In this document: one piece after another, positions 1 through 53,811 of the stretch
Position numbering within the stretch: the first letter of the stretch is position 1
How the letters are laid out: every line of letters begins with the position of its first letter
DNA from: Thalia democratica
Taxonomy: Eukaryota
Length of the DNA: 53,811 nt
Direction: 5' to 3'
NCBI GenBank assembly: GCA_965202585.1
Contig: CBDBBG010000062.1
Location: forward strand, 62,001 to 115,811
Made by a program: the position numbers and the translations under genes
The notes under the pieces: generated by a model
What the model was told of the DNA's origin: nothing
The model's database searches: none
What the model saw: the letters and a program-made list of their open reading frames with translations, nothing else

Positions 1-909
1 TAATTTGAAAAGTTTTGACGCAATTGACATTTTTAATTAAGGAGAAATAAACTGAGTATCTGTAAGAATTCAATTATACTAAAATAATATGATTAGTCTT
101 ATATTTTTGTAGGGTTGCTACTTTCTTTGCCAATGAAACTTTACTGAATCTTCATTTTGAGTCATTTTGTACTGAGTCAGTTTCGTTTACAAAAAAAAAA
201 ATTAGGTCAGTTAGTGGTTAAGTATATTATTTTTGACTGCAATAAGTTTGAGAACAGTTTATTTAATTTTAAAAGCTTGATACAGTCGTTTGACATTAGT
301 ATTTGCCATAAGGTTAACTATAGCTCTTCAAATATCATTAAAAAAAGGATTAAAAATATGGAAACTTTATTAATAACTTAACGAAACTGAATCGTAATTA
401 AAATAGAACAGATAGGTTATTAGTTATGTACTGAAAAATTGAATAAAAAAATAACCTTTTTTATTAACCACAAAACATATTTATTTTTTATTTGATAATT
501 TGTAACTAAGTAAATTATTACATCTATAAATCAAGTCATTTTTAACACTTTCTTAAACTGTGCATAATTACTTATCGAAAACTTTTATTTAGTTTTTATG
601 AAGTATGTTTAAAAAATAATAGTTAAAAACAGTTACGTTAGTTTGAGTTAAAAACAGTACCTCAAGTTTTTATTAAACAAATTTTGCTTTTACCTTATTG
701 GTGATGCCTTTCCAGTGATAATCCGAATATGTACTATTGCATTCGCTACATGCCATTTATCCTTTTTATCTTAAATTTTTTTAGCGTTAGTGTCGCATTT
801 TTCTTAAAGCGTTGGTTTCTAATTTTTCCAGACCTTGATTTTAGAAGGCAATGAAGTGCTTTAAATGATTCCAAAAATATATTGAATTGCAACTTTTTCT
901 TATTTAAAG

Positions 910-1245
910 CAGGGGTCGGCAGCCTTTTCTAACTCGCGGGCCAATTTTCCTAAAAAAAATTGCTCGCGGGCCGCACTTTTTAGAAAGAAGTCGTCGAGGG
1001 CCGCAGTTATTTAAAAATAAATACAGTAATTAGTAAAAAAACACTATTTTAAACCAAAAATATAACAAAATAAGCAGTTTAGTAGCACCTTAAAGTGTAT
1101 TTATAAAATTAAGATCTTAATTGTATAGTTTTTATTACGAAAACGTTTATTTTTATGTATTTGAAAAGTTTTTTGTTTTTGCTAAAAAGTAGCTCGCAGC
1201 AGGCCGCAGATTTTAGGTTTGAGGGCCTCAGTTTGCCGACCCCTG
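910..1245. mobile_element. Non-autonomous hAT element (MITE), complete
   Basis: 12-bp TIR caggggtcggca (910) / tgccgacccctg (ends 1245); perfect 8-bp TSD atttaaag at 902-909 and 1246-1253; subterminal gcgggccgca motifs. Confidence 0.92.
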
Positions 1246-2689
1246 ATTTAAAGCATACTAATGTATTACTGTTAAATCAGTTAAGCTCAACTTTAAAGTT
1301 GTTGTCAAAGTTTTCTTAAACGATGTTGTTCAAACTTTTTAATTAAGTTTCAATATGATTCTAGAACCACTGTCCAACCTGTCTTGGAAGTCTCTTAATA
1401 ATATAAACAACTTTTAATTTATTTTAACCTGGTTTACAAATCGTCTAACTCTGCAATGAGTTGGTTAAATTCTTTGTGATTTGTCATAAAAATTGTTTCA
1501 AATTCTTAGTATTTTGATTCTCAGTTCATTATAACTTTTTCCACATATTGGATTTTTAACTAAATGTTCTGAATATTAAGATCTCTGAAGTTCTTTCCAG
1601 AAGTGAACCCCTTTCCCAAGAATGTAGTAGTATTGATATCGACTAAGAGTTCAATAAATTTCATTATATATGTTCGCATTTCTTACTATATTTAACTTAA
1701 ATCAAATTATTATTACATTTAACGTTATTGATATAAAGTTGGAATACAACTTCGCTTTTGTCTCATAACTTGTTTGAAAATATACTAAACATATGTTATA
1801 ACAAAAATGTGTTAAATGTTAGTACAAAACATTCTGTTTTAAAAACTTGATATAAAAAACATATTAAACAAACTTGATTATTAAAATTGATTTAAAACTT
1901 GATGTTAAGCAAAATTTACACTGAATTGTTAAATAGTTTTATTTTTTATTTGAACGGGTGAAAATAAAAAAGTTGTTCAAAAAAAAAACCAAAAGATGTT
2001 TAAAAACTGTGAAAAAGTTGCGACAAATACAATGGAAAGTCTCGAGTAAAAATCTACTAATTTTCAATAAATATCGAGATACAATGTTTTGTATAGCTAA
2101 AACAATAAGCTGATTATTTTTGTGCAATAATTTAAAGAATAAAAAACAGTTTTACGTTGCTAGTAAGAAATAAAAAGTAAACGGAAAACTTTAAGTAAAA
2201 GAACTTAAATAATTTTAAACAAATCAAAACAAAGATATTAAATTTTGTGCAAAACTATCGTACGATAATCATACGTTACAACAAGGAAATAAAAACAAAT
2301 AATATTTAAAATTAAAACGGAAAGTTTTGAGTATCTTTTGTAAAGTTATATGATTTAAGCTTAAGTTTAAAGTAAACTAAGAAATACAATGAGCTGTGTT
2401 TTTGTGCAAAAATATAAAGAAAATAAAAACATCGTACGATAATCATAAATTGTACAAGCTAAAAAGTTTTTGGAAAATTGAAAAAAAAATTACAAGTATT
2501 TTTTATGAAACAAAAAGCAGAAAAAAATATATATGTAAGTTTATAAATAGTGTTTCTGAAACAGTTTTGAACACATCTTCATTATTACGTCACATGTATC
2601 ATCTATCACCACGTCACAGATTGAAAATACCGTTGTTTTCTTAACTCTGTAAAACTTTTGACCTATAAATATATATTTAGTATAAGTTT

Positions 2690-2752
2690 TACCAGTTTTT
2701 TTTAGCCTAAATTGTCAAATTCCATGTTTTTATAGGTTTATTGGCAACCCTG
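2690..2752. mobile_element. Right end of a CAGGGTTGCCA-terminus non-autonomous DNA element (probably hAT-like)
   Basis: Ends ttggcaaccctg, like the end at 31964 and the reverse complement of the starts at 37370 and 39440; aaattcca..ttttt subterminal motif is shared with the 31964 end. Confidence 0.5.
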
Positions 2753-3826
2753 TTATTTATTTTAAACAGTGTTATTAGCTTTAAAATGTTTTAGTTTTAA
2801 CATTAATCGTTCTATAATCCAACAAAGCGTATAAAATAAATAAATATTATTATTATATTAAAAAAGTCAAATTTTACCATAAAGTTATAAAAGTTTAAAT
2901 GTAAACAGCATAATTAAATTAAGTTAAATCTTGACCACTGAAAACTAAAAGTATTTATAATGTTTAAACATTTTAAGATAAAGTTTTTATTGTATTATTA
3001 AGTTTAGGATTTTATTAAATTAAAAGTATTTATTGTCTAATTTTAAAGCTAGATTATTTTAAAGTATTTATGAAACTTAACTGAAAGTAAGACAAATGAA
3101 AGTTGTTTTAAGTGTTTAATTAAGTTTGTTTTATTTTAATTATGTATGAGTTAAGCTAATTTTTAATAGACTAATTATTTGTGCTTGTACTATACAAGCT
3201 TAAAACTAATAAACTATTCTTTTAAATTATTCAATTTTTTATATAATTTAATGACACTATTTATTAATTCTTTACACAAACAACGCTAAAAATTAAAAAA
3301 AGACTACTTAAAATATCACAAGAAAACAAGAGCTTTGTTATATTTTCATAAATTAAAGTTAATCAAACTTTTGAATTGCTTAAACTTTAACTTTTCTATT
3401 TCCAAAACTTTAATTGTTTTCCCGAATAAATTTTATGATATTTTAACAACTTTGTCAAAACTATCTACAATAAGAAAATACTATTTACTTTTTTATTTAA
3501 CTGTCAAATAAAATTCAAGCATGTAAACATAAAACCAACGGGCTAGTTAATTAAAGCAACTCACCAATTACATTTTCACACAATCAAAACTTAAATTTAA
3601 AGAGTTAGCTTGATAATACAAACTGTTTATCAAGTTGAAACTATTTATTTAAAAATGCAACTAATTTTGTGTTTAGGTTATATTATAAAACATAATTCAA
3701 CAATCAGAAACTAAGTTTTTATTCGAAAATAGAAAATCATAATCAGTCATGTTACATAAAAAAGCGCTAAATATTGTAACTGCATATACAGTACAGTTTA
3801 CAAAAGAGAGATATATTTTAACTTTA

Positions 3827-3926
3827 NNNNNNNNNNNNNNNNNNNNNNNNNNNNNNNNNNNNNNNNNNNNNNNNNNNNNNNNNNNNNNNNNNNNNNNNNN
3901 NNNNNNNNNNNNNNNNNNNNNNNNNN
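3827..3926. other. Assembly gap (100 N)
   Basis: Run of exactly 100 N, typical of a gap of unknown size. Confidence 0.99.
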
Positions 3927-3959
3927 AATAATTATATTTGCTAGTACTTGTATTGAGAA

Positions 3960-4135
3960 CAGGATTTCCAAAAGTTATTTCATAAGGCCCCCCTTAGACA
4001 AAATTAAAAAAAAACTATGGCTCCTCCTAAAAAAATTTTCATAAAACTAATATAAATGCACCTAAAACCATTTTTTACTCTAATCAATTCTAAAAATCAA
4101 TTAAAACATCCTTGTGGCCCACTTTAGGAACCCTG
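3960..4135. mobile_element. Degenerate hAT MITE
   Basis: Ends caggatttccaaaag / ctttaggaaccctg; flanks attgagaa / atgtagaa (6/8 match, decayed 8-bp TSD); internal ggccccc motifs as in other hAT MITEs here. Confidence 0.7.
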
Positions 4136-4849
4136 ATGTAGAAAAGTGATTCTCTTAAAATTTATTATCATTATTTTAAATTATTCATTATTCAACTCTA
4201 GTATTAGTAATACTATTTTTTGAAGAAATATTTTAGTTTTTTATAAGTTTTTATGTGTTTGATAAGTTTGAACTTATCCTTTAAATTGTTGATAAGTTAT
4301 GTAACTTTTTATAACTTCTATTCTAATTTGAATAATTGAAAAAAAAAAACAACAATCTTTTATAGTTAAATTGTTAAACTGAAACATTCCTATGAGGATC
4401 TATGGAGTTTTTCTCTCTAATCCATGGTGAGTGAATTTGATTAAAAACTCACTAAACATAAGTAAATTGAAGTTTTTTTTTTCAGTAAGTAATTAAATTT
4501 AAAATTAGTTTAAGTATCATTTAGAAACAAAGCAACAAAATAATCATTTATTAATCACAATTATAACTTGACAAAACCAAATGTACATCACTCAATGCTT
4601 AAATAAATTAGGGATTAAAGTTTCACCACTACTGTCTTTGGCAGTTGAAAACAAGCCCTTGCTAAAATGACCACCTGCCAAAATATTCAAAACTATGTTC
4701 TAGAAAAATTAAGGCTCTTTGGTTGATAACATATATTTTAAAAAACTACCAATAGTTTTTGATTTCTAAATATTGTTTCTTTTTGGGAACACTTGTTACA
4801 CAATCAGTACATATATTTTAATTCTGTAGAACAACTGTTTTGTTTAACT

Positions 4850-5090
4850 AACAGACTGGACCCAAAAGCTCCAGGAACCAGACATATGTTCATCTCCCCA
4901 ACTAACCAGAAGTGGCCGGCAGCCATAAGCGCCTTGCAACTAGGGAGGAATATTTCCATTTACATTGGTTGTTCATCTTGCCAGGCATCCAGAAGCTCCC
5001 ATTGGCAACCACTTCTGTTTGCTTCAGTGTTGCCGGCAACCAGGGTGGAGTGTTGTGATGTATTTCAACTCTTGCACAATAAACCTCAAA
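4850..5090 (-). pseudogene. GC-rich coding relic of unidentified family
   Basis: GC-rich island in AT-rich DNA; one minus frame reads NTSQHSTLVAGNTEANRSGCQWELLDAWQDEQPM*MEIFLPSCKALMAAGHFWLVGEMNICLVPGAFGSSL with a single stop; family not recognised. Confidence 0.35.
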
Positions 5091-5599
5091 TTAGCAGATC
5101 TAATCTAATTTGTTTTTAAAAAAGTATTTGATATATTTATACTTAAATTGGACTAAACAAAGATGCAAATGTCTGTTTTATAATGATAATTGTTTTGACA
5201 AACTAATATGTCAAGTTACAAACAACAGTGATAACAACACCTGATAGCGTTTTTTATAAATTACCAAAAGTTAAATATTTATGTGTATTAAGATAAGATT
5301 TAACCAGTTCTTGAAAAAATTAATTTTGAGTATACTAGGGGCCTATAGGCGGATCCAGTCCGCAATGTATCTTTATTTGAAAAAATTTTGTTATTTAAAG
5401 TTTTATTACATTTAATGCTGTAACTTTTGTAAAATTTCTGGAGTAGAAAAAACTTTTTCAATTTTTTTAAGCCAATATATGTTCAACATAAAGGAAGAAT
5501 AATGTATTTACTCTGTTCTCTGTTGACATTATTGTTGGTGTTAAATTCAGACTGTGTTTCATTTAAAATGTCATTTTTGAGAATTTCAATATCTCTATT

Positions 5600-5930
5600 G
5601 ACACTGTCTTATTCTCTGATCTCACTTTTATGTTATTAATAAAAAGTCTTACCATGAAAGCGTTGTTCAGTTTTGTTACATTCATCAATTTCATTGTACT
5701 TTTATTGAAGAGCTTCATGATCATACCATCTGTGTTTGACCTGTTCAATGGTTGTTTCTAGCTGAGAGGGATTCTCCCCTCACCAACAATGAAGAAACTC
5801 CTGACGGGAGGAACTCCTGACGGGAGAACTCCTGGTGTTCTTATCTTCTCATTCTGGAAAGTTACCACGCAGTCTGCACTGTCTTTCGGGACTCGGATGC
5901 AAGGATGAGCATCATCATCTGTAAATCATC
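5600..5930 (-). pseudogene. Decayed exon of an unidentified repeated family (H-x-W-x-x-H motif)
   Basis: Minus frame GENPSQLETTIEQVKHRWYDHEALQ*KYNEIDECNKTEQRFH followed by a gtaag donor; cacagatggtatg.tcatgaagct is shared with about 15135-15170; the donor/intron segment recurs at about 7630-7725. Confidence 0.4.
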
Positions 5931-6149
5931 TGTATTGAACATAAATTAAATTTAGAGAAAACAATTAAATTGTTATTAAGTGACATTTTATAATTTAAAG
6001 TATTTTTTAGTAAACATTTTATCTGATTTATTACATAAGCAAATAATCCTTTTGAACAAATTTTATGTGTGCAATGGCAGAACGTTTTTATCAAATTTTT
6101 CTTCCTTTTCATATTACATAATATATGAAAGTTTAAATAACTTCCAGTA

Positions 6150-6300
6150 AGTTAATTTCTTGTGTTCTTGTTGTTTCTCAAATTTTTGATGTTATCCCTA
6201 AATTGGCTAAATGTCTGTTGTCGCTATTGTACATATGCCTCTCCGCTTTGCAAATGAAATTTTTTCTCTTTTCCATGCTTACGTCTATTTTTGTGCTCAA
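6150..6300 (-). mobile_element. Fragment homologous to the Gypsy pol region at about 45.0-45.1 kb
   Basis: catatgcctctccgctttgcaaatgaaatttttt matches catatgtctctccgctttgcagttgacttc at about 45040. Confidence 0.5.
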
Positions 6301-6416
6301 ATCCTAGGTAAGCTGTGTAGATTTTAGTATTTTACTAAAAGCGTTTACATTGACTCAACTGGTGATGTCATTTTTATTTTTTGAGTTCATTAAAAGTTTA
6401 TAAGATCTGTTTAGAG

Positions 6417-6490
6417 CAGGGTTTCCCAAACTTTTTTGCAAATGGCCCCCTTTAAAGAAATTGAAAAATCAATGGCCCCCTTCAACAAGA
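6417..6490. mobile_element. Left end of a hAT MITE
   Basis: cagggtttcccaaac followed by tggccccc repeats; interrupts a block whose homolog at about 19990-20060 continues without the insertion; right end not found. Confidence 0.65.
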
Positions 6491-6899
6491 TTACTTGCAG
6501 ATATATTAATGACAATGAATTGATTATAGTTGTTAAAAATCTGCTTTTTGAAATAGTTTTTTCCAATTAGATTGTGTTAATAATATTTCTTTTACTACTT
6601 CAAGTCCTCTTTTAAATTCCTGTATTTAAAATGTTTAATGAAGTTTTTTAAATATAGATTTTAAATTTCAACAAGATTACAGACTGACTTAAAGTTTACA
6701 TGCAAAGGTTTTTGATAACTAAACTAGTTTAGAACAAATTTAGAATGTAATCTTTAGTAGTATTGTTACATCTTAATAACAAATAAAATTGTAGAAATTA
6801 TAAAATCACTAAAAATTTTCCTACATCATTAAGCTTTAGTATTTGTATATCATACAATAATGTTATTGAATTGTATTGAAACTTTTTGAGTTTTCCTCT

Positions 6900-6963
6900 G
6901 ACTGAAAGTGTCCGGATAAAAGAGCGTCCGGTTAAGTGAAGTCCGGTAAGTGAATAAGCACTG
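6900..6963. mobile_element. Terminus of a pogo/Tigger-like (Tc1/mariner) element
   Basis: Repeated tccgg(a/t)taa motifs ending ...gcactg followed by TA. Confidence 0.55.
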
Positions 6964-7839
6964 TATTAAGAAACTAGAAAACGCTAAATTTTTAAAATAG
7001 TTTATCTAGTATTTTTAATTTTCATGATTCTCCTTATTGCTCTCTTCTTTTTTAATTGGATTGAGAATATTTTGTTTTCCAGTCTGCAGAGTTTTCTTCA
7101 CATATTCCCACCAATGTGAGGAAAACCACGACTTATTATACTTAGTTTTATGCAGGCATCTCTTAAAATAAACAACTTGTTGGTTTATGGGCTGAAATTT
7201 ACCATTACTTTTGCTATATGTCATTTACATTATTCATCTTTAACCATCAATACTATAAAGATACCCCTAAGAATATATTCATAGGAATATTTTTGTCGGC
7301 TGAACCATCTTTCATTATTCCATTGTGAAATCTTCATACAGCTTGGAAAATACTTTAAGAAGGTTTTTTTGAAAGCTAACTTCAGCTAAGTGTAACAATG
7401 GAAGTGTTAACTTGTGAGTAAAGTAAGAAAGTGCTACAATTTCTGTGACTAGAAATTCAGAGTTTAGCAGTCAAATTCCTATTTAATTCGACATCTTAAT
7501 TTTATTTTTTTAAATTTTTCAATGAAATAAACTTCCCTACTTAAATGAAACACAACTTAAAAGCTTAAAGTATTTGTGTGATTCATTTACATACCAGTTT
7601 ATTTAGGACTTGAAAATTTTCTTAGCTTTTCCATTGAGATTGTATTATTCTCTGATATCACTATTATGTCCTTAATAAAGCGTCTTACCATGAGTGCTAT
7701 ATTTAGTTTTGTCACTTTCACCATTATGTAGTGCAATGAAATTATCTCCTGTGATAACTTCTTTCTTTCGTTTTAAGTATTTTCTTAGAAGACTATAAAA
7801 TAATTACGTAAAGATATTTCTGATAGACTAACCAAGTGT

Positions 7840-7990
7840 TTAATCATTGATGTCTCAAACTCCATGCTCAATTCCAAAGCTTCAATAAGAGCTTTGGTCA
7901 CTAGAACTATTGACAATGATGGATACAGATTTACAACATCAAACGTGCTCAAAATACAATTCTTATCATCAAATTGTTTTCTATTAAACT
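7840..7990 (-). mobile_element. Penelope-like element (PLE) reverse transcriptase slice
   Basis: Minus frame FNRKQFDDKNCILSTFDVVNLYPSL, the PLE RT motif FDVxNLYPSI. Confidence 0.65.
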
Positions 7991-8754
7991 TTTAAATGGC
8001 GTGTGATCTTGACTTTTTCATTAAAATCGTACATCACATGTTTTAACAATTTCTTACAAGCATATAGAAAAAATCTTGTGTTTCCTCATGTATTTTCTGT
8101 TAAAGTTTGGTATCACAAATTTAATTTTTTTTAAATATAGTTATTTCATTACGAAGAGTAATAATCTCCATCTAACTGATGGATTTAAAGAAAATTTAAA
8201 CCGATTTTTCTTACTTGTATACTCAAGAAATTATTTACTTGTTCAAATTAATTGATTTTTCATCCACGTTTTCAACTATGTAAGAGGTAACGTCTTTCTC
8301 TTTTTGTTTTGTTGTTAGTTGCGTCAATCAGCATTTACATCACCGCCCAGGTTCTTAATCTAAGCATTTTTTTCTTTAACTTTGCTATTGAAGTGTTAAA
8401 TGCAGGTGGAAAATCTAGCTTTTAAGCATGATGTTTTTTGTTTCCCCTCATTTTGATCCATGTAAACTAGCTATATACACTTTGATATCAGGCATTTACA
8501 TTATACTAGCCACCTGATATACATAGTTTTCGTTGCATATTCTGATAATCTTCTTAGATTATTGCCGCTAACCTCCTAAAGATCGACTTTGATAGGCTTG
8601 TTTTTAACTAGTTATTTGATAGTATTGTCGTTGTAACAGTTTTTGCTAAGCTATCTGATCTACTTCTCAAATGTGTTTAACCTTTTACGATTTTTTAAGT
8701 ACTTAACAATTATGGTTTAAATCAAAGCCAAGTTTGCACACAACAAAAACTTAC

Positions 8755-9250
8755 CAGTTCTTCAGGTTTCTGAGCTCTATGCGGTTCCCACTGTTAGAAA
8801 TTTAATATTTTAATTTATAATATACAAATACAAGTTGTGAAAGCTTTTTTGATTAATTAGGACAATTTTGACCAAGTAAACTTTCTTGCATGACTTAAAT
8901 AATAAACAACTGTTTTAAAAGTTCAGGATCTTCCTGATTTTTATAGCCGACACAATAGTCTAAGTTAACTTGTAAATTTTATGGTTTGTAACTACTTATG
9001 TACTTGTAAAATGTAAGTGTAAGTTAATCTAAATTGTTTGAATATAGCAATACTTACTTGGTAGTTCTCTTATCAGTGGTATTATTTGTTTCCAGCCAGT
9101 TATGAAAGTTATTGTCTTTCCATAGTTTTATCTGTATTTAGAGATTGAACTGGTTGAACGACGGCAACGGGAGCATCGACTCTGAGCATCCAATAATTTT
9201 AGAATTTAAAGCCCCAAGCACATAAACAATAGACTGGCCAAAAATCAAAA
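8755..9250 (-). pseudogene. Two phase-compatible decayed exons (9058-9250 and 8755-8790) of an unidentified gene
   Basis: Both exons have AG acceptors and GTAAG donors; the join reads LIFGQSIVYVLGALNSKIIGCSESMLPLPSFNQFNL*IQIKLWKDNNFHNWLETNNTTDKRTTNGNRIELRNLKN with one stop. Confidence 0.5.
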
Positions 9251-9599
9251 CTAAAAACTACTTAAAATCTATAAAGTGAAGGTGTTGCTTACAAACCAAA
9301 CTACTAATAAACTAGATACCTCAAACTAAATCAATGGTTAAAGAGATGAACACAACTAATTACTTAAAAATTTAACTGGTAAATATTTTATTTGAATCAA
9401 ATTCTTTTTATTATTAATCGAAAATGTTCAAGATTTTTACAAGATACTTGTTCATTTTGAAGTTCGTTTGACATTTTTACCGAACAATAAAAGAAATAAT
9501 TTTGCCCAACCAACATTGTTAAAATGATATTTGCATGTATATTTTTCTGTTATTACCTCTGAGTGAGTAGTTATTTTTATAAGGTTTAAAAAAGTTAGT

Positions 9600-9805
9600 G
9601 AATCAATAGTAATTTCGTTGTTAGTTAGTTGAAAAAAAGTAATAAGATCAAATTCAAGTGTTCTGTACTCAAAAGTTTTATGTCAAGCTTTGTCTATGTA
9701 TGACGAATATGAAATATTGCACCGATTAAAGATTGATGTTGTAAATTTTCTTTGAATAGATTCTAGTTGGTTGATGTCTTTTATAGAACATGGAGACCAC
9801 AAAGT
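9600..9805 (-). mobile_element. CR1/L2 LINE ORF2 C-terminal slice
   Basis: Minus frame LWSPCSIKDINQLESIQRKFTTSIFNRCNISYSSYID...EYRTLEFDLITFFQL, matching the CR1 motif WSPxxxKDINxLExIQRKFT. Confidence 0.8.
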
Positions 9806-9924
9806 TTTTTTTTACAAAAACACACATTTCTATCTTCTATTTAATTCGATGGTCCACCGCATAGTAAAATATCGAATAAGACTTCTTGTCTGTACTTTGT
9901 AGAGTTTTTGAAAATTTGCAAATC

Positions 9925-10480
9925 AGGAGTTGTGGTGATGCGAATTTTGAAATTGTTGTGACTTTCTCGAAATCACTTATCCACAGTTGTGATGAAAGCG
10001 GTTTTATTCTGTTAAACGTAGAGAAAAGTCTGGTGTACGAGTCCTTTTATTTATTTTAAGGTAAAGCGTACACTAAAGGGAATACAGGAGGTTTTTATCT
10101 AAACTGGTTTCCATGTATGGTTTACAACTAGTTAAAATGCCTTGTTGATGCAGTACTAAATATACAGTCAGACATTAACTTTTTGCAACTAGCAAGCAAG
10201 TCAAGGTTTTCTAAATCGAAAAAATAATTGTTCTTGACACATCTACTTCATTTACAGAATGATGCAGAATGATCGTCTAACCTAGTTAAATACTCCGGCA
10301 ATATCAAGTCTTGCAAATTAGTTGGTTCAGGAACAACATTCCAAGTTTTCTTCTCGTGTTGCGCGGCATGATTTCATAAGCCTTCCGCCAACTTGCGCCT
10401 GTCTGGAAAATTGGATAATTTCTAAGCCATGCCGTATTAATGTTCGTATTTCGTTATTTTTGCAAAGACTCTGACGTTGT
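9925..10480 (-). mobile_element. MULE (Mutator-like) transposase relic
   Basis: Minus frame VPEPTNLQDLILPEYLTRLDD...FFDLENLDLLASCKKLMSDCIFSTAS...TIHG...VFPLVYALP*NK*KDSYTRLF...ISDFEK; matches the MULE core (DGTF..AP, PLVYALLPNK, DFE); several stops. Confidence 0.85.
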
Positions 10481-11199
10481 TGAATTTAGTCCCGTGATCC
10501 GATTGTTCCTTCAAACAGTTTACCGGGGGTTAAAAAAACTAATCGAGGTTTTTAAGCAAGTTTAGCTAATGCTGGCTTCCTTGTTCATTTAGATTAGAAT
10601 TGTTTTTAATTAAAAAAAAAATTAAACAAATTAATTGATCAGAGGGATCATACAATATGCTACTAATTTTTAAGCAGCTACTTCACTAATAAAAGCTTAT
10701 TCATATAATGCCTAATTAGAATCTTAAATTTTTCACATACTTATGAAATATTACATTAAGGTTCATTATGGATTGCCAACAAGATTTTAAATAATTGTTG
10801 ATTGGAAAAAGTTACCTTTCCAGAAATTATCAAAAAGCTGCATTTGTGTATTTAATTCTTAATATTTCTAAATTATGTCTGCACTTTGCCTTAATCTTGC
10901 CATAATTTTTCCTCAGTATTTTGATAAACTGTTTTATTGAATATGTAAAGGTAGTTTAATAAAAAACTGTGTTATTCACCATGTCAATTATTATTTCATA
11001 TTTCATACATATTTCCCCGCTCCAGTTGGGAAGTTTTTTTTATTGTCTTTAACTGTAAGGAACGCGTTTATCTTAGAGAGTTAAGGTATTTTCTTGTTTT
11101 TGAGGTTGAAACATTTCGAAGAGATTATTTCCTGGGATTCTTGGTTTATTTTGTCAATAATATTATCATCAGACGTTTTGTATGTAGTAGTCAGTCAAT

Positions 11200-11400
11200 C
11201 CTTCATTAGCTTGTTGTAGGGTTTTGCGCTTGTGCTATGCATAACCTACCCACCAAAGAAAATGCATAGTAATGTAGTCCATTTGTTTTACAAAACTCCC
11301 TGTTACATGAAGAAATAACGACATAAACGGTACTTTCTTCATTTGCTCTTTTAAATGTCAAAAAGTTTTCGTCAGTATACATAGTGAAACTTGACACGTC
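11200..11400 (-). repeat. Unidentified coding-like repeat, second copy at about 23565-23712
   Basis: cataacctaccc...gcatagtaatgt...ataacgacat..acggt...ttcatttgctctttt..atgtcaaaaag.tttcgtcag occurs in both copies; minus ORF YTDENFLTFKRANEESTVYVVISSCNREF. Confidence 0.55.
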
Positions 11401-11499
11401 ATAGTTTAGTTGCTGCACGATTCTAAAAATAGTTTATTATAATTAAATTTTTTTTCCAACTTTGTGAAAATGCATTTACCAGTTTTATTTATACCTACA

Positions 11500-11780
11500 T
11501 GATCACAAAAAAGCATGTGTTCTGACATTTTATTGGTGCTGGTATCTGGAAATCTGCAGTAAACTAGTAATGCGCTTCACCAGACACATCAACACTCTCA
11601 TCCAGATGTATAGAAAACTGATTACACAAACGTAATTTTTCCAAAAGCTGTTCTTTCATATCTTAAGCTACAAGCGTGCATCTTCTAGCAATTGTTCTGG
11701 CAGACAAAGGAATGGTATCAATTAGTTTAGCAGTATTATAAGTAATGTAGTTATGTTTGTCGCTCACATCTACTTAATAA
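11500..11780 (-). mobile_element. hAT Charlie-type (ZBED5/GTF2IRD2-like) transposase relic
   Basis: Minus frame KLIDTIPLSARTIARRC...DMKEQLLEKLRLCNQFSIHLDESVDVSGEA-LLVYCRF...EHMLFC; diagnostic IPLSxxTIxRR and LDESTDVS motifs. Confidence 0.88.
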
Positions 11781-12289
11781 TACTTAATCCTTATACTTTC
11801 TTTTAAACAACAGTTTTCTCACTTAGTCATAAATGAAAGTATATTTAACAACTTTACTTCTTTCTACAGTTTTATGTAACTATGTCTGGTTATAGTTTTA
11901 TTAGTTCATTTTGTAATACAAAAAAGCTATAAATTAGCCTTAAAATAGTTGTCTAATTAAACTTAAACCAAAACACACTAATTGCAAAGCTTTCGTCATT
12001 TATTTAGTACATTTTCAGTGCAAAAATACGACTTATTCAATATATGTGAATCTAATTTATTTTATAAAGTATTGCATATTGAAGCTATTTGGGTCACCAG
12101 CTGTGATTTTTATTTTCTAACTCTTAATGTTAAATTAAGTTTTTACTTTTTTAAAAAAAATGGATCTACCCTTATCCTTGGGAAGCTTTTAGATTGTTCT
12201 TCTTTATACTGAAAAAGTGTTATTTTAAATGAGCTTTCTTTTGGCACCTCAAAATGTTAAACCTGAACAAATGCACACTTTTTATTTCA

Positions 12290-12480
12290 CAATTTTTTAT
12301 TTCTTAAAACAGATTTTATATGATTAAAATCTTATTTTAAGTATGGAGACCAGATTGGTATGCTGTAATATCCTTAGTTATTTCACTAATTTGCTCCTTT
12401 TAAACCTAATTTTATTTCCTCCTTTGTGTTTATGCAATGTTATCATTAGTACCTTTCCAAGGTACTCAACATTGGAACTG
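12290..12480 (-). mobile_element. CR1/L2 ORF2 C-terminal slice (heavily decayed)
   Basis: Minus frame IPIWSPYLK*DFNHIKSV. Confidence 0.55.
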
Positions 12481-14611
12481 TTGAAACCTTACAATTTTGC
12501 ATGCACCTAGCATGTTTTCCGTCATTGCCACTAATTACCCATGTGCTTTAAGGTTTGGGTTCTATTGCATCAAAATCCGTGTGATTATTTACTTCAGCAA
12601 ACCAAATCACAATATCTTGTCCAAGCTGTTTGCAGAATTTTTCATTGGATCTATAATGTATAGAACCTTGTTGTAACCTTGTTGTGTTTGTCAAACATAA
12701 TAAATATCCAGTGTTTCTGCCCATTTACAAATCTATCTAAATCCTTGTTATTTACCGAAATTAATTAGTTTGTTTCTTCTTAAAAAGGACTATCTCTATT
12801 GCCTCCTTGAATTAATATTTTTTATTGTTTTACATAAACATGTTTCTAAGAAATGAAAATTTTACCGCTGTCACTGCGACCAATTCTTGTTTTCCTATTT
12901 TTATTGGTGTTTTGTTAATTTCGCTTGATAACTCCATTCTTTCTTTCTTTATCAATTTAAACTTTCCAAACAACGTTACATCCCTTGACCGAGCACACTA
13001 AAGTAAGTGCTAAGAATTTAGTTTTAAGCTTCTAGTACGTGCGTTTAAATGCATAACAATGGCAGCGCTTCATTTCAGGGTGAAAATTTTTGTGTGACAC
13101 CTGTAATAAACAAAACTTAAATGTTTTATGCTTTATCTAAAATGTATGATCATAATGATTTATAACTAAAAAATATTTTCTAAACGTGAAATAAATTAAT
13201 AAGTTGTAACATTTTAATTCTGTTTCTAGCTTGAATAAGTAATACCTTACATCATTTGAACCTATTGGTTCTAAACATTCTTTGGTTTCATCATACATCT
13301 TTTCCCATTATCTTTAGACACTGTTAATGTCATCCTTAAGAGTTTATTTTTCTACTTGTATTCCCTTTTGATGCATCGTAAGACGGTTGTGGCAGATATA
13401 TTCTATATTTTTTACTTTTGTCGTATTCAAGGTAATAACATATACCCTCGAATTATCTGTGTATAAGTATAAAATAAAACCTGTTTAGTTGAATAAACTG
13501 AAATGTTAACAACTTTCATTTGCATCTGAACATTTAGACAAAGATAAGATATCATCTGTTATTAAAGCCATATCATCTCCTGTACACTCACTTATTGTCG
13601 TTGTAACAGTTTTTTCTAAGCTATCTGATCTATTTCTCCAAATGTATTTAACCTTAAACGATTTTTTAAGTACTTTACACCAGCAGGCTTTAAAACCAAT
13701 TTTCTAACCAGCAGGCTCGTATAAAATTGCTAAAAGCCACTTGGCTTCCTCGAGCTCCTCTTCCGCTGTTTCCCAATTTTCCGGCACATTATTAAGGGCG
13801 TAGAACGTTTCAAACCGAAAGTTGAACTCAAGAAGTCTCTTATACCTGCAGACCAACTTGAATAAAAATAATTCACGTTTTTCTCAATCACAGTGATTGT
13901 TATGTCTTTTTTCAGATTTGCATAATAATTTGTTTGACTCATTTCTACGTGCCACCTATTTGTTTTTATTATTATTCGTTTTTATACGAAATTTATAACT
14001 GAATGCACTGCGTTGACCTCTTTGTAGGCCTTGTGGTTCAAATTGATTGACTATTCATCCACGTTTTCAATTAAGTAAAATGTAACGTATTTCTCATTGC
14101 CTTTTCATATCAAATATGTTGCATATGAAAACTAATAACTTTGTAATTGTTTATATGAATAAAACAATATGTAAATCAAGTTAACAATATTTAAGTTTTA
14201 AAATCTCCTGTTTGTTTATCTACGAAGTTTTCCTCCAGCACTTCCCACTGTAAGGCTTTCACACTATGTGCAACTTTACTAATAAAAAGCAAGTGAAATT
14301 ATTTGAGTGTTGTTTGAAGTCCGTCAGAAAACTAGAACATTTTGATAATGAATTTTATAATAAGATAAAAAAGTCTAAAAACTTTTTTGCATACCACATC
14401 TTTGTATCGCATACTTAAACACTTTTTGCCTTCTAAGATTGCAATGATTACCTTTGTAGTATTATCATAACATAAGTCTAGATTTCCCGACGTATGAAAG
14501 CTTTAAAAATTCTAATAAAACCTTTCTCTACTCTATTTTTTATTAGTATGTGCATACTATGTTCGGAGATGTCCAGTACTTTGTATAGTCCGTGAAATAT
14601 TTTTTGTTTAC

Positions 14612-14865
14612 CTGTTTAAGCCAAACTCTTTTACAAGTGAACATTTTTATTTTTTGCTGATTTTGCATAATCTAAAATTAATCAATCTTGTAAAGAAAGG
14701 TAGTTTGTCATTTGTTTTAACAATTTTTTCTTTTATAAAACATCTTGAAATTAAGTTGAATACCTTCACTAGTCTGTTGAGTCTTTGGACAAATTTCTGA
14801 TAAAAATTCCAGCCGTTTTGAAAAAGCAGCTAGTGCAGCAATCAGCCCGCAATTTTCTTTAAAAC
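14612..14865 (-). pseudogene. Calpain-like cysteine protease (CysPc) exon relic
   Basis: AG..GT-bounded segment reading GFKENCGLIAALAAFSKRLEFLSEICPKTQQTSEGIQLNFKMFY, then after a frameshift KIVKTNDKLP...YAKS; parallels calpain GDCWLLAAIASL...VP...GIFHFQFW...VVDDRLP. Confidence 0.6.
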
Positions 14866-14899
14866 CTGTTAATGAGATGTTGTGTGTTTAGCTCATTTG

Positions 14900-15330
14900 T
14901 TAACTTATTTTTATAATCCATGTTTCCAACTCTGTCTGTTGTCATGTTCGACACAGCTGCCTTGTTTTCTCCTTTTGGTCGTGCTGGCCTGACGCTTATA
15001 GTCTTTCTAAAATATATGTTAATTGATTTTTTTAAACAATTGAGTTTTCAAAACTTTGTATTTCTAATATTAGTTTTCTGCAAATTAGATGCTAAACGTT
15101 TAACCAAGCTAAAAACTCTGAACTGGCTGTTTAAAAAGCTTCATGAACATACCATCTGTGTCCAACCTCTTAATTTAAACCCGTGTCCATCCAACTTCTA
15201 AGAGGTTTTGAAATATGTTGGTCTCTTCTTATGTGAAATATCTGGGACTTACTGCCAAATTAATCAGCAGGACATGTAGAATTTCCAACAGCCACTTGGC
15301 TTCCTTAAACTCTTCTTCTTCTCTTCAGGT
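14900..15330 (-). pseudogene. Second copy of the unidentified H-x-W-x-x-H family
   Basis: Minus frames EEEEFKEAKWLLEILH and EVGHRWYVHEAF; EEAKWLL also occurs at about 13735-13775. Confidence 0.4.
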
Positions 15331-15559
15331 ATATAGTTAGGAGAATATAAGTTGTAACTGAATCTGAACTAGATCACCTAAGCTTCTCATGAACTTTCAT
15401 GTTTTTCCCCGAATCACTTGTTTCAGTTCGACTTCTGTTTTAGCGTAACGACTGCTCTTTTTTTTCACTTTTTAACTTTTTTTTGTTTGAATATGATGCA
15501 TTTGCGTTCAATATAATCTTAAATTCTTCTCCGTAAGTCTGTTTAAATTGCTCGTTAAG

Positions 15560-15810
15560 TTTTTAAGTATGTTGGATTTATGAATGTGAAATTTTTCTAG
15601 TAGACTTTCAGTGATACTAGGGTAAAAATTGATAGTTTCCAATTTTAGTAGTTCAATTTCCCTTATTCTTTGATTTAAACCATTTTAAAACCACTTCAGA
15701 GCTTACCCGTTGGTTTAACTCTTTTTATTTGTCTGGTTATATTATCGCTTATTGTTATACTAATTACTCCTATTTCTGATCCAATCGGGTAGGGCTGTTG
15801 GAAGGAATCT
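15560..15810 (-). mobile_element. PLE reverse transcriptase slice
   Basis: Minus frames SEIGVISITISDNI, LNQRVSSEVVLKWFKS and LETINFYPSITESLLEK; match the PLE SEIGxISKxIL / INQWxSTxxVxxWF / DIxxFYPSI motifs. Confidence 0.75.
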
Positions 15811-16494
15811 AAAAATTTTTTAAACTTTGAGATTTCTGTCATAAAAAAAAGTAAAATCAATATAAATAAACTTTTCCAACTTTTTTAAACTTTTTATTTT
15901 ATTTTTACTGCATCGTATGTAGATTTGTAAGCAAGAAACTTTGTAACACTATCTTTTTTGTAAGACTTTCTTTTCAATTAATTTCATTGCAGTATAATAG
16001 CTTCGAATATGTTAATTATCATTGAAGTTCTTCTCTGATTTTTGATAAATATTTCTTTTCGAGGTTTGCTTTTGAGACTTTGAAAAATGCCCGATAAAGC
16101 TTCTTTTAAAGAAGAAGTTGAATTTGTATACTCAAAAATTTATTTTAACTTAATTAACTATATCTTGGGAAATGATTTCCAAATTTCCTTTTAATGTAAA
16201 CAGTTATTTTTCAAAACTCCCTTTTTAGTTGAAAAAAAACTGTTACATATTAAAGCTGTTTTAAATATTAAACTCACCAATATTATTACCCAGAACATAT
16301 AGTTTTCTTGCACACACTATTACACTACGTATTATTTAGATTATACTTATTTTCTCGTGTTGAAGTTGTACTACTTCTCAATCTCCATTTTTGTAACTTA
16401 TGTAATCTCTTGTGTAACACTGTTTTCATGTTTTCTACTACTACATTGCTTGTTACTTATTCATAAATATTAAGCTGTCATATCTATAAATTCC

Positions 16495-16700
16495 AATTAT
16501 TAATTATTATTGGAGTTTATTTGGTGAAAATGAACTCTGGCATTAAAACCTGAGCCGCTTAAACAATACACACGGAAAAAGAAACAAACAAATTACATTC
16601 AATGAAAATTAAAAAAACTAAACAAAACATAGTAATAAAAAATTACAAACAAATAGCCCTGTATGATGAAATATAACTTGGTATACACAAAAAAAAAATA
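16495..16700 (-). mobile_element. Probable LINE 3' tail (same family as 25560-25845)
   Basis: Reverse complement reads tgtttaagcggctcaggttttaatgccagagttc...aaataaac...aataataat. Confidence 0.5.
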
Positions 16701-16719
16701 CAAATAGCAAATTTTGATA

Positions 16720-17230
16720 GAGAAGTTGTTTGGGATTTCTTGAGTACGCTGTATTTGTGCTGTTGCCATCTTTTTTTGAAAGATAACCCTGTTGATCCTA
16801 TGTATTCCTTATTCCTAATATAAACCTTATAGATACCTTTTAGTAAGCATTCTCCTTTAAAAGGGCAGACGGTTTTGTCCCTACAGTTGCAAGTCTTATC
16901 TTTTTTGTTTGAATCGTTTAAAATCCTTCTGTTATGGGTATTTATTACGTTTTTTAAGGTTTGGAAGGCAACTATATGAAATTTTAATGGTGTTCTTATT
17001 AAAGATCTTGTGAAGTTTGTTATTTCTTGGAAAATCGTACAAGATCCAAGAATTTTTTACTAATGTTTGTTTTTACAGAATTGCAGAATGGGGGGTTGAA
17101 GTAAATAGTTTTCCTGGACTTTCTGGTCTTTCTGTTGGGCTTTTAGATAGTTTCTTTGTAGCTTTTGAGTTTGTTGTATCTGCTTATAGTTAAGGCTTCA
17201 TTGTAGTCTTTTTTGATGTTATATGTTAAG
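16720..17230 (-). mobile_element. PLE C-terminal region with GIY-YIG endonuclease
   Basis: Minus frames RKTIYFNPPFCNSVKTNI...FPRNNKLHKIFNKNTIKISYSCLPNL, then CNCRDKTVCPFKGECLLKGIYKV...EYIGSTGLSFKKRWQQHK. Confidence 0.9.
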
Positions 17231-17247
17231 TCAAGCACTCAATGACT

Positions 17248-17520
17248 TACAATTAGTCTTCGAATTCTGCCCCTTACCAGAAGGATTATTTTTTGGCCTA
17301 AGCATTTGTTCTACTTTTTCTAGTTGGTTCTCAGTATTTTTTATTTTCAAACTGTTTTTCATGAGCAGCTAGACACATGTATCTAAAAAATTATTATTAA
17401 AGGTTGCTTATCTAAAGTAATAAACTTAAACGTATTTAAGTTCTATCAAAGTTGTAGTTAACCTGGATTTTAAAAGTTTTTCAGAAAATATTCTGCAACG
17501 ATAGGCGTCATTTTATTTGA
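17248..17520 (-). repeat. Exon-plus-intron block duplicated at about 44165-44450
   Basis: gaattctgccc.ttaccagaa...gacacatgtatctaaaaaattatt...aggttgcttatc...gtttttcagaaaat.ttctg occurs in both copies; gtaagt donor on the minus strand. Confidence 0.75.
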
Positions 17521-18929
17521 GTTGTTAATTAATATAAAGTTCTTTTTAAAGGTTTTTCTTTTAAGTAACAATTTTATTTAAAGTTAACAAAGTCTCACCT
17601 TTTTTGCAAAATCCGTTAAAAATAAAAAAAACTATTTTTAACTTCCCTTGTCAATCCTAAAATAAATTATTTTTAATGAATTCAAAAATTGTTCGTAAAT
17701 ATTTCCTTATCAATATAATTCGTAAAAAAAAACTCACTTCCACTAGTAATCAATATACACACTTTTTCGAATATATTGTGTCATACTCTTTACATGTCAG
17801 AATACGACAAAATGTGGTCATAAGTAAGGTTTTCACCTCGCTATCTTTAACCTCATGTCTTGTAAAGAACCGTTTCATGCTGTACATCGCAAACACGAAC
17901 AGCACGTTTCATATAGGAATAAAACAGAAGTTGTTTTTCTAGAACAACCCTAAAGATTTACCATTACTATGCAAAATCATATAGCATAATTTCAGGTATA
18001 GATCTAGCGTGGTGCCATTGAATTGCTCACACACTGCGTGAAGTATAGGATAGCTACAATCGCATTCTACCCTTTTCGAAAAAGTTGTTTCATGAATTTT
18101 AACTGCTAACAGTATAATCAACTAACTTTTTTTTACTCTCACTTTTTAGTCTTCCCACACCTCTCACTAATAGAGCCAGCCACTGCCTGTAGGATGTTCT
18201 GTCGAGGTTGGTTGAGGTTTGCTTGACACTTTTACAGGTGGGTGGTTGTGTGTTTTAAACTTTTTTAAATACATCGTCGTTTCCTATATAAAAACAGATT
18301 ATTCAAAATTTTTCTTAATTACTATAACAGTTTAAATAAACAATAAAGTAATCTCGAATTAATGCAACTGTATAGAGTAGACATTTTAACTTTCTATTTG
18401 ATCGAAAAAGCCATAAGTTGAGTCGATGCACAGCACCAACTCTGGCTTATTCCGTAGTTTTTGTTTTAAAATTCTTATATGATTTTCTTTATGAAATATG
18501 ATTCTAAACGGAAAAATGGCAAGATCTTGGACTACTCCTTTTACAATCTAAAACATAGTTTTGTTATAGATGTACAGTTTGTTCTATATTTTTGAATAAA
18601 CTTACTTTTTTTTTGTATTCATTTTCAATAAAAAAATATTCTTATGTTTATAACTTCCTATAAACATTATGGTTTCTGTCTTTATAAAACCTAGTCTTTC
18701 CAACATTTTCTATCATACATTTAATAATAATAGCAACAAATTCCATGGACTTGCAAGTTTATCTGACAATACTAAAATTCAATTGTGGAGTTAATTTCAT
18801 TGTGAATAACATTTTTGTCTTTTGAATAACAAAAGTGGAAGTCTGTCTCTATGTGTCTTATCACCGCTTTTTCTAGTTTTAATGTTTAGAGTGTTTTTTT
18901 TAAACACTTAAATTATAATAAAGTCATAC

Positions 18930-19135
18930 CATTTGAGACTTTCAGAAAATCTTCATTCATTTGAGACAGGAAATGGCACATTGTAACTCTATTTTTATCT
19001 CATCATCTCAGCAATTACTAAGTTACTGGTTTGAGCAATCTATTTGAATAAGGTGCTTGAATTAAGATTTTTTTGCAGCCCATTTTATTTTCCAACCATG
19101 GAGGCCGCTCTGTCTGAACCTGTTTATGAATATAA
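18930..19135 (-). mobile_element. hAT transposase exon relic (second catalytic Asp region)
   Basis: Minus frame GSDRAASMVGK*NGLQKNL...IDCSNQ, corresponding to hAT DGAxxMxGxxNGLQ...HCxxH; bounded by AG and GT. Confidence 0.65.
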
Positions 19136-19239
19136 GTGAAGCAAAAAATTTGGTTTTTAATAAAAAAATTGTTTTATAAAATTTGAAGTCTGTTACTACA
19201 AAAAGATTGGTAGTTTAAATACTGCCAATAAAAAATGTT

Positions 19240-19502
19240 TTCCTATAGATATTTGTTGAAAAAATGTTTTATCTTTTGTTGTCATAAAATAGCACTTGGT
19301 TGTTATCTTCCACTTCTTAAGTGAAAGAACTCTTTTCATGTATACAATTCAATTTTTGAAATATAGCTTCGTTTTAATTTTCTGTTTTGGTTTTAACTAA
19401 ACAAACGTCAACGTATCTATTGTAGAAAACCTGTGACAACAGATCTTCAGCCGTTTTAGGTCTAAATACCCGACAAAAATGTTAGCAAGTGTCAGGCCCA
19501 AT
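19240..19502 (-). mobile_element. PLE reverse transcriptase slice
   Basis: Minus frames LANIFVGYLD, FYNRYVDVC, LNCIHEKSSFT*EVEDNNQVLFYD and STNIYRK. Confidence 0.8.
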
Positions 19503-19989
19503 TTTTAGTTCATTAATTTATTTTTCTTGAACTTATTAGTTAGGTGAACGCACTAAAACTGTTTTGCAATTTTTTTGGTGTTAATCATTATCACACTAAT
19601 GTAAATACATCATTATACATGTAATTTATAAATAATTCGAATTGTTTTCTAGTACAAAGCCCACATCAGGATTTTTATTTGCACTTGTTAGCATGATTTC
19701 AGTACTAAAAACATCATAATATTTTTACTTCTTATAAGTGAATTAAGGTTGTACTATATTGAAAAAACAGTTACCATTATTTAATAACTGATAGTAAAAT
19801 GTGTTTATTGCTTTATCAATGTTCAGCAATGGACGATAAAAAACCTATTTTTGATTTTTCAAGTTGTGATAAAGAAATAAAAGTTTTTTGCCTAATTTAT
19901 TTAAATTCCAAAATTTTATATAATAAATTTAACAAAAAATACCAAAATGTCGACATTTGAATTGTTGTCATTGTGGAACTTATTGCCAA

Positions 19990-20340
19990 GTTTACATTGA
20001 CTCATCTGGTGACGTCATTATTAGTTTTTGAGTTCATAAATATTCAATAGACCTGTTTAGAAAGATGCTCGAGCTATCTGTACCTTTTGGCTTAACTGGA
20101 CGTCAATGCCAACATTACACATTAGGTTAAACGTTTACTTTTTTTGTTTTTTGATAACTAATTGAAGGCATTGAAGCACTTTTTGAAATTTTTTCATTTT
20201 TTACTCAGCAAACGTGCATAATCATACACTCTTAAATTTGAACCTGCTCGTAAAGGCATGACACTTTCTTGATTCTCTTGCACATACTATTGATCATGGT
20301 GACACCAGTTGTGGCCTGCTCTGTATAGAATTTGCAATAT
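19990..20340 (-). pseudogene. Unidentified coding relic, possible third H-x-W-x-x-H copy
   Basis: Minus frame YRAGHNWCHHDQ*YVQENQESVMPLRAGSNLRVYDYARLL; 19990-20060 is homologous to about 6340-6416. Confidence 0.3.
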
Positions 20341-21164
20341 AAAAACAAACTGATTTTAGTGTTAAATGAAATTTTTAGATTCCCAAAGGGAAGTTTTAGA
20401 TTTTTACTTTTTTGAAAAGTTTGTTTGAACTGAACATGTTAATTTTTGACGCTAATACAAATTAAAACGTCAATAATTTCTCCTTGTATTTTTTTTGCAT
20501 ACCAGACTTGAGAAAAATTCTTAATCTAGTTTCACTATTGTTAACAAAAATTTTTCTTTAAAAAATTGGCTGGGGCTGGAAAATATCTGCTCACAGTTTT
20601 AAAGTCATGCCAATGCTGTCTTTCTTTGTCTTAATTCTAGTATGACTTAATAGATTTAGCACTTGAGTTAGTTTTTTTAAGCAAAAGGTAATACCGTCTT
20701 CTGCTATTGCTGGGTGGTCAGCTTCAAGCACTTCTCCTCTACGTCATTTTTATCGAATACTTTATGATTCCTTTTTTAAACCGTTTCGTTGTATCTAGAG
20801 TATATAAAAAATTAAAAACCACAAACAAATACCATTAAAGCGGTTTTTTTGTTAAAATTAACAAAGTTTTTTTGCGCTACTTACACATATCAGTATACAA
20901 AATCTGTAAAAGAGGTGTAAGTACTTCGAGATTTAAAATATAATAATAATTTTAAAGTTAGGTCAACACTCACTTTTAAAAGCAAACATATTTTTTATAC
21001 ACGATAACGTTTATACTTTTGTTGATAACCTATTATATAAGTTTTAATAAGTTAATCAGATTTTTACGCTTTTTTTCGCTAAAGTTTATATTTTGTTTGT
21101 TTATTATTAATGGATTACATTTTTATTACAATTTATATTAAGGGTCATTTTTGCACGAGGGGAC

Positions 21165-21750
21165 GCTTTTTTGTCATCTGCGAAGAGGTTAATGTTGCTG
21201 CTAACATCAACTTCTGAAGCTATATCATTCATGTAAATAATGAATAATAGTGGGCTAATAACCCCTCCTTGAGGGACTCCATTAAAAACAGGTAAAAATT
21301 ATGAAAATGAGTTGTTAATTACTACTTTTTGAGTTCTATTATTTAGAAACTATTTATTTAGACTGCAATGAATTTTGTATTGCAATAATGCTTTATTTTT
21401 TTTATAAGTTGAGAGACAGAGTCAAAAGCTCTTACTCTGTATATATTACATAGTAGACTTAATGCTTAAAAAAGACACCAACCAAGAGTGTAAGCAATTT
21501 AGTAATTGGAAACAAACGTTTGGTTAGGGAGAAAACCTAATTTTAAATAAAAATAAAGTTATTTAAAAAAAAGATGATCAAGTATTTTCATATAAAATTT
21601 TATGTTCAAATATTCTGCAAAGCTAATTATCATAAAAATTGGTCTCTAATTTGAATGGTTGTATTTGCTACCTTTTTTGTGTATTGGTATTTCAAATAAT
21701 ATTTCTAAAGAATATCTAAAATTATGCAAACGCAAAGTTATGGGAGATCC
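21165..21750 (-). mobile_element. CR1/L2 reverse transcriptase core relic
   Basis: Minus strand, motifs in the correct order: IPIHKKGSKYNHSN*RPI, RAFDSVS, FLNNRTQKVVINNS, GVPQGGVISPLLFIIYMNDI, NLFADD. Confidence 0.92.
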
Positions 21751-21779
21751 CTCTCAAAAATTTAACTATGTTGCTATTA

Positions 21780-22060
21780 TCATTAATGTTAGAATCGAGC
21801 TGATGAATTCTATCATCGCCTGTTTATATTTTAACTGTTTACCAGCAGGCTTTATTCCCGAGACAATGTGTTCTATGCACAGGTCGCGAGAGTTTTGGGT
21901 CGATTTTATCAATTGAATAAACTCAACAAATGAGGGTGGTTGCCTGACAGAACACTATACAGAGCCTGATCTCTGCATAGTTGTTTGTTCTATCTCCACC
22001 AGTCAAAATCATTCCATGTTGGCTTCTAAGGTGAGGAGGGAAGTTAGGCTGACTTCTAAT
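21780..22060 (-). mobile_element. MULE transposase C-terminal slice
   Basis: Minus frames PNFPPHL, LTGGDRTNNYAE and PSFVEFIQLIKSTQNSRDLCIEHIVSG; match MULE FPPxLWN...RTNNxxE...PxxxxFIxxLK. Confidence 0.7.
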
Positions 22061-22589
22061 AGCTAATGTTTTTTTAAGTTGTTTTTTTGGTAAAAATTAC
22101 TTTTTAAGGTAATTTAATCAATTTTTCTTTCAAGCTTTTCTGCAGCTGAGCTTAAAAAGGAGTCGAAGATATAGATGCTTTTTTGTATTATAAACTGTTT
22201 ATAAAATCACTAAAATTATAAAATTCTATTTGACATAAAAAATTCATTCGTATACTTTTTATGAATATGATTTATTTACCTAAAATGTTTGTGTAGCACC
22301 TAATATCTTGATATTTAAGCAGGTCACTATAAATATTGTTTTGTAGTATTCAATTATAAATTCAAAGAATTTATTTCATTTGATCTAAGTTTAATTTCTT
22401 ATATATTGTTTGATACAAGAATTTAATGACTACATCAATTAAAGACTTTGAACGGTATACTGCCCTTATATTTTGTTAAGCAAAAATACTGTATGCTATT
22501 TGGAACATGAGAAATTTTCTTCTTAAAATTGAATAAATTATTTATCTCTATTTGAAAATTCGGTTTAATATTGAAAGCTATGGATCTAT

Positions 22590-22900
22590 TCGGTGAATTA
22601 AGAAAGTGATTCTCTTGTGATTGGATTGTCGAATCAACTCGATCCAATTTATTTTGTTTTCTTTTTTCATCTCGTAGCTTCCTAAAAATTTTCAGTTGTT
22701 CAATGGTTCGATCCGGATTTATGAATATTTTAACTTCAAATTCATGTATCACATATTTGAGATTTCTCAGCTTAATCAGTCTTTCTTTAGCTTTTGTGTA
22801 ATTGAGTTTACAATTATAGGTCTGACTTATCCAACTTAAAATTTACCTATACAGTATAAGGATTTTAGTTCATGTTATTCGATTTTATTTACACCTAATA
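22590..22900 (-). mobile_element. LINE (CR1/L2-type) ORF1 C-terminal slice
   Basis: Minus frames RPIIVKL and KERLIKLRNLKYVIHEFEVKIFINPDRTIEQLKIFRKLRDEKRK; typical RPIIVKF...IFINPDLT..Q...KKLREE pattern. Confidence 0.65.
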
Positions 22901-24548
22901 CTTCTTGTAGGACTTTTAAAACTTTGTAAACCCTGTAAAGGAACACCTTAATTTTTAGGAATATTAAATACGATTATATTTAATCTTTTTTTTTCAATCT
23001 GTTTTTGTTCGTTATCAGCATCTATTTTATCTTTAACAACATCTATATCTTTAACATATAGATAAAAATTTTTGACATCATCATAGTTTTTTTTATTATA
23101 AAATACATTTAAAATAGCTTAATCTTTTCACTGTTTATATACTATTTAACACAGTATTTTACCTAAAACTTAAATTTAAACTAGAAATACACCCAAAATT
23201 GTGTACTTCTAAAAACCTGGAGGAAAAGAAACTGTGATGTACTTTCTCTCCTCAATACAGTTTTTCCATATCAAATCTTTGTTTTTGGTCATTTAAAAGT
23301 AGCATTTCATCAGCTTTGGTAACATTTAAAAGATTTAAAAAGTAACTGTATTATACCTTTGCATAATTATATTCTATTTATACTTTGCTAACAACATAAT
23401 AATCTTGACCAGTGCCCGACATAACAAACTCTGTAACTGGAATAGGAGGTCTGTTAATTCCATTACCAGTAGAAGAAAACTTAAGTTCTAATGGTATACT
23501 ATAACGTTTAAATATAAAATAGTATGTGATGAACTAGTTTTACTATAATTAACTACTATTGTTAAATCATAACCTACCCTCCAAAAAAAGGGCATAGTAA
23601 TGTGGACGTTTTTTCATTTAATTTATAATGCTCCTGTTTGCATCAAGATATAACGACATTAACGGTCTTTTTTTCATTTGCTCTTTTGTAATGTCAAAAA
23701 GCTTTCGTCAGATCCTTACCACCTGGTGTTAATAGTGACTTAGAGGTGAAAACAGTTCTAGGGTTGGATGCAAAATAAGTAATTTTTATTAATTGTCAAA
23801 TTTTCTGTTCTAACATCTCTGAGCTTTTATAAATGAGTGAAAATTTTAAAGTAATTACACATTTATCAGTGAAAAACTTTAAACATACAATCTTTAATCT
23901 ATTTTTTATCTCACAAAAAAAGGCAGACTTTTTTTAAAACTAAATTAGTTTAGTAAAATTTTTTGTTTTGAACTGAACAAAAAAACATAGTTGAAGCTGT
24001 TTTTTTTTTTGACATTCAAACCTTTAACAACTACTGAAAACTGATACTTTGCTAAAAAACTCATCTTAAATAACAGAAAAAAAAACAAGTTCTAATAATC
24101 AAAATAATTTTAAAGTACAGACTTTTTAAATTTTTCAAAGAAAATGTAATACAAAAATTTTTTTTTTGATTTGTGAAACATACAAATAACATTATTTAAC
24201 AAAATTCTAGGTTAACTTTGACAAAAAAAAACAGTTTATTTATATTTTTCAAGTTCATGATAAATTCTAATTTTGATTGCAGTACAAATTGGTAAATGTT
24301 GATGAGTATTGTAATGGGATTAAAATTAGCATTAGTTAATGGTAAACAAATTTGCAAACACTTAAAAACAATATTTGATAAGTATGTACATATAAAATAT
24401 CTAAATAATTTAACACATGATAAAACATTTACAAAAAAATATATATATACAAATTATGATTATAATTATGATAGTATAGAAATACTTAAACCTTTCATAC
24501 TTGAATAACATTGAACATTAGACAATTTATATTTATAAATTTTTACTC

Positions 24549-24990
24549 ACCCAAAAATCTACTTCCTGAAATATCAGTGCTTTCGTTTAAGTAGAAAGAG
24601 CACTGCTGTAAAATCATGTCACTTATAATGAACTCTCCATATATAGGAGCAAGTACATTGACTGTCATAGAGGTACATTTTGTACGCCGAAGTGTACAAC
24701 TGTTTGGAGTATTACCAGTTGCTTTAAAAACATCAAAATTCTTGTAAGTAAAATGCTTGGTACAAGGCAAGTCTTACTTCTACTTGACGTTGTTGTATTT
24801 TTATATCTGTAATGCAATCATCATCTTTTGCAGAAGGTTGTGGTAATAATTCATGCAATAGGTGCTTATTTGTTTTTACGTGCATTTTTATTGTATATTT
24901 CTTTAGGAGTAATTGAATTTTACTTTTTTTACAGTGATCCCTGTTCCCATCATCCCATGGCTGAATCCAGTCTAAAAGTTGCCATGTTTA
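24549..24990 (-). mobile_element. hAT transposase N-terminal exon relic
   Basis: Minus frames DWIQP...HVKTNKH, VEVRLALY and LRRTKCTSMTVNVLAP...FYLNESTDISG, then a gtgagt donor; RTKCT..NVLAP and DESTDIS are hAT motifs. Confidence 0.8.
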
Positions 24991-25074
24991 TAAGTTAAAA
25001 CACAAAATTAGATATGTTTTTAAACAGTTTTTGTTTATTAGCTTCACAAAACTAGTACTTGCACATAATTATTA

Positions 25075-25520
25075 AGGGAATAGGGGGTCAACTTTCATTT
25101 CAAGCAATATTCTTCAAATTTTTATAAAAGAGTCAATTTTTAAATTCTAAAACGAATGAATGCAGGAGTATTTATGTTTTGAAAAAAAAAACAAAATCTT
25201 TTTCTATAATTTAAATTACCATTTATTTTTATTTACTAAAAACATGCATGCGAGTTTTTTGTAATATTATTTAATTAGAAAAAAAATTCTGGGAAATTTG
25301 ATGTATAGAATTATGCAAATTGTTTAAAATATTCTTAAGAGAAGAAAAAAAAAGGTTGATCAAACTTTTAAGAAAATTGGATGTGATAAGGTTTATAGAA
25401 CAATTTCGTTTAAAGCTAAAAAGATCTGATTTAAATACAATAAATACCAGCAAAATTCACTAATTTTCCACTATAAACAAAAGAAAAAATATTCGTTTCC
25501 CTACGCCTCCCCCCTACAAA
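25075..25520. mobile_element. Possible decayed Kolobok-like element
   Basis: Starts ttaagggaataggggg and ends tttccctacgcctccccct; ends are poorly complementary. Confidence 0.3.
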
Positions 25521-25559
25521 CTAACAGTTTACTTATATATTTTTTAATTATGAATGTTG

Positions 25560-25845
25560 TTTTATAAGCGATGATTTTAGACAAACTTCTTTATTGTGTT
25601 TACTAAGTAATATATAAGTTTGAATTTTTTGAATTGAATTTTTAATTTAGTTCTTTTGTATATCATATTGTGTTTAACTTTGTTTTTTCATTTAAATTGT
25701 GTTTATATATATGTATATAATTTATCTTAAAGTTTTAAATATAAGTTTATTTTCTTTTTCTTTTTTTGTGTGTCCTGTTTAAGTGGCTCAGGTTTTGATG
25801 CCTGAGTCCAACATTGCACAATAAACAATATAATAATAATAATAC
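25560..25845 (+). mobile_element. Probable LINE 3' tail, plus-strand copy
   Basis: T-rich UTR-like stretch, ctcaggttttgatgcctgag stem-loop, aataaa and a (taa)n tail; homologous to 16495-16700. Confidence 0.55.
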
Positions 25846-25947
25846 TTAAAGTTGGTAACAAACCTGATATTTCATTAACTAGTTGAAATTTTTAGTTCAA
25901 TAAAACATTTCTTTTAAAATATATTAAGCTTAACAATATGGGCCTAA

Positions 25948-26223
25948 GTTATTTGACAAAACAGTGCTCTATTATTGAATTAATAAATTTTCTGATCATC
26001 TTTATCTATAAATTTAGTGGTTTTTGGCCAGGCAAATCAGTTATCTGACAAAACAGTACTCTATTATTGAATTAATAAATTTTCTGATCATCTTTATCTA
26101 TAAATTTAGTGGTTTTTGGCCAGGCAAATCAGTTATCTGACAAAACAGTACTCTATTATTGAATTAATAAATTTTCTGATCATCTATATCTAAAAATTTA
26201 GTGGTTTTGGCCAGGCAAATCAG
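25948..26223. repeat. Tandem repeat, 92 bp x 3
   Basis: gacaaaacagt starts at 25955, 26047 and 26139. Confidence 0.95.
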
Positions 26224-29200
26224 TTTTTTACAATATTTTATTTTTAAGAACCACTAAAAATGTATGAACAACATAACAATTTAGAAAATAGCTGTGACAA
26301 AAATTACTTTTAAGCTGTTGATCTGTTTCCCATTCTTTACGATATACGTTTTTATTTCTAATTAGTATTATGGACTTCAATCAAAAACCTTTATAACATC
26401 TTTATTTGGAACAGTTATGGTAACGTATGTAAATGAATGATTTGATCTCTGAATAGAAAGAAAGTCTTATTCCTCAATGTTACGACCAATATCAGCGATT
26501 AGTCACAAAGTTAGTATTAATTTATTGGAAATGTTAGTAAAATTATATATTAAATATTTAATAAGTTTAAGAAGTTGTGAGCATCTTAATTGTAATATAG
26601 TTAAATTACCTTTAAATAAGAACAGTTATAAAGTTTAAATTTATTAATATTAAAACTAGAATAAGGCTTTAATTAGTTCGTATGATAAAGTTTTAAAAAT
26701 TTTTAAGATGGTTAGTTGAAGTGAAAAGAGATTAAGTGGTGGTATACTATTTTAATGATAGTATATTAAACAAGCAAAATTTGTATTTAATTTTTTAATT
26801 ACGTTTAATGAACGTAATTAGCCTAGTCTATTCTAACAACTTAAATAGTTTAACTTTACATCATATTTATTCGAAAACTTATCTTTTTTTTAATAATTTG
26901 TATACTTTCAACAGGATTTCTGAACTTCACAATCAAAGAAATTTTCACTGGGTATTTTACAACTGAATTTTTAAAAGTTCTCTAATTTTAATAACTTTGT
27001 TTATTTGAACATTCCTTTGCCTTATAAGTGATCTGAATTGTAAATTTTTTAATAAATTTATGTTTGAACTTTTTGCTAACCAAATTTTATTAGAATTTTT
27101 TACGATAGTTAAGTTTATGTTTTGGTAGTTAAACTTATAGAAATAACTAAAGAAAAAATTTTATCAATCCTTCGTTATAATTTTTTTTTAAATGTTTTTT
27201 TTTTATTTCGACACCATCGCTGTTTATATGTAAACATTTAAAGTTCGATATTGCAAAACCACATTTTTATTTTACCACTAACCGGATTTTTAAGGTGTTA
27301 TAGAATAAAGAAATTCAATACTGAAATCTAGTTGTACATTATATCTGTATCTTTACCTGCATATTTTAAGTAGTTGTTTATAAAACATAGTATAACTTTT
27401 TTTGATAAAATACGGAAATGATTTTGAATGTGTTTTAGTTTGATAGCTATATATATAGTTCATGATATCTTATAGTTGAACATTGATGTTTGAATTTTAT
27501 ACATCCCTAGTCTGCTTTTAACTAGAAGCAATATCAATAAACAGCCATTATAGTAAGTATATTTGGTACCTTTCGTATCTATGCATTTTTTCTGTGGACA
27601 AAATTTGCGTAAATAAGCGAGAGATTACTGTGTTAAAGTATTTTATTTTTTCATAACTATAATGATATTATGATATAAACTAATGCTTGTATTACATTAT
27701 ACTTTTCAGAACTTACTAAATAAGAAATACTCAAGCAAATAGGATATACATATATAATATTTTTATTTACAGTTAAAACCTAATACATTTACTGAACATA
27801 AATTAAGTAACGTATTAAAGCAAACATACTAAAATAAAATCTAAACATTCTTAATTTTGTGACATAAACCATTGTAAGATATAAAAAATACATAAAATTA
27901 TGTAAGTAATCATGATTGTGAATGTTTATTTAATTATTAATCCTTAAATTATATAAAACTTTTTTCCTTTTTTATTATACTAATGTTTAGTTTAGAAAAC
28001 GACTACTGCGTTTTAAGGATTTTTGCTTCAAAAATTATTCAAAATGTTATTTTTTGAAGGTAAATAGAAATATTTTTGTTCAAAAAAAAACTACTTTAAG
28101 TTACAAAACGTGTTAAACTTAAAAAGTGATCAGTATGTATCGTCATTAAGTTGTACCGCAGGTCTATATTTAGACGTAAGTCTCGACTGAAATCCGCCAT
28201 CTGAAAGATCATATTGATTTCGCGTTATAAAGTCGAGTTTTTGAATTTGCAGAATTTTTACAACCCATACAACTGTATAGTTACTACAGCTTAATCAACG
28301 AAATTCGAATTAAAAAAACTGAATCAGTTATAAGTTGATATGCCTATTGCATAGCGCGTGTATATAATTTGTACTTTAATCATTTACTGTGTTGGACAAG
28401 ACGTGAAATTGTATTTAAGTAGTGTACGACACGATAACCAAAAGGTTTTTTCGGTATACTGCCAATTTTCAAACGCGCACAATACCCACTTTTTTTTTAT
28501 TGTTATATATTAATCCATTTTTTCTTTAACATTTTTGTTTTATTCTCATTTATTGTTTATTACTATCACTGTTACCCTTGATCCGGTGGAAAATAAGCGG
28601 CTTCCAGTTTTCGCCAGGTCCATGGACTAAATTTATTTTGACGGTTTTTTGTTGTTCAATAAACTATAGTTTACAAAATATTAAGCTAATAACTGATTAA
28701 AAATTTAAAAGCTTTTATTACAGTAGAAAATTTTAATCTTAAACACACTGTAAAAAAGGATAATCCGAAGTACAAAAGATATTCTTCATATTACCGAGTA
28801 GAAAATAAAATATCTAATTTCAAACAAAAACCTAAAACTAACAGATTAAAAATGAAAGTTAAGACCAGGATTTCCCAAACTCATTTACTTAATCGCCCCC
28901 TTTTTCAGAAATTTAAAAAAAAATATCGCCCCCAACGATTTTACAAAGAAGTTTTTCTCTTGAGTACAAACTTTTTAGCCAAAAAAGTTCGAAGTGTAAT
29001 TTAGTGTGGGCTGTGTTCAAAGTAGTTTACAGGGCTTGAGAAATTAATTTACAGTTATTCTCTTTAAAGCCAAGTATAGTGTATTATAATACTTAATTAT
29101 TAAAAAACCTCGTGTAACCTGTAATCAATCTTGTTTAAATATGAATTGTTTTGAAACTAATGAAACTTTTAGGTCAGTGGTGGATAACTTTTGTAGTCAG

Positions 29201-29998
29201 CAGTTCATATTTACTAAAAAATCTTTTTTAGTTTCAACTCATTAAAAATGTAATTGCGGGCTGCCTAATTTAAAAAAAATAACATATAAGAATATTAAAA
29301 AACTCGAACAAAATTGTTATAAAATGATTTAGTATTATTGTAATCTTGGAAAAACTATTGTGAACTGAAAATCAAATTGAAAGCGTATTTCAAAATATTA
29401 ATTATCAAAAAATTAAATTTATCTATTTTGCACAAGTAGTTTTCAAGTTACTTAGCAGTTCGAAATTTGACTGGATCTGAACCGTAGGTTACCCATCTGA
29501 ATACTTAACTGAAACCAGGCATTATAATAATCTCTCATATAACGAAACTCGGACATTTAGAAGTTAATACTAAGTTTTAAGCCGCAAACAATACTTAAAT
29601 TATTTTATAAAAAGGAATATTCTAAAATTACTATTCCAGAGATTAAAAAACTATAAAAGAATGAACAGTGAATTTTACACATAATAAAATAAATATTAAA
29701 ACATAATTTCTGATCTAGTTTGAGGAAGTTTGACCGACTGGTTGATTATCTCACTTGAAAAGTGGTTTCATCAACAGCTTCAGTTAATGCAGTAAAATTA
29801 TTAATTTTTATGCTAAGATATATTATAAGCAAGTTAGTTGTAAAGTTAAAAACTAACTTTTTAAACTAAACGTTTCGTATTAGAACACCATGAAATAGTA
29901 TTTGACTTAGAATAACATTTAGGAATCTAAACCTTAATTCTAACAATTTATTTTTCTTAATTTAAATTCAAAAAAAATCAAATGTTTTACTTAAAATA

Positions 29999-30356
29999 CA
30001 GTACACTACCGCTTAAGTACGCAAATTGAACCCGACCAAAAAAGTGCGTACTTAGCACGGGTAGGGCGTACTTTTTGACGATATAGTATGATATGAAATT
30101 TAGTTGTTTGTTTTCTTTCTTACAACTAGCCACCAAATAATTATGCCAAATAAACAAGTCATTTATTTTAAATAAGATTTAAAACATAATTCTAATTTGA
30201 AATTTTTTTTAATAGATTTTAAAATGATTTAGGCAAAAAAACTGGAATTTCTTGAAGTACTAGTATAACATCCTTTACTTTGTCTTTCTGGATAAGTGCG
30301 TACTTAAGGCGGGGTGCGTACCAAAAAAAAGTGCGTACTTAAGCGGTAGTATACTG
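29999..30356. mobile_element. Tc1/mariner (pogo/Tigger-like) MITE, complete
   Basis: 25-bp TIR cagtacactaccgcttaagtacgca with one mismatch to the right end; TA on both flanks; internal gtgcgtactta repeats. Confidence 0.92.
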
Positions 30357-30972
30357 TAATTCTGTGAACAGAAAGTAAACAAATAAAAAAAATATATTGT
30401 TTTGTAACTGTAGCAATCGTTTTGATGGCTTATTTAATTCTACTTAAAAAAATTTTTCTAGCTGTTAGCCTATAATAATTTAATAAAGGAAAATAGTGAA
30501 AAATTAAAGCTGGTGTTGAACTATTAAAATAAACAACACATTCTAGTTTCTAATATATTTTGAATTAACATAAAACAAAAAAACAGTTGAATTAATAGTT
30601 TAAAATTCCTTAAGATATATATTTTTGAACAATAATTTAATCAAGTTAGAAAATAAAATTGAGTTTAAGAACATTTTCCATGAAAAACTTGAAGTCATTT
30701 CAAATAGAGACCTCAAATCTATACTCTTTTAAAACCAAAAAATTCTTTTTTGAAATAAAAACTTAAATGGTTATCAAGTTTTTTTTTAATTTATACAGAT
30801 TAAACAAGTAATAACAGAAATCTGTCAAATAAATGTCTTTCAAACAAATGTTTTAATTACTATGCTATAAAAAACTTTAAGTGTAATATAAAACGACAAA
30901 TATAAACTACAAACTTAACCAGTTCAAAATAAAACTACTAACAACTTTAAAACATAAACCATTTAATAAATA

Positions 30973-31288
30973 CAGTAGACTTCCGCTTGATTTCGAACTT
31001 TGAACAAAATTAAAAAGTACAAATTTAAGAATTAATACCATTTTCTTTTACAAAATGACAAACTTCAATATATTATATGCAATAATGTTATGAATAAGCA
31101 TGAAATCCACTAAAACATAAAACAAACATTCATTAAAAAAATAGATTTATATAAGCTATCTAAAAATATATTTTACTTTTTTTATTAATACTTATTTAGT
31201 AATAGACTTTATTTAAGTTAAATTTAAGAAAATATAAATATGCACATTTTTTTGGGTAAAAAGTGCGAACTCAAAGTGGAGTCTACCG
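30973..31288. mobile_element. Tigger-like MITE
   Basis: Left end cagtagacttccgcttgatttcgaactt versus right-end reverse complement cggtagactccactttgagttcgcactt; TA flanks. Confidence 0.8.
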
Positions 31289-31879
31289 TAATTAATTTTT
31301 ATTAGGCATTATGCAAACTTGTTGTAGAATAAATAACTTAGTAACAGTTGTTATGAAAAGATTACTCAAATATGATACAAACCAGGTTAAGTAAAAAATT
31401 ATTTTAAAAGATCAGATAAAATAGAAAAAACTTTCATAAAACAGTGTCTGCTACTGAAGTCTAATATAATGTGAAGGATGAGGTTAATAAATGCTAGCAT
31501 GTTTTTCTAATCTGACTCTCAATTAGTAAACTAAAGTCTCAAGTCACCTCCTTTACAAATATCTAGACTAGATCTTTTGCTGAAGATGTTGATAACTGAA
31601 CTGAAAGCTTTCTCAATAACAAAGCTAGACGGAAAAGCTATAAACAATAATCTAAATTCCTCTCAAATAGTTTGATACTTTTGCCTTAGTTTTGTTAAGT
31701 CCAAAAGCTTTTATATCATTCTTTGGAAAAATTTACTTTAAGTTAAAAGTCTGTTTATAAGTCTAAGAAGGTTTTCTGTAAGTCGTTTACTTCAAAAAGA
31801 TCTGCCTCGAAGGGATCTATGTTTTTATCTAAATAATAGTATTTTAGTGTCAAGTCGAAATTTTACTACTTAGTATGTT

Positions 31880-31964
31880 AAAATTCTTAAAAATTCCAGA
31901 TTTTTTGTCGCCTAAATTTTCAAATTCCAGGTTTTTTATGTTTCTAGGTAAATTGGCAACCCTG
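31880..31964. mobile_element. Right end of a CAGGGTTGCCA-terminus element
   Basis: aaattccag repeats ending ttggcaaccctg. Confidence 0.55.
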
Positions 31965-33262
31965 TTTAGTTTTATTTCTTAGTCTAACTTAGTGACTTAT
32001 CAAAACAAATTGGATATATCATGATGTGATAAATAATAATAGATAACATAGACTTTTACAAACCATTTATGATCCCAAATAACATATATGTCAGGTTTAA
32101 AATGGTGAGAGGGATTTCGATCGTTTATGATCTATGTAATTGTTATATAAGAAAATATATGAAAGAAAATATGAAATTTACTTAAAAGTAGGAGTCATAA
32201 GCACTTCATTTTTTCTATATTTTACATAAACAAAATAAACTTTTTTGTTTAAGTTTTACTTAAGAGTCAAATATTTAAATAGCAAGCTAAAATTAGTAAA
32301 ATATCAATATATAAAATAAAAATTTTATGACAGCCAAAAATTTTAAAATCGCCCCCTTTTCGCCCCCTTACAAATTATCGCCCCTCGACTTACTAAAATC
32401 GCCCCCAGGGGGGCGATATCGCCCACTTTGGGAAACCTTGTTTAGACAGTGTAATAAGTAGTAACTATGTAACTGGTAGTTTTACATGCAAAATGCCTAA
32501 ACTATTTCTAGTACCTTTTTAATCTGAAAGTTTTTTGGTCAACTCTAGATCGTTTTTTTTTATGAATAAACTGTTTACTACTGATACATTATTAATTTAA
32601 ATAGAGCAAAAGCACAAGTTAAATCTTATTAAGCTCATTCATTGGTCAAACTAGGGAAGTTCCCGATTTGAGATGCGTTTACCAAGGCACGCTTGAATGT
32701 TACCTTATATTACTTCAATTTATATCTATACTTCTTAAAAGCCAGAAACAATCCGGGTTGCAAATTTTCTATGCATAAAGTTTTAGTAAATCTAGCGGTC
32801 GTTGTTGCTGTACGAGGCTGCTTAAGGGTAAGTAAGATAAAAGATAGAAGAGTTTAAAAAACATCTTAGATTACTAACTAAGTGGGAATGACATTTACTG
32901 TCTACCTAAAAAGTGAAAAATAAAAAGATTGAGTGAATTCTACAAAAGCTAGGCTAAAATTACAAGTGATAACAATACGGATGAACAAGACTATAACTAA
33001 TAATCATTATAAGAAATTAAGACAACAAACAATGAACCAAACTCAGCACGCATAATAACTTACGATACTTTAGTTGCAAATAAAAAAAAAACTTTTATAA
33101 AAGCATTGAAACGAGTTTGACTCTTTGTAATAAAACAGTTTTGATATAATATACATACCTAGAAAAACTTAAAAGCGTTTTTCTTACTGCTTTAGCTTAT
33201 TTTCGTATCTTTTAAATCTATTTAGCGTTTATAACTAATATGCTTTCTTACATGATTCCGAC

Positions 33263-33757
33263 ATGAATACAGATGAAGAATCTGAAGATGAAGATCAATT
33301 CGCGAAGTATTATGACGTGTACACAAAGCATGAAGAAAGTATTGCGGAAGAAGGTAAAGTCTCAATGGAAGACATATATGATAGATTCGAAAATCCCAAA
33401 GTTGCTGCTGAAGACAAAGATGATGATGAAAAGATGGAAGTAGATGAGATCGCGAAAAGACCGGCTGGATTCATGGAGCGATTGTTTTTGAAAAAAGCGT
33501 GGTAAAGTATTGAGAGAGTCTCGTACTGTCTGATGCAATCCTGCATATACGCCTACAATATCACTGATGAAACTCAAAAGATAAACTTTAAAATAATTAC
33601 CGATTACTTGCAGTTCTCTGTTGAAAATCTCAGTGAGTTTTTGGAAAACGACGTCCACAAGTTGTCTGATGAAAAGAAAAGAAGGGAGATGAATGGAGCT
33701 GTTGACTTTTGTGAAAACCGTCGCAAAGCCATCATTGAGTATATCAAAGAGAATTAA
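33263..33757 (+). pseudogene. ARIH1-like: Intronless stand-alone Ariadne domain (ARIH-type RBR ligase C-terminal domain), one in-frame TAA at 33503-33505
   Basis: ORFs 33263-33505 and 33533-33757 are in the same frame. FAKYYDVYTKHEESI...ERLFLKKAW*SIERVSYCLMQSCIYAY...LQFSVENLSEFLENDV...FCENRRKAIIEYIKE aligns by eye with ARIH1 YLFYCNRYMNHMQSL...[27 protein letters not shown]...LENATEVLSGYLERDI...YCESRRRVLLQHVHE. Confidence 0.72.
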
Positions 33758-35690
33758 TATTGCAATTTATAGAAAATTTACTGCAATCGTTTAGTGCTTT
33801 CCAGAACCAATGATTTTAGTGCTGAATAAACTAGTGTATTTTAATTTGCTCAGTGTTATATGTTAATTAAATTTTTAAACTAAAAAAAGAAAATACTTTA
33901 CACTAAAGTTATATGATTAATAAAAGTAAAACTTAATTTATTCATAGTTTCGAATTCCAAATAACTGTGATTATATTAATTAGATAAAAATTTATATAAC
34001 CAAATATTGTTATTATTAAACACTGCCCTTCCGAAAAGTAACAACCCTTTTCTTCGAAAAAGTCAAAATCGCGCTGAATAGTAAAAAAGATGAAATACCT
34101 AAAATTGTAAGGGAATATATTTCTATATTTTTAAAACTATAATTAATAAAGCTTAAAGTTTATAAAATTTTAATCAAACTTACTAAAAATAAAGGAAATA
34201 AATTATAATAATTTCTATAGCTATCTAAAATTGTTTTACACTAGAATATAATGCTTTTAAAATATTTCATGGTAAAATAAAATAAAAAAAGTTGTTTTAG
34301 TGTTTAAACAGACCTTAGTTATCTAACATTTTCTTTATATGAAAACATGATTAACTTATTTAAATACAAAATTTACAATCTTGAAACATGGTATACAACG
34401 GCTAAAACTGGACAGAGTTTATAAATAAAGAACTATATTTTTTTATAAAACTTAATTACTGTAGAGGGCCAAAAAAAACCCATCTCCAACTTTTGCAACA
34501 ATACTGAAAAAAGTTTTACAGTAAAAGTAGCAGTAAACTTTAATAATACTTTTTTTACAAACCAATTAATAAGAAACCATTTTTCTGAGAGAAAAGTGGC
34601 TTTTTTCTATAGGTTGATTTTCTTGTTTAAAAGTAACTCAATTTTGATTTTAAAAAAAACGGAATTTTTTATCGAGTGAGAAACTAATATTCATTTGTCT
34701 AGTTTTCCGAGTACTTTGAAAATCTTAATTGCATAAAGTGTGTTACATCATAATCAATCTAATTTTTGTCATTATACACATAGTTTTACATTTCTTTATT
34801 TTTGAACAAAGAATATTAAGGATATGTCAATTGTCAACTAAACTAAAACTTTTACAACTTGAATTGAATGTAAATACCATAACCTGGTGATAAATTAAAT
34901 TTAAGTCAAATTATAATAAAAATTATAGATATAAAATCACGCAGACTTATTCTTTAACTAAGTACTAAAACGAATACAAACAAAATACGTAATTAAAGCA
35001 AATAATCCAGTGTTTATTAGATTTTTCAAATTTTGACATAACCTAGCAGTAAAAAATACTATAGTTTTTCAATTTCGAGTTTTAATAAAACAAAGAGTAA
35101 AGATTTTAAATCATCTATGGATTTTTAAACCGCTCTGCTTTTAAAAGTAAGTTTAAATATAAATTCGAGATATTTTACACTGGAAATGAAAGGTTTATTA
35201 AAACTTTACGAAAGTAAAAGCTAAAAAAAATATTTAGAATAAAAATAAGAAGTTAATTTAAATAAATGTTTGAAAAACTCTTGTTATAAGCTGAATGTAC
35301 GAAAGCTTCTTTAATAATTATTTCTTTAGAATTTTATATATGAGGTTTTTCTTAAAATAGATAAAGTTCTGTATAATTATAATTTTTAATTGTAACTAAT
35401 AAATAACATTGTTAAGTATAACTGCTTGTAAGCTTGTTTTGTTTTTTATAACGTCCATTCATTTTCCATTTAAATATAATTGCATTAAAACTAATTGCTT
35501 TACACTTATGAACGATTATTTGTGATATACTAAGTTTAGTTTCGTTTATTTTTAGGTATAATACAAAACTAACGTTAAAGTACTTAAAACTTTGAAAATA
35601 TAAAACGACTACAGTTGAAATAGAGTTGCGAATTGCTTAAAATTTATTCATTTTCATTCAGTAAACTCTCATTGAAAATAAGCATAAAGT

Positions 35691-35920
35691 CAAAGGTTTT
35701 ACAAAGTGGGCGAGATCGTCCTCCTGGGAACGATTTTAGTAAGTTGGGGGGGGGGGGGGGGCAGGAACTAGTTAAGGGGCAAAAGGGGGAGAAAATTTAA
35801 ATTTTTTGGCGGTTAAAAAAAAAGTCTTTGGTGTTTTAAGTGGTAGTCTTGTTGGAGGGGTCAATAGCCTATTTTATTTCATCAAAGGAGGCAATTAAAA
35901 AAAAAGTTTGGGAAACACTG
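35691..35920. mobile_element. hAT MITE of the same family as the 28866-32440 ends
   Basis: caaagtgggcga.atcg..c.cctggg..cgattttagtaagt is the reverse complement of about 32385-32432; right end gtttgggaaacactg; candidate TSD ataaagtc / atctagtc. Confidence 0.75.
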
Positions 35921-37369
35921 ATCTAGTCGAACTTTGAGTTTTAATGCATATAAGAAAAAACACCAAATTCTAAACTTTTCAAAAGTTGATTGGAAATGCA
36001 CTTTTTTAAAATCAAATAGTTACACTTTAACAGTTTACCTTTTCTCAGTTCACAAACTGTTTTACATTTCTCTAAAATTGACACAAAAGTTTTACATATT
36101 TATAGAAGCTTGCAGCTAAAACTTATTAATATGTAAAACACATTCCAGTTATTTAAATTTCCAAATATTATTTGTATACAAAAAAGTACCTTTGCCAACA
36201 GAACAAATTTGCATAATATTAAATAAAATTAAGTACCACAGTAACTAATTATTCATATACATATTGAAGATGGACAATATTAAGTTAATAGTTGTTTGAA
36301 TGATTTAAATTTAAAATAACTAGATCTAATTTAATAGCACTAAATTAATTGCTCATTCTTGTTTTCAACTCACTTAAGCTTATTTAAGTAATTAAGGATA
36401 GTTTATGTTTTTCAAAAATCATAGGCATTGTTTATGATACACTTTATTTTTGTGCTAAGACCAAGAGTTCTGAATGAATACCATAAAGCAATATTTCTGC
36501 TAATAATTATAAAAACTCTTTTGAAGTCGTATTTAATTTTTTGTTGATCCAAAAAGTACTCATGAGTCATGACATCACAATAAGTTGATTTGGCTATGAA
36601 TCTTGAATTTGTCAAAACTGTTAAACTACAGCTAAAAACAATTCTCTAAATATAGCTGTTTTTATTTAAGTATTTTATATTTTAAAAATTATTTAATAAG
36701 ATTTACGAGTTCTTAATGCTTTTGTAATTTTTAAACTTATTTGAAGCTAGATTTTGTCACTAATGCTCCATTTTCGCTTAAAAGAGCCTGTAATAATTAA
36801 AACTGTATTTATACTGCAAAAAGAAAATACTAGTTTTTTTTTCTTAATATATTCAACCAAATTTTATTAAATACAAAAACCCTTCTCATACAATTATGTC
36901 CTGCACTTCTATACTTGAAAATCTGTTAATTTGTTGATAACTCTCAAGACTGATTAAATGACCAATTAACAGATAATTTTGTACTTTAATAATTAGTCAG
37001 ACTGGAAAATTCTGTTGTGGATCTTTGGAGCATCTCTATTGATTTGGATCTAATCTTCTGGTTGGTGGCTTAAAACTATTTTCATACTAAAATAAAATAA
37101 AATCTATTTCTTTATGATTTTATACTATAAACTTGAATAATTGATAATTTTAACATATAATGTAGTCTAAAACTATTTTCAAATAAAAAAACATTTTTCT
37201 TAAAATTATAATAAAAACTTAAATGTTTGATAATTTCAACATATAATGTTGTTTGAAATTGTTTTCATACTAAAAAGTTTTGACAAAAATTAAAAATATT
37301 TCTTTTTGAAGATAAGCTAAGAGTTTTATTAATTAATAATGTTTATCATACAAGCAGCTACAGTATTAT

Positions 37370-37712
37370 CAGGTTTGCCACAAAATTTGGAATCCTGGAA
37401 AAACCTGAGAATTTGAAAAAAAAGGAAAGACCTAGAATTTAAAACAAAATTTACATGTTAGATAAGTATTAAAAAGTAATTTTGACACCAAATATCTTTC
37501 AAAATGATAAAAATGCTTTGTCATCATCAAATTTTTTTTTGTTCATGGACATAGTTGAAATAGCTTTTACAGTAACTTTTTAATGTTGTTATAACACTTA
37601 ACACAGTTTTTAACTTAAAACTATAAATAGACCAAAAAGCGTGTACTTTCAAAAACCTGGAAGAAAATCAGAAAACCTGCAAGAAATTTTTCAAAAACCA
37701 ATCACAACCTTA
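37370..37712. mobile_element. CAGGGTTGCCA-terminus non-autonomous element
   Basis: Starts caggtttgccac...cctggaaaaacctg; internal sequence resembles 39440-39830 and about 23060-23230. Confidence 0.6.
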
Positions 37713-38430
37713 TATTATAATAAAACTTAGTTTCAGTTACAATTTAGTTTAATTTTTTTAGAGTTTGTATTTAATGTATACTGATAATTTGTTGAGGGCA
37801 AAGGAAGGGGTGAATCGGTTATAAAAAAACTATTCCTCCTACAATTTTTAAGCAATAAATTTTCAAATTTTCAAGTTTCATCTATTAAACAAATAATTAG
37901 ATGGATTTTAAAATATCTGATAGTAATAGCTACTAGATATTAAAAATCCATATTATTTTAATGCCATTAATTTAATTGAAATAAAAAGCTTACTATTTAA
38001 AAAAACTTCTGAAAATTTGAGGACTTCAACTTTATTAACTAAGAAAAAAATATTATCCCTCTATTTTTCTTTTTTCATCAGGAATCTATTGAATATTTAA
38101 ATTTTAATCCTCTTAATCTCTCAAGTTACTCAAAAATTAAATAAAAAAAGGAGATTTCTAAATAAATGAAAACAAAGTAGTATACTTCTGAACATAAACA
38201 TATTTTTAGTTGAAAATTTAAAAATTGCTTGAGATGAACTTTTTAAAAGATTAAACTGATTTTTTAATTGCTTCAAAATTGGATTAGGGGTAGGTTTTTA
38301 ATATCGCTATTTATTTCATTTGTAGTCAACAAAAAAGCTCTGAAACTCTTAAAACTTGATCATTTATATTGAAAAAATAAAATTAATTTAAGTGGCAGTC
38401 ATTTTACTAAGATAAATAATAGAGAATTAA

Positions 38431-39025
38431 GGGCATAGGGGGGGGGTAAACACCCTTTTTTGGTTTTTGGTCTTATTTTATATAGTTTTTACAAAGCTAC
38501 AAAATGCTTTTTAAAGATTTAAAAATTTCAAAATAAATTTTGAGATATAGCCCGTCAAAGTCGAAGGCAACAATAGGAACCTTATGGGAGGCGCAAACTA
38601 AAACGGCAAATAACTAGAAATCACTAAAAATCTATCTTCTCCTACGTTTTTTGAGATAACTACCTCAAATTTTCAGGAAATGTTCCTTGCAATATTTAGA
38701 AAATTCTGTCGGAACAGATTTTAAAAAAATCAAAAAATAAAAATTTTATAACAAAAAAACTAAAAAAAAACTGTTTTTTTTTGTTTATTTTTTATATAAA
38801 GTTTTTATTTTTCAATTTTATCAAAAATCAATAGTGAAATAGTCTATTTTTGCAGTTTTAGTTTTGGCCTCACATAAGGAACCTATTGTTGGTTCCTACT
38901 TTGACTGGCTATATCTAAAAAACTATTTTGAATTTTTAAATCTGTAAAAAGCATTTTGTAGCTTAGCAAAAACTATATAAAATAAGATCAAAAACCAAAA
39001 AAGGGTGTTTACCCCCCCTATGCCC
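38431..39025. mobile_element. Kolobok-like non-autonomous element with long TIRs
   Basis: About 200-bp imperfect inverted repeats starting gggcataggggggg and ending ccccccctatgccc; TTAA on both flanks; purine termini fit Kolobok rather than piggyBac (CC termini). Confidence 0.8.
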
Positions 39026-39439
39026 TTAAGTATTTTATGGCCCTCTAATGGCCTTGATGTATAAGTTTCTCCTCCAAGGTATTACTATAAGTTGAGACTG
39101 ACGATAAGAAACAATCTAACAGTATAAATAAGTGATGTACTTATGCTTAACTGTTTATTCAAAATAAAAAGAAATTATTAATAAGCCTTGTACCTCTCCC
39201 AATGACCAGCGAAATAAAGCCCCTTTAGCCAACAGTTTTTTCCCAGACAAACAATAACTGTTAAGAAAGGAGGGTAATCCTAGTAAGTTTTGAAAAATAT
39301 TCAGTTAACTGAGAGAATTAATAAACATTTCATTAAACATGAAGATTTTACAACAAAGAAGCAGTTGATATGAAAAATGTTAAAAAGGAAATTAATATAA
39401 ATGGTAAATTGACTGAAAAATAAGAAGATAGATTTAAAT

Positions 39440-39830
39440 CAGGGTTGCCAAAAAACCTGAAATCCAGGAATTTTAGAAGTTTTGAACAAAAGTCACTAAA
39501 AAACCTGGAATTAATTTGATCAAAATCACTAAAAAACCTTTGAAAAACCATATGTAGTTTTAACCACTTTTACATATAAGTAGTAAAATTCCAACTTTAC
39601 ACAAAAAGTAAGTCTAATGTATAGATAAGTTTTTTTGTCATCATCAATAGTTTTTTTGTTAAAAGACACATTTGAAGTAGTCTTACAGTATGTTTTTAAT
39701 GTATTAACATTATTTAACTCTGTTTTTACCTTAAACTTAACTTAAAATTAACAATAGAACCTAAAACGTGTTATTGTTTAGTTCTGGAAGAAAAATTGAA
39801 AGTCAGGGAAAAATTGCCAAAAATATTTGG
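39440..39830. mobile_element. CAGGGTTGCCA-terminus non-autonomous element
   Basis: Starts cagggttgccaaaaaacctgaaatccagg; homologous to 37370-37712. Confidence 0.6.
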
Positions 39831-40084
39831 GTCTTAAATAAAAAACTCTATTTTTTACTGGACACAATAATTAATTTTGAATACTTATCTATAATAGCAC
39901 TATGGTGCTTTTTAAATAATTCTTAAGAGAACATTGTTATTCTTATTATTATGAAATTACTTACCTGAATATATTAACTGCAAGAAATATACACAAAATT
40001 AAAAGTAATAAGATTTGCATACACTATAGTTTGACTTATAATGATACCAAACAATTAAAAATTTTGAGATTGATACCTTTTTAG

Positions 40085-40451
40085 GGTTGAAATGAAGGCC
40101 TTGCAAAAGGTCAACTGGCAAGGGCAGATTGTCAACTTCTGAATGATAAACCTGAATTCAGTGGATTCTGTTTGGTGTGTTTTCTTGAGCGGTATTTTTT
40201 AATTGATTCTTGACACAAAATTAAAAGAATTTATATAAAACCTAAAGGGTGTGATATTGTAATAAGTGAAAATTTTATTAAACTAAATATAAGTAGTTTT
40301 AATGTTTGCAGGAGTTAAGTTGATATATTTATACTTGAGCATATTTAAAGTATATATTTTATTTCATACAGTTCATGACCACATTTACTGATGACATGGC
40401 TTGCAAAGATTGAAAATTTGGGGTTTGTGCACAAATATGAGAACTGGCAAG
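40085..40451 (+). other. Two exon-like segments (40085-40191 and 40372-40451)
   Basis: tttttag and tttcatacag acceptors, gtattt and gtaaga donors, GC-richer than flanks; the phase-compatible join has two in-frame TGA codons. Confidence 0.4.
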
Positions 40452-41069
40452 GTAAGACTTACCAAAATAATTGTTTTCAAACTAATTATTATTTGATAAT
40501 TCAATTGATTTGATAATTGTTAATATTAAATTCAAAAAATATCTTCTTAGTAAAACCAAGCTAAGCCATATTAAAGAATTAAACAAATAATTTATATAAG
40601 CTTTAGCATGTATAACTGAATGGTGTAACAAAACATTATATAAAAAGCATGATTATAACCTAATTTTATCTACTGGACTAGATACATTTTATGTTCTAAG
40701 TTTGCATCTAGCCAAGGAATTTCTTAATTTTGTTAACAACTAGTCATGCTACTTGTATAAGTACATACCATTCAAAATATTAAATATTACTTACTTCATT
40801 CAAACTTTGTCTTGCATTCTAATATGTCTGTATGGATATTAATATTGAATTTATTTATTTCAAAGTCAACAACGTTTCACCCAACAGGGTTCCCCAAGCC
40901 TGCAAAATAAAAAAATAAGAAGATGAATAACTTAAGAAAAGTTTTTAAATAGCAATTTTACAAGTAATGATATCTTTTATACAGTTTTAGATGTAGCTTA
41001 TAACAACACAAATCAAAATTGGCATTTAACAAACAAAAGAAAAATGAAATTTAATAAGCATAAACAAAA

Positions 41070-41420
41070 TTAACAGCCATAAATACGATAAGTTTTAAAG
41101 TAGAATTTCTTAAAGTGTGGACAGATGTAGAAAAGATTTTGTCTTTTATTTAAGTTTTGTTTTTTGTCAGCAAGTGCTATCTCAAATTTTTCCAGGTTGC
41201 AGGTTTTACAGATCTTTAAATCTCCAATCTTATGCATAATCTTCCCATCTAAGTTCGTTTCTGCGTACCATCTCTTTTTTATTAGGCCAACCGTGGATCC
41301 TATGTACTCCTTGGTTTCGTCTGAGTAGTGATTGTTGCCTTGTATACCACATTCTCCCACAAACACTTATTTAATGGGCAGGAATCTTTGTTGCGGGAGT
41401 TGCACATACTATTCTCTTGA
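41070..41420 (-). mobile_element. PLE GIY-YIG endonuclease slice
   Basis: Minus ORF KEYIGSTVGLIKKRWY...KTCNL-EKFEIALADKKQNLNKR...CPH, preceded in another frame by SCPLNKCLWENVVYKATI. Confidence 0.85.
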
Positions 41421-41679
41421 TCTTTTCTTATTCATTTTACTTAGTACCTTTTTGTTGTATCAACTAATTAATGATTTGACATTTTCCATACAACGGTAGG
41501 ATACTTTGCAGCTGTTTCTGTTTAAAATTTTCATGCTCTTATTTTTAAATGTTTATAAATTAAAATCAAGATTTTTTCCCAATGTTAGTTTTAACTGATT
41601 GGCAGTATGGGGGTTTAAACAATATAAGTTCTTTGAGAAAAAGTTATAAAAAACAGACCATTGTTAGCTTGAATGTACT

Positions 41680-41990
41680 TTTAAATTTCTTTCAAAATAT
41701 TTGCATTGTACTCAGTAGCTTTGTTCACTAAATCTATTGATAATGATGGATACAAATTTACGACATAAACTGTACTTAAAGAACAGTTTATATCATCACA
41801 TGACTTTTTCCAGGTTTCCAAGTCTTCTAAACAACTTTTTGAGTCTTTACAATATTCATTTATTCCATTTTCGCAATAAATAACACTAATCGGTTCCAAT
41901 ATTAAGTTCAGTACAGCTGTCAACCTACTTGGATATGTATTACCAGCGGCTTGGACTAATCTTGTTGGGATATCTTTAATACTGCAAGTT
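41680..41990 (-). mobile_element. PLE reverse transcriptase slice
   Basis: Minus frame IPTRLVQAAGNTYPSRLTAVLNLILEPI...TVYVVNLYPSLSID. Confidence 0.75.
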
Positions 41991-43384
41991 TTCAGATTAT
42001 CTTGATTTAATTAGTGAGTTTTTCAATTATATACCAAATTCTAACAATCTGTGATCAAGTGTTCTATTAAACCAAAAGCAATATATAACACACAGTAACT
42101 CAACTTATATTAACTGATAACACAAATCAAAGCAAACGTATATACTCTTTAGCGCCAAATTACAAATTAGTGTTGTAAAAATTTTAATGTATTCTAAAAT
42201 GGTTTAACAGGTTTTGCTACAAATTGTAAACAAAACATAAAGTTATCAGCAGGTACGTTTACAAAAAGTTTTGTTTTGTTTTTTGTTATCAATTGAAGCT
42301 TTAGCGGTGTTCACCGAGTTACTGTGATTTATTTTCAACAAATTGTTGGAAAAAAGTGCAGTAATTCTCGTACCAACCGTTTTTCTCGCGCTGATGGCAT
42401 TCTTCAAAGCCTCTCCCAGTATTTTTATTTTTCTTTTCTCAAAATTTCTACACTGTCAAAAACTGATGGACTACTTGCCAGGATAGTACTCGTTCTTCTA
42501 GTACTTAAAGTTGGGAACAACAGAAGTATTGTTACTTCCTTTGGAAGTTTTTGTGCTGTTCTCCTTAACATTAGAAAATGGCTCTCTTCAATTTTTTACA
42601 AATAATTGCTGTTAATAAACTGGTATAATTTTTGATGTGTGATTACACTTACCTGTCCGAACAGCTAATTTAAAAAGTTCTTGAAAAAATCCTTTTTGTG
42701 CTTAACTAAACTAAAATTTTGTAGAATATTCTACTCATGTCACTGTTTAAGTGGTTGGCGACAACATAGTTTTTACTTATGTAGTCCCATGACCGCAATC
42801 TTCATAGAACTTAAGCTTTTTGTTGCTTTCTGAACTAATGTAATTTTGCATGTCAACTACAAATTAAAAGTTGTTTTTCAGAATTTTTGGCACACAACTG
42901 TACATTACCTTACAATTTTTTACCATAAATAAATGTCTCTTGTAAAAACTATAATAAGGCTTAACATTTAAATTTTGATTAGGACTATCAGATTTCCGAC
43001 TATTTTTTTAACTTCATTTCTTTATCATGTTTGAATATAGTTTTTTTTTTTTACTATTAACACTACTAATATTTATTGAATTATTCTTCTTATTGAATAA
43101 TTTATGCTGTGGTGACTTGATCATTGAACAATTAGTGAAACTAATCACTTATATAAAATCAAAGCACTGCCAATTCTATGCACTAAAAACTAGTTAAATG
43201 TTGAAAAAAATTAGGTTTTAAAACAAAATGTCATAAAAAAATACTATGTAATTTTAAAATTGTATTTCTTGATTTGAAAATTTTTAAAGTTTATAACTTG
43301 TAGTAATCAAAACAATGTATGTAAAAATAATATATAAAACTTTACTATTACTAAGTAAACAAAAAAATAATAAACTTTCTTACC

Positions 43385-43830
43385 TATAAAATTTGTGCAT
43401 TCATCTATGTGAAATGAGCAAGATTTCATTGATAGGTCGCTCATAAGTTTTTTTTTTTTCAAATTGGTCCAAGCGTGTTTATCACGACCATAGTTGCTCC
43501 AAGTATTTTCATGACATCTATCAGGTGGTTGCTTCCATTCATGTTTCCATGAAGAGCTTGCTGCGAGGCTAGCTTGACTTCCGTCTGACGTTTGTTTTTC
43601 TTGAGATAGTCATCCAACTGGATTTTGAAGATTTTCTTATCCTTAATTTGACTTGATAAACTGTTTTTGAATTGTTCAACTTTTTATTGTCATCGTCAGT
43701 TTTTTTTTTTCCACAATCAAAACATACGTTTCTATCTTCTACTGAGTTCGATGGCCCATCGCATAGTAAAATATCAAATGTGACTTCTTGTCTGTACTTT
43801 GTAGAGTTTTTTAAATTCTCAAATGCTTAG
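43385..43830 (-). pseudogene. Unidentified exon relic; 43720-43820 is duplicated at 9815-9915
   Basis: Minus frame NSTKYRQEVTFDILLCDGPSNSVEDRNVCFDCGKK...; ends at a gtaag donor at about 43384. Confidence 0.45.
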
Positions 43831-44549
43831 CCTTGCCATTTTTCATTAGTTGCTGAATTAAATAATAATTGAAAGCTTTATATATGTATATATTTTTTTG
43901 GTTTATAATTAATATGAGTAGAAGGCTCACTTTGACAATAGCTAATTCTGCGTCATTGATTCTATCCTCAAGCAAGTAATTTTGATCAAATAATTTTTCT
44001 TTTGTTTTTGATGCATACTAGATTACCTATATATTTCTTTCTTTCTTCGTGGGTTCTTTGTTTTCAAAAGGTTTGTAAAATGTTGCAAAACTTGAAGCGT
44101 AAATAATATTTTTAGTTCAGCAAACAAACTTTTGGCAACATAAATATTGAATTTAAATTGAGTGATAAATGACTTACAACTAATATTGGAATTCTGCCCT
44201 TACCAGAAAGATAATTTTTGGTCTTAAGCATTGAGATTATTTTTTCTAGTAGCTTCTCAATATATTTTTGTTCTCAATTTGTTTTTTCATAAACAGCTAT
44301 GACACATGTATCTAAAAAATTATTTTTGAAGGTTGCTTATCGAAAAGAATAAACTATAACTTAATTAAGTTATATCAAAGTTGTAATTAACCTGAATTTT
44401 TAAAGTTTTTCAGAAAATGTTCTGTAACTATTGGCGTCACTTTATTTGGGTTCTTAGTTTTAATGCCTTATTATTATGTCACATTGAGTATTTACACTAG
44501 CAATAACTGTCAATCCTTCACATTTCCACAAATGCTCTCTCTGAAAGTT

Positions 44550-45720
44550 GTTTAGTTTTTATTTGAGTTTCTAATAAGTTCATGTGGCCACATCTTGAGG
44601 ATAGTTGTCCTCACCCATGATAGTGTAGGTGTGAATTTCAGGGAACCTCTTTCCTCCTGAGGTCTACCTGATTCTTCCATGTGAAGATTGATGGTGTAGG
44701 TGTAAACTTCAAGGTAACTTCTTTCCCCCTGAGGTCTAGTTGATTCCTTCATTTTACTCAGTGAAGGGTAGATCTTATGAGTCCTACTTTTATCACCTAC
44801 ACTTAAATTACTTATAACACAATCGAATAGAGTTAATAGCAATATGAAAATTTACAAAATGTTTGAGATATTTTTATCCGAAAATAGATTAACATTAAAT
44901 TTGAATTTTGCAAACTATTTACTTCTTAAAATCACTAAACAGACATTCACGTATTTTAAGTCAAGTTGGTTACCCATGAGTTTTTTAACGCCTTGCTGGA
45001 ATTAATCCTAAATTGTTTAAATGCCATTAGTCGCCCCGTACATATGTCTCTCCGCTTTGCAGTTGACTTCTAAAGTTTTTAGACATTTTTTCTTTTTACC
45101 ATTTCTGAGTTTACCGAGACAAGTGTTGTTCTTGTCACGGAAGACAAGGGTTCTGAATCAGCAGGGTTGGGTCCAATGGCTTTTAAACTTTGCATTGAAC
45201 ATATCAACAGTGGCCATAAGCTTCAAAAGTTACTGTTTGGTTTCAAACTGTCCACTCATCTGGATTGAAGTCACTGGTCTCTTCTATAGTCAGACCTTAT
45301 TGCGCCAACTATTGTCCAGCGATATGTACCAAATATGGTGAGCATGATTGCAATGTCCCACTTACCCTCTTTTTTGTCAGTTAGAACCTTTGGTTGCCTC
45401 TCTGTTCGACTTTCTTTGATTCTAAATGAATCGAGAGGAGTCATATTATGCTCTTTCCCATTGTCAGAGACGACTACCCGTGGTGTTACAAAACAACTGC
45501 ACCGACTCTGTACAAATGCAATCACTGGCATTGCCTTCTTGTCCGGTATGGGAGTTGCCACAAGAAACCCCGTTCCTTGGTCTTTTATTGTCAGTATGTA
45601 ACGGCAGTTGTTAGAAACTACGTTCATAGGGCCTTCAAGGTCAATATGCCAAAGTTTAATCTTTGGGCCTTCTATGGAAGAACAAAATTACATAATGAAA
45701 ACAATGGTAGGTAAATTAAA
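44550..45720 (-). mobile_element. Gypsy/Ty3 integrase relic and pol C-terminus
   Basis: Minus frame WHIDLEGPMNVVSNNCRYILTIKDQGTGFLVATPIPDK...PRVVVSDNGKE (first two acidic residues of DDE); RPQxER-type repeats near 44620-44740; no LTR seen. Confidence 0.88.
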
Positions 45721-46098
45721 CTTAAATTTAGTAAATAAAGATTTCAAATAAAATTTTGTGAAATGTCTACATTTTCCTACCAATTCTGATCTCAAATTTT
45801 AAAGTTTTGTTGTTGTCTGCAAATTCAATTTTAAGTCTCTCCAAATTGCAGAGGTGCAAATTTTACTAGGTTTATTTTGGTTACTGTGATGAATAATCTA
45901 CCAATTTATTTTTTCTCCAATCAACATTGTCATTTTTGATTTTGGGATACCTAGAGCATATTTTTCTCAAACGACAATACATGCTTTTTAATTCTCAAAT
46001 ATTCTGAAGAATCTTACTGGGTCATCTGCAACCTTTCTAAATTCTCTTCGGGAACTGAAAATTTGTTCCATTCTTTCAAGTTGGGTAATATTTTTTCT

Positions 46099-46260
46099 AA
46101 GTAGTACATGCTCGTGCCTTGGGATAACACCAGAGAGTAGAGCATCATTTTTGCTACAATCTTTAGTAACTAATTGAAAAGTAGTACATGCTCGTGCCTC
46201 GGGATAACACTAGAGAGTAGAGCATCATTTTTGCTACAATATTTAGTAAGTAAATGAAAA
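46099..46260. repeat. Tandem duplication, 80 bp x 2
   Basis: gtagtacatgctcgtgcc starts at 46101 and 46181. Confidence 0.95.
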
Positions 46261-46412
46261 GGTTCAAGAAGGTTTAGTACCTGACATACCAATTGCCACT
46301 CTTTTTCTGTAATGATAAGAGCTTGCAAATGGCTAGCTTCATAGTTCTGGACACTAGTTTTAATGTAACTAATTTTAACACTAAAATTAATGTGCCCTTA
46401 TAGTAATGTTTT

Positions 46413-46806
46413 TTAAAGTGGGTGTTTTAAGAAATTTTGTAGCACAAACGTCCATTGCCTAGTTGTAATTATTTTACACCTATTCCATTTACTTTAAAGC
46501 TTTAGATGTCTGTTTCACATCTATTGCTAGACAGTAATCATACTGTTAAAGTGGGTGTCTTTAAAATTTTGTAGCACAATTGTCCATTACTTAGTTGTAA
46601 TTGTTTTACACCCATTCCATTTACTTAAAAGCTTAAGATGTCTGTTTCAACATCTGTTGCTAGACAGTAATCACACTTTTAAAGTGGGTGTCTTTAAAAT
46701 TTTGTAGCACAATCGTATATTGCCTAGTTGCAATTATTTCACACCTATTCCATTTACTTAAAAGCTTGAGGTGTCTGTTTCAACATCTTTTGCTGGACAG
46801 TAATCG
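46413..46806. repeat. Tandem repeat, 133 bp x 3
   Basis: gtgggtgt starts at 46418, 46551 and 46684. Confidence 0.95.
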
Positions 46807-47989
46807 TAATAATCATACAGTAATACATAATTGTCAGCTGTTTAATATTCTATCAGTCAATCTCTTTAAATAGATTTTTTAGATCTTTTCTTAAGTTTTG
46901 TTGAAATTTGGTCATGAATCTATTGAATTTCACGTTGCTAATCATGTCAAATACGTCTTTTTCAAATCCTATAATTCGTTGCAAAATGAGGCTGATTTAG
47001 AATTTTAAAATATGCCATGCCAATGCTGTCTCTCTTGTTAGAAAGCGTTAAGAAATAAATGATGATACAGCATGTTTAAAAAAGTATTGTGGAATGTTTT
47101 CTGGTGTTCTAATGATTTTATCATATAAAAGATTAGTTGAATTACTTATGTCATTTGATTAAAACCATTTTTTATTTTATAATTTGACTCCATCTTCTAA
47201 GTGGGCAAGGTTGTTTGATAGTGGGCAAAATTTATTTGTAAAAAAAATGTTTTATATAGATTGAGCTCAACTGTAGTCAAATTGTGTTCTAATACTATTT
47301 ACTGCTTGTATATCACGTCTTGTAAAAGGCATCTTGTTAAATATTATCTGTTAATACCATATTATGTTTTTAAAACCCCGCATTCTGAATGCTAAAATCT
47401 TCAGAACTGTTTGTTCGCACTCTCTGCTGTATTTTTTCTCTAACATATTTCTACAAAAAAAAAGATTCCTAAATAATGAGTTATTTAAAACGTTCATTAC
47501 ATTGAGGACAATATGAATTACATATAAGCCACCTCAGATGCAACTTTTACAAAAAATATGATAACAGCTCAATTTCATAACTGTGCTTGTATAGCATTAA
47601 AATTTTCACGGCAATAATGCATATATTCATTAAATAATTTTTCACTAGCGTTGAAAGAACAGAAACCGTTTAAGGTTGAAATGTTAACATCAAATGTAAC
47701 TTAATCTAAATATATATTTGTTTAAACAGCGTAAAAAACCGGACTTATTTTTAAACTTATTTGAATAAATAAAGTAACTTTAATTCGTTGTTTTCTAATA
47801 TATTTCATCAGTTTTCAGGCGTAGTTCACCAGCTTAACCAATTTATTTGTACCAAGTTCCATCAGACAATGCTGTATCGGTTCATAGTGGCTTGTTCTGT
47901 TGAAAATATTTCTGTTGTGTTGCGTTCTTCTTAAGCAAGAACAGTTAAAATAACTTAAAGTTAAATAAGTAAAAACTATTCAAGCAAGT

Positions 47990-48880
47990 TTTCAAAACAC
48001 TTAGGCTTTTCTTGATCTACGTTAAACTTTTTGTAAAGTTCAATCAGCATGGTGCTGTGTGGAAACAGTCGCTTCCTGCGGACTTGAAAATTTCCAATCT
48101 TGTTCTTGACACAATTTAAGGAATTCTCGTGTCCATCAAGTCAATGTCAAACTTCAGGATCAGTGGTCTATTCTTCGTGCTCCGTCATTGTTAAGTATGA
48201 CAACGAAGTTGTTCTGTTTTGTGGTTTTGAGATACTGACTGCCTTACTTAACACAATTTTGTTCTGAGTGACGTCATACTGTGTATTTTTTGATGAATTT
48301 ATTGTTGTTCTTCTTTTTGGTATCTTTTGATCCAAAACTTTTTCCATCATATCCGTCCAGAGATCTCTTTCAAAGTATGGATTTCTGTGACCGAACAGAT
48401 TTCATCATTCTGCTCTTGATATCCTTTTATCAAGCCACGATTTTCTCCTTGTTCCAACCCTTTTTTGTACCAGAAGTTAAGCCTTTGTTGATCTGGTACC
48501 TTTTAGCTCGGTAATGTTAAACAAGTAATCGTCACTTTCTTTGGAGGACACGACCATATATGCCCAAAACGGTATCCTAGTCTGCCGCAATATTTAAAAT
48601 ATCCAAGTATAAGCTCCATGTAAACCTCGGAGCGTATCCGATCATCAATTATTTTAACGGAGTCCAGGTAGCCTATGTAGACCTGTCGTTGTTGGCGATC
48701 CGCAGTCTTTGTACTCTTGAGAGTAAAGTCCGAAAAAAGCAAATTTCCTTGCCATCTTTTCTTGAAATGCATAAAAAGCTCTTGCTCTGTATTTAATTTC
48801 TTCGGGGAAAGCTTCTTTAAATCTTGTTTTCATGTTCTCCTTCACTTTTAGATGCTTTATTTGTTGTAATTAACTTTTAA
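47990..48880 (-). pseudogene. CREBBP-like: Intronless p300/CBP-type histone acetyltransferase (KAT11) domain, frameshifted
   Basis: Stitched minus frames: MKTRF..FPEEIKYRARAFYAFQE-DGKEICFFGLYSQEY...RQVYIGYLDSV...IRSEVYMELILGYFKYCGRLGYRFGHIWSCPP-DDYLF-PDQQRLNFWYKKGL...PYFERDLW...LMDTR-EFLKLCQEQDWKFSS...ST-MLIELY. This is collinear with p300 FPYRTKALFAFEEIDGVDLCFFGMHVQEY...RVYISYLDSV...HIWACPP..DDYIF...RLQEWYKKML...PYFEGDFW...LMDGRDAFL...EFSS...STMCMLVELH. At least seven frameshifts. Confidence 0.93.
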
Positions 48881-49132
48881 AACATACCAACTTTTAAACT
48901 AAAATCTAATAAAATGTTAGCCATTAAAACAGCTATAACAAAATGAAAATGTATGAAAGTAAATTTTGCTTTACTTAAAAATTGCTTGTTAAACTGCATT
49001 GTAACAAAAGCTAACACTAAATTGCCTAGTAAAACTGCTCTACATAATAATGAAATACATATAAACACACTGATTTACTTTAAAAACATTTGCGGGTAGA
49101 AAAGCTTGAACTCTGCCATTGACAATTATTCT

Positions 49133-49270
49133 TGAACATTATAATTTATGTCTTTATAGAGGCTAGTCTTTCCAACCTCCTCTATCATGCTTTCAGTAAA
49201 TGGAAAATTTCGGCAACAAAATCCCATGACTTTGCAAGTTGATCTGACAATATTAAAATTCAATTGTAGA
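49133..49270. repeat. Block duplicated at about 18660-18790
   Basis: aacattat...tgtctttata...ctagtctttccaac...ctatcat...gcaacaaa.tcc.atg.acttgcaagtt.atctgacaata.taaaattcaattgt occurs in both copies. Confidence 0.75.
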
Positions 49271-49389
49271 ATACTGCTTTTCAATTTTATAGCTTTTCCT
49301 CGTCATAAGTATATATATATTTTTTTAATTGTTTAACAAGTTGATCATTTTATGTAGTCCTTAGCAGTTTTCTTAGTTTTTATATAGTT

Positions 49390-49710
49390 AAACTCTGTAA
49401 AGATAACTATACTTATACTTATTGCTTAAAAAAGACACCAGCCAAGGGTGTAAGCAATTTAGTAGTTGGAAACAGGACGTCTGGTTAGGGAGAAAATGAA
49501 TTTTTTAATAAAAATAAAGTTGTTTAAAAAATAAGATGATCAAGTATTTTTATAGAAATTTTATGTTTAAAGATTCTGCAAAGCTAACTGTCAAAGAAAT
49601 TGTTCTATTATTTGAAGGGTTGTATTGCTACCTTTTTTGTGTATTGGTATTACAAATAAAGATTCAAAAGAGTATCTAAAACTATTCTAACGCAAATTTA
49701 TGAGAGATCC
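49390..49710 (-). mobile_element. CR1/L2 RT slice, paralog of 21430-21750
   Basis: Nucleotide homology over about 320 bp including ccttttttgtgtattggtat (PIHKKG). Confidence 0.85.
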
Positions 49711-50059
49711 CAAAGAATTAAAACAATACACTAAAATTAAATAAAACTTTAAGTAAGCAATAAACTGTAAAAGGTTTAATAAACTTTCAAGCATGTAAAT
49801 CTGGCTAGTTCTAATAGTAACCATATTTTCACCATTTTGTTTTTTAATTGCTTAATGTAATAATCTTACCAAGAACTGTGCACATTTGAAATCAGTGTCA
49901 GTCAGTTGCTTGAAATCTCCATTTAAAATTTATTTTTTGAAGGTTTTCCCATTTGATTAACTTTCAACAACATATAATTTTTATATTATTATTGCAGTTT
50001 CATTAAACTTTCTTTGGCAGTTTACTTACAATACGTACTTTTACTCTGATATTTTCGAA

Positions 50060-50535
50060 CATAGCTTTTATGTTCCTGGAGAACTTCTCTGACGTCTTTT
50101 TAACATATGGTAATGTAATGTTTGTTATCATCTGTATTTCCATTTAGTTCTGACTCAAAGTTGTTTTCTTTGTATCTGGTCATCGATAAACTTGGTATTT
50201 TCGCCACTTGTTATTTTGTAGATCTTCTGAGACAAGATTTTTGATTCTGTAATACAGATTTTTAACTAATTTCTCTTCCACGACCGCAGTACACTTGAGT
50301 TATAGTTCATAAGCACACCCGCGCTTGTTGGTTTTTTATATATTGATGTTATGATCTTATTGTATTTATTGCCACCTTTGATCAAGATATGGGAGTTTAC
50401 CTTCTTGACAAGTTTGAATTACAAATTTCATATTTTTTGTGCATTTGTTAAGTATTTCACAACTGATGTATATGTTCTCTGTTTTCGAAAATGCAGAAAA
50501 TGTCGTCAACATATCTGCAATACATTTAAGGCCTT
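50060..50535 (-). mobile_element. PLE reverse transcriptase slice
   Basis: Minus frames YCRYVDDIFCIFEN, GKLPYLD and KPTSAGVLMNYNS; its 5' side is cut by the satellite. Confidence 0.85.
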
Positions 50536-50539
50536 ATAA

Positions 50540-53500
50540 TTTGGTTAAGTAATTCTTTCAACCGTTCATACGGCAATGATGATTTTACTTCTTGGCTTGT
50601 AGTTTGGTCAAGTAATTCTGTCAACCGTTCACACAGCAATGATGATTTTACTTCTTGGCTTGTAGTTTGGTTAAGTAATTCTGTCAACTGTTCACACGGC
50701 AATGATGATTTTACTTATTGGTTTGTAGTTTTGGGTTAAGTAATTCTGTCAAACTGTTCACACGGCAATGATGATTTTACTTATTGGCTTGTAGTTTGGT
50801 TAAGAAATTCTGTTAACCGTTCATACGGCAATGATGATTTTACTTCTTGGCTTGTAGTTTGGTTAAGTAATTCTGTCAACCGTTCATACGGCAATGATGA
50901 TTTTACTTCTTAGCTTGTAGTTTGGTTAAGTAATTCTGTTAACCGTTCACACGGCAATGATGATTTTACTTCTTGGCTTGTAGTTTGGTTAAGTAATTCT
51001 GTCAACTGTTCACACGGCAATGATGATTTTACTTCTTGGCTTGTAGTTTGGTTAAGTAATTCTGTCAACTGTTCACACGGCAATGATGATTTTACTTATG
51101 GCTTGTAGTTTGGTTAAGTAATTCTGTCAACTGTTCATACGGCAATGATGATTTTACTTCTTGGCTTGTAGTTTGGTTAAGTAATTCTGTTAACCGTTCA
51201 CACGGCAATGATGAATTTACTTCTTGGCTTGTAGTTTGGTTAAGTAATTCTGTTAACCGTTCACACGGCAATGATGATTTTACTTCTTAGCTTGTAGTTT
51301 GGTTAAGTAATTCTGTTAACTGTTCACACGGCAATGATGAATTTACTTATTGGTTTGTAGTTTGGTTAAGTAATTCTGTTAACTGTTCATACGGCAATGA
51401 TGATTTTACTTCTTGGCTTGTAGTTTGGTTAAGTAATTCTGTCAGCCGTTCATACGGCAATGATGATTTTACTTCTTGGCTTGTAGTTTGGTTAAGTAAT
51501 TCTGTCAACTGTTCATACGGCAATGATGATTTTACTTCTTAGCTTGTAGTTTGGTTAAGTAATTCTGTCAACTGTTCACACGGCAATGATGATTTTACTT
51601 CTTGGCTTGTAGTTTGGTTAAGTAATTCTGTCAACTGTTACACGGCAATGATGATTTTACTTCTTAGCTTGTAGTTTGGTTAAGTAATTCTGTTAACCGT
51701 TCACACGGCAATGATGAATTTACTTCTTGGCTTGTAGTTTGGTTAAGTAATTCTGTTAACCGTTCACACGGCAATGATGAATTTACTTCTTGGCTTGTAG
51801 TTTGGTTAAGTAATTCTGTCAACTGTTCACACGGCAATGATGATTTTACTTATGGCTTGTAGTTTGGTTAAGTAATTCTGTCAACCGTTCATACGGCAAT
51901 GATGATTTTACTTCTTGGCTTGTAGTTTGGTTAAGTAATTCTGTCAACCGTTCACACGGCAATGATGATTTTACTTCTTGGCTTGTAGTTTGGTTAAGTA
52001 ATTCTGTCAACTGTTCATACGGCAATGATGATTTTACTTCTTGGCTTGTAGTTTGGTTAAGTAATTCTGTTAACCGTTCATACGGCAATGATGAATTTAC
52101 TTATTGGCTTGTAGTTTGGTTAAGTAATTCTGTTAACCGTTCACACGGCAATGATGAATTTACTTCTTAGCTTGTAGTTTGGTTAAGTAATTCTGTTAAC
52201 TGTTCACACGGCAATGATGAATTTACTTATTGGTTTGTAGTTTTGGTTAAGTAATTCTGTCAACCGTTCATACGGCAATGATGATTTTACTTCTTAGCTT
52301 GTAGTTTGGTTAAGTAATTCTGTTAACTGTTCACACGGCAATGATGATTTTACTTCTTGGCTTGTAGTTTGGTTAAGTAATTCTGTCAACCGTTCACACG
52401 GCAATGATGATTTTACTTCTTGCTTGTAGTTTGGTTAAGTAATTCTGTTAACCGTTCACACGGCAATGATGATTTTACTTCTTGGCTTGTAGTTTGGTTA
52501 AGTAATTCTGTTAACCGTTCACACGGCAATGATGATTTTACTTCTTGGCTTGTAGTTTGGTTAAGTAATTCTGTTAACCGTTCACACGGCAATGATGATT
52601 TTACTTCTTAGCTTGTAGTTTGGTTAAGTAATTCTGTTAACTGTTCACACGGCAATGATGATTTTACTTCTTAGCTTGTAGTTTGGTTAAGTAATTTTTT
52701 AACTGTTCACACGGCAATGATGAATTTACTTATTGGTTTGTAGTTTGGTTAAGTAATTCTGTCAACCGTTCATACGGCAATGATGAATTTACTTCTTAGC
52801 TTGTAGTTTGGTTAAGTAATTCTGTTAACTGTTCACACGGCAATGAGGAATTTACTTCTTGGCTTGTAGTTTGGTTAAGTAATTCTGTCAACCGTTCATA
52901 CGGCAATAATGATTTTACTTCTTGGCTTGTAGTTTGGTTAAGTAATTCTGTCAACCGTTCACACGGCAATGATGATTTTACTTCTTGGCTTGTAGTTTGG
53001 TTAAGTAATTCTGTCAACTGTTCAAACGGCAATAATGAATTTACTTATTGGTTTGTAGTTTGGTTAAGTAATTCTGTTAACCGTTCACACGGCAATGATG
53101 AATTTACTTCTTGGCTTGTAGTTTGGTTAAGTAATTCTGTCAACTGTTCACACGGCAATGATGATTTTACTTATTGGCTTGTAGTTTGGTTAAGTAATTC
53201 TGTCAACTGTTCATACGGCAATGATGATTTACTTCTTAGCTTGTAGTTTGGTTAAGTAATTCTGTCAACTGTTCACACGGCAATGATGATTTTACTTCTT
53301 GGCTTGTAGTTTGGTTAAGTAATTCTGTCAACTGTTCACACGGCAATAATGATTTTACTTCTTAGCTTGTAGTTTGGTTAAGTAATTCTGTCAACTGTTC
53401 ACACGGCAATGATGAATTTACTTATTGGTTTGTAGTTTGGTTAAGTAATTCTGTCAACTGTTCACACGGCAATGATGATTTTACTTCTTGGCTTGTAGTT

Positions 53501-53811
53501 TGGTTAAGTAATTCTGTCAACTGTTCACACGGCAATAATGATTTTACTTCTTAGCTTGTAGTTTGGTTAAGTAATTCTGTTAACTGTTCACACGGCAATG
53601 ATGAATTTACTTATTGGTTTGTAGTTTGGTTAAGTAATTCTGTTAACTGTTCACACGGCAATGATGAATTTACTTCTTGGCTTGTAGTTTGGTTAAGTAA
53701 TTCTGTCAACTGTTACACGGCAATGATGATTTTACTTCTTAGCTTGTAGTTGGTTAAGTAATTCTGTTAACCGTTCACACGGCAATGATGAATTTACTTC
53801 TTGCTTGTAGT
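50540..53811. repeat. 63-bp satellite/minisatellite, about 52 units, running off the window end
   Basis: Unit ggttaagtaattctgt(c/t)aac(c/t)gttca(c/t)acggcaatgatga(t/a)tttactt(c/a)tt(g/a)g(c/t)ttgtagttt; 3272 bp / 63 is about 52; no spacers. Confidence 0.98.

What the first reader, a model, noticed from the sequence alone, without database searches (positions are those of the whole stretch)
4800..25000. Uni-strand patchwork of transposon slices: candidate flamenco-like piRNA cluster (block 1)
Seen: at least 13 slices assignable to a family in this 20 kb (PLE x4, CR1/L2 x4, MULE x2, hAT x3) plus a calpain relic and a Gypsy-related fragment, all on the minus strand. The unassigned exon-like relics also point minus, and the plus strand looks T-rich by eye. 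With block 2, about 20 of 20 assigned coding slices share one orientation, which is very unlikely if insertions were random. It is especially odd for DNA transposons. Established: uni-strand piRNA clusters such as Drosophila flamenco hold TE fragments antisense to one long precursor, and Hydra has PIWI proteins and piRNAs. Inference: a plus-strand precursor across this block would yield antisense piRNAs against many TE superfamilies at once.
Basis: partly seen in the sequence, partly recalled or inferred. Interest (0 to 1): 0.88.

Follow-up and report, generated by a model that had tools for sequence, protein, structure and literature searches.

The report
Strand-polarised array of transposon fragments
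A 20-kb stretch, part of a domain of about 70 kb, holds decayed transposon fragments that all point the same way; this is the known look of a one-strand piRNA source locus, but no RNA data exist to show that it makes small RNAs.

Summary
The core observation holds. In window 4.8-25 kb, eight transposon (TE) slices have protein-level support: LINE/CR1 x3, Penelope-like (PLE) x2, MULE, hAT and Gypsy. All lie on the minus strand and none on the plus strand. Across scaffold C71 43.5-111.7 kb the count is 22 of 22.

An annotation-free test agrees. All 25 internal DNA repeat pairs obey the polarity. The plus strand is T-rich, as expected if A-rich TE sense strands lie on minus.

"Hydra" is unsupported.

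New context:
- The polarity flips to plus-sense at C71 22-40 kb, the other arm of an old inverted duplication.
- Block 1 is partly an old direct duplicate of C71 43.9-51.1 kb.
- Later insertions still obey the polarity.
- A 30-kb sample of chromosome C5 shows the same architecture.
- First readers flagged at least eight other windows of this genome for the same pattern. None has been followed up.

No plus-strand exon was found. No RNA run exists for this organism, so piRNA output is untested.

Best reading (about 0.45): a long plus-strand non-coding transcription unit of the uni-strand piRNA-cluster type. If so, it is a new member of a known kind.

The parts
4800..25000 (-). Block 1: polarity domain in which every recognisable TE slice is minus-sense. 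The plus strand is T-rich.
7857..8030 (-). Weak PLE reverse-transcriptase slice, with the motif FDVVNLYPS read by eye at 7788-7991.
   Evidence: searches (translation; E 0.3): motif-level support only
9182..9805 (-). CR1-type LINE 3' fragment with sharp ends; many genomic copies at 85-88% identity.
   Evidence: DNA copies; tblastn 2e-30
9942..10409 (-). MULE transposase slice; an old paralogue lies at C71 45503-46124.
   Evidence: (5e-42)
11027..11242 (-). PLE slice, N-terminal part of the ORF.
   Evidence: 1e-22
12302..12694 (-). Heavily deleted LINE copy: post-endonuclease part at 12554-12694, C-terminal part at 12302-12367.
   Evidence: 3e-5; 1e-8
14484..14644 (-). Gypsy-type pol C-terminal slice.
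   Evidence: 9e-6
16702..17280 (-). PLE 3' fragment with a GIY-YIG endonuclease domain. It is 90-94% identical to many copies and absent from the paralogous interval, so it inserted after the duplication.
   Evidence: (2e-65)
17561..18633 (.). Repeat of about 1.07 kb, 85% identical to a few loci; no coding assignment.
19115..20627 (.). Low-copy 1.5-kb unit. The long matches found were to two other co-oriented arrays: C71 48973-50486 (direct, 90%) and C10 40.065 Mb.
20624..22147 (-). CR1-type LINE fragment (RT at 21122-21705; Pfam RVT_1 piece at 21110-21298). 91% identical to C5 15.0016 Mb, in inverted orientation.
   Evidence: (7e-43)
23867..24984 (-). hAT-derived element: zinc-finger/DESTD N-terminal exon family. 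It has a sharp left end, and many copies are 82-88% identical.
   Evidence: 2e-19
25362..25460 (+). First plus-sense LINE fragment; marks the right border of block 1.
   Evidence: E 0.002; skew turns positive
33239..33754 (+). ARIH1-like Ariadne-domain relic. It is plus-sense with one in-frame stop at 33503-33505 and lies in the weakly A-rich middle region.
   Evidence: E 0.002 to ARIH1 residues 471-545; no IBR on the scaffold
41133..49656 (-). Block 2: eight further slices, all minus-sense (PLE x2, hAT-N, Gypsy integrase, hAT, CR1 x2, KAT11 domain).
50533..53811 (.). Satellite of about 63 bp running to the scaffold end.

Best explanation
Block 1 is one segment of a larger strand-polarised graveyard of truncated transposon insertions. 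The graveyard spans C71 about 40.7-112 kb on an unplaced, satellite-flanked scaffold.

The most likely cause of the polarity is a long plus-strand, non-coding transcription unit. In such a unit only antisense insertions persist, whatever the transposon class. That is the architecture of a uni-strand piRNA cluster, whose precursor would give antisense piRNAs against PLE, CR1, Gypsy, hAT and MULE families that still have intact copies in this genome.

Shown: the polarity, its extent, its persistence through later insertions, and the absence of plus-strand coding exons.

Inferred: transcription, its direction, and piRNA production.

The plus-sense arm at C71 22-40 kb would then be read leftwards, giving a divergent two-arm locus made by an old inverted duplication.
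For: - 22 of 22 protein-supported slices from six superfamilies are minus-sense over 68 kb, including DNA transposons and an LTR element, which have no known reason to insert in one orientation (my knowledge).
- 25 of 25 DNA repeat pairs obey the polarity without any annotation.
- Insertions later than the block duplication also obey it: the PLE 3' fragment at 16702-17222 (90-94% to many copies), the CR1 at 9182-9804 versus a PLE in the paralogous interval, and the 95%-identical KAT11 element, which is plus-sense in the plus arm and minus-sense in block 2.
- Elsewhere in the genome the same PLE often sits in inverted pairs, so the family itself has no fixed orientation.
- The fragments are related to families with intact ORFs of 590-1314 aa.
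- No plus-strand exon was found.
- The genome has at least 7 Piwi-domain loci and two Maelstrom exon matches.
- A second array with the same property lies on C5.
- TE strand bias predicted unistrand clusters in Drosophila, and small-RNA data validated them (PMC10643416).
- Most cnidarian clusters are unistranded (PMC5731801: 402 of 457; PMC3592418).
Against: - There is no RNA evidence of any kind.
- No promoter was identified. The GC-richer patch at 4850-5060 has few CpGs.
- AATAAA and ATTAAA are not depleted on the plus strand beyond what composition predicts: 39 observed against 30.8 +/- 5.2 expected.
- Part of the co-orientation is inherited, because block 1 is collinear with C71 43.9-51.1 kb and the plus arm is an inverted copy. 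The independent events are therefore fewer than 22.
- No random control region could be fetched, so the genome-wide background of local polarity is unknown.
- The middle region (about 28-40 kb) is weakly plus-sense, so one precursor across the whole window would not be purely antisense.
Confidence: 0.45

Rival explanations
1. Silent heterochromatic TE graveyard. Its polarity comes from its history: a small co-oriented ancestral patch was copied by direct and inverted segmental duplication. Target-primed retroelements then added a mild insertion bias, because they prefer T-rich nick sites on the already T-rich strand. No transcript or piRNA is involved.
For: - Collinear direct matches link C71 43.9-51.1 kb to 70.8-82.7 kb, and collinear inverted matches link 24.0-33.8 kb to 40.7-48.4 kb.
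- The C5 array contains a tandem repeat unit of about 5 kb.
- Satellites flank the scaffold.
- The clearly young conforming insertions are PLE and CR1, both target-primed elements.
- Plus-strand poly(A) hexamers are not depleted.
Against: - Block 1 has no internal repeats of at least 150 bp, so duplication cannot explain why its eight different slices agree.
- hAT, MULE and Gypsy slices also conform.
- From base composition I calculate a nick-site bias of only about 1.5 to 1 (my own estimate), far from 22 to 0.
- The shared fragments occur in shuffled order between C5 and C71 yet keep their relative orientation.
Confidence: 0.28
2. A long plus-strand transcription unit that is not a piRNA source: a giant intron of an unrecognised gene, or a long non-coding RNA. 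Sense-oriented insertions would be purged because they bring splice and poly(A) signals.
For: The same polarity data as the main explanation apply. Antisense TE bias in introns is well established (my knowledge).
Against: - No plus-strand exon or domain was found.
- No IBR exon lies on the scaffold, and the ARIH1-like piece carries an in-frame stop.
- The polarity continues for 9 kb beyond that relic, into block 2.
- Intron biases known to me run from about 60:40 to 80:20, not 22 to 0.
- The scaffold is satellite-flanked and unplaced.
Confidence: 0.15
3. Chance plus selection after the fact. A reader scanning many windows picks the few where a handful of insertions happen to agree.
For: - Block limits were drawn after seeing the orientations.
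- The genome holds about 15,000 windows of this size.
- Block 1 alone gives only p = 0.008.
Against: - 22 of 22 over 68 kb, and 25 of 25 repeat pairs.
- My prediction that C5 14.995-15.025 Mb would be a plus-sense array was borne out: 5 of 5 slices, and positive AT skew across the 30 kb.
- First readers flagged the same pattern in at least eight other windows. These notes are unchecked.
Confidence: 0.07

Closest known systems
Drosophila flamenco and flamenco-like unistrand piRNA clusters (PMC10643416)
   Same: Tens to hundreds of kb of truncated TE fragments, nearly all antisense to one inferred transcription direction. They lie near heterochromatin and evolve by insertion and duplication.
   Different: - flamenco's strand bias is carried by Gypsy-family LTR elements only. 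Here LINE/CR1, PLE, hAT, MULE and Gypsy all conform.
- flamenco has a known promoter, transcript and piRNAs. None of these is known here.
Cnidarian unistranded piRNA clusters (Nematostella, 402 of 457 clusters, PMC5731801; Hydra contig clusters, PMC3592418)
   Same: One-strand loci are the common cluster type in an early-branching animal group.
   Different: Those clusters were defined from small-RNA reads. This locus is defined only from DNA, and the organism is not shown to be a cnidarian.
Bidirectional, divergently transcribed piRNA clusters of mammals (my knowledge; the comparative roadmap PMC11615739 came up in a search but I did not read it)
   Same: Two arms of opposite polarity meet at a central point, here near C71 37-40.7 kb.
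   Different: - Mammalian pachytene clusters are not enriched for antisense TEs.
- Here the two arms are copies of each other, made by an inverted duplication.
- No central promoter was found, and an assembly gap sits at C71 38623-38722.
Antisense TE bias in introns of protein-coding genes (my knowledge)
   Same: Selection by a transcription unit against sense-oriented insertions, acting on all TE classes.
   Different: That bias is partial. Here it is complete, and no exons were found.

Membership tests
Uni-strand (flamenco-type) piRNA cluster | A dense array of TE fragments with strong bias to one orientation | tested here: met
   8 of 8 slices in block 1 and 22 of 22 over C71 43.5-111.7 kb. 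25 of 25 repeat pairs conform.
Uni-strand (flamenco-type) piRNA cluster | Abundant 24-32-nt, 1U-biased small RNAs mapping uniquely to one strand | not testable with these tools
   No RNA run holds this DNA. The read-laying run failed.
Uni-strand (flamenco-type) piRNA cluster | A long single-stranded precursor transcript from a defined promoter | not testable with these tools
   No RNA data exist. No Rfam match in the window. No CpG-island-like start at the 5' border.
Uni-strand (flamenco-type) piRNA cluster | The fragments match TE families that are, or recently were, active in the same genome | tested here: met
   - PLE fragment: 90-94% DNA identity to many copies; relatives carry 590-717-aa ORFs.
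- Gypsy integrase slice (block 2): 74-78% aa identity to intact pol ORFs of 1314-1391 aa.
- hAT slice (block 2): 78% aa identity to a 657-aa ORF.
Uni-strand (flamenco-type) piRNA cluster | The host has a PIWI-clade pathway | tested here: inconclusive
   Piwi-domain matches at 7 or more loci and Maelstrom first-exon matches at 2 loci. AGO and PIWI clades could not be told apart.
Uni-strand (flamenco-type) piRNA cluster | Not simply an intron of a protein-coding gene | tested here: inconclusive
   No credible plus-strand Pfam domain and no IBR exon on the scaffold. Short exons would escape these tests.
Segmentally duplicated heterochromatic repeat array | Collinear paralogous blocks within and between loci | tested here: met
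   Direct and inverted collinear matches within C71. Low-copy units shared with C10 and C5. This explains part of the polarity, not all of it.

The most novel reading that the evidence does not exclude
This genome holds a family of strictly strand-polarised TE archives. They spread by direct and inverted segmental duplication, and the inverted copies create divergently read two-arm loci. The polarity filter acts on every transposon class, so cluster duplication, not only new insertion, expands the small-RNA repertoire in a non-model animal.
Probability: 0.2. Interest if true: 0.6.

Novelty: new member of a known kind. Interest (0 to 1): 0.4.

Why it matters
If small RNAs confirm it, this locus and its relatives on C5, on C10 and in other flagged windows would give a DNA-only way to map piRNA source loci in a species that has no RNA data. 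They would also show clusters growing by duplication, including a palindrome that creates a second, oppositely read arm.

If the locus is silent, complete orientation purity across six TE superfamilies would need another domain-scale directional process. That outcome would be the more surprising one.

As it stands, this is a well-documented candidate of a known kind, not a discovery.

Tried and rejected
- Counts of stop-free ORFs by strand showed no asymmetry and told me nothing.
- Pfam on 353 stop-free pieces was very insensitive: 4 credible hits in all, every one on minus. I therefore built a strand-neutral ORF library from this genome.
- RNA evidence: two run searches found only 3-4 runs of unknown kind from 2025 and no RNA run.
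- Calpain relic: not found with two calpain ORFs of this genome, nor by PDB searches of three candidate pieces.
- Identifying the organism:
  - Exact look-ups of three intact TE proteins found nothing.
  - The Atlas gave only generic LINE clusters.
  - For an intact hAT, the closest named homologues are fish, bivalve and beetle proteins at 28-35% identity, and none is from Hydra.
- Poly(A)-hexamer depletion on the putative precursor strand: none found.
- Rfam: no match in the window.
- Retro-origin of the intronless host-gene fragments: dropped. The calpain and RBR families of this genome are themselves large arrays of intronless genes.
Full report
WHERE THE WINDOW LIES
The window is the last 53.8 kb of an unplaced 115.8-kb scaffold, G000:C71:62001-115811, in an 801.8-Mb assembly. 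The scaffold starts with a tandem repeat of about 650 bp and ends with a satellite of about 63 bp. It has assembly gaps at C71 38623-38722 and 65827-65926. I fetched the upstream 62 kb so that I could study the whole scaffold.

CHECKING THE OBSERVATION
ORF counts by strand are symmetric and told me nothing. Pfam on every stop-free piece of at least 40 aa in 4.7-25.1 kb found one RVT_1 on minus and only a chance-level hit on plus. That method is too insensitive for fragments this decayed.

I therefore built a strand-neutral library of intact ORFs from this same genome, checking that each ORF lies on the strand of the Pfam or protein match that led to it:
- LINE ORFs from the RVT_1 hits
- MULE
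- a 657-aa hAT
- two PLE ORFs, found with the GIY-YIG piece at 16646-17056
- a 180-aa hAT N-terminal exon family
- a 1314-aa Gypsy pol

tblastn with this library against the whole scaffold gave 22 slices between C71 43.5 and 111.7 kb. Every one is on the minus strand. Eight lie in block 1: CR1 9403-9805, MULE 9942-10409, PLE 11027-11242, LINE 12302-12694, Gypsy 14484-14644, PLE 16703-17280, CR1 21122-21705 and hAT-N 24546-24984. Eight lie in block 2.

At relaxed thresholds, two more weak minus hits fall where I had read RT motifs by eye. The first plus-sense hit, a LINE at 25362-25460, sits just past the right border.

I could not reproduce the calpain relic, a second MULE, or three hATs.

The T-richness of the plus strand is real: A 0.320, T 0.389. 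It is what minus-sense TEs predict, because TE ORF sense strands in this genome have A>T, with AT skew of +0.02 to +0.27.

AN ANNOTATION-FREE TEST
I defined four polarity domains from the AT skew: C71 22-40 kb as plus-sense, and 40.7-58, 66.8-87 and 103-112.5 kb as minus-sense. All 25 non-redundant DNA repeat pairs of at least 150 bp that link or lie within these domains have the relative orientation the polarity predicts. The pairs are not all independent, but the test needs no protein library, so it answers the worry that plus-strand slices were missed.

WIDER STRUCTURE
C71 22-40 kb is plus-sense:
- LINE endonuclease at 23260-23718 (Pfam 7e-6)
- KAT11 domain at 25913-26305 (8e-28)
- hAT-N at 33937-34263 (3e-36)

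Its matches to 40.7-48.4 kb are collinear and inverted at 80-86% identity. The flip near 37-40.7 kb is therefore the centre of an old palindrome. The flip lies inside a contig, 1.3-2 kb to the right of the gap.

Block 1 is partly an old direct duplicate of C71 43.9-51.1 kb. Five collinear matches at 78-90% identity include a low-copy 1.5-kb unit. The only other long match found for that unit is at C10 40.065 Mb; a short partial match lies in the C5 array described below.

Between the conserved anchors the two copies carry different later insertions, and these obey the polarity too. Block 1 gained a CR1 3' fragment and a PLE 3' fragment. The PLE fragment is 90-94% identical to many copies, and elsewhere in the genome those copies often sit in inverted pairs. 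A 2.2-kb KAT11-bearing element, 95% identical between its two copies, is plus-sense in the plus arm and minus-sense in block 2. The polarity is thus a lasting property of each domain, not only a relic of one duplication.

A SECOND LOCUS
The hAT-N search showed a cluster of same-strand hits at C5 14.85-15.08 Mb, and a block 1 LINE fragment matched C5 15.0016 Mb in inverted orientation. I predicted a plus-sense array there.

The 30 kb I fetched has 5 of 5 slices on the plus strand and positive AT skew throughout. Of its 15 DNA matches to C71, 12 fall in the minus-sense domains and all are inverted. Two fall in the plus arm and both are direct. One falls between the domains in the window's middle region. 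The shared pieces are in shuffled order, and part of the C5 array is a tandem repeat of about 5 kb.

First readers also flagged at least eight other windows of this genome for co-oriented TE debris. None has been followed up.

TESTS OF THE RIVALS
Intron of a gene:
- 181 plus-strand pieces across 4.7-50.5 kb give no credible Pfam domain.
- The one plus-sense gene-like piece is an ARIH1-like Ariadne domain at 33239-33754. It matches PDB ARIH1 residues 471-545 at E 0.002 and has an in-frame stop at 33503.
- A full scan of all 89 IBR candidates in the genome finds none on this scaffold.
- The same scan and the calpain scan show that RBR and calpain genes in this genome are large families of intronless genes in tandem arrays. 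The intronless state of such relics therefore says nothing about retro-copying.

Poly(A) signals:
- AATAAA and ATTAAA on the plus strand are no rarer than dinucleotide shuffles predict. This gives no support for selection on a transcript, and it does not exclude one.

RNA:
- No RNA run holds the DNA. Only 3-4 runs from 2025, of unknown kind, hold part of it.

Background:
- Control regions could not be fetched.

THE ORGANISM
Exact look-ups of intact TE proteins find nothing. The nearest named homologues of an intact hAT are fish, bivalve and beetle proteins at 28-35% identity, and none is named from Hydra. The assembly shows 9-10 chromosome-sized contigs, the largest at least 116 Mb. From memory, that does not fit the 15 chromosomes of Hydra vulgaris.

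The genome does have Piwi-domain matches at 7 or more loci and two Maelstrom exon matches. A piRNA pathway is therefore plausible but not shown.

VERDICT
The polarity is real, strong and wider than reported. It covers all TE classes and persists through later insertions. Duplication explains part of it but not the agreement of eight different slices inside block 1, which has no internal repeats.

The best explanation is a long plus-strand non-coding transcription unit of the uni-strand piRNA-cluster type (about 0.45). The rivals are:
- a silent duplicated graveyard with an insertion bias (about 0.28)
- a non-piRNA transcription unit (about 0.15)
- chance (about 0.07)

Uni-strand clusters are well known in flies and cnidarians (PMC10643416, PMC5731801, PMC3592418). 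If confirmed, this is a new member of a known kind.

Noticed in passing
C71 25477-27688 (locus L032) and window 47097-49289: A 2.2-kb element carrying an intronless p300/CBP-type KAT11 domain (Pfam 8e-28) occurs twice on the scaffold. The two copies are 95% identical and in opposite orientation, each matching the local polarity. I did not check its copy number in the genome or whether it is mobile.
   Followed up: partly
G000 C8 19.25-20.06 Mb, C1 3-6 Mb and other sites: More than 130 intronless calpain-domain ORFs of about 420-440 aa lie in tandem arrays. On C8 a minus-strand block is followed by a plus-strand block.
   Followed up: no
G000 C2 63.2-63.7 Mb, C4 73.2-74.2 Mb, C5 14.3-14.56 Mb: An expanded family of intronless RBR (IBR-IBR) ORFs of about 320-540 aa in tandem arrays. 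The ARIH1-like relic in the window is probably a fragment of this family.
   Followed up: no
G000 C5 14995001-15025000 (L054-L056): A 30-kb plus-sense co-oriented TE array with hAT-N slices spaced about 5 kb apart. It shares shuffled fragments with C71. More same-strand hAT-N hits extend from 14.85 to 15.08 Mb.
   Followed up: partly
window 50533-53811; C71 1-4917: A satellite of about 63 bp (93-95% between units) runs to the scaffold end. A tandem repeat of about 650 bp starts the scaffold. Together they suggest a pericentromeric or otherwise heterochromatic origin.
   Followed up: no
genome-wide: Copies of the PLE 3' (GIY-YIG) fragment often occur as close inverted pairs, for example C5 40792551(-)/40793436(+) and C2 19650585(-)/19651502(+). 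From my knowledge, inverted pairs are typical of Penelope-like elements. The single copies on C71 differ from this.
   Followed up: no
G000 C8 51627842-51628750: A full-length Piwi-domain match (E 1e-80) lies inside an uninterrupted 946-aa open frame, so this Argonaute/PIWI gene may be intronless. The other Piwi loci are split into exons.
   Followed up: no
L050 1143-1682 and more than 60 genomic copies: A family of short elements whose only open frame is an identical 180-aa hAT N-terminal exon (zinc finger plus DESTD motif). It is likely a non-autonomous hAT derivative.
   Followed up: partly
window 4850-5060: A patch with 47% GC and few CpGs lies at the left border of block 1 and is open in several frames on both strands. 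It has no Pfam, PDB or Rfam match, and its nature is unknown.
   Followed up: partly

Follow-up and report, generated by a model that had tools for sequence, protein, structure and literature searches.

A second one-strand mosaic of decayed transposon and gene pieces in Thalia democratica, probably an antisense piRNA-source locus

The window analysed here is a 53,811-nt stretch of Thalia democratica DNA (contig CBDBBG010000062.1). Its positions 41050–50540, designated block 2, hold a dense mosaic of decayed transposable element (TE) and gene pieces. The coding strand of these pieces is minus, and the predicted precursor strand is plus. The block is about 9.5 kb long, from a switch in skew on the left to a 63-bp satellite on the right (52 copies, 50533–53811), which adjoins an RT piece and runs off the window end. 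A 133-bp unit is repeated in three tandem copies at 46411–46805. A sister mosaic on the minus strand, block 1 (4600–25000), was recognized by searches, skew and a two-strand scan.

Fourteen pieces in block 2 were supported by tools. They were 54–828 bp each with a median of 165 bp, all these lengths being lower bounds, and covered 3339 of the 9491 bp (35%), which left 65% without annotation. The set included two Penelope-like C-termini, two CR1 pieces, an integrase core, a hAT piece, an RT motif, a RING finger and a KAT11 domain. Every class named in the original prediction had minus-strand support where it had been placed, with a strength that differed by class; the second Penelope-like C-terminus, the second CR1 piece and the RING finger had been overlooked. 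No full-length element was found in block 2, and no intact TIR element inside it, compared with three in the flank and the middle. Pfam matched none of six long X-read frames, and Rfam gave no match. A bacterial promoter scan, which is not meaningful for this DNA, stayed at the shuffle level.

The Penelope-like (PLE) C-terminus with the GIY-YIG region (41097–41634, minus) extended to the ORF end and was internally deleted. It matched P0156 by tblastn (E = 9e-22) and shared 84 of 211 residues with P0157, as expected from the predicted GIY-YIG piece. Pfam names neither P0156 nor P0157, and it is by sequence motifs that we take both proteins and this piece to be PLE. Its partner in block 1 (16766–17107) was 60–67% identical, with a third-position excess. 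A second C-terminal piece (45748–45912, minus) was found by tblastn, and scored 95 in the scan against a control maximum of 55.

Two PLE RT pieces had also been predicted. The piece with a YVDD motif at 50270–50540 (minus) matched RVT_1 weakly (E = 0.009 over 50361–50525); we take it to be Penelope-like, and remnants of its downstream domains may extend to about 49850. The other, at 41700–42010 (minus), was not identified as RT by Pfam or PDB search. Block 1 holds a partner of it that is 80% identical and in frame; together with motifs by which we take the piece to be Penelope-like, this suggested that it is probably the N-terminal part of an RT. A possible Penelope-like N-terminal piece at 46850–47050 (minus), presumed from a motif, had no match with any tool.

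The predicted CR1 RT was found at 49392–49711 (minus), where tblastn with P0151 (Exo_endo_phos plus RVT_1 by Pfam) matched residues about 463–545 (E = 1e-13). An additional piece at 47054–47173 (minus) matched residues 399–439 (E = 2e-6). The nearest CR1 found was about 50–60% identical in amino acids to the block 2 pieces. The pieces are thus old, and any piRNAs made from them could fail to match elements that are still active.

The DDE integrase piece spans 45274–45687 (minus), with a core at 45448–45657 that matched Pfam rve at E = 5.6e-5, under the curated cut-off. PDB search with this ORF gave noise or nothing. We take the piece, the integrase of the original prediction, to be Gypsy-like, with Ginger/Polinton as the alternative. 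The predicted hAT transposase piece (45920–46400, minus) was supported by ESM Atlas (0.95–0.97 over 46173–46397), where just 11–12% of the members in two clusters carry hAT/ZBED1 Pfam assignments; Pfam and PDB gave nothing, and its extent outside 46173–46397 is presumed. It contains an internal 80-bp tandem duplication (46099–46261). A RING-finger piece lies at about 47537–47590 (minus; zf-RING_UBOX, E = 0.00096). In view of this match, a P-element piece at 47550–47700, considered earlier, was given up.

The two unidentified exons of the original prediction corresponded to two exon-like pieces. The one at 44153–44459 (minus) consists of an exon, an 80-nt GT-AG intron (44391–44312), a second exon and a donor; the intron was deduced from its splice motifs and the reading frame, and the searches gave no homolog. 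The other, a coding piece at 43440–43824 (minus) for which no family was found, is followed by a minus-strand donor motif at 43384. ESM Atlas was uninformative over 43462–43683.

The relic of a divergent KAT11 (p300/CBP-type) acetyltransferase domain lay at about 48030–48857 (minus), as predicted (Pfam, E = 1e-8; p300 structures, E = 4e-18). In the PDB search, which covered three minus frames, p300/CBP were the sole matches. Over about 280 codons there was no intron-sized insertion, and there were eight frameshifts and four stops. The relic was identical to P0001 at 106 of 119 residues, and P0001 ends in the same off-frame tail. With its broken frame and an alignment that stops before the ZZ region, the relic lacks the intact reading frame with flanking bromo, PHD, ZZ and TAZ domains of a p300/CBP gene, and it is not a functional enzyme. 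Even in its best stretch it shared only about 50% identity with p300, which makes the canonical host CBP an unlikely target. Three further KAT11 matches that were scanned had ordinary CBP architectures, and no homolog of the KAT11 ORF came up in a word-index search. We infer that the relic came in as a passenger, its source being a divergent paralog that was poor in introns or retroposed. A viral origin found no support in a search limited to phages, which gave no match, or in the literature, where nothing relevant turned up. Antisense pseudogene pieces occur in mammalian pachytene clusters. The relic resembles these as a dead gene copy antisense to the predicted precursor, but differs in its low identity to p300.

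All pieces had been predicted to lie on the minus strand. The eight loci in block 2 that were found by two-strand searches, counted as independent, were all minus (8/8, none plus; p = 0.008), with the caveat that the reference proteins had been baited with minus-strand pieces. At Pfam E < 0.005, 3 of 123 ORFs of both strands matched, all minus. When nine stretches were read on both strands, 2 of 27 minus frames gave TE or RING matches, and none of the 27 plus frames gave any match. A frameshift-aware two-strand scan produced five clear peaks in block 2 and four in block 1, all minus, and one plus and one minus peak in the middle. The count leaves out the series of declining scores that trail a strong peak, since these echo one and the same alignment, and two borderline minus peaks at 42795 and 5183.

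A pyrimidine skew set in sharply at 41135, and 36 of 47 skew windows in block 2 were pyrimidine-rich on the plus strand (p = 1e-8 against the middle). The unannotated part was similarly skewed (23/30; p = 0.005). Coding bias of the donor sequences accounts for the skew, which is uninformative on transcription. These strand and skew statistics argue against chance or an assembly artefact, as does the uniqueness of the pieces, which are 13–23% diverged from their block 1 partners and hence not collapsed copies. The high indel density could partly stem from unpolished long-read sequence, but an artefact is hardly credible as the explanation.

One-strand polarity would also arise if block 2 lay within an ordinary plus-strand gene, in an intron or a long UTR that filtered insertions by orientation; sense insertions would have been purged for disturbing splicing or termination, without any small-RNA function. 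Such filters yield partial bias. The plus-strand donor motif GT(A/G)AG was low in block 2 (5 observed versus 11.8 +/- 3.0 expected, in one of 40 such tests), in favour of a filter. Against it, no plus-strand coding exon was found in the middle and flank, where Pfam matched 0 of 149 ORFs. Since Pfam is insensitive on such pieces (1 of 147 ORFs matched in block 1), this empty result is weak. A filter also leaves the dense packing, the absence of MITEs and the dead pieces shared with block 1 unexplained, and we consider it very unlikely.

The middle between the blocks, about 16 kb, was of different character as predicted, with lower GC, a mostly reversed skew (towards purines between about 28.6 and 41.1 kb), intact MITEs and relics on both strands. 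Plus-strand AATAAA occurred at 3.9/kb, versus 1.8–1.9/kb in the blocks. These differences argue against one plus-strand precursor spanning both blocks, the continuation that had been offered beside a second piRNA-cluster unit. A single precursor survives only if the middle, differing in kind, is spliced out rather than read through. The blocks do share their polarity. Just upstream of block 2, a candidate short non-coding exon on the plus strand (40372–40451; weak, by ad hoc splice scores, and one of six plus-strand candidates in 50 kb) bears both an acceptor and a donor, which implies an upstream exon; a plus donor motif by such a score lies at 4426, ahead of block 1. On the other hand, candidate minus-strand exons at 40899–40795 and 39977–39965 suggest leftward transcription. 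One continuous precursor is a weaker option than separate units, and a very doubtful one.

Seven segments were common to blocks 1 and 2, all on the same strand and totalling about 1 kb of the 9.5 kb. Those on the minus strand were A (49392–49711 = 21434–21751, 86–87% identical), which is the CR1 RT piece; B (49135–49270 = 18663–18789, 77–83%), which we take to be LINE C-terminus-like; C (44153–44459 = 17226–17530, 82%), the intron-bearing piece; E (43704–43824 = 9805–9923, 84–87%), within the coding piece described above; and F (41717–41801 = 7890–7974, 80%), within the probable RT N-terminal part. Segment G (45002–45066 = 6192–6257, 77%) is minus by same-strand homology only, and differs in order from block 1. 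Dispersed homologies between the blocks were same-strand in 11 of 11 cases, compared with 4 of 8 pairs involving the middle; a reversed-sequence control gave none.

Segments B and C showed neutral divergence, and across A, B and C the codon changes were 9 synonymous versus 54 non-synonymous. Third-position changes made up 32% in A, B, C, E and F together, versus 54% in D and h1 (Fisher p = 0.006). The two copies of A have the same 5' start and the same frameshift at P0151 residue 488, and both have lost about nine codons including the WK motif. The shared breakpoint, lost motif and frameshift of A and the neutrality of A–C show that already-dead pieces were duplicated or copied. The descent of dead pieces common to both blocks is a new result, absent from the original prediction. 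The frameshift of A sits in a T run and might have arisen twice. In segment F, 8 of 15 changes were synonymous (p = 0.013), and F, perhaps with E, looks like an independent capture as judged by these changes.

Short fragments, not whole elements, might have been taken up in fixed polarity, some of them from sister loci, through repair at a transcribed locus or through template switching by reverse transcriptase there; the locus would still be a piRNA source, though one shaped by a polarised mechanism instead of selection and erosion. The very short pieces (by the median), the lack of any plus-strand piece among those found, versus 67–79% antisense in flamenco (PMC10495008), the intronless KAT11 and the non-collinear, same-strand re-copies h3–h6 inside block 1 (neutral divergence, 35% third position) all favour such directional acquisition. 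The supported lengths are only lower bounds, however, and of the three Penelope-like pieces, two extend to the end of the ORF and are internally deleted, as normal insertion plus erosion predicts. The apparent intron retained in segment C means that not all pieces passed through spliced RNA. We consider directional acquisition unlikely. The same holds for its fuller form, in which the blocks would be compact modular anti-transposon memory cassettes, with fragments of any TE class or of sister cassettes written in one set orientation, somewhat as spacers are acquired, instead of whole elements being trapped and eroded.

Alternatively, the blocks could be diverged members of one family of capturing mobile elements (Helitron or Pack-type) with no piRNA role. 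Helitron/Pack-TYPE capture is known to give rows of short pieces, of which some keep introns (PMC3288121), and the shared dead pieces, the DNA-level capture with an intron, and the tandem repeats within the block and the satellite next to it would fit. The order of the shared segments is partly kept, but collinearity was weak (5/7, p = 0.09; the p = 0.008 for five segments is a post hoc choice). A Helitron-type hairpin-CTAG end (minus, 5335) lies near the left end of block 1; it is the lone match in the window, at the shuffle rate of 0–2, and block 2 has no hairpin-CTRR end. Around block 2 there was no TIR pair, and any terminal repeat or target duplication was at most 9 AT-rich bases. RepHel was absent from the Pfam scans, which were insensitive. 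No similarity was found between the 5' flanks (part of one is hidden by an N gap, 3828–3927) or between the right ends of the blocks. With cargo that is mostly other TEs, and so little sequence in common, a capturing element is quite unlikely.

The anatomy fits best, among these readings, with the predicted second unit. Block 2 is probably a second unistrand antisense source of piRNAs, whether active or ageing; it is distinct from block 1, although partly paralogous to it. A Pol II transcript of the plus strand would start near 40–41 kb and read every piece in antisense. It would be cut into U-starting primary piRNAs, which would guide PIWI slicing of matching TE families and start ping-pong. 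Historically, insertions or copies would have landed, selection would have retained the antisense ones, and deletion would have reduced them to 50–800 bp. Duplication or piecemeal copying may have spread the pieces among sister loci, the outcome being a compact library against many TE classes. Against this reading stand the plus-strand AATAAA count in block 2, which was not depleted beyond composition (17 observed versus 13.1 +/- 3.4 expected), the age of the pieces, the large unannotated part, the weak collinearity and the dissimilar 5' flanks of the two blocks, in contrast to the duplicated promoter of flamenco.

Flamenco and flam-like clusters similarly combine one-strand TE bias with locus duplication and little synteny (PMC10643416; PMC10495008). 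Flam-like clusters extend over hundreds of kb, with Gypsy LTR-driven enrichment and strand bias (PMC10643416), and flamenco was duplicated with lost synteny and a duplicated promoter (PMC10495008). Unlike block 2, flam-like clusters have full-length elements and a conserved promoter; the blocks share no promoter, and block 2, 9.5 kb in the window, is not Gypsy-rich (one integrase among 14 pieces). Unistrand clusters of the slug Arion vulgaris are packed with opposite-strand TE fragments, and piRNAs from the other strand, predicted for block 2, were measured there (PMC11615739); fragment sizes and inter-cluster copying are not described in the section of that paper covered here. In Nematostella, 402 of 457 clusters are unistrand (PMC5731801). 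Hydra clusters are mostly one-strand, with 1U reads from unique non-coding regions (PMC3592418), and 68–85% of its antisense piRNAs mismatch their targets (PMC7161359), as primary piRNAs from the diverged fragments of block 2 would. The passages covered in these three cnidarian sources give no fragment-level anatomy. No published account of such an anatomy was found; Lim et al. 2014 and Grimson et al. 2008, outside the search, may already report clusters of this kind, made of antisense TE fragments, in cnidarians.

Most work on how piRNA clusters acquire and refresh their antisense TE content, a question still under study, has been done in flies and mammals. If confirmed, block 2 would represent a cluster type that spans all TE classes in about 10–20 kb and in which the copying of dead pieces from one neighbouring cluster to another can be measured. 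If such loci occur in hydrozoans, they could also explain why many primary piRNAs of Hydra map to seemingly unique DNA and mismatch their targets. Shared lesions and the codon-position signal split copied from independently acquired pieces, which would make trap-and-erode versus directional acquisition testable across strains.

Block 2 (41050-50540) is a real feature of this AT-rich, animal-type DNA, whose GC content was 20-36% per kb. Six-frame reading found short minus-strand coding scraps, riddled with stops and frameshifts, throughout 41050-50540. Fourteen pieces of 54-828 bp (median 165 bp) had tool support and covered 3339 of the 9491 bp; five of these (B, C, E, F and G) were recognized by homology to block 1, the sister mosaic at 4600-25000, alone.

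The named pieces all lay on the minus strand. They were two Penelope-like C-termini at 41097-41634 and 45748-45912 (protein-level homology), an integrase core at 45448-45657 (Pfam), two CR1 pieces at 47054-47173 and 49392-49711 (homology to reference protein P0151; the latter is segment A), a RING at about 47537-47590 (Pfam), a KAT11 relic from 48857 to about 48030 (Pfam and p300 structures) and an RT motif at 50361-50525 (E 0.009). A hAT piece at 46173-46397 is a lead, with Pfam matches on 11-12% of cluster members. The labels 'Penelope-like', 'Gypsy-like' and 'CR1' are our assumption; Pfam found only endonuclease and RT in P0151 and named neither P0156 nor P0157. The original prediction was recovered for the GIY-YIG Penelope end, integrase, hAT (as a lead), CR1, KAT11 and the RT at 50361-50525, but its Penelope RT at 41700-42010 (minus) received no name from Pfam or PDB. 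A 99-codon minus-strand ORF with an internal two-fold repeat lay at 44550-44850.

That these pieces are all minus, as predicted, was borne out. Three of 123 ORFs drawn from both strands had Pfam matches at E<0.005, and every one of them was minus; the best plus-strand match (E 0.0098) was taken as noise. Over nine matched stretches, RT or RING matches appeared in 2 of 27 minus frames (one also with a noise-level herpes family), and none of the 27 plus frames had any match at E 0.05. Three reference proteins, each calibrated on four shuffled controls, were also run along both strands in a scan that tolerates frameshifts. Its clear peaks were only on the minus strand in block 2 (five) and block 1 (four); the middle, the ~16 kb between the blocks, had one on the plus strand (25460) and one on the minus (27381). 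Because minus-strand pieces had served as bait for the references, the bait loci do not count as independent strand tests. In nhmmer self-comparison, same-strand pairs were 11/11 between blocks (dispersed), 2/4 block-middle and 2/4 middle-middle, with no match in the reversed-sequence control. Chance is barely credible as an explanation of block 2; polarised acquisition, in which fragments enter in one direction, is unlikely.

The plus strand was pyrimidine-rich in 36/47 windows of block 2, 83/101 of block 1 and 25/80 of the middle, and cumulative skew turned at 41135. Without the annotated pieces, block 2 kept this skew (23/30 windows, p = 0.005). This suggested further minus-strand debris in its unannotated part.

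Seven TE-like segments were common to both blocks, all same-strand, and six passed nhmmer self-comparison: A (21434-21751 in block 1, 49392-49711 in block 2), B (18663-18789, 49135-49270), C (17226-17530, 44153-44459), D (16766-17107, 41268-41626), E (9805-9923, 43704-43824), F (7890-7974, 41717-41801) and G (6192-6257, 45002-45066). The order A, B, C, E, F was equal in both (p = 0.09 for all seven, 0.036 for six). The B-C interval held about eight pieces in 4.7 kb in block 2 and 1.1 kb of other sequence in block 1, which suggested heavy turnover since copying, or piecemeal copying. The 5' flanks of the blocks showed no relatedness.

Codon positions of the mismatches split the segments into two histories (for B, C, E and the pairs internal to block 1, reading frames were placed by hand). 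D and the internal pair h1 had a third-position excess (54%, p = 0.0005). We interpreted them as elements that diverged while living and were probably taken up separately. A, B and C had 9 synonymous to 54 non-synonymous changes, the pattern expected after death; F (8/15 synonymous) and E (5/11) were intermediate. Four further same-strand pairs within block 1 had neutral divergence (35% third position), two in reversed order. Both copies of A began at the same position to the base and had a common frameshift at residue 488; missing from both were about nine codons, among them those of the WK motif that P0151-P0153 have.

In contrast to the KAT11 relic, both copies of C kept an apparent 80-nt GT-AG intron. 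This suggested that at least this segment entered as DNA. Along residues 25 to about 355 of a CBP-type protein, the KAT11 relic carried 8 frameshifts and 4 stops and showed no inserted DNA. In animals this region of p300/CBP genes is split by several introns, which argues for a processed or intron-poor donor. Among 496 matches in 1.84 billion proteins, the 119-residue KAT11 fragment P0001 stood out (E 4e-26, next 1e-12); none of the matches was an intact parent of the divergent lineage. P0001 was identical at 106/119 positions (89%, frameshifts allowed) and had the same off-frame tail. There is therefore a dead sister copy, either paralog or ortholog.

To the right of the RT piece, a 63-bp satellite ran from 50533 to the window end (52 copies with 94% matches). 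The first of these units abuts that piece directly and the unit carries an open 21-codon minus-strand frame, so the satellite may have grown out of a fragment junction.

Block 2 might instead be the cargo of a capturing mobile element. No termini were found there, and we regard this as improbable. A TIR scan gave no intact element in block 2 and one short pair, of no evident explanation, in block 1 (16919-17290). Intact, short MITE-like elements lay at 910-1245, 29996-30359 and 38424-39032, with related copies at 31820-32570, 35550-36040, 37360-37700 and 39430-39830. A Helitron-type hairpin with CTAG end at 5335 (minus), close to the left border of block 1, was as frequent in shuffles. The sole N gap of the window (~100 N, 3828-3927) lay directly upstream of block 1. 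Directly to the right of block 1, a CR1 C-terminal piece (25362-25460) and a LINE-tail-like piece (25754-25839) were on the plus strand, in the other orientation from their relatives (9363-9802 and 16504-16587). A 92-bp unit was repeated three times in tandem at 25947-26225 (97% matches). Within the middle, where GC content is locally higher, two plus-strand ORFs adjoin each other (33239-33505 and 33506-33757); they had no notable Pfam match, and the second may resemble an Ariadne-type RBR C-terminus.

The middle had been predicted to differ in character, and its skew, mixed-strand pairs and intact TIR elements agreed. A single precursor spanning both blocks is therefore given little credence. 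From 28650 to 41135 the skew was opposite to both blocks (purine) and acceptor-like motifs were commoner on the minus strand; this is possibly an intron-rich minus-strand transcript. Minus-strand candidates at 40899-40795 and 39977-39965, together with the purine skew over 28.6-41.1 kb, are a hint of leftward transcription.

Splice scores were ad hoc, and these clues to transcription are weak. They gave a plus-strand exon candidate without ORF before block 2 (40372-40451), a plus-strand donor candidate before block 1 (4426) and only one strong plus-strand donor within block 2; exon or splice candidates in 50 kb numbered 6 plus and 8 minus. Plus-strand AATAAA in block 2 was not depleted beyond composition. 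An intronic filter on orientation seems about as doubtful as the single precursor.

By anatomy only, block 2 works like flamenco-type unistrand clusters and the slug unistrand clusters in the available part of PMC11615739. It lacks both the Gypsy bias and the size by which flam-like clusters are defined in the available part of PMC10643416. Comparison also drew on parts of PMC5731801, PMC7161359, PMC3592418, PMC10495008, PMC9925758, PMC6128900, PMC8141815, PMC3288121 and 10.64898/2026.01.28.702291. No published account of such fragment-level anatomy was found in the literature searched, supplements, Lim 2014 and Grimson 2008 aside.

We consider it fairly probable that block 2 is a unistrand piRNA-source locus in its own right, with plus-strand reading. 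The sequence itself shows its anatomy and the descent of pieces common to both blocks; transcription, piRNA output and selection are predictions. Transposable elements would have inserted into the locus under selection for antisense orientation, and inserted pieces would have been deleted, duplicated or copied from the sister locus. Plus-strand reading of block 2 would then make it a source of piRNAs.

Follow-up and report, generated by a model that had tools for sequence, protein, structure and literature searches.

A dead retrocopy in Thalia democratica and its source, a host gene family that likely joins a BET-type bromodomain to a p300/CBP acetyltransferase domain

A broken KAT11 acetyltransferase sequence in a 53,811-nucleotide stretch of the Thalia democratica genome (the window) was copied back, already spliced, from the transcript of a host gene and is now dead, an ordinary pseudogene. 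Our main finding concerns the family from which it was copied. These host genes appear to encode a bromodomain, likely of the BET type, in frame ahead of a p300/CBP acetyltransferase (HAT) domain that is without RING, PHD, ZZ, TAZ2 and much of the autoinhibitory loop. We give a probability of roughly 70% to this reading, in which the product is a predicted self-reinforcing read-write enzyme.

Six-frame translation of positions 47700-49100 located the KAT11 domain of the window on the minus strand at 47992-48862, spread over three frames. Two window open reading frames (ORFs) matched Pfam HAT_KAT11 (E 1.2e-8 and 0.0023), and a sister copy with less damage matched solved p300/CBP HAT chains at E ~1e-36. 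The original prediction of a near-complete KAT11 domain was thus right as to the domain but not as to its state: the match to the crystallised p300 domain begins at position 45 of the latter, leaving the N-terminus missing, and gene-model alignment placed nine frameshifts. As had also been predicted, the copy contains no intron and has no bromodomain, PHD, ZZ or TAZ beside it. When X was read at each break, the expected equivalents of p300 D1399, S1400, R1410, W1436, W1466 and Y1467 were all present, and the autoinhibitory-loop segment is indeed shorter, with 49 residues compared to 80-86 in CBPs. The p300 residue numbers applied here to positions of the retrocopy and of the family are, D1399 excepted, those that we take to be correct. 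D1399 is named for p300 in one published report (PMC10366142).

A DNA search of the genome recovered two further intronless copies, at C71:25.8 kb (97%) and C5:84.13 Mb (94%), together with many loci that match the window copy as separate pieces (70-84%). Spliced alignment against the C6:28.80 Mb locus joined seven exons, with six GT-AG introns precisely gone; a seventh apparent intron lies past the end of homology and was discarded. Each of the six lost introns has a counterpart in the host CBP gene (C10) that agrees with it in residue and phase. By search and spliced alignment, 47992-48862 (minus strand) is a processed pseudogene of a KAT11 HAT gene, with seven parent exons joined, both ends truncated and the frame shifted. 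Read along the minus strand, it begins at the 5′ truncation point, 48862, in the 3′ end of parent exon 5 (48823-48862), whose junction with the next exon (48823/48822, phase 2) is common to host CBP. The equivalent of exon 6 follows (48717-48822; junction 48717/48716, phase 0), then that of exon 7 (48576-48716; junction 48576/48575, phase 2), which carries the D1399/S1400 and R1410 equivalents. Exon 8 (48443-48575) holds the equivalents of W1436 and W1466/Y1467 and a frame break common to all three retrocopies, which is found also in contigs of two public runs. Exon 9 (48214-48442) contains the shortened loop segment, exon 10 spans 48067-48213, and the copy is cut in the start of exon 11 (47992-48066), where the HAT domain ends. 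The C5:84.13 Mb sister continues past this 3′ cut as far as a stop codon.

The window copy differs from its sisters by ten single-base indels of its own, and none of them occurs in contigs of two public runs; some may therefore be assembly errors. The intronless form is also present, as DNA, in contigs from two public studies, and the three public runs with matches behaved as DNA contigs. Among the public runs listed for the parent locus none was RNA, a result that carries no information on expression. Excluding codons near breaks and a frame-slipped stretch, dN/dS among the three retrocopies was 0.76, 0.99 and 1.40, with only 4-14 differences and wide intervals. No poly(A) tail or target-site duplication was seen in the retrocopies, whose 3′ ends are cut or LINE-interrupted. 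We propose that the retrocopy was made once by reverse transcriptase, was 5′-truncated, and would then have undergone duplication within single-strand repeat mosaics. It is valuable because it proves splicing of the family's HAT exons in a heritable cell lineage.

In a HAT tree, the retrocopies nest inside the family (98/99), with subfamily A (95/94); a second tree was built with 14 redundant or long-branch rows left out. A clade of the retrocopy and host CBP was rejected (p-AU 3e-76), so the tree comparison, like the HAT identities of the window copy (37% to host CBP and 67% to subfamily A), places it in a separate host family. Between the retrocopy and subfamily A, dS is ~0.7 and dN/dS 0.24-0.26. 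These values agree with the earlier expectation of a functional, compact and divergent source that is not canonical CBP. The direct parent was not found in the assembly, where the best exons are 80-87% identical; the same dS and dN/dS values indicate that it was a functional paralog. A word-indexed protein search with the N-terminal retrocopy ORF gave no match among longer proteins; the C-terminal ORF gave one match, a 198-residue protein that maps to a tail exon of the C5 array. Host CBP itself is 66% identical in its HAT domain to Ciona savignyi and 44-58% identical to other named CBPs, in a reference set that contained no cnidarian. This identity and that of the host BET exon given below make a tunicate host likely, rather than a cnidarian one.

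It had been suspected that a mobile element or an endogenous virus brought in the KAT11 sequence as cargo, and the sequence is intronless, adjoins a dispersed repeat and lies among transposon slices. We consider the chance that a transposon or endogenous virus carried a compact KAT11 to be practically negligible, since the exact removal of six host introns at CBP positions and the nesting of the retrocopy mark a spliced copy of a host multi-exon family. Positions 48863-49290 (minus strand) are an old copy of a dispersed non-coding repeat with at least 40 matches, and form a 5′ flank common to the three retrocopies, while the 3′ flank (47097-47991, minus strand) is shared with one other copy alone, which this contig also carries (C71:25.5-27.7 kb). 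KAT11 is absent from the examined copies of this ~4.3 kb repeat, and the paralogous site at C5:83.915 Mb has the 5′ flank and no KAT11. In place of intact intronless copies with element ends or viral genes, we found only three broken copies, and the flank repeats examined lack the KAT11 gene. Transposon Pfam matches occur in two of the 142 window ORFs, an integrase (rve) fragment at 45274-45687 and a reverse transcriptase fragment at 21110-21298, both on the minus strand, as is the retrocopy; these ORFs yielded transposon fragments only and no viral gene families.

An older relative of a non-coding dispersed element flanks the retrocopy. This element, 4.35 kb long at C9:39.633-39.637 Mb (L210:1999-6348), is 95-97% identical between contigs, contains 316-bp repeats and lacks any ORF of 110 codons.

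Carriage by a mobile element or virus might also be argued from a separate KAT11 at C2:60.74 Mb, which has a single exon and is far more divergent, but the window copy shares no more than 20-21% identity with the single-exon KAT11 genes of C2 and C8. The C2 gene (C2:60.737 Mb; L075:1252-2190, minus strand) is intact, encodes 313 residues and is 24% identical to host CBP. It keeps the Asp, Arg and Trp-Tyr positions, has lost W1436, and has an Atlas score of 0.94 to mostly nematode stand-alone KAT11 clusters; its single-sequence fold has a pLDDT of 39. Three relatives lie in a kelch-gene array at C8:5.28-5.33 Mb. The C2 gene is closer than the window copy to the stand-alone HAT of the original prediction.

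A PF08214 profile search of the genome gave 43 KAT11 matches. We modelled 42 intron-bearing loci, of which 27 belong to subfamily B, seven to A, four to C and three to D, and one is decayed; most lie within a 1.2-Mb array at C5:10.5-11.75 Mb, in both orientations. The gene at C6:28.80 Mb has an open 544-codon frame in 11 exons, with an ATG, a three-exon bromodomain, a basic linker and the whole HAT domain. Since the family carries this N-terminal bromodomain, the source gene was not, as had been supposed, a stand-alone HAT. Neither stop nor frameshift was found in 23 of the 27 B loci, and 22 of the 27 also retain the last HAT exon, although for two of these 22, found on small contigs, haplotype duplication is possible. 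Five of the seven A loci are clean, so that 27 of 34 A and B loci have an unbroken bromodomain-to-acetyltransferase frame. The HAT exons of subfamily C are largely open, and in the three loci of subfamily D the bromodomain is reduced to a remnant. When RING/PHD and ZZ/TAZ2 of host CBP were used as queries against 38 stretches, they matched only the CBP locus on C10. The autoinhibitory-loop segment has 47 residues in the family versus 80-86 in CBPs. The genes end in lysine-rich tails with a ~90-residue repeat, and tails have been swapped between subfamilies. This C-terminal module (L036:2917-4440 and the tails of the C5 array) exists in at least three variants, with further copies as separate tail exons; it is blank in Pfam and gave no usable Atlas match.

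All 26 family copies tallied keep the equivalents of D1399, R1410, W1436, Q1455, W1466, Y1467, E1505 and D1507, and the bromodomain pocket Tyr; the acetyl-lysine Asn is present in 25 of the 26. The Y1394 position is Asn in subfamily A, D1628 is lost in all copies and D1625 in B and C, and the WPF shelf of the bromodomain is altered in A and B; because of these changes, activity or binding may be changed. Between subfamilies dN/dS is 0.25-0.45, and for the HAT domain within subfamilies it is 0.34-0.38, while the bromodomain within B is weakly constrained (0.70-0.79). B copies carry 0-0.6 indels per kb in exons versus 1.2-16 in introns. Judged from these sequence comparisons, the HAT family is under purifying selection with its catalytic residues kept.

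The bromodomain was compared with those of host CBP and of the host BET gene at C6:72.45 Mb, which encodes BD1, BD2 and ET and of which one exon shows 70-72% identity with named proteins of ascidians and 59-65% with those of fish. Two phase-0 introns and a middle exon of 138 nt are common to the family and host BET; of these introns, only the first is present in host CBP. Identity is 42-46% to host BET BD1 versus 29-34% to host CBP, and eight of eight family bromodomains score 23-36 bits higher with a BD1 profile than with a CBP profile. In a free bromodomain tree, from which four BD1-like loci with unreliable exon-1 models were left out, the family groups with BET BD1 (86/91). Among single-domain PDB entries, exons 1 and 2 best match BD1 of BRD2/3/4/T, exon 1 weakly (E 0.04-0.3); by whole-chain score, the top PDB match of exon 2 is polybromo-1. 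BET proteins are marked by two bromodomains and ET. Each family locus has one bromodomain, and ET matches in the genome occur only at C6:72.4 Mb and on C7.

The family could instead consist of trimmed CBP paralogs that kept their own, diverged bromodomain, lost RING/PHD and came to resemble BET through drift and the gain of one intron. In CBP a bromodomain already precedes the HAT domain, with a first intron common to CBP and BET, and a clade of family and CBP bromodomains was not rejected (AU test, 113 columns, p 0.235). At 16 columns diagnostic of BET versus CBP, subfamily C is ambiguous (4:4 and 3:4), and only one of eight fusion rows is individually significant. Nevertheless, descent from CBP paralogs would require that an intron arose independently in precisely the position and phase that it has in BET, so as to yield an identical exon length of 138 nt, and identity, profile score and free tree all fall on the side of BD1. 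In addition, many BD1-like genes without HAT have these two introns, as expected of a BET module that is being duplicated: the genome contains 135 bromodomain matches, and both BET intron positions are retained in nine of 13 other modelled bromodomain loci, in one case with a one-codon shift. This argues that the BD1 module was copied repeatedly. We therefore rate a CBP-paralog origin as highly unlikely, and the family bromodomain was likely taken from BET BD1.

Bromodomain genes form large clusters at C2:11.3-12.1, C2:60.8-60.9, C4:15.9-16.9, 62-66 and 97.5, and C5:26.3-26.5 and 77-79 Mb. Sampled cluster bromodomains are BET-BD1-like, and the genes at C4:62-66 Mb have two bromodomains with no ET match nearby. 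On C7, a 296-residue open frame at 11.639 Mb has three ET (BET extra-terminal) domain matches. On the minus strand at C5:5.70-5.72 Mb, exons of a ubiquitin-specific protease (Pfam UCH, E 9e-15) lie 5-7 kb downstream of BET-BD1-like exons and in the same orientation; this may be a second BD1 fusion, with a deubiquitinase as partner.

For the origin of the fusion, we consider it very probable that the first three BET exons, encoding BD1, were duplicated many times, and that one copy became joined through a short basic linker to CBP HAT exons before tandem amplification. Bromodomain and HAT exons would, with similarly high confidence, be spliced into one mRNA. The linker introns of subfamily B are short (320-324 nt), and GT/AG sites are present at the linker introns in all 27 B and seven A models. 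In subfamily A, residues 90 to 236 enclose no Met, and the HAT domain therefore has no separate start. AATAAA, though expected in AT-rich DNA, occurs in the linker introns of 27 of 27 B loci and leaves room for early termination. The retrocopy ends short of the bromodomain-HAT joint.

RING, TAZ2 and the loop are described as autoinhibitory in p300, and their disruption as activating (PMC9755262; PMC10475075). According to published accounts, engineered BRD4-p300 mimics BRD4-NUT condensates and transcription through HAT-dependent feedback, with one stripped form toxic to cells (PMC10366142), and BRDT BD1 acts with NUT-activated p300 in H4 hyperacetylation of spermatids (PMC9103113). From the absence or shortening of RING, TAZ2 and the loop, together with these BRD4-p300 and BRDT-NUT-p300 precedents, we infer a factor-independent read-write amplifier. 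In the proposed sequence of events, to which we give about an even chance, BD1 would bind acetylated H4, the de-repressed HAT domain would acetylate nearby nucleosomes, and the new sites would spread the mark without input from transcription factors. For a retrocopy to be inherited, its source must be expressed in the germline or in totipotent cells, and the intact genes would thus encode a de-repressed read-and-write acetylation amplifier that acts, probably, in the germline. As to its use there, hyperacetylation of sperm chromatin is one example; we lean slightly against such a use.

Compared to p300/CBP (KAT3, Pfam HAT_KAT11), the intact family has the whole catalytic domain, the catalytic residues and the six CBP intron positions. 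It differs in the absence of RING, PHD, ZZ and TAZ2, in models that start at the bromodomain and so have no TAZ1/KIX, in the shorter loop, in a bromodomain of BET type and in its ~40 loci, whereas one CBP has been reported for non-vertebrate chordates (10.1101/2020.09.08.287045). With the BRD4-NUT/p300 loop and engineered BRD4-p300 (PMC10366142, PMC9755262), it shares a BET bromodomain coupled to p300 HAT and a predicted feed-forward acetylation. Unlike these, the family is inherited, multi-copy and under purifying selection, with one bromodomain rather than two, no ET, no NUT bridge and none of the disordered or factor-binding regions of p300. The BRDT-NUT-p300 system of mammalian spermatids likewise pairs a BD1 reader with a p300 writer (PMC9103113), but through three separate proteins, compared to one predicted polypeptide with a presumptive germline role here. 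Planarian Smed-cbp-1 to -5 are a comparable lineage-specific multiplication of CBP, although these five genes keep most CBP domains and the ~40 loci described here have a swapped reader and stripped regulation.

Among 184 HAT relatives (the best 150 of 1377 matches, plus cluster members), 91 have a bromodomain and none is clearly BET-type; one of the 91 scored BET above CBP, by 0.5 bit. Exact-word searches of metagenomes and viral contigs, which are weak, gave no relative. The portions of the literature covered, mostly open-access, contained no natural BET-KAT11 fusion and no tunicate expansion. On these incomplete checks, the large selected family would appear to be a new reader-writer architecture. 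Coupling of a BET bromodomain to active p300 is otherwise known from aggressive cancer and engineered constructs. If our reading is true, a natural, selected, multi-copy version exists, which would mean that evolution can domesticate a loop of the BRD4-NUT/p300 type. It would also supply a compact 500-550-residue reader-writer core for the study of acetylation spread and its limits, and, for an invertebrate chordate, a candidate enzyme behind the hyperacetylation of sperm chromatin.

The retrocopy lies in a strand-polarised setting and, as had been suggested, is archived in the orientation that the repeat slices around it also have. In 50 of 57 repeat pairs of the contig, the two members are direct where both lie to one side of an assembly gap and inverted where the gap separates them, and 44 of the 45 fragments shared by C5:84.11-84.15 Mb and C71 obey one polarity. 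Such mosaics around the retrocopies look like uni-strand piRNA clusters. Processed pseudogenes in piRNA clusters resemble the window copy in that it is spliced, truncated, disabled and in a strand-polarised mosaic, and differ in that its direct parent is missing from the assembly and the cluster is putative.

This setting bears on a selfish origin, in which the family would be a Stellate-like germline expansion, a driver on sperm chromatin, restrained by antisense piRNAs supplied by retrocopies in polarised clusters. Stellate itself provides a precedent (PMC11745323), the array is young and tandem (1-4% divergence), all three retrocopies are in polarised mosaics, and 78-90 of 847 26-nt retrocopy windows match subfamily A at three or fewer mismatches while none match host CBP. 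However, there are no perfect 26-nt matches, subfamily B, the largest, is reached by only nine of the 847 windows, and, measured against the array, the retrocopy is old (dS ~0.7 to A). In primates, moreover, one study suggests that most cluster pseudogenes have little regulatory weight (PMC6461890). These matches allow, but do not show, a regulatory effect of retrocopy-derived guides on subfamily A, and we regard the selfish expansion as improbable. A bolder extension of our preferred reading, that of a BET-type reader joined to a p300/CBP writer, is tentative and in our judgement rather unlikely as a whole. It holds that this tunicate lineage might possess an exon-shuffled, heritable, single-chain equivalent of BRD4-NUT/p300, with dozens of copies flooding germline or stem-cell chromatin with acetylation and held by antisense piRNAs from their own retrocopies, and with BD1 also grafted onto other chromatin enzymes such as the deubiquitinase.

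Outside the window, at C71:38623-38722, repeat polarity and AT skew flip at the assembly gap, which points to a cluster with two divergent arms or else to a scaffold piece placed in the wrong orientation. Within the window, a 63-bp satellite occupies 50533-53811 and reaches the contig end, with 52 copies, 94% matches and a higher-order period of 377 bp.
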